The notes: a model not told the origin generated them from the sequence alone. A DNA stretch of 64,000 nt from Balanoglossus misakiensis (GCA_040954595.2 CM082588.2:8788844-8852843); one strand, 5' to 3'; positions 1 to 64,000 are shown, numbered from the stretch's first letter. A program made the numbers and translations.

Positions 1-1680
1 ACATTTTAGTGTTGTACATGTTGTTTGACTGAAAAATACTTACCGCAGGTATTGACATTATTCATTTTTGCAGATAACAGTTTCTCTGATGATCAACATC
101 TGCCAACCACCATGTGGATCTGTGCATGCATGTTAAGCAGCCATGCAGATTTTGAAGGTAACATTAAAGCTGCAATCAACGTTAGCTGGCCATGTGGTAC
201 ATTTATTCTAATATGACTTGATATGATATCAATTTCATTAAAACTTGGTACTTAGACAATGTGACAGCAATGTAGGATCACATTGATGGCCACAAAAAGC
301 CAAGTTTTCTCCACACGTTCACGGATTACAGAATAGCGTCTTGAATTGTCCATGGCAACCGGAGATCATTTGTCTGGATACATTTTACTAAATTCTTTAT
401 TGTTGTGTTGTTTGACTAAAAATACTTATTGATATAATTTTCATTTTTTTTGCAGGTAACAGTTTCTCTCTCTGATGATCAACATTTCACAACCACCATG
501 TAGATCTGTGCTTGTCTGTCAAGCAACCTCGCAGATTTTGAAGGTAACATTTAAACTGCAAACAAGGTTAGCTGGGCATGTGGTACATTTATTCTAATAT
601 TAAATTGACTGCAATTTGATCATTAAAAATTGGGCAATCATAGAAAATGTACTGTGACATACATATGCACAGCCATTTATTTTGCAACTTGATCCAGTAT
701 GGCTACAAAAAGCTAAGATTTCTTTGTACCAATGGCGTCTTGTATTGTTCATGATGACAGCCGATGAACTGTCCAGAGCTGCATTATATTGTTGTGTTGT
801 TTGACTGAAAAATACTTACCGCAGATAATGACATTATTCATTTTTGCAGATAACAGTTTCTCTGATGATCACCATCTGCCAACCATCATGAAGATAATTT
901 GTGCATGTCTGTCAAGCAGCCATGCAGATTCCGAAGGTAACAATTAAAGCTGCAAACAGCATTAGCGGGGCATGTGGTTCAATTATTCTAATATGACTTG
1001 ACCTCAATTTCATTGAAACTTGGTACATAGACAATGTGGCATACATGTGGACAGCAATTATTGGTCATAATTACAGCCACAAAAAGCTTAGATTTCTTCA
1101 TACGTTTACACACAACAGAATGGTGTCTTGTATTGTCCATGGCAACAAGAGATGATCTGTCCAGAGATACATTTTAGTGTCGTATGTGTTGTTTGACTGA
1201 AACATACTTACCACAGGTATTGACATTATTCATTTTTGCAGATAACAGTTTCTCTGATGATCAACACCTGCCAACCACCACGTGTATCTGTGCATGTCTG
1301 TAAAGAAGCCACCCAATGTAACATCCAAGCTGCAAACAACGTTAGCTGGGCATGGGTAAAATTATTCTTGTATGACTTGACATCAATTTCGTTAAAACTT
1401 GGTACATAGACAATGTGACATCAATTTAGGGTCATATTTATGGCCACAAAAAGCTAAGATTTCTCCCATACATTCATGCATAACAGAATGGTGTCTTGTA
1501 TTGTCCATGGCAACAGGAGATGATCTGTCCATGTGGTGGTGTTTGACTGAAAAATACTTACCGCAGGTATTGACATTATTCATTTTTGCAGATAACAGTT
1601 TCTCTGATGATCACCATCTACCAACCATTATGTGGATCTGTGCATGCCTGTCAAGTAGCCATGCAGATTTTGAAGGTAAC
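1..1680 (+). repeat. Diverged tandem repeat, ~350-395 bp unit, 4+ units (begins before the window)
   Basis: The motif tttgactgaaaaatacttaccgcaggtattgacattattcatttttgcagataacagtttctctgatgatc recurs five times. Cassette starts are at 74, 456, 850, 1242 and 1592 (periods 382, 394, 392, 350). Confidence 0.95.
74..1675 (+). other. Five tandem exon-like cassettes (74-157, 456-543, 850-936, 1242-1317, 1592-1675)
   Basis: Each is bounded by ttttgcag| and |gtaac. Copies 1, 3 and 5 are 84/87/84 bp and open in phase 1 (e.g. DNSFSDDHHLPTIMWICACLSSSHADFE). Copies 2 and 4 have indels and stops. The peptide is not recognised. Confidence 0.45.
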
Positions 1681-4140
1681 TTGAGATAAATGTTAGTCTT
1701 CTCCAGCATCAGTAGCCCCAATGGATGACAGCATAGAATAATATTGCTCATTTTGGATGGCAGCTAGTACCGGTATATGACTGACGTCCATGAAGACCAG
1801 AGATCATCTTTGTCCATCAGTTTTACCATTGTGCTGCTACACAAAGTACTGTTTGGCATGTTTTGAAACAGACCAAAATACTTAAAAAGAAAAGTCTCTC
1901 TCTCTGCCCTTTTCCCATTAATTATGTTTGATACAAGACACTGTGTAATATTTTACATGTACCATATAGTGAATCAACGTTTGACCACACACAACTTCCA
2001 TCCCGTTTGTAGACACGAGAGTAAAAAACTGGCCAAAATGTATAATCAATGTTTACCATTTATTCGAGCCTGAGCTTCAAATGATATGCGTAAGTGTGTG
2101 TTGCCGTCCGGTGCTGAAAAATGTAAATGTGGTCGCCCACAACTCACTGAGCACAGGGAACATACTGCAGGTCAGATATTTTCACAGAAGTTCAACATTG
2201 GGATAGAATCAAACACTCCTTGGTGTTGGAAAATCACGGTTGGGTCGCAGGTTCCTGGTGGTGGTAGGTAACGTCTTGTGTGTGTGTGTGCGCGCATACC
2301 GGTATATGTACATGTATTGTGTACATAGGACGTTCACCTACATGTACTCAGATTCTGTGATTTGTAATAAAACATGTCCAAGTGAAATCAGAGCGAGGTA
2401 CGGAACTTCATCTCCATGGAATTCTCAAATAATTGACTCATGCTGATGTTTCAAGTTGGACTTCACATGGTGAATTTATACTTCTTGCTGAGATGGGTTC
2501 AAAATTGCGGCTGGTTCAAATCGCGGGTAGGGCCAGATGTAAATAATGTATAATGGCGTAAAGAGCAATTACCTTGGTTCGCGGTATTCTTCAAGCCATG
2601 TGTGGTCATGATGTGAGTTACTTCTTGATGTGGAGTGCGTATTTAATGGATTTTGACATGGAAAAAGAGAGACTTTGTCCCTTTAATGTTATCATGCAGT
2701 CAGACTTGCCTGAACCGATTCTATTCTGACTTCACGCAAGGATGTCATTCAATTAAACTTGTAATGGATTAGTATTCAGGGCCTGAACATTTCATTATTT
2801 TTTAACTGGGCCCAAGACTAGTGACCTGTTTTTTTCCACTGGTCCCCCCTCCCCCCCAGCAAATATTGTTGATTCCGCTATGAACATTTACATGGATGCA
2901 TTTACGTAGTGGAGTTCTTGTTCTGTAGACTCTCACATGTTCTGCGGTAGTACTGCCCGCTTTCAGTGAGTTGACTTTGACATTAGTATGAGGGCACTTA
3001 ATTTATTTGCCATGTGAGGAAACTGTGTACACTATAGGCAGTACATTGTATTGCCCTTCGTGGACCCATGGCCATGTATCAACCAGTAGGGACCTAATCA
3101 TCGACAATGACAAGTCATCCATGATTGTTAGCTCATTTTCTCCAGTCTTGAAATTTACTGTACTTGTCTGGCTGTCAAGGGGCACAAACAAGCATACTAC
3201 ATGATTGGATGTTGTCGCATTCTGGGGCTAAACCCCTTGTGAGTGTTTAACAGGAGCACTGTTTCGTTTCTGTGTGACACGTGTCTTAGTTTCTATTATA
3301 AATCAATACAAGGTAAGTGTCATGTGCTCTTTGTGTTTATAGGAAAGAAGAGGATACATGGATGGATTCAAAAGCTGTTGCATCAGATGTCCAGAAGTTT
3401 CCTCGGACTGACGACTGTCTTTTTACTGACTTTGTCTGATTTCATAGTTATTTCAAGAACAGAACTTCTCCCTGTGGTTGAAATTGAACATTGATCAATC
3501 CCTACCTCAGTTGTATGATCCGTATTAGAAATGTAATATTCTGATAGTATTTTTTTGGTAATTTTGTCACAGAGTTGTTTCAGAGAGAGAGAGAGGCAGC
3601 AGGTTAAAATTCAATTGCAATGTGTACATTTCAGTATTATTGAAATAGAATGTTTTCTAATAAATCCCAGTGTATTGCTTTATATTACAGTCCTAAATTA
3701 TCACTACAATTTGTTCAGCATAACCTGAAGGTTGTTGGGTCATCTAGGCACAATAAGCATTGCACGTAACAAGCACTGTGTAAAAAGCACTACATGTAAT
3801 TAATTGCACTGGATTCAGCAGCCTTCAGGTGTTTACCATTGAACCTATACAATATATAATATTATTGCACCCACTTACACAGAAAAGGTAAAATGGTAAA
3901 CAAATAAAATGAAATGACAGCATTATTCCTGTTTTTGGTACAACACTTTTGTGAAACAGTTGTGTTTAGAAAGCAAACATGACAATGAAAAGTAAAAGAC
4001 CATTGCATATTGCTTGACTTGCTCTCTCGATTAGCTTCAATTGTTAGTTTTCCCTTTACTGTACTTAATATAGGCATGATTTTCTAGTATTGTACATTTT
4101 GAATGTATGATTTGGTAATGTGAAAGAATTAGAGGTTTAG

Positions 4141-4790
4141 TAGCAATATGATACAGAATTGGCACTCGTAGGAGTTTTTCGTAGCCAATTCTTGTGTCAA
4201 TTCTTTGTTGGCCAAGATCTCTAAAACTGCAGCAAGTACACTTCTCAAACTTGCCAGAGTGGTCGGGGTCGATGAGTGATCATCCATTGAACCTCAAATT
4301 TTTAATTAGTCACATGACCTGGCAGCCATATTGGATTTTTTTAACATCTTAAGATGACTTCTCAAAAACTGCAGGGCCAATCAAGTTCAAATTTGGCAAT
4401 GACCTTTGACCTACATTTAAACATGTCATTAATTTTCTGCAAATCTAATTGCAGGCTAACAAATAAGGTTAGAGGTTTAGTTTATGATGCATATTGACCA
4501 GAATGGAACTAAAATTTGATGAAAAATTTCAGGACCCTATTGACCTCAGATGACCTCATTAAATATGTACATGTACATATCTAATTCTAGGCTTACCAGT
4601 ACAGCTGATGATGCAGTTTTTTATTAACATGCACTACTGAGGGACTAAATTTGACCGAATATTTCAGGACCTCCATTGACCTATGTTGACCTCATTATTT
4701 TGAGCATACCAAATTCTAGGCTAACCAATGGTCTCGATTTTGTTGCAAATTGATGATACCAGTATACTGCTTGCAGGTGTAATTTTTTGT
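4141..4790. mobile_element. Probable non-autonomous Helentron/HINE-like element with internal ~135-bp tandem repeats
   Basis: Left end: tagcaatat followed by the inverted repeat agaattggc...gccaattct. Internal repeats: tttcaggacc...gacctcatt at ~4527 and ~4662. Right end: atactgct, a ctgc-tt-gcag hairpin, then a T-run. Family assignment is by architecture only. Confidence 0.4.
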
Positions 4791-5131
4791 TTGTTTGTTT
4801 GTTTGTTTTGTCTTTGTATATACCTATGTATTTATTTTTTTTGCTTGTCCATTCATTCATTCATTCATTCATTCATTCATTCATTCATTTTCGCATCCAT
4901 CCATCCATCCATTCATTCATTCATTCATTTTTTGTATATTTACTTTGTATGTGTATGTATACATGTACCTCGGTATGTATGTATGTATGTATGTACGTGT
5001 GTGTATGTATGTACGTATGTGTTTGTATGTATGTATGCATGTATGTATGTATGTATGTATGTATGTATGTATGTATGTATGTACATGTATGTATGTATCT
5101 ATGTATCTATGTATGTTTGTTTGTTTGTTTG
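4787..5131. repeat. Compound microsatellite (TTTG)n-(ATTC)n-(ATCC)n-(ATTC)n-(TATG)n-(TTTG)n
   Basis: Directly visible tetranucleotide runs; these explain the low-complexity ORFs at 4728-5181. Confidence 0.97.
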
Positions 5132-5200
5132 TGATGCAAGATATTTTCATTCTGTGCAGCATCTTGATGAGCAGTGACTAAACTTGACACTGCTTAATTG

Positions 5201-5520
5201 TTTGTGTCTGGGAGTTTTGTGGTTGTTTTGATTGTCTCAGACGTCAGTAGTTGTATTTTTAATGTGTATTTGAATTTTTATGATGTTTTTTCGTGGAGAG
5301 ACACCAATTTTTGTGTGTCTGGGAGTTTGGTGGTTGTTTTGATTGTCTCAGACGTCATTGTATCAGGTATATGCATGTGATTGCCATGGTTGTATTTTTC
5401 AATGTGTATTTTGATTTTTCATGACTTCTTGGGTGTCTGGGAGTCCTGTGGCTGTATACTGGCATATGTGACTGCCATGGTTGTACATCTATTGTGCTTT
5501 CGTGATTTTGGGGTGTCTTA
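5201..5520. repeat. Degenerate ~90-120 bp tandem repeat
   Basis: gtgtctgggagttt..tggttgttttgattgtctcagacgtca occurs at ~5204 and ~5315, with a partial copy at ~5433. gtga(t/c)tgccatggttgta occurs at ~5378 and ~5468, and again at ~6294. Confidence 0.8.
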
Positions 5521-5540
5521 GGGTTGGGTTGTATATGACC

Positions 5541-6280
5541 TTTACCCTGTACCCTGGCCTGTCCACTGGCCTGTACCCTGTCTTTTACTCTGTACCCTGA
5601 CCTGGCCTGTCTCCTAGTCTGGTACCCTGTACCCTGACCTGTCCAAATGGACCTGTCTCCTGGTCTGTTACCCTGTACCCTGACCTGTCCAAATGGGCCT
5701 GTCTCCTGGTCTGTTACCCTGTACCCTGACCTGTCCAAATGGGCCTGTCTTCTGGTCTTTTACCCTGTACCCTGGCCTGGCCCATCTCCTGGTCTGTTAC
5801 CCTGTACCGTGACTTGTCCAAATAGGCCTGTCTCCTGGTCTGTTACCCTGTGCCCTGACCTGGCCTGTCTCCTGGTCTGTTACCCTGTACCATGACTTGT
5901 CCAAATAGGCCTGTCTCCTGGTCTTTTACCCTGTACCCTGACCTGACCTGTCTCCTGGTCTGTTACCCTGTACCCTGACCTGTCCAAATGGGCCTGTCTC
6001 CTGGTCTTTTACCCTGTACCCTGGCCTGTCTCCTGGTCTTTTACCCTGTACCCTGACCTGGCCTGTCTCCTGGTCTGTTACCCTGTACCCTGACCTGTCC
6101 AAATGGGCCTGTCTCTTGGTCTTTTACCCTGTACCCTGGCCTGTCTCCTGGTCTTTTACCCTGTACCCTGACCTGACCTGTCTCCTGGTCTGTTACCCTG
6201 AACCCTGACCTGTCCATATGGGTCTGTCTCCTGGTCTATTACCCTGTACCCTGGCCTGTCCAAATGGTCATGTACCCTGT
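5541..6280. repeat. C/T-rich minisatellite, 46-bp unit with shorter deletion variants
   Basis: Unit ttaccctgtaccctgacctgtccaaatgggcctgtctcctggtctg; gtccaaat at 5641, 5687 and 5733 gives a 46-bp period. Built from CCTG sub-motifs. Confidence 0.95.
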
Positions 6281-6564
6281 CTTTTTGGCATCTGTGATTG
6301 CCATGGTTATATTTTTGAATTCATATTTGAATTTTCCTGATTCTCTGCATGACCGGGTTGTATTTGGTTGTCTGATGGAGCTGGTTCACCGCACTTGCAG
6401 AAGAAGTCCGAAGATTGCTGTCCCTCTTCAAGCAAATGATGTCTTTGCGCGCGTCTCCTGCTTTCTAGAATGTACTTTCCCATGTTATAAATAAAGAATG
6501 TGTATGTGTGTGTATGATCATTTTAACATTAATCTCTGAGTCCTTTTTCCTTTTTTAGGGTTCG

Positions 6565-7725
6565 TCTTCAATGAATTTTTTCCAATGGCTATAACAGATG
6601 AGAAGGGTTCAATTGCTATATGTTTTGATACTACCATATGTGCGACATGACTAACTTGATTTGATTATGGAAAAAAAATTGCAATAGATCCTTCAAGTCC
6701 AGTATAGTTTCCTGGGATCAGTTCATAAGTTGTTTTCACATGTGTGTGTAGTATTCAACAGTTAGATATACCGGTATATATTTTATTTTTCACGTTTTAT
6801 GATTTTGCTTTTGCTTGACATTTTTAAAACATTATTTACACATTGTTGCATGCATATGCATCATGTGAATCTTTATTGTGTTTTGAATTTTGCTGACCAT
6901 TTTCTTTATAAAAACATAAATAATGTGTTTTTGTAAGCCATATAGGCATAATGTTTACTTAATTTGGGGTGGGGGTGGAGCATAATAGCAGTGAATTCGC
7001 TCAAAAATTGAATAGTATCAAGCTCATGCAATATGGCTTACAGGCAACACATTATTTGTACTTTTTGAACAATAAACTTTACATTATGCTATTTATTTAT
7101 TTTTCAAAAGTTTTCTATATTTTATACACTTGCAGTTTTCGGTTATTTTTCATTTGAACATTCATCTTTATGTCCTTTTTCCCTCAATGTTTCGAGGGCT
7201 TTAATGAAACTTTTTCTAATGGCTACATTAGATAAGGTTTCACTTTGTTTTTGCTTGACATTGTCAAGAGTTTATTATTTGTGGAACAGTTTTGATGTGA
7301 GATTTCAACATTTATCTCAGTGTTAACATCATTTCTCCCAATTTGTGGGATCTTTAATGAAGTTTTTCCAGTGGCTATAACAGATGAGAAGGTTTCAATT
7401 TGCAATATATTTGAGAATACCGTATGCATTGCATGGATAACCTGATTTGATGATGAAAAACAATTGCAATAGATCCTTCAAGTCCAGTATAGTTTCCTGG
7501 GATCAGTTCATTAGTCGCTTTTTCCAATGACGACATCAGACGAAGTTTTAATTTGCTGAGTTAGTGAAGATTTCAACTTTCATCTCAGTGCAGTCCATCT
7601 CTTTTCCCCAATTTGGGGGATCTTCAATGAAGTTTTCCCAAAAGCTGTAACTGATGAGGTTTCCTTCAAGTATATCTCTTCAAGTCCAGCATAGTTTCCA
7701 GCGATCAGTACATTAGTCACTTTTC
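6565..7725. repeat. Dispersed, diverged direct repeats (~100-170 bp blocks)
   Basis: The block aatga..ttttcca.tggctataacagatgagaagg...gcaatagatccttcaagtccagtatagtttcctgggatcagttcat occurs at ~6565-6730 and ~7351-7515. Shorter copies lie at ~7200 and ~7621-7720. Confidence 0.85.
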
Positions 7726-7790
7726 ACACAACTTGTGTCTTCAGTGTTCAACAGTTTTGATATTTATCCTTTTTGTTCTTCCTATTTTAA

Positions 7791-7974
7791 AGCTATACGG
7801 TCACCTATGCAAATTTAGCTATAGTTACCATGGTAAATTGAGATCTAGCCAATCACAAATTTTCAGTGGGTGGCACACGTGAAAAAAGAGCGCCACCATA
7901 TGTTCTTTAGAACGCTAAAATACTCCATTTCACCCATATATGGGCGTATGTAAAATGGAGGTGACTGTATACCT
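7791..7974. mobile_element. 184-bp MITE with TTAA target-site duplication (Kolobok-like)
   Basis: TTAA|agctatacggtcacct ... aggtgactgtatacct|TTAA gives a 14/16 TIR match. A TTAA TSD with purine-purine termini fits Kolobok rather than piggyBac. Confidence 0.8.
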
Positions 7975-8619
7975 TTAATGTGAAATTTATGATTTTGCAC
8001 TTACCATTGTAAAGTGCTTATATAAATGAAACATAGTTTGGATTAGATTTATTCTTCAATACAATTATTTCCACTACCTGTAACATTTGATAACTTTTTC
8101 AGTAATCATGAGTAACAATGTTCTACATGTATACTGAAAGTTACAAGTAGTAGCTCTTTAATTATTATACAGAACAGTATACCACCAAACCTTTTATGAT
8201 TTTCTGAGAACACATTATTTATTCAGTGACACACTATTAATATTTGTCAGTTTTACCTGAAATTTTCAATGCAAAATATTCTTTGATATTGTAAAATTAT
8301 CAATATTTCCAGATTAGCAGATGCCAGATTAGCATGTTCATTTGAAAGTTAGGTTTTCAGAAGGCATTTAATTTAAAATACAATTGTCTGTAAACTTTAT
8401 GAATCTGCAGTCACCTACGCTTTCCCAGAACAATTTTTCCCTATCATGAAATAGGTTTTTTTCCTGGGTTTTAGTGCGGGGTGAATTTTCACTTTGTGAA
8501 GTTCTGACTCTGTTAATAAAACGAAAATGAACAATTAGATTAGTTGCAGTCTGTTTTTTTTGCAATATGTTGCAGTCTCAATGTGTCAAATGCAAGTAGT
8601 AGGAAATAACGTCAATCAG

Positions 8620-8690
8620 TAGTCTTGGTTACCCAGAGCACTCTGCTTCTTCCGTTGGGCACTCCAGAAAGAGGGTCTGGGGAAATACTA
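8620..8690. mobile_element. Academ-like terminal stem-loop (TAGT...ACTA), probably a relic or element end
   Basis: tagtcttggttacccagagcactct is an imperfect inverted repeat of agagggtctggggaaatacta. The TAG terminus style matches the insertion at 21639. No TSD found. Confidence 0.4.
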
Positions 8691-8870
8691 TAGAAAATGA
8701 ATAACAGTCGAATGCATCTTCAGAATTAACCCCGTTCATAAGTCTAGCGCCCTCAGGCAGTCGTCCTGAATTGCACTCAAAGCGAGGCCATTGGGAAAAC
8801 CCTCTTGAGGGGTTGACAACTCACGAAAAGGGTGTATCGACAGACATATACACAAATATGTGTATAGCTT

Positions 8871-9041
8871 CTATTTCTTTGAAAGTTGGTCTCCAAGAAC
8901 CAGAAGGACACGCCTAGCTACAGCTGGGGAGTCCAGCTGAAACTGCTCTGCTAATCCTACGTCCATTCGAGCTGAACGAATAGCCTCTTTCAATGCAAGG
9001 AACGCAGAGTTTGCCAGTACAACTGCTTGTTCACCAATACC
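8871..9041 (-). CDS. xdh: Terminal coding exon of a xanthine dehydrogenase/aldehyde oxidase family molybdoflavoenzyme
   Basis: Minus-strand translation is GIGEQAVVLANSAFLALKEAIRSARMDVGLAEQFQLDSPAVARRVLLVLGDQLSKK* (171 nt). This matches the XDH/AOX C-terminus (SK-AVGEPPLFLA..VFFAIKDAI.AAR...GL...F.LDSPAT). It is preceded by a phase-0 acceptor ttttcaaaag| exactly where the conserved SK/xxGE junction falls. XDH versus AOX cannot be resolved from this exon. Confidence 0.88.
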   Translation of the reverse strand, partial: GIGEQAVVLANSAFLALKEAIRSARMDVGLAEQFQLDSPAVARRVLLVLGDQLSKK

Positions 9042-9342
9042 CTTTTGAAAATAATCAAATGTATAATCACTAACATTTTATGATAATCAGAAACTCTCAA
9101 TAGGTTATATTGAGATGCAATATGATTGAAACCAGAGTGAAATTCTTTTCTCACCAGAATGAAGACATTGCAAGTACAATGTACAAGTAAAAATAAATAA
9201 GGATGTCAATAAGTAAATAAATGATCGAAGCGCCTTTAAAGGGGCAATTTTCAATCCCTGGTGCTCGCATTAGCTCTATGAGTTAAATTTTCAACAATTC
9301 TCAAGATATTTGTGTGCGTTTTGCTCCGAAAGTAAATACAAG

Positions 9343-9994
9343 GTGATTTTAAGTTTACAATTATTTAATGTGCATGAAGAACCATTTCGGAATAATATTT
9401 GAAATGGGCAGTTTTCATAATTTGCATAAATTCAATATGGTGAACAGAATTCCTAGAAAACCATATTTGGATTATTACATAAATGCTAGAACCTTAATAT
9501 ATATGCCGGAGTATGATAAGCAGTCGAACATTCATTTGGCGGCCATATTGGATTTATGGAACATATAAAGTGCAAATGTAAACAAAATATTTTCAAAATT
9601 GTTCCAAATGTCATAGAGGTAATTTTGAATTCAAAAACACTAAAATAGCTTACTAAGTATCCGATATACTGCCGAAATATGTGTTTTTAAGGAATACTGT
9701 CCGCCATATTGAGTTTATGCAAATCATGAAAACTGCCAATGCCAAATATTATTCCAAAATGGTTCTTCATGCACATTAAATAATTTTAAACTTAAAAATC
9801 ACGGAAAAATCATGTTTATTTCTTGACATTTTGCCCAAAATTTTCAATATTAAATTTATGCAAATTAGACATATTTCCACAAGGTGGATTCTGGTGCATT
9901 TTAATTTGTTGTTCTAGGCACCTCTCCTATGCATTTTGAAGAAAAAAATTATGTTGCAATTTGTGGTGGGTCTAGCTCTATATTGACTAGACTA
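9343..9994. mobile_element. Truncated non-autonomous DNA transposon with an internal ~125-bp inverted repeat and a TAGTCTAGTCAAT-type (Academ-like) terminus
   Basis: Arms 9343-9467 and 9676-9802 are closely matching reverse complements. The right end is ...attgactagacta (9994); a matching left terminus was not found. Confidence 0.55.
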
Positions 9995-12900
9995 CTAGTT
10001 TACTCTCGATTACACACAAAGTTAGCCCCATTTCACTTGTATACATATTTACGCAAATTTCCTTCTCCTGTTCCCATTCGTTATATACCACGCCTGCTTA
10101 AAGGACACCGACTTAGCACGGTGTCCTTCTAATTCAGCGGGGACTTGAGCTTGGTCCCGCCGAGGTAGCGGGGAGACGTCGCACACAAGCTGCCTTTCCA
10201 TCTCCTGTTCACATGCGTTATATACCACGCCTGCTTAAAGGACACCGACTTAGCACAATGTCTTTCTAATTCGGCGGGGACTTGAGCTTGGTCCCGCCGA
10301 GGTAACCGGGAGACGTAGCACACTAGCTGCCCTTCCTTCCCCTGTTCCATTCGTTATATACCACGCCTGCTTAAAGGACACCGACTTAGCACAATGTCTT
10401 TCTAATTCGGCGGGGACTTGAGCTTGGTCCCGCCGAGGTAGCGGGGAGACGTCGCACACAAGCTGCCTTTCCTTCTCCTGTTCACATGCGTTATATACCA
10501 CACCTACTTAAAGGACACCGACTTAGCACAGTATCTTTCTTATTCGGCGGGGACTTGAGCTTGGTCCCCCCGAGGTAACCGGGAGACGTCGCACACTAGC
10601 TGCCCTTCCCTTTCTTGTTCCCATGCGTTATATACCACGCCTGCTTAAAGGACACCGACTTAGCACGTTGTCTTTCTAATGCGGCGGGGACTTGAGCTTG
10701 GTCCCGCTGAGGTAGCCGGGAGACGTCGCACACTAGCTGCCCTTCCCTTTCTTGTTCCTATGCGTTATATACCACGCATACTTAAAGGTCACCGACTTAG
10801 CGCGTTGTCTTTCTAATTCGGCAGGGACTTGAGCTTGGTCCCGCCGAGGTAGCGGGGAGACGTCGCACACTAGCTGCCTTTCCTTTTCCTGTTCCCATGC
10901 GTTATATACCACGCCTGCTTAAAGGACACCGACTTATCGCGTTGTCTTTCTAATTCGGCGGGGACTTGAACTTGGTCCCGTCGAGGTAGCGGGGAGATGT
11001 CGTACACTAGCTGCCCTTCCTTCCCCTGTTCCCATGCGTTATATACCGCGCCTTCTTAAGGACACAGACTTTGCGCATTGTCTCTCTTATTCGGCGGGGA
11101 CTTGAGCTTGGTCCCGCCGAGGTAACCGGGAGACGTCGCACACTAGCTGCCCTTCCTTTTCCTGTTCCCATGCGTTATATACCACACCTGCTTAAAGGAC
11201 ACCGACTTAGCGCGATGTCTTTCTAATTCGGCGGGCACTTGAGCTTGGTCCCGCCGAGGTAACAGGGGAGACGTCGCACACTAGCTGCACTTCCTTCCCC
11301 TCTTCCCATGCGTTATATACCACGCCTGCTTAAAGGACACCGACTAAAGCACGTTGTCTTTTTAATTCGGCGGGGACTTGAGCTTGGTCCCGTCGAGGTA
11401 GCCGGGAGACGTCGCACACTAGCTGCCCTTCCTTCTCTTGTTCCCATGCGTTATATACCACGCCTGCTTAAAGGACACCGACTTAGCGTGTTGTCTTTCT
11501 AATTCTGCGGGGACTTGAGCTTGGTCCCGCCGCGGTAGCAGGGAGACGTCGCACACTAGCTGCACTTCCTTCCCCTGTTCCCATGCGTTATATACCACGC
11601 CTGCTTAAAGGACACCGACTTGGCGCGTTGTCTTTCTAATTCGGCGGGGACTTGAGCTTGGTCCCGCCGAGGTAGCCGGGAGACGTCGCACACTAGCTGC
11701 CCTTCCTTCTCTTGTTCCCATGCGTTATATACCACGCCTGCTTAAAGGACACCGACTTGGCGCGTTGTCTTTCTAATTCGGTGGGGACTTGAGCTTGGTC
11801 CCGCCGAGGTAACCGGGAGATGTCGCACACTAGCTGCCCTTCCTTCCCCTGTTCCCATGCGTTATATACCACGCCTGCTTAAAGGACACCGACTTAGCGC
11901 GTTGTCTTTCTAATTCGGCGGGGACTTGAGCTTGGTCCCGCCGAGGTAACAGGGAGACGTCGCACACTAGCTTCACTTCCTTCCCCTGTTCCCATGCGTT
12001 ATATACCACGCCTGCTTAAAGGACACCGACTTAGCACGTTGTCTTTCTAATTCGGCGGGGACTTGAGCTTGGTCCCGCCGAGGTAACCGGGACACGACGC
12101 ACACTAGCTGCCCTTCCTTCCCCTATTCCCATGCGTTATATACCACGCCTGCTTAAAGGACACCGACTTAGCGCGTTGTCTTTCTAATTCGGCGGGGACT
12201 TGAGCTTGGTCCCGCCGAGGTAACCGGGAGACGTCGCACACTAGCTGCCCTTCCTTCCCCTGTTCCTATGCGTTATATATCACGCCTGTTTAAAGGACAC
12301 CGACTTAGCGCGTTGTCTTTCTAATTCGGTGGGGACTTGAGCTTGGTCCCGCCGAGGTAGTGGGGAGACGTCGCACACTAGCTGCCCTTCCTTCCCCTGT
12401 TCCAATGCGTTATATACCGCGCCTTCTTAAGGACACATACTTTGCGCATTGTCTCTCTTATTCGGCGGGGACTTGAGCTTGGTCCCGCCGAGGTAACCGG
12501 GAGACGTCGCACACTAGCTGCCCTTCCTTTTCCTGTTCCTATGCGTTATATACCACACCTGCTTAAAGGACACCGACTTAGCGCGATGTCTTTCTAATTC
12601 GGCGGGGACTTGAGCTTGGTCCCGCCGAGGTAGTGGGGAGACGTCGCACACTAGCTGCCCTTCCTTCCCCTGTTCCCATGCGTTATATACCACGCCTGCT
12701 TAAAGGACACCGACTTGGCGCGTTGTCTTTCTAATTCAGTGGGGACTTGAGCTTGGTCCCGCCGAGGTAACCGGGAGATGTCGCACACTAGCTGCCCTTC
12801 CTTCCCCTGTTCCCATGCGTTATATACCACGCCTGCTTAAAGTACACCGACTTAGCGCGTTGTCTTTCTAATTCGGCGGGGACTTGAGCTTGGTCCCGCC

Positions 12901-15900
12901 GAGGTAACAGGGAGACGTCGCACACTAGCTGCACTTCCTTCCCCTGTTCCCATGCGTTATATACCACGCCTGCTTAAAGGACACCGACTTAGCGCGTTGT
13001 CTTTCTAATTCGGCGGGGACTTGAGCTTGGTCCCGCCGAGGTAACCGGGAGACGTCGCACACTAGCTGCCCTTCCTTCTCTTGTTCCCATGCGTTATATA
13101 CCACGCCTGCTTAAAGGACACCGACTTGGCGCGTTGTCTTTCTAATTCGGTGGGGACTTGAGCTTGGTCCCGCCGAGGTAACCGGGAGATGTCGCACACT
13201 AGCTGCCCTTCCTTCCCCTGTTCCCATGCGTTATATACCACGCCTGCTTAAAGGACACCGACTTAGCACGTTGTCTTTCTAATTCGGCGGGGACTTGAGC
13301 TTGGTCCCGCCGAGGTAACCGGGACACGACGCACACTAGCTGCCCTTCCTTCCCCTATTCCCATGCGTTATATACCACGCCTGCTTAAAGGACACCGACT
13401 TAGCGCGTTGTCTTTCTAATTCGGCGGGGACTTGAGCTTGGTCCCGCCGAGGTAACCGGGAGACGTCGCACACTAGCTGCCCTTCCTTCCCCTGTTCCCA
13501 TGCGTTATATATCACGCCTGTTTAAAGGACACCGACTTAGCGCGTTGTCTTTCTAATTCGGCGGGGACTTGAGCTTGGTCCCGCCGAGGTAGTGGGGAGA
13601 CGTCGCACACTAGCTGCCCTTCCTTCCCCTGTTCCAATGCGTTATATACCGCGCCTTCTTAAGGACACATACTTTGCGCATTGTCTCTCTTATTCGGTGG
13701 GGACTTGAGCTTGGTCCCGCCGAGGTAACCGGGAGACGTCGCACACTAGCTGCCCTTCCTTTTCCTGTTCCTATGCGTTATATACCACACCTGCTTAAAG
13801 GACACCGACTTAGCGCGATGTCTTTCTAATTCGGCGGGGACTTGAGCTTGGTCCCGCCGAGGTAGTGGGGAGACGTCGCACACTAGCTGCCCTTCCTTCC
13901 CCTGTTCCAATGCGTTATATACCGCGCCTTCTTAAGAACACATACTTTGCGCATTGTCTCTCTTATTCGGCGGGGACTTTAGCTTGGTCCCGCCGAGGTA
14001 ACCGGGAGACGTCGCACACTAGCTGCCCTTCCTTTTCCTGTTCCTATGCGTTATATACCACGCCTGCTTAAAGGACACCGACTTAGCACGTTGTCTTTTT
14101 AATTCGGCGGGGACTTGAGCTTGGTCCCGCCGAGGTAGCCGGGAGACGTCGCACACTAGCTGCCCTTCCTTCTCTTGTTCCCATGTGTTATATACCACGC
14201 CTGCTTAAAGGACACCGACTTAGCGCGTTGTCTTTTTAATTCGGCGGAGAATTGAGCTTGGTCCCGTCGAGGTAGCGGGGAGATGTCGTACACTAGCTGC
14301 CCTTCCTTCCCCTGTTCCAATGCATTATATACCACGCCTGCTTAAAGGACACCGACTTTGCGCCTTGTCTTTATAATTCTGTGAGGACTTGAGCTTGGTT
14401 TCGCAGAGGCAGCCAGGACACGACGCACACTAGCTGCACTTCCTTCCCCTGTTCCCATGCGTTATATACCACGCCTGCTTAAAGGACACAGACTTTGCGC
14501 ATTGTCTCTATTATTCGGCGGGGACTTGAGCTAGGTCCCGCCGAGGTAACAGGGGAGACGTCGCACACTAGCTGCACTTCCTTCCCCTGTTCCCATGCGT
14601 TATATACCACGCCTGCCTAAAGGACACCGACTTGGCGCGTTGTCTTTCTAATTCGGCGTGGACTTGAGCTTGGTCCCGCCGAGGTAACAGGGGAGACGTC
14701 GCACACTAGCTGCACTTCCTTCCCCTGTTCCCATGCGTTATATACCACGCCTGCCTAAAGGACACCGACTTGGCGCGTTGTCTTTCTAATTCGGCGGGGA
14801 CTTGATCTTTGTCTCGCCGAGGTAACCGGGAGACGTCGCACACTAGCTGCCCTTCCTTCCCCTGTTCCAATGCGTTATATACCGCGCCTTCTTAAGGACA
14901 CAGACTTTGCGCATTGTCTCTCTTATTCGGCGGGGACTTGAGCTTGGTCCCGCCGAGGTAACCGGGAGACGTCGCACACTAGCTGCCCTTCCTTTTCCTG
15001 TTCCCATGCGTTATATACCACACCTGCTTAAAGGACACCGACTTAGCGCGTTGTCTTTCTAATTCGGCGGGGACTTAAGCTTGGTCCCGCCGAGGTAACA
15101 GGGGAGACGTCGCACACTAGCTGCACTTCCTTCCCCTGTTCCCATGCGTTATATACCACGCCTGCTTAAAGGACACCGACTTGGCGCGTTGTCTTTATAA
15201 TTCTGTGAGGACTTGAGCTTGGTTTCGCAGAGGCAGCCAGGACACGACGCACACTAGCTGCACTTCCTTCCCCTGTTCCCATGCGTTATATACCACGCCT
15301 GCTTAAAGGACACAGACTTTGCGCATTGTCTCTATTATTCGGCGGGGACTTGAGCTAGGTCCCGCCGAGGTAACAGGGGAGACGTCGCACACTAGCTGCA
15401 CTTCCTTCCCCTGTTCCCATGCGTTATATACCACGCCTGCCTAAAGGACACCGACTTGGCGCGTTGTCTTTCTAATTCGGCGTGGACTTGAGCTTGGTCC
15501 CGCCGAGGTAACAGGGGAGACGTCGCACACTAGCTGCACTTCCTTCCCCTGTTCCCATGCGTTATATACCACGCCTGCCTAAAGGACACCGACTTGGCGC
15601 GTTGTCTTTCTAATTCGGCGGGGACTTGATCTTTGTCTCGCCGAGGTAACCGGGAGACGTCGCACACTAGCTGCCCTTCCTTCCCCTGTTCCAATGCGTT
15701 ATATACCGCGCCTTCTTAAGGACACAGACTTTGCGCATTGTCTCTCTTATTCGGCGGGGACTTGAGCTTGGTCCCGCCGAGGTAACCGGGAGACGTCGCA
15801 CACTAGCTGCCCTTCCTTTTCCTGTTCCCATGCGTTATATACCACACCTGCTTAAAGGACACCGACTTAGCGCGTTGTCTTTCTAATTCGGCGGGGACTT

Positions 15901-18900
15901 AAGCTTGGTCCCGCCGAGGTAACAGGGGAGACGTCGCACACTAGCTGCACTTCCTTCCCCTGTTCCCATGCGTTATATACCACGCCTGCTTAAAGGACAC
16001 CGACTTGGCGCGTTGTCTTTTTAATTCGGCGGAGAATTGAGCTTGGTCCCGTCGAGGTAGCGGGGAGATGTCGTACACTAGCTGCCCTTCCTTCCCCTGT
16101 TCCAATGCATTATATACCACGCCTGCTTAAAGGACACCGACTTAGCGCCTTGTCTTTATAATTCTGTGAGGACTTGAGCTTGGTTCCGCAGAGGCAGCCA
16201 GGACACGACGCACACTAGCTGCCCTTCCTTCCCCTGTTCCCATGCGTTATATATCACGCCTGTTTAAAGGACACCGACTTAGCGCGTTGTCTTTCTAATT
16301 CGGCGGGGACTTGAGCTTGGTCCCGCCGAGGTAGTGGGGAGACGTCGCACACTAGCTGCCCTTCCTTCCCCTGTTCCCATGCGTTATATACCACGCCTGC
16401 TTAAAGGACACCGACTTAGCGCGTTGTCTTTCTAATTCGGCGGGGACTTGAGCTTGGTCCCGCCGAGGTAACAGGGAGACGTCGCACACTAGATGCACTT
16501 CCTTCCCCTGTTCCCATGCGTTATATACCACGCCTGCTTAAAGGACACAGACTTTGCGCATTGTCTCTCTTATTCGGCGGGGACTTGAGCTTGGTCCCGC
16601 CGAGGTAACCGGGAGACGTCGCACACTAGCTGCCCTTCCTTTTCCTGTTCCCATGCGTTATATACCACACCTGCTTAAAGGACACCGACTTAGCGCGTTG
16701 TCTTTCTAATTCGGCGGGGACTTGAGCTTGGTCCCGCCGAGGTAACAGGGGAGACGTCGCACACTAGCTGCACTTCCTTCCCCTGTTCCCATGCGTTATA
16801 TACCACGCCTGCTTAAAGGACACCGACTTAGCACGTTGTCTTTTTAATTCGGCGGGGACTTGAGCTTGGTCCCGCCGAGGTAGCCGGGAGACGTCGCACA
16901 CTAGCTGCCCTTCCTTCTCTTGTTCCCATGCGTTATATACCACGCCTGCTTAAAGGACACCGACTTAGCGTGTTGTCTTTCTAATTCGGTGGGGACTTGA
17001 GCTTGGTCCCGCCGAGGTAACCGGGAGACGTCGCACACTAGCTGCCCTTCCTTTTCCTGTTCCTATGCGTTATATACCACGCCTGCTTAAAGGACACCAA
17101 CTTAGCACGTTGTCTTTTTAATTCGGCGGGGACTTGAGCTTGGTCCCGCCGAGGTAGCCGGGAGACGTCGCACACTAGCTGCCCTTCCTTCTCTTGTTCC
17201 CATGTGTTATATACCACGCCTGCTTAAAGGACACCGACTTAGCACGTTGTCTTTTTAATTCGGCGGGGACTTGAGCTTGGTCCCGCCGAGGTAGCCGGGA
17301 GACGTCGCACACTAGCTGCCCTTCCTTTTCCTGTTCCTATGCGTTATATACCACGCCTGCTTAAAGGACACCAACTTAGCACGTTGTCTTTTTAATTCGG
17401 CGGGGACTTGAGCTTGGTCCCGCCGAGGTAGCCGGGAGACGTCGCACACTAGCTGCCCTTCCTTCTCTTGTTCCCATGTGTTATATACCACGCCTGCTTA
17501 AAGGACACCGACTTAGCGCGTTGTCTTTTTAATTCGGCGGAGAATTGAGCTTGGTCCCGTCGAGGTAGCGGGGAGATGTCGTACACTAGCTGCCCTTCCT
17601 TCCCCTGTTCCAATGCATTATATACCACGCCTGCTTAAAGGACACCGACTTTGCGCCTTGTCTTTATAATTCTGTGAGGACTTGAGCTTGGTTTCGCAGA
17701 GGCAGCCAGGACACGACGCACACTAGCTGCACTTCCTTCCCCTGTTCCCATGCGTTATATACCACGCCTGCTTAAAGGACACAGACTTTGCGCATTGTCT
17801 CTATTATTCGGCGGGGACTTGAGCTAGGTCCCGCCGAGGTAACCGGGAGACGTCGCACACTAGCTGCCCTTCCTTTTCCTGTTCCCATGCGTTATATACC
17901 ACACCTGCTTAAAGGACACCGACTTAGCGCGTTGTCTTTCTAATTCGGCGTGGACTTGAGCTTGGTCCCGCCGAGGTAACAGGGGAGACGTCGCACACTA
18001 GCTGCACTTCCTTCCCCTGTTCCCATGCGTTATATACCACGCCTGCCTAAAGGACACCGACTTGGCGCGTTGTCTTTCTAATTCGGCGGGGACTTGATCT
18101 TGGTCTCGCCGAGGTAACCGGGAGACGTCGCACACTAGCTGCCCTTCCTTCCCCTGTTCCAATGCGTTATATACCGCGCCTTCTTAAGGACACAGACTTT
18201 GCGCATTGTCTCTCTTATTCGGCGGGGACTTGAGCTTGGTCCCGCCGAGGTAACCGGGAGACGTCGCACACTAGCTGCCCTTCCTTTTCCTGTTCCCATG
18301 CGTTATATACCACACCTGCTTAAAGGACACCGACTTAGCGCGTTGTCTTTCTAATTCGGCGGGGACTTAAGCTTGGTCCCGCCGAGGTAACAGGGGAGAC
18401 GTCGCACACTAGCTGCACTTCCTTCCCCTGTTCCCATGCGTTATATACCACGCCTGCTTAAAGGACACCGACTTGGCGCGTTGTCTTTTTAATTCGGCGG
18501 AGAATTGAGCTTGGTCCCGTCGAGGTAGCGGGGAGATGTCGTACACTAGCTGCCCTTCCTTCCCCTGTTCCAATGCATTATATACCACGCCTGCTTAAAG
18601 GACACCGACTTAGCGCCTTGTCTTTATAATTCTGTGAGGACTTGAGCTTGGTTCCGCAGAGGCAGCCAGGACACGACGCACACTAGCTGCCCTTCCTTCC
18701 CCTGTTCCCATGCGTTATATATCACGCCTGTTCAAAGGACACCGACTTAGCGCGTTGTCTTTCTAATTCGGCGGGGACTTGAGCTTGGTCCCGCCGAGGT
18801 AGTGGGGAGACGTCGCACACTAGCTGCCCTTCCTTCCCCTGTTCCCATGCGTTATATACCACGCCTGCTTAAAGGACACCGACTTAGCGCGTTGTCTTTC

Positions 18901-21638
18901 TAATTCGGCGGGGACTTGAGCTTGGTCCCGCCGAGGTAACAGGGAGACGTCGCACACTAGCTGCACTTCCTTCCCCTGTTCCCATGCGTTATATACCACG
19001 CCTGCTTAAAGGACACAGACTTTGCGCATTGTCTCTCTTATTCGGCGGGGACTTGAGCTTGGTCCCGCCGAGGTAACCGGGAGACGTCGCACACTAGCTG
19101 CCCTTCCTTTTCCTGTTCCCATGCGTTATATACCACACCTGCTTAAAGGACACCGACTTAGCGCGTTGTCTTTCTAATTCGGCGGGGACTTGAGCTTGGT
19201 CCCGCCGAGGTAACAGGGGAGACGTCGCACACTAGCTGCACTTCCTTCCCCTGTTCCCATGCGTTATATACCACGCCTGCTTAAAGGACACCGACTTAGC
19301 ACGTTGTCTTTTTAATTCGGCGGGGACTTGAGCTTGGTCCCGCCGAGGTAGCCGGGAGACGTCGCACACTAGCTGCCCTTCCTTCTCTTGTTCCCATGCG
19401 TTATATACCACGCCTGCTTAAAGGACACCGACTTAGCGTGTTGTCTTTCTAATTCGGTGGGGACTTGAGCTTGGTCCCGCCGAGGTAACCGGGAGATGTC
19501 GCACACTAGCTGCCCTTCCTTCCCCTGTTCCCATGTGTTATATACCACGCCTGCTTAAAGGACACCGACTTAGCGCGTTGTCTTTCTAATTCGGCGGGGA
19601 CGTGAGCTTGGTCCCGCCGAGGTAACAGGGAGACGTCGCACACTAGCCGCACTTCCTTCCCCTGTTCCCATGCGTTATATACCACGCCTGCTTAAAGGAC
19701 ACCGACTTAGCACGTTGTCTTTCTAATTCGGCGGGGACTTGAGCTTGGTCCCGCCGAGGTAACCGGGACACGACGCACACTAGCTGCCCTTCCTTCCCCT
19801 ATTCCCATGCGTTATATACCACGCCTGCTTAAAGGACACCGACTTAGCGCGTTGTCTTTCTAATTCGGCGGGGACTTGAGCTTGGTCCCGCCGCGGTAGC
19901 AGGGAGACGTCGCACACTAGCTGCACTTCCTTCCCCTGTTCTCATGCGTTATATATCACGCCTGTTTAAAGGACACCGACTTAGCGCGTTGTCTTTCTAA
20001 TTCGGTGGGGACTTGAGCTTGGTCCCGCCGAGGTAACAGGGAGACGTCGCACACTAGCTGCACTTCCTTCCCCTGTTCCCATGCGTTATATACCACGCCT
20101 GCTTAAAGGACACCGACTTAGCGCGTTGTCTTTCTAATTCGGCGGGGACTTGAGCTTGGTCCCGCCGAGGTAACCGGGAGACGTCGCACACTGGCTGCCC
20201 TTCCTTCCCCTGTTCCCATGCGTTATATATCACGCCTGTTTAAAGGACACCGACTTAGCGCGTTGTCTTTCTAATTCGGCGGGGACTTGAGCTTGGTCCC
20301 GCCGAGGTAGTAGGGAGACGTCGCACACTAGCTGCACTTCCTTCCCCTGTTCCCATGCGTTATATACCACGCCTGCTTAAAGGACACCGACTTAGCACGT
20401 TGTCTTTCTAATTCGGCGGGGACTTGAGCTTGGTCCCGCCGAGGTAACCGGGACACGACGCACACTAGCTGCCCTTCCTTCTCTTGTTCCCATGCGTTAT
20501 ATACCACGCCTGCTTAAAGGACACCGACTTAGCGCGTTATCTTTTTAATTCGGCGGAGAATTGAGCTTGGTTCCGCAGAGGCAGCGGGGAGATGTCGTAC
20601 ACTAGCTGCCCTTCCTTCCCCTGTTCCCATGCGTTATATATCACGCCTGTTTAAAGGACACCGACTTAGCGCGTTGTCTTTCTAATTCGGCGGGGACTTG
20701 AGCTTGGTCCCGCCGAGGTAGTGGGGAGACGTCGCACACTAGCTGCCCATCCTTCCCCTGTTCCCATGCGTTATATACCACGCCTGCTTAAAGGACACCG
20801 ACTTAGCGCGTTGTCTTTCTAATTCGGCGGGGACTTGAGCTTGGTCCCGCCGAGGTAACCGGGACACGACGCACACTAGCTGCCCTTCCTTCCCCTATTC
20901 CCATGCGTTATATACCACGCCTGCTTAAAGGACACCGACTTAGCGCGTTGTCTTTCTAATTCGGCGGGGACTTGAGCTTGGTCCCGCCGAGGTAACCGGG
21001 AGACGTCGCACACTAGCTGCCCTTCCTTCCCCTGTTCCCATGCATTATATATCACGCCTGCTTAAAGGACACCGACTTAACGCGTTGTCTTTTTAATTCG
21101 GCGGAGAATTGAGCTTGGTCCCGCCGAGGTAGTGGGGAGACGTCGCACACTAGCTGCCCTTCCTTCCCCTGTTCCAATGCGTTATATACCGCGCCTTCTT
21201 AAGGACACAGACTTTGCGCATTGTCTCTCTTATTCGGCGGGGACTTGAGCTTGGTCCCGCCGAGGTAACCAGGAGACGTCGCACACTAGCTGCCCTTCCT
21301 TTTCCTGTTCCCATGCGTTATATACCACACCTGCTTAAAGGACACCGAATTAGCGCGATGTCTTTCTAATTCGGCGGGGACTTGAGCTTGGTCCCGCCGA
21401 GGTAACAGGGGAGACGTCGCACACTAGCTGCACTTCCTTCCCCTGTTCACAATTCGTTATATACCACGCCTGCTTAAAGGACACCGACTTAGCACGTTGT
21501 CTTTTTAATTCGGCGGGGACTTGAGCTTGGTCCCGCCGAGGTAGTCGGGAGACGTCGCACACTAGCTGCCCTTCCTTCTCTTGTTCCCATGCGTTATATA
21601 CCACGCCTGCTTAAAGGACACCGACTTAGCGTGTTGTC

Positions 21639-22061
21639 TAGACTCTAAGCAGTCGCTGTGCCTATGGCATCGGACCTTTCGGAACTGCGTCAGCGTACGT
21701 GGACGCGCCGCCAGGCATAGCGACTGTACGTTTCTGCACACATATATTTGATATGAATATTCATGAGCGGCGTTAATTTGCATGTAGAACATCTAGAAGC
21801 GCACAAAGCTCGCGATAACGCCCAAAAATGCGTATTCTGTACCTGGTATGTACGCGTATAGAACTCATGTTGACGCGACGCTAATTTGATTGACAGACAC
21901 ATGAGGTTCGAATGTTCTCCGCTACTTACCAAAATCTGGTAAAACCACTTGAGGGCGTTTACAGAATCGGCAAGACTGTGTGATTAGCGTCGCGTCCTGT
22001 TCTATACGCAACGCGGACGCGCATTTCTTTTTCAGTATCACACAGTCTTGGAGCAAGACTA
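21639..22061. mobile_element. 423-bp non-autonomous DNA transposon inserted in the satellite, 9-bp TSD, TAG...CTA termini (AcademH-like)
   Basis: TSD cgtgttgtc at 21630-21638 and 22062-22070. Termini are tagact... and ...agacta. Removing the element and one TSD restores a normal monomer. The family call rests on TAG termini plus a 9-bp TSD. Confidence 0.88.
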
Positions 22062-25000
22062 CGTGTTGTCTTTCTAATTCTGCGGGGACTTGAGCTTGGT
22101 CCCGCCGCGGTAGCAGGGAGACGTCGCACACTAGCTGCACTTCCTTCCCCTGTTCCCATGCGTTATATACCACGCCTGCTTAAAGGACACCGACTTGGCG
22201 CGTTGTCTTTCTAATTCGGCGGGGACTTGAGCTTGGTCCCGCCGAGGTAGCAGGGAGACGTCGCACACTAGCTGCCCTTCCTTCTCTTGTTCCCATGCGT
22301 TATATACCACGCCTGCTTAAAGGACACCGACTTGGCGCGTTGTCTTTCTAATTCGGTGGGGACTTGAGCTTGGTCCCTCCGAGGTAACCGGGAGATGTCG
22401 CACACTAGCTGCCCTTCCTTCCCCTGTTCCCATGCGTTATATACCACGCCTGCTTAAAGGACACCGACTTAGCGCGTTGTCTTTCTAATTCGGCGGGGAC
22501 TTGAGCTTGGTCCCGCCGAGGTAACAGGGAGACGTCGCACACTAGCTGCACTTCCTTCCCCTGTTCCCATGCGTTATATACCACGCCTGCTTAAAGGACA
22601 CCGACTTAGCACGTTGTCTTTCTAATTCGGCGGGGACTTGCGCTTGGTCCCGCCGAGGTAACCGGGACACGACGCACACTAGCTGCCCTTCCTTCCCCTG
22701 TTCCCATGCGTTATATACCACGCCTGCTTAAAGGACACCGACTTAGCGCGTTGTCTTTCTAATTCGGCGAGGACTTGAGCTTGGTCCCGCCGAGGTAACC
22801 GGGACACGACGCACACTAGCTGCCCTTCCTTCCCCTATTCCCATGCGTTATATACCACGCCTGCTTAAAGGACACCGACTTAGCGCGTTGTCTTTCTAAT
22901 TCGTCGGGGACTTGAGCTTGGTCCCGCCGAGGTAACCGGGAGACGTCGCACACTAGCTGCCCTTCCTTCCCCTGTTCCCATGCGTTATATATCACGCCTG
23001 TTTAAAGGACACCGACTTAGCGCGTTGTCTTTCTAATTCGGCGGGGACTTGAGCTTGGTCCCGCCGAGGTAACAGGGGAGACGTCGCACACTAGCTGCAC
23101 TTCCTTCTGCTGTTCCAATGCGTTATATACCGCGCCTTCTTAAGGACACAGACTTTGCGCATTGTCTCTCTTATTCGGCGGGGACTTGAGCTTGGTCCCG
23201 CCGAGGTAACCGGGAGACGTCGCACACTAGCTGCCCTTCCTTTTCCTGTTCCCATACGTTATATACCACGCCTGCTTAAAGGACACCGACTTAGCACGTT
23301 GTCTTTTTAATTCGGCGGGGACTTGAGCTTGGTCCCGACGAGGTAGCGGGGAGACGTCGCACACTAGCTGCCCTTCCTTCTCTTGTTCCCATGCGTTATA
23401 TACCACGCCTGCTTAAAGGACACCGACTTAGCGCGTTGTCTTTTTAATTCGGCGGAGAATTGAGCTTGGTCCCGTCGAGGTAGCGGGGAGATGTCGTACA
23501 CTAGCTGCCCTTCCTTCCCCTGTTCCAATGCATTATATACCACGCCTGCTTAAAGGACACCGACTTAGCGCCTTGTCTTTATAATTCTGTGGGGACTTGA
23601 GCTTGGTTCCGCAGAGGCAGCCAGGACACGACGCACACTAGCTGCCCTTCCTTCCCCTGTTCCCATGCTTTATATATCACGCCTGTTTAAAGGACACCGA
23701 CTTTCGCGTTGTCTTTCTAATTCGGCGGGAACTTGAGCTTGGTCCCCCCGAGGTAACAGGGACACGACGCACACTAGCTGCCCTTCCTTCCCCTATTCCC
23801 ATGCGTTATATACCACGCCTGCTTAAAGGACACCGACTTAGCGCGTTGTCTTTCTAATTCGGCGGGGACTTGAGCTTGGTCCCGCCGAGGTAACCGGGAG
23901 ACGTCGCACACTAGCTGCCCTTCCTTCCCCTGTTCCCATGCGTTATATATCACGCCTGTTTAAAGGACACCGACTTAGCGCGTTGTCTTTCTAATTCGGC
24001 GGGGACTTGAGCTTGGTCCCGCCGAGGTAGTGGGGAGACGTCGCACACTAGCTGTCCTTCCTTCCCCTGTTCCAATGCGTTATATACCGCGCCTTCTTAA
24101 GGACACAGACTTTGCGCATTGTCTCTCTTATTCGGCAGGGACTTGAGCTTGGTCCCGCCGAGGTAGCCGGGAGACGTAGCACACTAGCTGCCCTTCCTTC
24201 TCTTGTTCCCATGCGTTATATACCACGCCTGCTTAAAGGACACCGACTTAGCGCGTTGTCTTTTTAATTCGGCGGAGAATTGAGCTTGGTCCCGTCGAGG
24301 TAGCGGGGAGATGTCGTACACTAGCTGCCCTTCCTTCCCCTGTTCCAATGCATTATATACCACGCCTGCTTAAAGGACACCGACTTAGCACGTTGTCTTT
24401 CTAATTCGGCGGGGACTTGAGCTTGGTCCCGCCGAGGTAACCGGGACACGACGCACACTAGCTGCCCTTCCTTCCCCTATTCCCCTGCGTTATATACCAC
24501 GCCTGCTTAAAGGACACCGACTTAGCGCGTTGTCTTTTTAATTCGGCGGGGACTTGATCTTGGTCTCGCCGAGGTAACCGGGAGACGTCGCACACTAGCT
24601 GCCCTTCCTTCCCCTGTTCCAATGCGTTATATACCGCGCCTTCTTAAGGACACATACTTTGCGCATTGTCTCTCTTATTCGGCGGGGACTTGAGCTTGGT
24701 CCCGCCGAGGTAACCGGGAGACGTCGCACACTAGCTGCCCTTCCTTCCCCTGTTCCCATGCGTTATATATCACGCATGTTTAAAGGACACCGACTTAGCG
24801 CGTTGTCTTTCTAATTCGGCGGGGACTTGAGCTTGGTCCCGCCGAGGTAGTGGGGAGACGTCGCACACTAGCTGCCCTTCCTTCCCCTGTTCCCATGCGT
24901 TATATACCACGCCTGCTTAAAGGACACCGACTTAGCGCGTTGTCTTTCTCATTCGGCGGGGACTCTAGCTTGGTCCCGCCGAGGTAACAGGGAGACGTCG

Positions 25001-28000
25001 CACACTAGCTGCACTTCCTTCCCCTGTTCCCATGCGTTATATACCACGCCTGCTTAAAGGACACCGACTTAGCACGTTGTCTTTCTAATTCGGCGGGGAC
25101 TTGAGCTTGGTCCCGCCGAGGTAACCGGGACACGACGCACACTAGCTGCCCTTCCTTCCCCTATTCCCATGCGTTATATACCACGCCTGCTTAAAGGACA
25201 CCGACTTAACGCGTTGTCTTTCTAATTCGGCGGGGACTTGAGCTTGGTCCCGCCGAGGTAACCGGGAGACGTCGCACACTAGCTGCCCTTCCTTCCCCTG
25301 TTCCCATGCGTTATATATCACGCCTGCTTAAAGGACACCGACTTAGCGCGTTGTCTTTTTAATTCGGCGGAGAATTGAGCTTGGTCCCGCCGAGGTAGTG
25401 GGGAGACGTCGCACACTAGCTGCCCTTCCTTCCCCTGTTCCAATGCGTTATATACCGCGCCTTCTTAAGGACACAGACTTTGCGCATTGTCTCTCTTATT
25501 CGGCGGGGACTTGAGCTTGGTCCCGCCGAGGTAACCGGGAGACGTCGCACACTAGCGGCCCTTCCTTTTCCTGTTCCCATGCGTTATATACCACACCTGC
25601 TTAAAGGACACCGACTTAGCGCGTTGTCTTTCTAATTCGGCGGCGACTTGAGCTTGGTCCCGCCGAGGTAACAGGGGAGACGTCGCACACTAGCTGCACT
25701 TCCTTTCCCTGTTCCCATGCGTTATATACCACGCCTGCTTAAAGGACACCGACTTAGCACGTTGTCTTTTTAATTCGGCGGGGACTTGAGCTTGGTCCCG
25801 CCGAGGTAGCCGGGAGACGTCGCACACTAGCTGCCCTTCCTTCTCTTGTTCCCATGCGTTATATACCACGCCTGCTTAAAGGACACCGACTTAGCGTGTT
25901 GTCTTTCTAATTCTGCGGGGACTTGAGCTTGGTCCCGCCGCGGTAGCAGGGAGACGTCGCACACTAGCTGCACTTCCTTCCCCTGTTCCCATGCGTTATA
26001 TACCACGCCTGCTTAAAGGACACCGACTTGGCGCGTTGTCTTTCTAATTCGGCGGGGACTTGAGCTTGGTCTCGCCGAGGTAACCGGGAGACGTCGCACA
26101 CTAGCTGCCTTTCCTTCCCCTGTTCCCGTGCGTTATATACCACGCCTGCTTAAAGGACACCGACTTAGCGTGTTGTCTTTCTAATTCTGCGGGGACTTGA
26201 GCTTGGTCCCGTCGCGGTAGCAGGGAGACGTCGCACACTAGCTGCACTTCCTTCCCCTGTTCCCATGCGTTATATACCACGCCTGCTTAAAGGACACCGA
26301 CTTGGCGCGTTGTCTTTCTAATTCGGCGGGGACTTGAGCTTGGTCCCGCCGAGGTAGCAGGGAGACGTCGCACACTAGCTGCCCTTCCTTCTCTTGTTCC
26401 CATGCGTTATATACCACGCCTGCTTAAAGGACACCGACTTGGCGCGTTGTCTTTCTAATTCGGTGGGGACTTGAGCTTGGTCCCTCCGAGGTAACCGGGA
26501 GATGTCGCACACTAGCTGCCCTTCCTTCCCCTGTTCCCATGCGTTATATACCACGCCTGCTTAAAGGACACCGACTTAGCGCGTTGTCTTTCTAATTCGG
26601 CGGGGACTTGAGCTTGGTCCCGCCGAGGTAACAGGGAGACGTCGCACACTAGCTGCACTTCCTTCCCCTGTTCCCATGCGTTATATACCACGCCTGCTTA
26701 AAGGACACCGACTTAGCACGTTGTCTTTCTAATTCGGCGGGGACTTGCGCTTGGTCCCGCCTAGGTAACCGGGACACGACGCACACTAGCTGCCCTTCCT
26801 TCCCCTATTCCCATGCGTTATATACCACGCCTGCTTAAAGGACTCCGACTTAGCGCCTTGTCTTTATAATTCTGTGAGGACATGATCTTGGTTCCGCAGA
26901 GGCAGCCAGGACACGACGCACACTAGCTGCCCTTCATTCCCCTGTTCCCATGCGTTATATATCACGCCTGTTTGAAGGACACCGACTTAGCGCGTTGTCT
27001 TTCTAATTCGGCGAGGACTTGAGCTTGGTCCCGCCGAGGTAACCGGGACACGACGCACACTAGCTGCCCTTCCTTCCCCTATTCCCATGCGTTATATACC
27101 ACGCCTGCTTAAAGGACACCGACTTAGCGCGTTGTCTTTCTAATTCGTCGGGGACTTGAGCTTGGTCCCGCCGAGGTAACCGGGAGACGTCGCACACTAG
27201 CTGCCCTTCCTTCCCCTGTTCCCATGCGTTATATATCACGCCTGTTTAAAGGACACCGACTTAGCGCGTTGTCTTTCTAATTCGGCGGGGACTTGAGCTT
27301 GGTCCCGCCGAGGTAACAGGGGAGACGTCGCACACTAGCTGTACTTCCTTCCCCTGTTCCAATGCGTTATATACCGCGCCTTCTTAAGGACACAGACTTT
27401 GCGCATTGTCTCTCTTATTCGGCGGGGACTTGAGCTTGGTCCCGCCGAGGTAACCGGGAGACGTCGCACACTAGCTGCCCTTCCTTTTCCTGTTCCCATA
27501 CGTTATATACCACGCCTGCTTAAAGGACACCGACTTAGCACGTTGTCTTTTTAATTCGGCGGGGACTTGAGCTTGGTCCCGACGAGGTAGCGGGGAGACG
27601 TCGCACACTAGCTGCCCTTCCTTCTCTTGTTCCCATGCGTTATATACCACGCCTGCTTAAAGGACACCGACTTAGCGCGTTGTCTTTTTAATTCGGCGGA
27701 GAATTGAGCTTGGTCCCGTCGAGGTAGCGGGGAGATGTCGTACACTAGCTGCCCTTCCTTCCCCTGTTCCAATGCATTATATACCACGCCTGCTTAAAGG
27801 ACACCGACTTAGCGCCTTGTCTTTATAATTCTGTGGGGACTTGAGCTTGGTTCCGCAGAGGCAGCCAGGACACGACGCACACTAGCTGCCCTTCATTCCC
27901 CTGTTCAAATGCGTTATATATCACGCCTGTTTGAAGGACACCGACTTAGCGCGTTGTCTTTCTAATTCGGCGGGGACTTGAGCTTGGTCCCGCCGAGGTT

Positions 28001-28299
28001 GTGGGGAGACGTCGCACACTAGCTGCCCTTCCTTCCCCTGTTCCCATGCGTTATATACCACGCCTGCTTAAAGGACACCGACTTAGCGCGTTGTCTTTCT
28101 AATTCGGCGAGGACTTGAGCTTGGTCCCGCCGAGGTAACCGGGACACGACGCACACTAGCTGCCCTTCCTTCCCCTATTCCCATGCGTTATATACCACGC
28201 CTGCTTAAAGGACACCGACTTAGCGCGTTGTCTTTCTAATTCGTCGGGGACTTGAGCTTGTTCCCGCCGAGGTAACCGGGAGACGTCGCACACTAGCTG

Positions 28300-31200
28300 C
28301 CCTTCCTTCCCCTGTTCCCATGCGTTATATATCACGCCTGTTTAAAGGACACCGACTTAGCGCGTTGTCTTTCTAATTCGGCGGGGACTTGAGCTTGGTC
28401 CCGCCGAGGTAACAGGGAGACGTCGCACACTAGCTGCCCTTCCTTCCCCTGTTCCCATGCGTTATATATCACGCCTGTTTAAAGGACACCGACTTAGCGC
28501 GTTGTCTTTCTAATTCGGCGGGGACTTGAGCTTGGTCCCGCCGAGGTAGTGGGGAGACGTCGCACACTAGCTGCCCTTCCTTCCCCTGTTCCAATGCGTT
28601 ATATACCGCGCCTTCTTAAGGACACAGACTTTGCGCATTGTCTCTCTTATTCGGCAGGGACTTGAGCTTGGTCCCGCCGAGGTAGCCGGGAGACGTAGCA
28701 CACTAGCTGCCCTTCCTTCTCTTGTTCCCATGCGTTATATACCACGCCTGCTTAAAGGACACCGACTTAGCGCGTTGTCTTTTTAATTCGGCGGAGAATT
28801 GAGCTTGGTCCCGTCGAGGTAGCGGGGAGATGTCGTACACTAGCTGCCCTTCCTTCCCCTGTTCCAATGCATTATATACCACGCCTGCTTAAAGGACACC
28901 GACTTAGCACGTTGTCTTTCTAATTCGGCGGGGACTTGAGCTTGGTCCCGCCGAGGTAACCGGGACACGACGCACACTAGCTGCCCTTCCTTCCCCTATT
29001 CCCCTGCGTTATATACCATGCCTGCTTAAAGGACACCGACTTAGCGCGTTGTCTTTCTAATTCGGCGGGGACTTGAGCTTGGTCCCGCCGAGGTAACCGG
29101 GAGACGTCGCACACTAGCTGCCCTTCCTTCCCCTGTTCCCATGCGTTATATATCACGCCTGCTTAAAGGACACCGACTTAGCGCGTTGTCTTTTTAATTC
29201 GGCGGGGACTTGATCTTGGTCTCGCCGAGGTAACCGGGAGACGTCGCACACTAGCTGCCCTTCCTTCCCCTGTTCCAATGCGTTATATACCGCGCCTTCT
29301 TAAGGACACATACTTTGCGCATTGTCTCTCTTATTCGGCGGGGACTTGAGCTTGGTCCCGCCGAGGTAACCGGGAGACGTCGCACACTAGCTGCCCTTCC
29401 TTCCCCTGTTCCCATGCGTTATATATCACGCCTGTTTAAAGGACACCGACTTAGCGCGTTGTCTTTCTAATTCGGCGGGGACTTGAGCTTGGTCCCGCCG
29501 AGGTAGTGGGGAGACGTCGCACACTAGCTGCCCTTCCTTCCCCTGTTCCCATGCGTTATATACCACGCCTGCTTAAAGGACACCGACTTAGCGCGTTGTC
29601 TTTCTCATTCGGCGGGGACTTGAGCTTGGTCCCGCCGAGGTAGTGGGGAGACGTCGCACACTAGCTGCCCTTCCTTCCCCTGTTCCAATGCGTTATATAC
29701 CGCGCCTTCTTAAGGACACAGACTTTGCGCATTGTCTCTCTTATTCGGCAGGGACTTGAGCTTGGTCCCGCCGAGGTAGCCGGGAGACGTAGCACACTAG
29801 CTGCCCTTCCTTCTCTTGTTCCCATGCGTTATATACCACGCCTGCTTAAAGGACACCGACTTAGCGCGTTGTCTTTTTAATTCGGCGGAGAATTGAGCTT
29901 GGTCCCGTCGAGGTAGCGGGGAGATGTCGTACACTAGCTGCCCTTCCTTCCCCTGTTCCAATGCATTATATACCACGCCTGCTTAAAGGACACCGACTTA
30001 GCACGTTGTCTTTCTAATTCGGCGGGGACTTGAGCTTGGTCCCGCCGAGGTAACCGGGACACGACGCACACTAGCTGCCCTTCCTTCCCCTATTCCCCTG
30101 CGTTATATACCACGCCTGCTTAAAGGACACCGACTTAGCGCGTTGTCTTTCTAATTCGGCGGGGACTTGAGCTTGGTCCCGCCGAGGTAACCGGGAGACG
30201 TCGCACACTAGCTGCCCTTCCTTCCCCTGTTCCCATGCGTTATATATCACGCCTGCTTAAAGGACACCGACTTAGCGCGTTGTCTTTTTAATTCGGCGGG
30301 GACTTGATCTTGGTCTCGCCGAGGTAACCGGGAGACGTCGCACACTAGCTGCCCTTCTTTCCCCTGTTCCAATGCGTTATATACCGCGCCTTCTTAAGGA
30401 CACATACTTTGCGCATTGTCTCTCTTATTCGGCGGGGACTTGAGCTTGGTCCCGCCGAGGTAACCGGGAGACGTCGCACACTAGCTGCCCTTCCTTCCCC
30501 TGTTCCCATGCGTTATATATCACGCCTGTTTAAAGGACACCGACTTAGCGCGTTGTCTTTCTAATTCGGCGGGGACTTGAGCTTGGTCCCGCCGAGGTAG
30601 TGGGGAGACGTCGCACACTAGCTGCCCTTCCTTCCCCTGTTCCCATGCGTTATATACCACGCCTGCTTAAAGGACACCGACTTAGCGCGTTGTCTTTCTC
30701 ATTCGGCGGGGACTCTAGCTTGGTCCCGCCGAGGTAACAGGGAGACGTCGCACACTAGCTGCACTTCCTTCCCCTGTTCCCATGCGTTATATACCACGCC
30801 TGCTTAAAGGACACCGACTTAGCACGTTGTCTTTCTAATTCGGCGGGGACTTGAGCTTGGTCCCGCCGAGGTAACCGGGACACGACGCACACTAGCTGCC
30901 CTTCCTTCCCCTATTCCCATGCGTTATATACCACGCCTGCTTAAAGGACACCGACTTAACGCGTTGTCTTTCTAATTCGGCGGGGACTTGAGCTTGGTCC
31001 CGCCGAGGTAACCGGGAGACGTCGCACACTAGCTGCCCTTCCTTCCCCTGTTCCCATGCGTTATATATCACGCCTGCTTAAAGGACACCGACTTAGCGCG
31101 TTGTCTTTTTAATTCGGCGGAGAATTGAGCTTGGTCCCGCCGAGGTAGTGGGGAGACGTCGCACACTAGCTGCCCTTCCTTCCCCTGTTCCAATGCGTTA

Positions 31201-34200
31201 TATACCGCGCCTTCTTAAGGACACAGACTTTGCGCATTGTCTCTCTTATTCGGCGGGGACTTGAGCTTGGTCCCGCCGAGGTAACCGGGAGACGTCGCAC
31301 ACTAGCTGCCCTTCCTTTTCCTGTTCCCATGCGTTATATACCACACCTGCTTAAAGGACACCGACTTAGCGCGATGTCTTTCTAATTCGGCGGGGACTTG
31401 AGCTTGGTCCCGCCGAGGTAACAGGGGAGACGTCGCACACTAGCTGCACTTCCTTTCCCTGTTCCCATGCGTTATATACCACGCCTGCTTAAAGGACACC
31501 GACTTAGCACGTTGTCTTTTTAATTCGGCGGGGACTTGAGCTTGGTCCCGCCGAGGTAGCCGGGAGACGTCGCACACTAGCTGCCCTTCCTTCTCTTGTT
31601 CCCATGCGTTATATACCACGCCTGCTTAAAGGACACCGACTTAGCGTGTTGTCTTTCTAATTCTGCGGGGACTTGAGCTTGGTCCCGCCGCGGTAGCAGG
31701 GAGACGTCGCACACTAGCTGCACTTCCTTCCCCTGTTCCCATGCGTTATATACCACGCCTGCTTAAAGGACACCGACTTGGCGCGTTGTCTTTCTAATTC
31801 GGCGGGGACTTGAGCTTGGTCTCGCCGAGGTAACCGGGAGACGTCGCACACTAGCTGCCTTTCCTTCCCCTGTTCCCGTGCGTTATATACCACGCCTGCT
31901 TAAAGGACACCGACTTAGCGTGTTGTCTTTCTAATTCTGCGGGGACTTGAGCTTGGTCCCGTCGCGGTAGCAGGGAGACGTCGCACACTAGCTGCACTTC
32001 CTTCCCCTGTTCCCATGCGTTATATACCACGCCTGCTTAAAGGACACCGACTTGGCGCGTTGTCTTTCTAATTCGGCGGGGACTTGAGCTTGGTCTCGCC
32101 GAGGTAGCCGGGAGACGTCGCACACTAGCTGCCCTTCCTTCTCTTGTTCCCATGCGTTATATACCACGCCTGCTTAAAGGACACCGACTTGGCGCGTTGT
32201 CTTTCTAATTAGGCGGGGACTTGATCTTGGTCTCGCCGAGGTAACCGGGAGACGTCGCACACTAGCTGCCCTTCCTTCCCCTGTTCCAATGCGTTATATA
32301 CCGCGCCTTCTTAAGGACACAGACTTTGCGCATTGTCTCTCTTATTCGGCGGGGACTTGAGCTTGGTCCCGCCGAGGTAACCGGGAGACGTCGCACACTA
32401 GCTGCCCTTCCTTTTCCTGTTCCCATGCGTTATATACCACACCTGCTTAAAGGACACCGACTTAGCGCGTTGTCTTTTTAATTCGGCGGAGAATTGAGCT
32501 TGGTCCCGCCGAGGTAGTGGGGAGACGTCGCACACTAGCTGCCCTTCCTTCCCCTGTTCCAATGCGTTATATACCGCGCCTTCTTAAGGACACAGACTTT
32601 GCGCATTGTCTCTCTTATTCGGCGGGGACTTCAGCTTGGTCCTGCCGAGGTAACCGGGAGACGTCGCACACTAGCTGCCCTTCCTTTTCCTGTTCCCATG
32701 CGTTATATACCACACCTGCTTAAAGGACACCGACTTAGCGCGATGTCTTTCTAATTCGGCGGGGACTTGAGCTTGGTCCCGCCGAGATAACAGGGGAGAC
32801 GTCGCACACTAGCTGCACTTCCTTCCCCTGTTCCCATGCGTTATATACCACGCCTGCTTAAAGGACACCGACTTAGCACGTTGTCTTTTTAATTCGGCGG
32901 GGACTTGAGCTTGGTCCCGCCGAGGTAGCCGGGAGACGTCGCACACTAGCTGCCGTTCCTTCTCTTGTTCCCATGCGTTATAAACCACGCCTTCTTAAAG
33001 GACACCGACTTAGCGCGTTGTCTTTCTAATTCGGCGGGGACTTGAGCTTGGTCCCGACGAGGTAACAGGGAGACGTCGCACACTAGCTGCACTTCCTTCC
33101 CCTGTTCCCATGCGTTATATACCACGCCTGCTTAAAGGACACCGACTTAGCACGTTGTCTTTCTAATTCGGCGGGGACTTGAGCTTGGTCCCGCCGAGGT
33201 AACCGGGACACGACGCACACTAGCTGCCCTTCCTTCCCCTATTCCCATGCGTTATATACCACGCCTGCTTAAAGGACACCGACTTAGCGCGTTGTCTTTC
33301 TAATTCGGCGGGGACTTGAGCTTGGTCCCGCCGAGGTAACCGGGAGACGTCGCACACTGGCTGCCCTTCCTTCCCCTGTTCCCATGCGTTATATATCACG
33401 CCTGTTTAAAGGACACCGACTTAGCGCGTTGTCTTTCTAATTCGGCGGGGACTTGAGCTTGGTCCCGCCGAGGTAACAGGGGAGACGTCGCACACTAGCT
33501 GCACTTCCTTCCCCTGTTCCAATGCGTTATATACCGCGCCTTCTTAAGGACACAGACTTTGCGCATTGTCTCTCTTATTCGGCGGGGACTTGAGCTTGGT
33601 CCCGCCGAGGTAACCGGGAGACGTCGCACACTAGCTGCCCTTCCTTTTCCTGTTCCCATACGTTATATACCACGCCTGCTTAAAGGACACCGACTTAGCG
33701 CGTTGTCTTTTTAATTCGGCGGAGAATTGAGCTTGGTCCCGCCGAGGTAGTGGGGAGACGTCGCACACTAGCTGCCCTTCCTTCCCCTGTTCCAATGCGT
33801 TATATACCGCGCCTTCTTAAGGACACAGACTTTGCGCATTGTCTCTCTTATTCGGCGGGAACTTGAGCTTGGTCCTGCCGAGGTAACCGGGAGACGTCGC
33901 ACACTAGCTGCCCTTCCTTTTCCTGTTCCCATGCGTTATATACCACACCTGCTTAAAGGACACCGACTTAGCGCGATGTCTTTCTAATTCGGCGGGGACT
34001 TGAGCTTGGTCCCGCCGAGATAACAGGGGAGACGTCGCACACTAGCTGCACTTCCTTCCCCTGTTCCCATGCGTTATATACCACGCCTGCTTAAAGGACA
34101 CCGACTTAGCACGTTGTCTTTTTAATTCGGCGGGGACTTGAGCTTGGTCCCGCCGAGGTAGCCGGGAGACGTCGCACACTAGCTGCCGTTCCTTCTCTTG

Positions 34201-37200
34201 TTCCCATGCGTTATATACCACGCCTGCTTAAAGGACACCGACTTAGCGCGTTGTCTTTCTAATTCGGCGGGGACTTGAGCTTGGTCCCGACGAGGTAACA
34301 GGGAGACGTCGCACACTAGCTGCACTTCCTTCCCCTGTTCCCATGCGTTATATACCACGCCTGCTTAAAGGACACCGACTTAGCACGTTGTCTTTCTAAT
34401 TCGGCGGGGACTTGAGCTTGGTCCCGCCGAGGTAACCGGGACACGACGCACACTAGCTGCCCTTCCTTCCCCTATTCCCATGCGTTATATACCACGCCTG
34501 CTTAAAGGACACCGACTTAGCGCGTTGTCTTTCTAATTCGGCGGGGACTTGAGCTTGGTCCCGCCGAGGTAACCGGGAGACGTCGCACACTGGCTGCCCT
34601 TCCTTCCCCTGTTCCCATGCGTTATATATCACGCCTGTTTAAAGGACACCAACTTAGCGCGTTGTCTTTCTAATTCGGCGGGGACTTGAGCTTGGTCCCG
34701 CCGAGGTAGTGGGGAGAAGTCGCACACTATCTGCCCTTCCTTCCCCTGTTCCAATGCGTTATAAACCGCGCCTTCTTAAGGACACAGACTTTGCGCATTG
34801 TCTCTCTTATTCGGCGGGGACTTGAGCTTGGTCCCGCCGAGGTAACCGGGAGACGTCGCACACTAGCTGCCCTTCCTTTTCCTGTTCCCATGCGTTATAT
34901 ACCACACCTGCTTAAAGGACACCGACTTAGCACGTTGTCTTTCTAATTCGGCGGGGACTTGAGCTTGGTCCCGCCGAGGTAACCGGGAGATGTCGCACAC
35001 TAGCTGCCCTTCCTTCCCCTGTTCCAATGCATTATATACCACGCCTGCTTAAAGGACACCAACTTAGCGCCTTGTCTTTATAATTCTGTGAGGACTTGAG
35101 CTTGGTTCCGCAGAGGCAGCCAGGACACGACGCACACTAGCTGCCCTTCCTTCCCCTGTTCCCATGCGTTATATATCACGCCTGTTTAAAGGACACCGAC
35201 TTATCGCGTTGTCTTTCTAATTTGGCGGGGACTTGAGCTTGGTCCCGCCGAGGTAGTGGGGAGACGTCGCACACTAGCTGCCCTTCCTTCCCCTATTCCC
35301 ATGCGTTATATACCACGCCTGCTTAAAGGAAACCGACTTAGCGCGTTGTCTTTCTATTTCGGCGGGGACTTGAGCTTGGTCCCGCCGAAGCAGTGGGGAG
35401 ACGTCGCACACTAGCTGCCCTTCCTTCCCCTGTTCCAATGCGTTATATACCGCGCCTTCTTAAGGACACAGACTTTGCGCATTGTCTTTCTAATTCGGCG
35501 GGGACTTGAGCTTGGTCCCGCCGAGGTAACCGGGAGATGTCGCACACTAGCTGCCCTTCCTTCCCCTGTTCCAATGCATTATATACCACGCCTGCTTAAA
35601 GGACACCAACTTAGCGCCTTGTCATTATAATTCTGTGGGGACTTGAGCTTGGTTCCGCAGAGGCAGCCAGGACACGACGCACACTAGCTGCCCTTCCTTC
35701 CCCTATTCCCATGCGTTATATACCACGCCTGCTTAAAGGACACCGACTTAGCGCGTTGTCTTTCTAATTCGTCGGGGACTTGAGCTTGGTCCCGCCGAGG
35801 TAACCGGGAGACGTCGCACACTAGCTGCCCTTCCTTCCCCTGTTCCCATGCGTTATATATCACGCCTGTTTAAAGGACACCGACTTAGCGCGTTGTCTTT
35901 CTAATTCGGCGGGGACTTGAGCTTGGTCCCGCCGAGGTAACAGGGAGACGTCGCACACTAGCTGCCCTTCCTTCCCCTGTTCCCATGCGTTATATATCAC
36001 GCCTGTTTAAAGGACACCGACTTAGCGCGTTGTCTTTCTAATTCGGCGGGGACTTGAGCTTGGTCCCGCCGAGGTAGTGGGGAGACGTCGCACACTAGCT
36101 GCCCTTCCTTCCCCTGTTCCAATGCGTTATATACCGCGCCTTCTTAAGGACACAGACTTTGCGCATTGTCTCTCTTATTCGGCAGGGACTTGAGCTTGGT
36201 CCCGCCGAGGTAGCCGGGAGACGTAGCACACTAGCTGCCCTTCCTTCTCTTGTTCCCATGCGTTATATACCACGCCTGCTTAAAGGACACCGACTTAGCG
36301 CGTTGTCTTTTTAATTCGGCGGAGAATTGAGCTTGGTCCCGTCGAGGTAGCGGGGAGATGTCGTACACTAGCTGCCCTTCCTTCCCCTGTTCCAATGCAT
36401 TATATACCACGCCTGCTTAAAGGACACCGACTTAGCACGTTGTCTTTCTAATTCGGCGGGGACTTGAGCTTGGTCCCGCCGAGGTAACCGGGACACGACG
36501 CACACTAGCTGCCCTTCCTTCCCCTATTCCCCTGCGTTATATACCATGCCTGCTTAAAGGACACCGACTTAGCGCGTTGTCTTTCTAATTCGGCGGGGAC
36601 TTGAGCTTGGTCCCGCCGAGGTAACCGGGAGACGTCGCACACTAGCTGCCCTTCCTTCCCCTGTTCCCATGCGTTATATATCACGCCTGCTTAAAGGACA
36701 CCGACTTAGCGCGTTGTCTTTTTAATTCGGCGGGGACTTGATCTTGGTCTCGCCGAGGTAACCGGGAGACGTCGCACACTAGCTGCCCTTCCTTCCCCTG
36801 TTCCAATGCGTTATATACCGCGCCTTCTTAAGGACACATACTTTGCGCATTGTCTCTCTTATTCGGCGGGGACTTGAGCTTGGTCCCGCCGAGGTAACCG
36901 GGAGACGTCGCACACTAGCTGCCCTTCCTTCCCCTGTTCCCATGCGTTATATATCACGCCTGTTTAAAGGACACCGACTTAGCGCGTTGTCTTTCTAATT
37001 CGGCGGGGACTTGAGCTTGGTCCCGCCGAGGTAGTGGGGAGACGTCGCACACTAGCTGCCCTTCCTTCCCCTGTTCCCATGCGTTATATACCACGCCTGC
37101 TTAAAGGACACCGACTTAGCGCGTTGTCTTTCTCATTCGGCGGGGACTTGAGCTTGGTCCCGCCGAGGTAGTGGGGAGACGTCGCACACTAGCTGCCCTT

Positions 37201-40200
37201 CCTTCCCCTGTTCCAATGCGTTATATACCGCGCCTTCTTAAGGACACAGACTTTGCGCATTGTCTCTCTTATTCGGCAGGGACTTGAGCTTGGTCCCGCC
37301 GAGGTAGCCGGGAGACGTAGCACACTAGCTGCCCTTCCTTCTCTTGTTCCCATGCGTTATATACCACGCCTGCTTAAAGGACACCGACTTAGCGCGTTGT
37401 CTTTTTAATTCGGCGGAGAATTGAGCTTGGTCCCGTCGAGGTAGCGGGGAGATGTCGTACACTAGCTGCCCTTCCTTCCCCTGTTCCAATGCATTATATA
37501 CCACGCCTGCTTAAAGGACACCGACTTAGCACGTTGTCTTTCTAATTCGGCGGGGACTTGAGCTTGGTCCCGCCGAGGTAACCGGGACACGACGCACACT
37601 AGCTGCCCTTCCTTCCCCTATTCCCCTGCGTTATATACCACGCCTGCTTAAAGGACACCGACTTAGCGCGTTGTCTTTCTAATTCGGCGGGGACTTGAGC
37701 TTGGTCCCGCCGAGGTAACCGGGAGACGTCGCACACTAGCTGCCCTTCCTTCCCCTGTTCCCATGCGTTATATATCACGCCTGCTTAAAGGACACCGACT
37801 TAGCGCGTTGTCTTTTTAATTCGGCGGGGACTTGATCTTGGTCTCGCCGAGGTAACCGGGAGACGTCGCACACTAGCTGCCCTTCTTTCCCCTGTTCCAA
37901 TGCGTTATATACCGCGCCTTCTTAAGGACACATACTTTGCGCATTGTCTCTCTTATTCGGCGGGGACTTGAGCTTGGTCCCGCCGAGGTAACCGGGAGAC
38001 GTCGCACACTAGCTGCCCTTCCTTCCCCTGTTCCCATGCGTTATATATCACGCCTGTTTAAAGGACACCGACTTAGCGCGTTGTCTTTCTAATTCGGCGG
38101 GGACTTGAGCTTGGTCCCGCCGAGGTAGTGGGGAGACGTCGCACACTAGCTGCCCTTCCTTCCCCTGTTCCCATGCGTTATATACCACGCCTGCTTAAAG
38201 GACACCGACTTAGCGCGTTGTCTTTCTCATTCGGCGGGGACTTGAGCTTGGTCCCGCCGAGGTAGTGGGGAGACGTCGCACACTAGCTGCCCTTCCTTCC
38301 CCTGTTCCAATGCGTTATATACCGCGCCTTCTTAAGGACACAGACTTTGCGCATTGTCTCTCTTATTCGGCAGGGACTTGAGCTTGGTCCCGCCGAGGTA
38401 GCCGGGAGACGTAGCACACTAGCTGCCCTTCCTTCTCTTGTTCCCATGCGTTATATACCACGCCTGCTTAAAGGACACCGACTTAGCGCGTTGTCTTTTT
38501 AATTCGGCGGAGAATTGAGCTTGGTCCCGTCGAGGTAGCGGGGAGATGTCGTACACTAGCTGCCCTTCCTTCCCCTGTTCCAATGCATTATATACCACGC
38601 CTGCTTAAAGGACACCGACTTAGCACGTTGTCTTTCTAATTCGGCGGGGACTTGAGCTTGGTCCCGCCGAGGTAACCGGGACACGACGCACACTAGCTGC
38701 CCTTCCTTCCCCTATTCCCCTGCGTTATATACCACGCCTGCTTAAAGGACACCGACTTAGCGCGTTGTCTTTCTAATTCGGCGGGGACTTGAGCTTGGTC
38801 CCGCCGAGGTAACCGGGAGACGTCGCACACTAGCTGCCCTTCCTTCCCCTGTTCCCATGCGTTATATATCACGCCTGCTTAAAGGACACCGACTTAGCGC
38901 GTTGTCTTTTTAATTCGGCGGGGACTTGATCTTGGTCTCGCCGAGGTAACCGGGAGACGTCGCACACTAGCTGCCCTTCTTTCCCCTGTTCCAATGCGTT
39001 ATATACCGCGCCTTCTTAAGGACACATACTTTGCGCATTGTCTCTCTTATTCGGCGGGGACTTGAGCTTGGTCCCGCCGAGGTAACCGGGAGACGTCGCA
39101 CACTAGCTGCCCTTCCTTCCCCTGTTCCCATGCGTTATATATCACGCCTGTTTAAAGGACACCGACTTAGCGCGTTGTCTTTCTAATTCGGCGGGGACTT
39201 GAGCTTGGTCCCGCCGAGGTAGTGGGGAGACGTCGCACACTAGCTGCCCTTCCTTCCCCTGTTCCCATGCGTTATATACCACGCCTGCTTAAAGGACACC
39301 GACTTAGCGCGTTGTCTTTCTCATTCGGCGGGGACTCTAGCTTGGTCCCGCCGAGGTAACAGGGAGACGTCGCACACTAGCTGCACTTCCTTCCCCTGTT
39401 CCCATGCGTTATATACCACGCCTGCTTAAAGGACACCGACTTAGCACGTTGTCTTTCTAATTCGGCGGGGACTTGAGCTTGGTCCCGCCGAGGTAACCGG
39501 GACACGACGCACACTAGCTGCCCTTCCTTCCCCTATTCCCATGCGTTATATACCACGCCTGCTTAAAGGACACCGACTTAACGCGTTGTCTTTCTAATTC
39601 GGCGGGGACTTGAGCTTGGTCCCGCCGAGGTAACCGGGAGACGTCGCACACTAGCTGCCCTTCCTTCCCCTGTTCCCATGCGTTATATATCACGCCTGCT
39701 TAAAGGACACCGACTTAGCGCGTTGTCTTTTTAATTCGGCGGAGAATTGAGCTTGGTCCCGCCGAGGTAGTGGGGAGACGTCGCACACTAGCTGCCCTTC
39801 CTTCCCCTGTTCCAATGCGTTATATACCGCGCCTTCTTAAGGACACAGACTTTGCGCATTGTCTCTCTTATTCGGCGGGGACTTGAGCTTGGTCCCGCCG
39901 AGGTAACCGGGAGACGTCGCACACTAGCTGCCCTTCCTTTTCCTGTTCCCATGCGTTATATACCACACCTGCTTAAAGGACACCGACTTAGCGCGATGTC
40001 TTTCTAATTCGGCGGGGACTTGAGCTTGGTCCCGCCGAGGTAACAGGGGAGACGTCGCACACTAGCTGCACTTCCTTTCCCTGTTCCCATGCGTTATATA
40101 CCACGCCTGCTTAAAGGACACCGACTTAGCACGTTGTCTTTTTAATTCGGCGGGGACTTGAGCTTGGTCCCGCCGAGGTAGCCGGGAGACGTCGCACACT

Positions 40201-43200
40201 AGCTGCCCTTCCTTCTCTTGTTCCCATGCGTTATATACCACGCCTGCTTAAAGGACACCGACTTAGCGTGTTGTCTTTCTAATTCTGCGGGGACTTGAGC
40301 TTGGTCCCGCCGCGGTAGCAGGGAGACGTCGCACACTAGCTGCACTTCCTTCCCCTGTTCCCATGCGTTATATACCACGCCTGCTTAAAGGACACCGACT
40401 TGGCGCGTTGTCTTTCTAATTCGGCGGGGACTTGAGCTTGGTCTCGCCGAGGTAACCGGGAGACGTCGCACACTAGCTGCCTTTCCTTCCCCTGTTCCCG
40501 TGCGTTATATACCACGCCTGCTTAAAGGACACCGACTTAGCGTGTTGTCTTTCTAATTCTGCGGGGACTTGAGCTTGGTCCCGTCGCGGTAGCAGGGAGA
40601 CGTCGCACACTAGCTGCACTTCCTTCCCCTGTTCCCATGCGTTATATACCACGCCTGCTTAAAGGACACCGACTTGGCGCGTTGTCTTTCTAATTCGGCG
40701 GGGACTTGAGCTTGGTCTCGCCGAGGTAGCCGGGAGACGTCGCACACTAGCTGCCCTTCCTTCTCTTGTTCCCATGCGTTATATACCACGCCTGCTTAAA
40801 GGACACCGACTTGGCGCGTTGTCTTTCTAATTAGGCGGGGACTTGATCTTGGTCTCGCCGAGGTAACCGGGAGACGTCGCACACTAGCTGCCCTTCCTTC
40901 CCCTGTTCCAATGCGTTATATACCGCGCCTTCTTAAGGACACAGACTTTGCGCATTGTCTCTCTTATTCGGCGGGGACTTGAGCTTGGTCCCGCCGAGGT
41001 AACCGGGAGACGTCGCACACTAGCTGCCCTTCCTTTTCCTGTTCCCATGCGTTATATACCACACCTGCTTAAAGGACACCGACTTAGCGCGTTGTCTTTT
41101 TAATTCGGCGGAGAATTGAGCTTGGTCCCGCCGAGGTAGTGGGGAGACGTCGCACACTAGCTGCCCTTCCTTCCCCTGTTCCAATGCGTTATATACCGCG
41201 CCTTCTTAAGGACACAGACTTTGCGCATTGTCTCTCTTATTCGGCGGGGACTTCAGCTTGGTCCTGCCGAGGTAACCGGGAGACGTCGCACACTAGCTGC
41301 CCTTCCTTTTCCTGTTCCCATGCGTTATATACCACACCTGCTTAAAGGACACCGACTTAGCGCGATGTCTTTCTAATTCGGCGGGGACTTGAGCTTGGTC
41401 CCGCCGAGATAACAGGGGAGACGTCGCACACTAGCTGCACTTCCTTCCCCTGTTCCCATGCGTTATATACCACGCCTGCTTAAAGGACACCGACTTAGCA
41501 CGTTGTCTTTTTAATTCGGCGGGGACTTGAGCTTGGTCCCGCCGAGGTAGCCGGGAGACGTCGCACACTAGCTGCCGTTCCTTCTCTTGTTCCCATGCGT
41601 TATAAACCACGCCTTCTTAAAGGACACCGACTTAGCGCGTTGTCTTTCTAATTCGGCGGGGACTTGAGCTTGGTCCCGACGAGGTAACAGGGAGACGTCG
41701 CACACTAGCTGCACTTCCTTCCCCTGTTCCCATGCGTTATATACCACGCCTGCTTAAAGGACACCGACTTAGCACGTTGTCTTTCTAATTCGGCGGGGAC
41801 TTGAGCTTGGTCCCGCCGAGGTAACCGGGACACGACGCACACTAGCTGCCCTTCCTTCCCCTATTCCCATGCGTTATATACCACGCCTGCTTAAAGGACA
41901 CCGACTTAGCGCGTTGTCTTTCTAATTCGGCGGGGACTTGAGCTTGGTCCCGCCGAGGTAACCGGGAGACGTCGCACACTGGCTGCCCTTCCTTCCCCTG
42001 TTCCCATGCGTTATATATCACGCCTGTTTAAAGGACACCGACTTAGCGCGTTGTCTTTCTAATTCGGCGGGGACTTGAGCTTGGTCCCGCCGAGGTAACA
42101 GGGGAGACGTCGCACACTAGCTGCACTTCCTTCCCCTGTTCCAATGCGTTATATACCGCGCCTTCTTAAGGACACAGACTTTGCGCATTGTCTCTCTTAT
42201 TCGGCGGGGACTTGAGCTTGGTCCCGCCGAGGTAACCGGGAGACGTCGCACACTAGCTGCCCTTCCTTTTCCTGTTCCCATACGTTATATACCACGCCTG
42301 CTTAAAGGACACCGACTTAGCGCGTTGTCTTTTTAATTCGGCGGAGAATTGAGCTTGGTCCCGCCGAGGTAGTGGGGAGACGTCGCACACTAGCTGCCCT
42401 TCCTTCCCCTGTTCCAATGCGTTATATACCGCGCCTTCTTAAGGACACAGACTTTGCGCATTGTCTCTCTTATTCGGCGGGAACTTGAGCTTGGTCCTGC
42501 CGAGGTAACCGGGAGACGTCGCACACTAGCTGCCCTTCCTTTTCCTGTTCCCATGCGTTATATACCACACCTGCTTAAAGGACACCGACTTAGCGCGATG
42601 TCTTTCTAATTCGGCGGGGACTTGAGCTTGGTCCCGCCGAGATAACAGGGGAGACGTCGCACACTAGCTGCACTTCCTTCCCCTGTTCCCATGCGTTATA
42701 TACCACGCCTGCTTAAAGGACACCGACTTAGCACGTTGTCTTTTTAATTCGGCGGGGACTTGAGCTTGGTCCCGCCGAGGTAGCCGGGAGACGTCGCACA
42801 CTAGCTGCCGTTCCTTCTCTTGTTCCCATGCGTTATATACCACGCCTGCTTAAAGGACACCGACTTAGCGCGTTGTCTTTCTAATTCGGCGGGGACTTGA
42901 GCTTGGTCCCGACGAGGTAACAGGGAGACGTCGCACACTAGCTGCACTTCCTTCCCCTGTTCCCATGCGTTATATACCACGCCTGCTTAAAGGACACCGA
43001 CTTAGCACGTTGTCTTTCTAATTCGGCGGGGACTTGAGCTTGGTCCCGCCGAGGTAACCGGGACACGACGCACACTAGCTGCCCTTCCTTCCCCTATTCC
43101 CATGCGTTATATACCACGCCTGCTTAAAGGACACCGACTTAGCGCGTTGTCTTTCTAATTCGGCGGGGACTTGAGCTTGGTCCCGCCGAGGTAACCGGGA

Positions 43201-46200
43201 GACGTCGCACACTGGCTGCCCTTCCTTCCCCTGTTCCCATGCGTTATATATCACGCCTGTTTAAAGGACACCAACTTAGCGCGTTGTCTTTCTAATTCGG
43301 CGGGGACTTGAGCTTGGTCCCGCCGAGGTAGTGGGGAGAAGTCGCACACTATCTGCCCTTCCTTCCCCTGTTCCAATGCGTTATAAACCGCGCCTTCTTA
43401 AGGACACAGACTTTGCGCATTGTCTCTCTTATTCGGCGGGGACTTGAGCTTGGTCCCGCCGAGGTAACCGGGAGACGTCGCACACTAGCTGCCCTTCCTT
43501 TTCCTGTTCCCATGCGTTATATACCACACCTGCTTAAAGGACACCGACTTAGCACGTTGTCTTTCTAATTCGGCGGGGACTTGAGCTTGGTCCCGCCGAG
43601 GTAACCGGGAGATGTCGCACACTAGCTGCCCTTCCTTCCCCTGTTCCAATGCATTATATACCACGCCTGCTTAAAGGACACCAACTTAGCGCCTTGTCTT
43701 TATAATTCTGTGAGGACTTGAGCTTGGTTCCGCAGAGGCAGCCAGGACACGACGCACACTAGCTGCCCTTCCTTCCCCTGTTCCCATGCGTTATATATCA
43801 CGCCTGTTTAAAGGACACCGACTTATCGCGTTGTCTTTCTAATTTGGCGGGGACTTGAGCTTGGTCCCGCCGAGGTAGTGGGGAGACGTCGCACACTAGC
43901 TGCCCTTCCTTCCCCTGTTCCCATGCGTTATATCCCACGCCTGCTTAAAGGACACCGACTTAGCGCGTTGTCTTTCTAATTCGGCGGGGACTTGAGCTTG
44001 GTCCCGCCGAGGTAACAGGGAGACGTCGCACACTAGCTGCACTTCCTTCCCCTGTTCCCATGCGTTATATACCACGCCTGCTTAAAGGACACCGACTTAG
44101 CGCGTTGTCTTTCTAATTCGGCGGGGACTTGAGCTTGGTCCCGCCGAGGTAACCGGGAGACGTCGCACACTAGCTGCCCTTCCTTCCCCTGTTCCCATGC
44201 GTTATATATCACGCCTGTTTAAAGGAAACCGACTTAGCGCGTTGTCTTTCTATTTCGGCGGGGACTTGAGCTTGGTCCCGCCGAAGCAGTGGGGAGACGT
44301 CGCACACTAGCTGCCCTTCCTTCCCCTGTTCCAATGCGTTATATACCGCGCCTTCTTAAGGACACAGACTTTGCGCATTGTCTTTCTAATTCGGCGGGGA
44401 CTTGAGCTTGGTCCCGCCGAGGTAACCGGGAGATGTCGCACACTAGCTGCCCTTCCTTCCCCTGTTCCAATGCATTATATACCACGCCTGCTTAAAGGAC
44501 ACCAACTTAGCGCCTTGTCATTATAATTCTGTGGGGACTTGAGCTTGGTTCCGCAGAGGCAGCCAGGACACGACGCACACTAGCTGCCCTTCCTTCCCCT
44601 ATTCCCATGCGTTATATACCACGCCTGCTTAAAGGACACCGACTTAGCGCGTTGTCTTTCTAATTCGTCGGGGACTTGAGCTTGGTCCCGCCGAGGTAAC
44701 CGGGAGACGTCGCACACTAGCTGCCCTTCCTTCCCCTGTTCCCATGCGTTATATATCACGCCTGTTTAAAGGACACCGACTTAGCGCGTTGTCTTTCTAA
44801 TTCGGCGGGGACTTGAGCTTGGTCCCGCCGAGGTAACAGGGAGACGTCGCACACTAGCTGCCCTTCCTTCCCCTGTTCCCATGCGTTATATATCACGCCT
44901 GTTTAAAGGACACCGACTTAGCGCGTTGTCTTTCTAATTCGGCGGGGACTTGAGCTTGGTCCCGCCGAGGTAGTGGGGAGACGTCGCACACTAGCTGCCC
45001 TTCCTTCCCCTGTTCCAATGCGTTATATACCGCGCCTTCTTAAGGACACAGACTTTGCGCATTGTCTCTCTTATTCGGCAGGGACTTGAGCTTGGTCCCG
45101 CCGAGGTAGCCGGGAGACGTAGCACACTAGCTGCCCTTCCTTCTCTTGTTCCCATGCGTTATATACCACGCCTGCTTAAAGGACACCGACTTAGCGCGTT
45201 GTCTTTTTAATTCGGCGGAGAATTGAGCTTGGTCCCGTCGAGGTAGCGGGGAGATGTCGTACACTAGCTGCCCTTCCTTCCCCTGTTCCAATGCATTATA
45301 TACCACGCCTGCTTAAAGGACACCGACTTAGCACGTTGTCTTTCTAATTCGGCGGGGACTTGAGCTTGGTCCCGCCGAGGTAACCGGGACACGACGCACA
45401 CTAGCTGCCCTTCCTTCCCCTATTCCCCTGCGTTATATACCATGCCTGCTTAAAGGACACCGACTTAGCGCGTTGTCTTTCTAATTCGGCGGGGACTTGA
45501 GCTTGGTCCCGCCGAGGTAACCGGGAGACGTCGCACACTAGCTGCCCTTCCTTCCCCTGTTCCCATGCGTTATATATCACGCCTGCTTAAAGGACACCGA
45601 CTTAGCGCGTTGTCTTTTTAATTCGGCGGGGACTTGATCTTGGTCTCGCCGAGGTAACCGGGAGACGTCGCACACTAGCTGCCCTTCCTTCCCCTGTTCC
45701 AATGCGTTATATACCGCGCCTTCTTAAGGACACATACTTTGCGCATTGTCTCTCTTATTCGGCGGGGACTTGAGCTTGGTCCCGCCGAGGTAACCGGGAG
45801 ACGTCGCACACTAGCTGCCCTTCCTTCCCCTGTTCCCATGCGTTATATATCACGCCTGTTTAAAGGACACCGACTTAGCGCGTTGTCTTTCTAATTCGGC
45901 GGGGACTTGAGCTTGGTCCCGCCGAGGTAGTGGGGAGACGTCGCACACTAGCTGCCCTTCCTTCCCCTGTTCCCATGCGTTATATACCACGCCTGCTTAA
46001 AGGACACCGACTTAGCGCGTTGTCTTTCTCATTCGGCGGGGACTTGAGCTTGGTCCCGCCGAGGTAGTGGGGAGACGTCGCACACTAGCTGCCCTTCCTT
46101 CCCCTGTTCCAATGCGTTATATACCGCGCCTTCTTAAGGACACAGACTTTGCGCATTGTCTCTCTTATTCGGCAGGGACTTGAGCTTGGTCCCGCCGAGG

Positions 46201-49200
46201 TAGCCGGGAGACGTAGCACACTAGCTGCCCTTCCTTCTCTTGTTCCCATGCGTTATATACCACGCCTGCTTAAAGGACACCGACTTAGCGCGTTGTCTTT
46301 TTAATTCGGCGGAGAATTGAGCTTGGTCCCGTCGAGGTAGCGGGGAGATGTCGTACACTAGCTGCCCTTCCTTCCCCTGTTCCAATGCATTATATACCAC
46401 GCCTGCTTAAAGGACACCGACTTAGCACGTTGTCTTTCTAATTCGGCGGGGACTTGAGCTTGGTCCCGCCGAGGTAACCGGGACACGACGCACACTAGCT
46501 GCCCTTCCTTCCCCTATTCCCCTGCGTTATATACCACGCCTGCTTAAAGGACACCGACTTAGCGCGTTGTCTTTCTAATTCGGCGGGGACTTGAGCTTGG
46601 TCCCGCCGAGGTAACCGGGAGACGTCGCACACTAGCTGCCCTTCCTTCCCCTGTTCCCATGCGTTATATATCACGCCTGCTTAAAGGACACCGACTTAGC
46701 GCGTTGTCTTTTTAATTCGGCGGGGACTTGATCTTGGTCTCGCCGAGGTAACCGGGAGACGTCGCACACTAGCTGCCCTTCTTTCCCCTGTTCCAATGCG
46801 TTATATACCGCGCCTTCTTAAGGACACATACTTTGCGCATTGTCTCTCTTATTCGGCGGGGACTTGAGCTTGGTCCCGCCGAGGTAACCGGGAGACGTCG
46901 CACACTAGCTGCCCTTCCTTCCCCTGTTCCCATGCGTTATATATCACGCCTGTTTAAAGGACACCGACTTAGCGCGTTGTCTTTCTAATTCGGCGGGGAC
47001 TTGAGCTTGGTCCCGCCGAGGTAGTGGGGAGACGTCGCACACTAGCTGCCCTTCCTTCCCCTGTTCCCATGCGTTATATACCACGCCTGCTTAAAGGACA
47101 CCGACTTAGCGCGTTGTCTTTCTCATTCGGCGGGGACTCTAGCTTGGTCCCGCCGAGGTAACAGGGAGACGTCGCACACTAGCTGCACTTCCTTCCCCTG
47201 TTCCCATGCGTTATATACCACGCCTGCTTAAAGGACACCGACTTAGCACGTTGTCTTTCTAATTCGGCGGGGACTTGAGCTTGGTCCCGCCGAGGTAACC
47301 GGGACACGACGCACACTAGCTGCCCTTCCTTCCCCTATTCCCATGCGTTATATACCACGCCTGCTTAAAGGACACCGACTTAACGCGTTGTCTTTCTAAT
47401 TCGGCGGGGACTTGAGCTTGGTCCCGCCGAGGTAACCGGGAGACGTCGCACACTAGCTGCCCTTCCTTCCCCTGTTCCCATGCGTTATATATCACGCCTG
47501 CTTAAAGGACACCGACTTAGCGCGTTGTCTTTTTAATTCGGCGGAGAATTGAGCTTGGTCCCGCCGAGGTAGTGGGGAGACGTCGCACACTAGCTGCCCT
47601 TCCTTCCCCTGTTCCAATGCGTTATATACCGCGCCTTCTTAAGGACACAGACTTTGCGCATTGTCTCTCTTATTCGGCGGGGACTTGAGCTTGGTCCCGC
47701 CGAGGTAACCGGGAGACGTCGCACACTAGCTGCCCTTCCTTTTCCTGTTCCCATGCGTTATATACCACACCTGCTTAAAGGACACCGACTTAGCGCGATG
47801 TCTTTCTAATTCGGCGGGGACTTGAGCTTGGTCCCGCCGAGGTAACAGGGGAGACGTCGCACACTAGCTGCACTTCCTTTCCCTGTTCCCATGCGTTATA
47901 TACCACGCCTGCTTAAAGGACACCGACTTAGCACGTTGTCTTTTTAATTCGGCGGGGACTTGAGCTTGGTCCCGCCGAGGTAGCCGGGAGACGTCGCACA
48001 CTAGCTGCCCTTCCTTCTCTTGTTCCCATGCGTTATATACCACGCCTGCTTAAAGGACACCGACTTAGCGTGTTGTCTTTCTAATTCTGCGGGGACTTGA
48101 GCTTGGTCCCGCCGCGGTAGCAGGGAGACGTCGCACACTAGCTGCACTTCCTTCCCCTGTTCCCATGCGTTATATACCACGCCTGCTTAAAGGACACCGA
48201 CTTGGCGCGTTGTCTTTCTAATTCGGCGGGGACTTGAGCTTGGTCTCGCCGAGGTAACCGGGAGACGTCGCACACTAGCTGCCTTTCCTTCCCCTGTTCC
48301 CGTGCGTTATATACCACGCCTGCTTAAAGGACACCGACTTAGCGTGTTGTCTTTCTAATTCTGCGGGGACTTGAGCTTGGTCCCGTCGCGGTAGCAGGGA
48401 GACGTCGCACACTAGCTGCACTTCCTTCCCCTGTTCCCATGCGTTATATACCACGCCTGCTTAAAGGACACCGACTTGGCGCGTTGTCTTTCTAATTCGG
48501 CGGGGACTTGAGCTTGGTCTCGCCGAGGTAGCCGGGAGACGTCGCACACTAGCTGCCCTTCCTTCTCTTGTTCCCATGCGTTATATACCACGCCTGCTTA
48601 AAGGACACCGACTTGGCGCGTTGTCTTTCTAATTAGGCGGGGACTTGATCTTGGTCTCGCCGAGGTAACCGGGAGACGTCGCACACTAGCTGCCCTTCCT
48701 TCCCCTGTTCCAATGCGTTATATACCGCGCCTTCTTAAGGACACAGACTTTGCGCATTGTCTCTCTTATTCGGCGGGGACTTGAGCTTGGTCCCGCCGAG
48801 GTAACCGGGAGACGTCGCACACTAGCTGCCCTTCCTTTTCCTGTTCCCATGCGTTATATACCACACCTGCTTAAAGGACACCGACTTAGCGCGTTGTCTT
48901 TTTAATTCGGCGGAGAATTGAGCTTGGTCCCGCCGAGGTAGTGGGGAGACGTCGCACACTAGCTGCCCTTCCTTCCCCTGTTCCAATGCGTTATATACCG
49001 CGCCTTCTTAAGGACACAGACTTTGCGCATTGTCTCTCTTATTCGGCGGGGACTTCAGCTTGGTCCTGCCGAGGTAACCGGGAGACGTCGCACACTAGCT
49101 GCCCTTCCTTTTCCTGTTCCCATGCGTTATATACCACACCTGCTTAAAGGACACCGACTTAGCGCGATGTCTTTCTAATTCGGCGGGGACTTGAGCTTGG

Positions 49201-52200
49201 TCCCGCCGAGATAACAGGGGAGACGTCGCACACTAGCTGCACTTCCTTCCCCTGTTCCCATGCGTTATATACCACGCCTGCTTAAAGGACACCGACTTAG
49301 CACGTTGTCTTTTTAATTCGGCGGGGACTTGAGCTTGGTCCCGCCGAGGTAGCCGGGAGACGTCGCACACTAGCTGCCGTTCCTTCTCTTGTTCCCATGC
49401 GTTATAAACCACGCCTTCTTAAAGGACACCGACTTAGCGCGTTGTCTTTCTAATTCGGCGGGGACTTGAGCTTGGTCCCGACGAGGTAACAGGGAGACGT
49501 CGCACACTAGCTGCACTTCCTTCCCCTGTTCCCATGCGTTATATACCACGCCTGCTTAAAGGACACCGACTTAGCACGTTGTCTTTCTAATTCGGCGGGG
49601 ACTTGAGCTTGGTCCCGCCGAGGTAACCGGGACACGACGCACACTAGCTGCCCTTCCTTCCCCTATTCCCATGCGTTATATACCACGCCTGCTTAAAGGA
49701 CACCGACTTAGCGCGTTGTCTTTCTAATTCGGCGGGGACTTGAGCTTGGTCCCGCCGAGGTAACCGGGAGACGTCGCACACTGGCTGCCCTTCCTTCCCC
49801 TGTTCCCATGCGTTATATATCACGCCTGTTTAAAGGACACCGACTTAGCGCGTTGTCTTTCTAATTCGGCGGGGACTTGATCTTGGTCCCGCCGAGGTAA
49901 CAGGGGAGACGTCGCACACTAGCTGCACTTCCTTCCCCTGTTCCAATGCGTTATATACCGCGCCTTCTTAAGGACACAGACTTTGCGCATTGTCTCTCTT
50001 ATTCGGCGGGGACTTGAGCTTGGTCCCGCCGAGGTAACCGGGAGACGTCGCACACTAGCTGCCCTTCCTTTTCCTGTTCCCATACGTTATATACCACGCC
50101 TGCTTAAAGGACACCGACTTAGCGCGTTGTCTTTTTAATTCGGCGGAGAATTGAGCTTGGTCCCGCCGAGGTAGTGGGGAGACGTCGCACACTAGCTGCC
50201 CTTCCTTCCCCTGTTCCAATGCGTTATATACCGCGCCTTCTTAAGGACACAGACTTTGCGCATTGTCTCTCTTATTCGGCGGGAACTTGAGCTTGGTCCT
50301 GCCGAGGTAACCGGGAGACGTCGCACACTAGCTGCCCTTCCTTTTCCTGTTCCCATGCGTTATATACCACACCTGCTTAAAGGACACCGACTTAGCGCGT
50401 TGTCTTTTTAATTCGGCGGAGAATTGAGCTTGGTCCCGTCGAGGTAGCGGGGAGATGTCGTACACTAGCTGCCCTTCCTTCCCCTGTTCCAATGCATTAT
50501 ATACCACGCCTGCTTAAAGGACACCGACTTAGCACGTTGTCTTTCTAATTCGGCGGGGACTTGAGCTTGGTCCCGCCGAGGTAACCGGGACACGACGCAC
50601 ACTAGCTGCCCTTCCTTCCCCTATTCCCCTGCGTTATATACCATGCCTGCTTAAAGGACACCGACTTAGCGCGTTGTCTTTCTAATTCGGCGGGGACTTG
50701 AGCTTGGTCCCGCCGAGGTAACCGGGAGACGTCGCACACTAGCTGCCCTTCCTTCCCCTGTTCCCATGCGTTATATATCACGCCTGCTTAAAGGACACCG
50801 ACTTAGCGCGTTGTCTTTTTAATTCGGCGGGGACTTGATCTTGGTCTCGCCGAGGTAACCGGGAGACGTCGCACACTAGCTGCCCTTCCTTCCCCTGTTC
50901 CAATGCGTTATATACCGCGCCTTCTTAAGGACACATACTTTGCGCATTGTCTCTCTTATTCGGCGGGGACTTGAGCTTGGTCCCGCCGAGGTAACCGGGA
51001 GACGTCGCACACTAGCTGCCCTTCCTTCCCCTGTTCCCATGCGTTATATATCACGCCTGTTTAAAGGACACCGACTTAGCGCGTTGTCTTTCTAATTCGG
51101 CGGGGACTTGAGCTTGGTCCCGCCGAGGTAGTGGGGAGACGTCGCACACTAGCTGCCCTTCCTTCCCCTGTTCCCATGCGTTATATACCACGCCTGCTTA
51201 AAGGACACCGACTTAGCGCGTTGTCTTTCTCATTCGGCGGGGACTTGAGCTTGGTCCCGCCGAGGTAGTGGGGAGACGTCGCACACTAGCTGCCCTTCCT
51301 TCCCCTGTTCCAATGCGTTATATACCGCGCCTTCTTAAGGACACAGACTTTGCGCATTGTCTCTCTTATTCGGCAGGGACTTGAGCTTGGTCCCGCCGAG
51401 GTAGCCGGGAGACGTAGCACACTAGCTGCCCTTCCTTCTCTTGTTCCCATGCGTTATATACCACGCCTGCTTAAAGGACACCGACTTAGCGCGTTGTCTT
51501 TTTAATTCGGCGGAGAATTGAGCTTGGTCCCGTCGAGGTAGCGGGGAGATGTCGTACACTAGCTGCCCTTCCTTCCCCTGTTCCAATGCATTATATACCA
51601 CGCCTGCTTAAAGGACACCGACTTAGCACGTTGTCTTTCTAATTCGGCGGGGACTTGAGCTTGGTCCCGCCGAGGTAACCGGGACACGACGCACACTAGC
51701 TGCCCTTCCTTCCCCTATTCCCCTGCGTTATATACCACGCCTGCTTAAAGGACACCGACTTAGCGCGTTGTCTTTCTAATTCGGCGGGGACTTGAGCTTG
51801 GTCCCGCCGAGGTAACCGGGAGACGTCGCACACTAGCTGCCCTTCCTTCCCCTGTTCCCATGCGTTATATATCACGCCTGCTTAAAGGACACCGACTTAG
51901 CGCGTTGTCTTTTTAATTCGGCGGGGACTTGATCTTGGTCTCGCCGAGGTAACCGGGAGACGTCGCACACTAGCTGCCCTTCTTTCCCCTGTTCCAATGC
52001 GTTATATACCGCGCCTTCTTAAGGACACATACTTTGCGCATTGTCTCTCTTATTCGGCGGGGACTTGAGCTTGGTCCCGCCGAGGTAACCGGGAGACGTC
52101 GCACACTAGCTGCCCTTCCTTCCCCTGTTCCCATGCGTTATATATCACGCCTGTTTAAAGGACACCGACTTAGCGCGTTGTCTTTCTAATTCGGCGGGGA

Positions 52201-55200
52201 CTTGAGCTTGGTCCCGCCGAGGTAGTGGGGAGACGTCGCACACTAGCTGCCCTTCCTTCCCCTGTTCCCATGCGTTATATACCACGCCTGCTTAAAGGAC
52301 ACCGACTTAGCGCGTTGTCTTTCTCATTCGGCGGGGACTCTAGCTTGGTCCCGCCGAGGTAACAGGGAGACGTCACACACTAGCTGCACTTCCTTCCCCT
52401 GTTCCCATGCGTTATATACCACGCCTGCTTAAAGGACACCGACTTAGCACGTTGTCTTTCTAATTCGGCGGGGACTTGAGCTTGGTCCCGCCGAGGTAAC
52501 CGGGACACGACGCACACTAGCTGCCCTTCCTTCCCCTATTCCCATGCGTTATATACCACGCCTGCTTAAAGGACACCGACTTAACGCGTTGTCTTTCTAA
52601 TTCGGCGGGGACTTGAGCTTGGTCCCGCCGAGGTAACCGGGAGACGTCGCACACTAGCTGCCCTTCCTTCCCCTGTTCCCATGCGTTATATATCACGCCT
52701 GCTTAAAGGACACCGACTTAGCGCGTTGTCTTTTTAATTCGGCGGAGAATTGAGCTTGGTCCCGCCGAGGTAGTGGGGAGACGTCGCACACTAGCTGCCC
52801 TTCCTTCCCCTGTTCCAATGCGTTATATACCGCGCCTTCTTAAGGACACAGACTTTGCGCATTGTCTCTCTTATTCGGCGGGGACTTGAGCTTGGTCCCG
52901 CCGAGGTAACCGGGAGACGTCGCACACTAGCTGCCCTTCCTTTTCCTGTTCCCATGCGTTATATACCACACCTGCTTAAAGGACACCGACTTAGCGCGAT
53001 GTCTTTCTAATTCGGCGGGGACTTGAGCTTGGTCCCGCCGAGGTAACAGGGGAGACGTCGCACACTAGCTGCACTTCCTTTCCCTGTTCCCATGCGTTAT
53101 ATACCACGCCTGCTTAAAGGACACCGACTTAGCACGTTGTCTTTTTAATTCGGCGGGGACTTGAGCTTGGTCCCGCCGAGGTAGCCGGGAGACGTCGCAC
53201 ACTAGCTGCCCTTCCTTCTCTTGTTCCCATGCGTTATATACCACGCCTGCTTAAAGGACACCGACTTAGCGTGTTGTCTTTCTAATTCTGCGGGGACTTG
53301 AGCTTGGTCCCGCCGCGGTAGCAGGGAGACGTCGCACACTAGCTGCACTTCCTTCCCCTGTTCCCATGCGTTATATACCACGCCTGCTTAAAGGACACCG
53401 ACTTGGCGCGTTGTCTTTCTAATTCGGCGGGGACTTGAGCTTGGTCTCGCCGAGGTAACCGGGAGACGTCGCACACTAGCTGCCTTTCCTTCCCCTGTTC
53501 CCGTGCGTTATATACCACGCCTGCTTAAAGGACACCGACTTAGCGTGTTGTCTTTCTAATTCTGCGGGGACTTGAGCTTGGTCCCGTCGCGGTAGCAGGG
53601 AGACGTCGCACACTAGCTGCACTTCCTTCCCCTGTTCCCATGCGTTATATACCACGCCTGCTTAAAGGACACCGACTTGGCGCGTTGTCTTTCTAATTCG
53701 GCGGGGACTTGAGCTTGGTCTCGCCGAGGTAGCCGGGAGACGTCGCACACTAGCTGCCCTTCCTTCTCTTGTTCCCATGCGTTATATACCACGCCTGCTT
53801 AAAGGACACCGACTTGGCGCGTTGTCTTTCTAATTAGGCGGGGACTTGATCTTGGTCTCGCCGAGGTAACCGGGAGACGTCGCACACTAGCTGCCCTTCC
53901 TTCCCCTGTTCCAATGCGTTATATACCGCGCCTTCTTAAGGACACAGACTTTGCGCATTGTCTCTCTTATTCGGCGGGGACTTGAGCTTGGTCCCGCCGA
54001 GGTAACCGGGAGACGTCGCACACTAGCTGCCCTTCCTTTTCCTGTTCCCATGCGTTATATACCACACCTGCTTAAAGGACACCGACTTAGCGCGTTGTCT
54101 TTTTAATTCGGCGGAGAATTGAGCTTGGTCCCGCCGAGGTAGTGGGGAGACGTCGCACACTAGCTGCCCTTCCTTCCCCTGTTCCAATGCGTTATATACC
54201 GCGCCTTCTTAAGGACACAGACTTTGCGCATTGTCTCTCTTATTCGGCGGGGACTTCAGCTTGGTCCTGCCGAGGTAACCGGGAGACGTCGCACACTAGC
54301 TGCCCTTCCTTTTCCTGTTCCCATGCGTTATATACCACACCTGCTTAAAGGACACCGACTTAGCGCGATGTCTTTCTAATTCGGCGGGGACTTGAGCTTG
54401 GTCCCGCCGAGATAACAGGGGAGACGTCGCACACTAGCTGCACTTCCTTCCCCTGTTCCCATGCGTTATATACCACGCCTGCTTAAAGGACACCGACTTA
54501 GCACGTTGTCTTTTTAATTCGGCGGGGACTTGAGCTTGGTCCCGCCGAGGTAGCCGGGAGACGTCGCACACTAGCTGCCGTTCCTTCTCTTGTTCCCATG
54601 CGTTATAAACCACGCCTTCTTAAAGGACACCGACTTAGCGCGTTGTCTTTCTAATTCGGCGGGGACTTGAGCTTGGTCCCGACGAGGTAACAGGGAGACG
54701 TCGCACACTAGCTGCACTTCCTTCCCCTGTTCCCATGCGTTATATACCACGCCTGCTTAAAGGACACCGACTTAGCACGTTGTCTTTCTAATTCGGCGGG
54801 GACTTGAGCTTGGTCCCGCCGAGGTAACCGGGACACGACGCACACTAGCTGCCCTTCCTTCCCCTATTCCCATGCGTTATATACCACGCCTGCTTAAAGG
54901 ACACCGACTTAGCGCGTTGTCTTTCTAATTCGGCGGGGACTTGAGCTTGGTCCCGCCGAGGTAACCGGGAGACGTCGCACACTGGCTGCCCTTCCTTCCC
55001 CTGTTCCCATGCGTTATATATCACGCCTGTTTAAAGGACACCGACTTAGCGCGTTGTCTTTCTAATTCGGCGGGGACTTGAGCTTGGTCCCGCCGAGGTA
55101 ACAGGGGAGACGTCGCACACTAGCTGCACTTCCTTCCCCTGTTCCAATGCGTTATATACCGCGCCTTCTTAAGGACACAGACTTTGCGCATTGTCTCTCT

Positions 55201-57560
55201 TATTCGGCGGGGACTTGAGCTTGGTCCCGCCGAGGTAACCGGGAGACGTCGCACACTAGCTGCCCTTCCTTTTCCTGTTCCCATACGTTATATACCACGC
55301 CTGCTTAAAGGACACCGACTTAGCGCGTTGTCTTTTTAATTCGGCGGAGAATTGAGCTTGGTCCCGCCGAGGTAGTGGGGAGACGTCGCACACTAGCTGC
55401 CCTTCCTTCCCCTGTTCCAATGCGTTATATACCGCGCCTTCTTAAGGACACAGACTTTGCGCATTGTCTCTCTTATTCGGCGGGAACTTGAGCTTGGTCC
55501 TGCCGAGGTAACCGGGAGACGTCGCACACTAGCTGCCCTTCCTTTTCCTGTTCCCATGCGTTATATACCACACCTGCTTAAAGGACACCGACTTAGCGCG
55601 ATGTCTTTCTAATTCGGCGGGGACTTGAGCTTGGTCCCGCCGAGATAACAGGGGAGACGTCGCACACTAGCTGCACTTCCTTCCCCTGTTCCCATGCGTT
55701 ATATACCACGCCTGCTTAAAGGACACCGACTTAGCACGTTGTCTTTTTAATTCGGCGGGGACTTGAGCTTGGTCCCGCCGAGGTAGCCGGGAGACGTCGC
55801 ACACTAGCTGCCGTTCCTTCTCTTGTTCCCATGCGTTATATACCACGCCTGCTTAAAGGACACCGACTTAGCGCCTTGTCTTTCTAATTCGGCGGGGACT
55901 TGAGCTTGGTCCCGACGAGGTAACAGGGAGACGTCGCACACTAGCTGCACTTCCTTCCCCTGTTCCCATGCGTTATATACCACGCCTGCTTAAAGGACAC
56001 CGACTTAGCACGTTGTCTTTCTAATTCGGCGGGGACTTGAGCTTGGTCCCGCCGAGGTAACCGGGACACGACGCACACTAGCTGCCCTTCCTTCCCCTAT
56101 TCCCATGCGTTATATACCACGCCTGCTTAAAGGACACCGACTTAGCGCGTTGTCTTTCTAATTCGGCGGGGACTTGAGCTTGGTCCCGCCGAGGTAACCG
56201 GGAGACGTCGCACACTGGCTGCCCTTCCTTCCCCTGTTCCCATGCGTTATATATCACGCCTGTTTAAAGGACACCAACTTAGCGCGTTGTCTTTCTAATT
56301 CGGCGGGGACTTGAGCTTGGTCCCGCCGAGGTAGTGGGGAGAAGTCGCACACTATCTGCCCTTCCTTCCCCTGTTCCAATGCGTTATAAACCGCGCCTTC
56401 TTAAGGACACAGACTTTGCGCATTGTCTCTCTTATTCGGCGGGGACTTGAGCTTGGTCCCGCCGAGGTAACCGGGAGACGTCGCACACTAGCTGCCCTTC
56501 CTTTTCCTGTTCCCATGCGTTATATACCACACCTGCTTAAAGGACACCGACTTAGCACGTTGTCTTTCTAATTCGGCGGGGACTTGAGCTTGGTCCCGCC
56601 GAGGTAACCGGGAGATGTCGCACACTAGCTGCCCTTCCTTCCCCTGTTCCAATGCATTATATACCACGCCTGCTTAAAGGACACCAACTTAGCGCCTTGT
56701 CTTTATAATTCTGTGAGGACTTGAGCTTGGTTCCGCAGAGGCAGCCAGGACACGACGCACACTAGCTGCCCTTCCTTCCCCTGTTCCCATGCGTTATATA
56801 TCACGCCTGTTTAAAGGACACCGACTTATCGCGTTGTCTTTCTAATTTGGCGGGGACTTGAGCTTGGTCCCGCCGAGGTAGTGGGGAGACGTCGCACACT
56901 AGCTGCCCTTCCTTCCCCTGTTCCCATGCGTTATATCCCACGCCTGCTTAAAGGACACCGACTTAGCGCGTTGTCTTTCTAATTCGGCGGGGACTTGAGC
57001 TTGGTCCCGCCGAGGTAACAGGGAGACGTCGCACACTAGCTGCACTTCCTTCCCCTGTTCCCATGCGTTATATACCACGCCTGCTTAAAGGACACCGACT
57101 TAGCGCGTTGTCTTTCTAATTCGGCGGGGACTTGAGCTTGGTCCCGCCGAGGTAACCGGGAGACGTCGCACACTAGCTGCCCTTCCTTCCCCTGTTCCCA
57201 TGCGTTATATATCACGCCTGTTTAAAGGAAACCGACTTAGCGCGTTGTCTTTCTATTTCGGCGGGGACTTGAGCTTGGTCCCGCCGAAGCAGTGGGGAGA
57301 CGTCGCACACTAGCTGCCCTTCCTTCCCCTGTTCCAATGCGTTATATACCGCGCCTTCTTAAGGACACAGACTTTGCGCATTGTCTTTCTAATTCGGCGG
57401 GGACTTGAGCTTGGTCCCGCCGAGGTAACCGGGAGATGTCGCACACTAGCTGCCCTTCCTTCCCCTGTTCCAATGCATTATATACCACGCCTGCTTAAAG
57501 GACACCAACTTAGCGCCTTGTCATTATAATTCTGTGGGGACTTGAGCTTGGTTCCGCAGA
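28300..57560. repeat. Higher-order repeat domain: ~57-monomer (7.8 kb) unit with 63-mer and 38-mer variants
   Basis: The private variant aattAggcgg occurs at 32211, 40833, 48635 and 53836 (spacings 8622, 7802, 5201). Identical spacings are seen for the gacttCagc variant (ORF-track hits at 32517, 41139, 48941, 54142). Domain edges are approximate. Confidence 0.9.
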
Positions 57561-60500
57561 GGCAGCCAGGACACGACGCACACTAGCTGCCCTTCCTTCC
57601 CCTGTTCCCATGCGTTATATATCACGCCTGTTTAAAGGACACCGACTTATCGCGTTGTCTTTCTAATTCGGCGGGGACTTGAGCTTGGTCCCGCCGAGGT
57701 AGTGGGGAGACGTCGCACACTAGCTGCCCTTCCTTCCCCTGTTCCCATGCGTTATATACCACGCCTGCTTAAAGGACACCGACTTAGCGCGTTGTCTTTC
57801 TAATTCGGCGGGGACTTGAGCTTGGTCCCGCCGAGGTAACAGGGAGACGTCGCACACTAGCTGCACTTCCTTCCCCTGTTCCCATGCGTTATATACCACG
57901 CCTGCTTAAAGGACACCGACTTAGCACGTTGTCTTTCTAATTCGGCGGGGACTTGAGCTTGGTCCCGCCGAGGTAACCGGGACACGACGCACACTAGCTG
58001 CCCTTCCTTCCCCCTATTCCCATGCGTTATATACCACGCCTGCTTAAAGGACACCGACTTAGCGCGTTGTCTTTCTAATTCGGCGGGGACTTGAGCTTGG
58101 TCCCGCCGAGGTAACCGGGAGACGTCGCACACTAGCTGCCCTTCCTTCCCCTGTTCCCATGCGTTATATATCACGCCTGTTTAAAGGAAACCGACTTAGC
58201 GCGTTGTCTTTCTAATTCGGCGGGGACTTGAGCTTGGTCCCGCCGAAGCAGTGGGGAGACGTCGCACACTAGCTGCCCTTCCTTCCCCTGTTGCAATGCG
58301 TTATATACCGCGCCTTCTTAAGGACACAGACTTTGCGCATTGTCTCTCTTATTCGGCGGGGACTTGAGCTTGGTCCCGCCGAGGTAACCGGGAGACGTCG
58401 CACACTAGCTGCCCTTCCTTTTCCTGTTCCCATGCGTTATATACCACACCTGCTTAAAGGACACCGACTTAGCGCGATGTCTTTCTAATTCGGCGGGGAC
58501 TTGAGCTTGGTCCCGCCGCGGTAACAGGGGAGACGTCGCACACTAGCTGCACTTCCTTCCCCTGTTCCCATGCGTTTTATACCATGCCTGCTTAAAGGAC
58601 ACCGACTTAGCACGTTGTCTTTTTAATTCGGCGGGGACTTGAGCTTGGTCCCGCCGAGGTAGCCAGGAGACGTCGCACACTAGCTGCCCTTCCTTCTCTT
58701 GTTCCCATGCGTTATATACCACGCCTGCTTAAAGGACACCGACTTAGCGTGTTGTCTTTCTAATTCTGCGGAGACTTGAGCTTGGTCCCGCCGAGGTAGT
58801 TGGGAGACGTCGCACACTAGCTGCCCTTCCTTCCCCTGTTCCCATGCGTTATATCCCACGCCTGCTTAAAGGACACCGACTTAGCGCGTTGTCTTTCTAA
58901 TTCGGCGGGGACTTGAGCTTGGTCCCGACGAGGTAACAGGGAGACGTCGCACACTAGCTGCACTTCCTTCCCCTGTTCCCATGCGTTATATACCACGCCT
59001 GCTTAAAGGACACCGACTTAGCACGTTGTCTTTCTAATTCGGCGGGGACTTGAGCTTGGTCCCGCCGAGGTAACCGGGACACGACGCACACTAGCTGCCC
59101 TTCCTTCCCCTATTCCCATGCGTTATATACCACGCCTGCTTAAAGGACACCGACTTAGCGCGTTGTCTTTCTAATTCGGCGGGGACTTGAGCTTGGTCCC
59201 GCCGAGGTAACCGGGAGACGTCGCACACTGGCTGCCCTTCCTTCCCCTGTTCCCATGCGTTATATATCACGCCTGTTTAAAGGACACCGACTTAGCGCGT
59301 TGTCTTTCTAATTCGGCGGGGACTTGAGCTTGGTCCCGCCGAGGTAGTGGGGAGAAGTCGCACACTATCTGCCCTTCCTTCCCCTGTTCCAATGCGTTAT
59401 ATACCGCGCCTTCTTAAGGACACAGACTTTGCGCATTGTCTCTCTTATTCGGCGGGGACTTGAGCTTGGTCCCGCCGAGGTAACCGGGAGACGTCGCACA
59501 CTAGCTGCCCTTCCTTTTCCTGTTCCCATGCGTTATATACCACACCTGCTTAAAGGACACCGACTTAGCACGTTGTCTTTCTAATTCGGCGGGGACTTGA
59601 GCTTGGTCCCGCCGAGGTAACCGGGAGATGTCGCACACTAGCTGCCCTTCCTTCCCCTGTTCCAATGCATTATATACCACGCCTGCTTAAAGGACACCAA
59701 CTTAGCGCCTTGTCTTTATAATTCTGTGGGGACTTGAGCTTGGTTCCGCAGAGGCAGCCAGGACACGACGCACACTAGCTGCCCTTCCTTCCCCTGTTCC
59801 CATGCGTTATATATCACGCCTGTTTAAAGGACACCGACTTATCGCGTTGTCTTTCTAATTCGGCGGGGACTTGAGCTTGGTCCCGCCGAGGTAGTGGGGA
59901 GACGTCGCACACTAGCTGCCCTTCCTTCCCCTGTTCCCATGCGTTATATACCACGCCTGCTTAAAGGACACCGACTTAGCGCGTTGTCTTTCTAATTCGG
60001 CGGGGACTTGAGCTTGGTCCCGCCGAGGTAACAGGGAGACGTCGCACACTAGCTGCACTTCCTTCCCCTGTTCCCATGCGTTATATACCACGCCTGCTTA
60101 AAGGACACCGACTTAGCACGTTGTCTTTTTAATTCGGCGGGGACTTGAGCTTGGTCCCGCCGAGGTAACCGGGACACGACGCACACTAGCTGCCCTTCCT
60201 TCCCCCTATTCCCATGCGTTATATACCACGCCTGCTTAAAGGACACCGACTTAGCGCGTTGTCTTTCTAATTCGGCGGGGACTTGAGCTTGGTCCCGCCG
60301 AGGTAACCGGGAGACGTCGCACACTAGCTGACCTTCCTTCCCCTGTTCCCATGCGTTATATATCACGCCTGTTTAAAGGACACCGACTTAGCGCGTTGTC
60401 TTTCTAATTCGGCGGGGACTTGAGCTTGGTCCCGCCGAAGCATTGGGGAGACGTCGCACACTAGCTGCCCTTCCTTCCCCTGTTCCAATGCGTTATATAC

Positions 60501-63500
60501 CGCGCCTTCTTAAGGACACAGACTTTGCGCATTGTCTCTCTTATTCGGCGGGGACTTGAGCTTGGTCCCGCCGAGGTAACCGGGAGACGTCGCACACTAG
60601 CTGCCCTTCCTTTTCCTGTTCCCATGCGTTATATACCACACCTGCTTAAAGGACACCGACTTAGCGCGATGTCTTTCTAATTCGGCGGGGACTTGAGCTT
60701 GGTCCCGCCGAGGTAACAGGGGAGACGTCGCACACTAGCTGCACTTCCTTCCCCTGTTCCCATGCGTTATATACCACGCCTGCTTAAAGGACACCGACTT
60801 AGCACGTTGTCTTTTTAATTCGGCGGGGACTTGAGCTTGGTCCCGCCGAGGTAGCCGGGAGACGTCGCACACTAGCTGCCCTTCCTTCTCTTGTTCCCAT
60901 GCGTTATATACCACGCCTGCTTAAAGGACACCGACTTAGCGTGTTGTCTTTCTAATTCTGCGGGGACTTGAGCTTGGTCCCGCCGCGGTAGCAGGGAGAC
61001 GTCGCACACTAGCTGCACTTCCTTCCCCTGTTCCCATGCGTTATATACCACGCCTGCTTAAAGGACACCGACTTGGCGCGTTGTCTTTCTAATTCGGCGG
61101 GGACTTGAGCTTGGTCCCGCCGAGGTAGCCGGGAGACGTCGCACACTAGCTGCCCTTCCTTCTCTTGTTCCCATGCGTTATATACCACGCCTGCTTAAAG
61201 GACACCGACTTGGCGCGTTGTCTTTCTAATTCGGCGGGGACTTGATCTTGGTTTCGCCGAGGTAACCGGGAGACGTCGCACACTAGCTGCCCTTCCTTTT
61301 CCTGTTCCCATGCGTTATATACCACACCTGCTTAAAGGACACCGACTTAGCGCGTTGTCTTTCTAATTCGGCGGGGACTTGAGCTTGGTCCCGCAGAGGT
61401 AACAGGGGAGACGTCGCACACTAGCTGCACTTCCTTCCCCTGTTCCCATGCGTTATATACCACGCCTGCTTAAAGGACACCGACTTAGCACGTTGTCTTT
61501 TTAATTCGGCGGGGACTTGAGCTTGGTCCCGCCGAGGTAGCCGGGAGACGTCGCACACTAGCTGCCCTTCCTTCTCTTGTTCCCATGCGTTATATACCAC
61601 GCCTGCTTAAAGGACACCGACTTAGCGTGTTGTCTTTCTAATTCGGTGGGGACTTGAGCTTGGTCCCGCCGAGGTAACCGGGAGATGTCGCACACTAGCT
61701 GCCCTTCCTTCCCCTGTTTCCATGCGTTATATACCACGCCTGCTTAAAGGACACAGACTTAGCGCGTTGTCTTTCTAATTCGGCGGGGACTTGAGCTTGG
61801 TCCCGCCGAGGTAACAGGGAGACGTCGCACACTAGCTGCACTTCCTTTCCATGTTCCCATGCGTTATATACCACGCCTGCTTAAAGGACACCGACTTAGC
61901 ACGTTGTCTTTCTAATTCGGCGGGGACTTGAGCTTGGTCCCGCCGAGGTAACCGGGACACGACGCACACTAGCTGCCCTTCCTTCCCCTATTCCCATGCG
62001 TTATATACCACGCCTGCTTAAAGGACACCGACTTAGCGCGTTGTCTTTCTAATTCGGCGGGGACTTGAGCTTGGTCCCGCCGAGGTAACCGGGAGACGTC
62101 GCACACTAGCTGCACTTCCTTCCCCTGTTCCCATGCGTTATATACCACGCCTGCTTAAAGGACACCGACTTGGCGCGATGTCTTTCTAATTCGGCGGGGA
62201 CTTGAGCTTGGTCCCGCCGAGGTAACAGGGGAGACGTTTCACACTATCTGCCCTTCCTTCCCCTGTTCCAATGCGTTATATACCGCGCCTTCTTAAGGAC
62301 ACAGACTTTGCGCATTGTCTCTCTTATTCGGCGGGGACTTGAGCTTGGTCCCGCCGAGGTAACCGGGAGACGTCGCACACTAGCTGCCCTTCCTTTTCCT
62401 GTTCCCATGCGTTATATACCACGCCTGCTTAAAGGACACCGACTTAGCGTGTTGTCTTTCTAATTCTGCGGGGACTTGAGCTTGGTCCCGCCGAGGTAGT
62501 GGGGAGACGTCGCACACTAGCTGCCCTTCCTTCCCTGTTCCCATGCGTTATATACCACGCCTGCTTAAAGGACACCGACTTAGCGCGTTGTCTTTCTCAT
62601 TCGGCGGGGACTTGAGCTTGGTCCCGCCGAGGTAACAGGGAGACGTCGCACACTAGTTGCACTTCCTTCCCCTGTTCCAATGCGTTATATACCACGCCTG
62701 CTTAAAGGACACCGACTTAGCACGTTGTCTTTCTAATTCGGCGGGGACTTGAGCTTGGTCCCGCCGAGGTAACCGGGACACGACGCACACTAGCTGCCCT
62801 TCCTTCCCCTATTCCCATGCGTTATATACCACGCCTGCTTAAAGGACACCGACTTAGCGCGTTGTCTTTCTAATTCGGCGGGGACTTGAGCTTGGTCCCG
62901 CCGAGGTAACCGGGAGACGTCGCACACTAGCTGCCCTTCCTTCCCCTGTTCCCATGCGTTATATATCACGCCTGCTTAAAGGACACCGACTTAGCGCGTT
63001 GTCTTTTTAATTCGGCGGAGAATTGAGCTTGGTCCCGCCGAGGTAGTGGGGAGACGTCGCACACTAGCTGCCCTTCCTTCCCCTGTTCCAATGCGTTATA
63101 TACCGCGCCTTCTTAAGGACACAGACTTTGCGCATTGTCTCTCTTATTCGGCGGGGACTTGAACTTGGTCCCGCCGAGGTAACCGGGAGACGTCGCACAC
63201 TAGCTGCCCTTCCTTTTCCTGTTCCCATGCGTTATATACCACACCTGCTTAAAGGACACCGACTTAGCGCGATGTCTTTCTAATTCGGCGGGGACTTGAG
63301 CTTGGTCCCGCCGAGGTAACAGGGGAGACGTCGCACACTAGCTGCACTTCCTTTCCCTGTTCCCATGCGTTATATACAACGCCTGCTTAAAGGACACCGA
63401 CTTAGCACGTTGTCTTTTTAATTCGGCGGGGACTTGAGCTTGGTCCCGCCGAGGTAGCCGGGAGACATCGCACACTAGCTGCCCTTCCTTCTCTTGTTCC

Positions 63501-64000
63501 CATGCGTTATATACCACGCCTGCTTAAAGGACACCGACTTAGCACGTTGTCTTTTTAATTCGGCGGGGACTTGAGCTTGGTCCCGCCGAGGTAGCCGGGA
63601 GACGTCGCACACTAGCTGCCCTTCCTTCTCTTGTTCCCATGCGTTATATACCACGCCTGCTTAAAGGACACCGACTTAGCGTGTTGTCTTTCTAATTCTG
63701 CGGGGACTTGAGCTTGGTCCCGCCGCGGTAGCAGGGAGACGTCGCACACTAGCTGCACTTCCTTCCCCTGTTCCCATGCGTTATATACCACGCCTGCTTA
63801 AAGGACACCGACTTGGCGCGTTGTCTTTCTAATTCGGCGGGGACTTGAGCTTGGTCCCGCCGAGGTAGCCGGGAGACGTCGCACACTAGCTGCCCTTCCT
63901 TCTCTTGTTCCCATGCGTTATATACCACGCCTGCTTAAAGGACACCGACTTGGCGCGTTGTCTTTCTAATTCGGCGGGGACTTGATCTTGGTCTCGCCGA

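What the first reader, a model, noticed from the sequence alone, without database searches (positions are those of the whole stretch)
8871..64000. A ~54-kb or longer satellite array apparently fills the last intron of an XDH/AOX gene, separating off the catalytic-Glu exon
Seen: an intact minus-strand terminal XDH/AOX exon with a splice acceptor at 9042-9043. No penultimate exon (expected to end ...SSK|gt) is recognisable in 9044-10058 or in the array. Established: this exon carries the catalytic base (Glu1261 in bovine xanthine oxidoreductase, motif SKAVGEPP), so it is indispensable. Inference: if the gene is functional, Pol II must read through about 390 or more hairpin-rich monomers and splice an intron of at least 55 kb. 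That would be satellite-driven intron gigantism like the Drosophila Y-loop genes, but in a metabolic gene.
Basis: partly seen in the sequence, partly recalled or inferred. Interest (0 to 1): 0.8.

Follow-up and report, generated by a model that had tools for sequence, protein, structure and literature searches.

The report
Satellite block behind acorn-worm oxidase exon
The last exon of an aldehyde-oxidase-like gene, likely from an acorn worm, lies 1 kb from at least 54 kb of a 137-base repeat that likely fills its last intron as a tolerated passenger, but the rest of the gene was not found and the exon appears to have other copies, so read-through is unproven.

Summary
A minus-strand XDH/AOX terminal exon (9041-8871) starts at a conserved phase-0 intron position. 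A 137-bp head-to-tail array (about 394 units) runs from 10059 to the window end, and no other XDH/AOX exon lies in the window. The exon is not the canonical XDH (SKAVGEPP). It reads GIGEQAVV and falls in an acorn-worm-specific paralog clade whose Glandiceps member lacks the Glu. DNA contigs of what is probably the source animal show three versions of the exon at about four times single-allele depth, so other copies likely exist. Still, 5 of 6 listed differences between copies are silent, which favours a working exon and so an intronic array (about 55%). No genome or RNA run was available to show upstream exons or splicing. The units are not hairpin-rich. The repeat family is roughly 0.05-0.4 Mb in total, not Y-loop scale. 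This scan already noted repeat-filled introns in 35 findings from at least 9 genomes, one in this genome (unchecked notes). Ordinary kind, unproven case.

The parts
8871..9041 (-). Terminal coding exon (56 codons plus TAG) of an XDH/AOX-family gene of an acorn-worm-specific paralog clade; keeps the Glu equivalent to the catalytic base, but the following Pro-Pro reads Gln-Ala
9042..9043 (-). Predicted phase-0 splice acceptor AG in a weak AAG context, at a position conserved in relatives
   Evidence: sequence; 71 of 78 non-joined relatives have Gln (CAG) and 4 have Lys directly before the motif
9044..10058 (-). AT-rich non-coding stretch between exon and array; holds dispersed repeats; no XDH-like exon
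9343..9802 (.). MITE-like dispersed element with inverted arms of 115-128 bp at about 90%
   Evidence: raised depth and opposite-strand joints
10059..64000 (.). Satellite array, 137-bp unit, about 394 copies, one orientation, 55% GC, open at the window end; 148 distinct units among 390; older-looking edge and recently amplified interior
21639..22061 (.). 423-bp non-coding insertion in the array with a 9-bp target-site duplication (21630-21638 and 22062-22070) and a terminal hairpin
29265..43916 (.). Two exact 6,030-bp copies (starting at 29265 and 37887) inside the array; other exact runs of 5.2, 4.2 and 3.5 kb; 8-unit and 38-unit periods
8048..8372 (-). Candidate polyadenylation signals downstream of the stop (AATAAA starting at 8223 and 8053; ATTAAA at 8372 and 8162); use untested

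Best explanation
A 137-bp satellite array of at least 54 kb begins 1 kb upstream of the terminal exon of a divergent acorn-worm-type XDH/AOX paralog, and it likely grew in place inside that gene's last intron, which would be transcribed through and spliced by the ordinary machinery as a tolerated passenger. Shown: the exon, its family and clade, the array, its internal block duplications, and the absence of upstream exons in the window. Inferred: the array expanded by unequal exchange or slippage (exact 1-6 kb blocks inside, more divergent units at the edge, one transposon insertion near the edge). Inferred: it is tolerated because the gene's sense strand of the array has no AATAAA and only one strong donor. 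Inferred: the upstream exons lie beyond position 64000. An intron of 0.05-0.4 Mb would take minutes to a few hours to transcribe (elongation rates recalled), so no Y-loop-like program is needed.
For: The exon starts exactly at a conserved phase-0 intron: of 258 relatives scanned, 149 run through SK/SR, 31 lack the motif, and 71 of the other 78 have Gln (CAG) right before it. The stop falls at the same residue as in the Ptychodera and Glandiceps clade members. Five of 6 listed differences to the majority version in runs X1/X2 are silent (44 silent and 124 replacement sites; P=0.006-0.013, or 0.016-0.033 if the one unlisted difference is a replacement). The one replacement (Ile21 against Val) leaves the window with the residue found in 7 of 7 aligned acorn-worm proteins. 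A copy dead since the split is disfavoured (P=0.012-0.048). No upstream exon fits in the 1 kb before the array. The sense strand of the array has 0 AATAAA and 1 GTAAGT, which lies inside the insert.
Against: No upstream exon and no spliced read was seen. The exon appears multi-copy. Contigs with the window's exact letters have depth 25-26 in X1, the exon contig has 97.9, a second more distant contig adds 48.9, and position 8976 shows three letters in one sample, so another copy could carry the function. The acceptor is AAG and the conserved Pro-Pro is lost. The array's sense strand has 70 ATTAAA. The 6-kb exact blocks show very recent growth or assembly duplication, so the silent-site signal may predate the present size. 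The compared contigs are collapsed and may mix copies.
Confidence: 0.55

Rival explanations
1. The exon is an orphan 3' fragment, a partial segmental duplicate of the gene's end lodged at the edge of a satellite block, while the working gene lies elsewhere with an ordinary last intron. The array would then be intergenic.
For: The exon and its 3' flank show about 3-4 times single-allele depth and three versions in one sample. The other version stops matching the window near 9181 (X2 record 11). No other part of the gene is in 64 kb.
Against: No listed replacement change can be placed on the window's branch despite 5 silent ones (P=0.012-0.048). The frame, the Glu and the stop position are intact.
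Confidence: 0.25
2. The array is intronic, but its recent growth has crippled this copy. Transcripts would end early in the array or skip the weak acceptor, and a duplicate would supply the enzyme. The exon looks intact only because the loss is recent.
For: Exact 1-6 kb blocks indicate recent expansion; 70 ATTAAA on the sense strand; weak AAG acceptor; extra copies likely exist.
Against: No AATAAA on the sense strand. Drosophila genes with 50-100 kb introns did not show attenuation even when splicing was perturbed (PMC11207136, passages).
Confidence: 0.1
3. The junction or the array length is an assembly artefact, produced by a mis-join among duplicated copies or an over-expanded repeat.
For: A duplicated exon region and long exact blocks are the places where assemblies err.
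Against: Units next to the junction are the most distinct in the array (nearest-neighbour distance 3.0 against 0-0.2 in most interior bins), as expected of a natural edge. The repeat family is abundant in the runs.
Confidence: 0.1

Closest known systems
Drosophila Y-loop genes kl-3 and kl-5 (PMC6508621, passages; PMC11207136, passages)
   Same: Satellite DNA would make up nearly all of an intron and be transcribed through.
   Different: Those have megabases of simple repeats, about 90 hours of spermatocyte transcription and dedicated RNA-binding proteins, all shown by experiment. Here the unit is a 137-bp complex repeat, 54 kb are seen and perhaps up to 0.4 Mb exist, and neither the intronic position nor transcription is shown.
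Autosomal giant heterochromatic genes Myo81F, Pzl and Mitf of Drosophila (PMC11207136 and PMC4352887, passages)
   Same: Genes off the Y chromosome with very large repeat-containing introns that are spliced; Myo81F is expressed in larvae and pupae.
   Different: They span 0.7 to over 2.5 Mb with cDNA-verified junctions; here only one exon is in hand.
TRACT, the intronic 30-bp tandem repeat of human CACNA1C, 3-30+ kb (PMC13131567 and 10.1101/311795, search listing and start of abstract only)
   Same: A length-variable tandem array of tens of kb inside an intron of an ordinary gene.
   Different: Shorter unit and array; position and effects were studied directly.
Acorn-worm xanthine dehydrogenase/oxidase-like models XP_070561567 (Ptychodera), XP_077869256 (Saccoglossus), XP_077986243 (Glandiceps)
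   Same: Same clade (support 98/97), 54-66% identity over the exon, shared RRVL tail.
   Different: The window has GEQA where two have GEPP and one has GQAT (no Glu); their intron sizes could not be read.

Membership tests
XDH/AOX molybdo-flavoenzyme family | Sequence homology to the C-terminal Moco domain | tested here: met
   Rat XOR E=3.5e-5; family profile 64.1 bits. Pfam alone gave 0 families for the 57 residues.
XDH/AOX molybdo-flavoenzyme family | Catalytic Glu (mouse AOX1 Glu1265, essential: PMC2671166, passages) | tested here: met
   Codon 4 is Glu and aligns with the Glu of KAVGEPP.
XDH/AOX molybdo-flavoenzyme family | Complete multi-exon frame with Fe-S, FAD and Moco domains | not testable with these tools
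   No other exon in the window; no genome held.
Canonical xanthine dehydrogenase orthologue | Groups with XDH and keeps the GEPP motif | tested here: not met
   Falls in a 4-row acorn-worm clade (98/97) apart from vertebrate XDH, though on 56 columns only; motif GEQA.
Satellite DNA | Long head-to-tail, homogenised array with higher-order blocks | tested here: met
Satellite-filled giant intron | Exons of one gene on both sides of the array | not testable with these tools
   The array runs off the window; no genome held.
Satellite-filled giant intron | Transcript spliced across the array | not testable with these tools
   No RNA run of this stretch was available to lay.
Drosophila Y-loop genes | Simple satellite repeats in the intron | tested here: not met
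   The unit is 137 bp and complex.
Drosophila Y-loop genes | Megabase intron size | tested here: inconclusive
   A rough depth estimate puts the whole repeat family at 54-370 kb per haploid genome; the tool warns that summed depth is no copy number.
Drosophila Y-loop genes | Y linkage, spermatocyte loops, dedicated RNA-binding proteins | not testable with these tools
   No cytology or expression data.

The most novel reading that the evidence does not exclude
A fast-growing complex satellite inside the last intron of one copy of a recently duplicated aldehyde-oxidase-like gene sets that copy's output. Array length governs how many polymerases reach the exon bearing the catalytic Glu, so satellite expansion divides labour between enzyme duplicates. 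The TATA-like word in 380 units, all on the gene's sense strand, may also start internal transcripts.
Probability: 0.07. Interest if true: 0.65.

Novelty: new member of a known kind. Interest (0 to 1): 0.27.

Why it matters
If the upstream exons lie past the array, this adds a deuterostome metabolic-type gene to the cases in which tens to hundreds of kb of tandem repeat sit inside an intron. Because near-identical sister copies likely exist, it could serve as a paired test of what such an array costs in expression. It would not by itself show a new mechanism: repeat-rich giant introns outside the Y are in print (PMC11207136, PMC4352887), and the scan's own unchecked notes list better documented cases with exons on both sides.

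Tried and rejected
Whole genome: none held, so the decisive search beyond 64000 could not be run. Sequencing runs: no RNA holder listed; 3 runs of one sample and one study. I first read X1/X2 as another individual (note). One search showed contigs with 0 differences across 9087-9402, so they are probably the source animal and are not independent support. X3 (recorded as 'DNA?', 28 million letters, longest record 6,357) covers bins from 8120 to 8899 but not 8900-9159 or the array. It may be RNA, but that is a guess, lack of cover proves nothing, and its one listed piece there (8698-8855) carries the other version's letters. No listed contig bridges 10058/10059 with 31 letters on each side; 16 of 470 pieces were shown, so this says nothing either way. 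The exon peptide against longer proteins gave 0 hits among 1,020 candidates (weak by the tool's own note). The top representative hit P0001 is an unrelated-looking repeat protein and was dropped. Metagenome contigs: 0 relatives of the exon among 597 pattern matches and 0 exact matches to a 28-base unit motif, so no baseline of last-intron sizes was obtained. The unit as a structured or small RNA: Rfam gave 1 chance-level hit on 8000-13000 (E=0.32), ARAGORN found 0 genes, and folding was no better than shuffles. The unit as coding sequence: longest stop-free stretch 107 codons. CpG decay in the array was not significant (P=0.09). Scan notes: nothing near this place, nothing on xanthine in this genome, no look-alike of the unit or the locus; one unrelated bacterial note. 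Paper searches listed no paper on satellite-filled introns in acorn worms; the library lacks most subscription journals. No supplements were opened.

Full report
Question.

The exon is real. Positions 9041-8871 give 56 codons and a TAG. The peptide matches the C-terminus of rat xanthine oxidoreductase (E=3.5e-5), its fourth residue, Glu, aligns with the Glu of KAVGEPP, and all 24 listed solved-structure hits are XOR or AOX chains. The equivalent Glu1265 is essential in mouse AOX1 (PMC2671166, passages). A search of 1.84 billion representatives gave 142 hits. After one unrelated-looking repeat protein, the best are Saccoglossus, Ptychodera and Glandiceps 'xanthine dehydrogenase/oxidase-like' models at 63, 66 and 54%, so the window is likely from an acorn worm. 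Of 258 relatives scanned, 149 run through SK or SR into the motif and 31 lack my motif pattern. Of the other 78, 71 have Gln and 4 have Lys directly before it, which is the trace of CAG and AAG acceptors read as coding sequence. The intron position is therefore conserved, and the window's AG at 9043-9042 sits on it, in the weaker AAG form.

It is not the canonical XDH. The motif reads GIGEQAVV. In a 21-row tree (20 chosen relatives plus the exon, which fills only 12% of the columns) it falls in a four-row acorn-worm clade with support 98/97, beside a second acorn-worm clade and apart from vertebrate XDH and AOX. The Glandiceps member has GTGQAT, with no Glu. The residue numbering for the other active-site positions that I checked is recalled. 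The exon is indispensable for an active enzyme from this copy, but nothing shows that this copy is indispensable.

The array is real. It spans 10059-64000 with period 137 and 393.8 copies, in one orientation (392 of 392 hits) at 95.5% mean identity to consensus. Among 390 whole units, 148 are distinct. Units at the exon-side edge are the most distinct, while interior units mostly have exact twins, with 8-unit and 38-unit periods and exact runs up to 6,030 bp. This fits growth by unequal exchange with an older edge, though assembly duplication of interior blocks cannot be excluded. The only interruption is a 423-bp element with a 9-bp target-site duplication. The unit is not a tRNA or an Rfam family, and it folds no better than shuffles (11 folds, z from -1.83 to +0.57), so 'hairpin-rich' is not supported. 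On the gene's sense strand the array has 0 AATAAA, 70 ATTAAA, 1 GTAAGT (in the insert) and 380 TATATAA.

No other exon is in the window. TBLASTN with 38 longer relatives hit only the terminal exon; the next best E-value was 0.12. Profiles of the upstream residues scored at most 3.6 bits against 85.1 for the control, and a full-length profile hit only this exon. Any upstream exons lie beyond 64000 or elsewhere. No genome is held, so this could not be checked.

What the runs add. Two DNA runs of one sample hold the stretch. They contain contigs identical to the window across 9087-9402, so they are probably the source animal and not independent. In X1, contigs with the window's exact letters have depth 25.1 and 25.9, and an alternative at the second place has 29.1. 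The exon contig has 97.9 and six differences, a second contig adds 48.9 at the looser threshold, and 3' flank contigs have 73-84. Position 8976 shows A in the window, T in X1 and C in X2. For one diploid animal this implies two or more loci. It is an inference from contig depths, which the tool warns about, and a pooled sample would also explain it. The six listed exon differences are five silent and one Ile-to-Val, with 44 silent and 124 replacement sites (P=0.006-0.013; 0.016-0.033 if the one unlisted difference is a replacement). The window keeps the Ile seen in 7 of 7 aligned acorn-worm proteins, and a copy dead since the split is disfavoured (P=0.012-0.048). A recent death, or a recent duplicate of an unseen allele, is not excluded. 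Summed depth over the unit suggests 400-2,700 copies per haploid genome, or 54-370 kb, across the assumptions tried. That is rough, but it is below megabase scale.

Most likely working. The array grew inside the last intron of one copy of this paralog and is transcribed and removed by ordinary co-transcriptional splicing (0.55). The rivals are an orphan 3' duplicate at an array edge (0.25), an intronic array that recently crippled this copy (0.10), and a mis-join (0.10).

Comparison. Y-loop genes have megabases of simple repeats and a dedicated expression program (PMC6508621, passages). Drosophila genes with 50-100 kb introns did not attenuate when splicing was perturbed, and the autosomal giant genes Pzl, Myo81F and Mitf have repeat-containing introns and were less affected (PMC11207136, passages; PMC4352887, passages). 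Human CACNA1C carries a 3-30+ kb intronic tandem repeat (PMC13131567, listing only). So the locus may work like a repeat-filled large intron, but it fails the simple-repeat feature of Y-loop genes and its membership among satellite-filled introns is untested. My searches listed no paper on such introns in acorn worms. The scan's own unchecked notes hold 35 findings in at least 9 genomes with these words, among them a 26-kb case in an aldo-keto reductase gene of this genome. I used these as leads, not as support.

Verdict. At best this is a new member of a known kind. Interest 0.27.

Noticed in passing
window 21639-22061: A 423-bp non-coding insertion with a 9-bp target-site duplication, nested short inverted repeats, a hairpin at one end and CpG o/e of 1.47; likely a non-autonomous DNA element of unassigned superfamily.
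   Followed up: partly
window 9030-9181 (run X1, table 5c): One contig (depth 117.5) joins 9181 back to 9030, hinting that a sister copy may carry a tandem repeat of the acceptor and first codons of this exon; the window's copy does not.
   Followed up: no
P0004 (Glandiceps XP_077986243): This clade member has Gln in place of the catalytic Glu and Gly at the position after GGGFGGK; it may be a non-catalytic XDH-like protein.
   Followed up: partly
P0002, P0143, P0003, P0004: All database models of this clade seen here are short (585-1,016 residues against about 1,330), so the gene may be poorly annotated in acorn worms.
   Followed up: no
window 10059-64000: A TATATAA word occurs 380 times on the minus strand and never on the plus strand; CpG o/e is 1.05 in the array against 0.37 in 1-10058.
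   Followed up: partly
window 19-1680 and 5604-6267: Two other tandem repeats: about 4.4 degenerate copies of a 350-386 bp unit, and a nested 32/46/83/115-bp minisatellite.
   Followed up: no
window 3342-3410: A possible plus-strand terminal exon after an AG (three short frames, none identified), which would place another gene tail-to-tail with this one.
   Followed up: no
window 7787-7978 and 8620-8770: Very high-copy short dispersed repeats (summed depth of order 1e5 in X1), the first with opposite-strand joints typical of a MITE.
   Followed up: no
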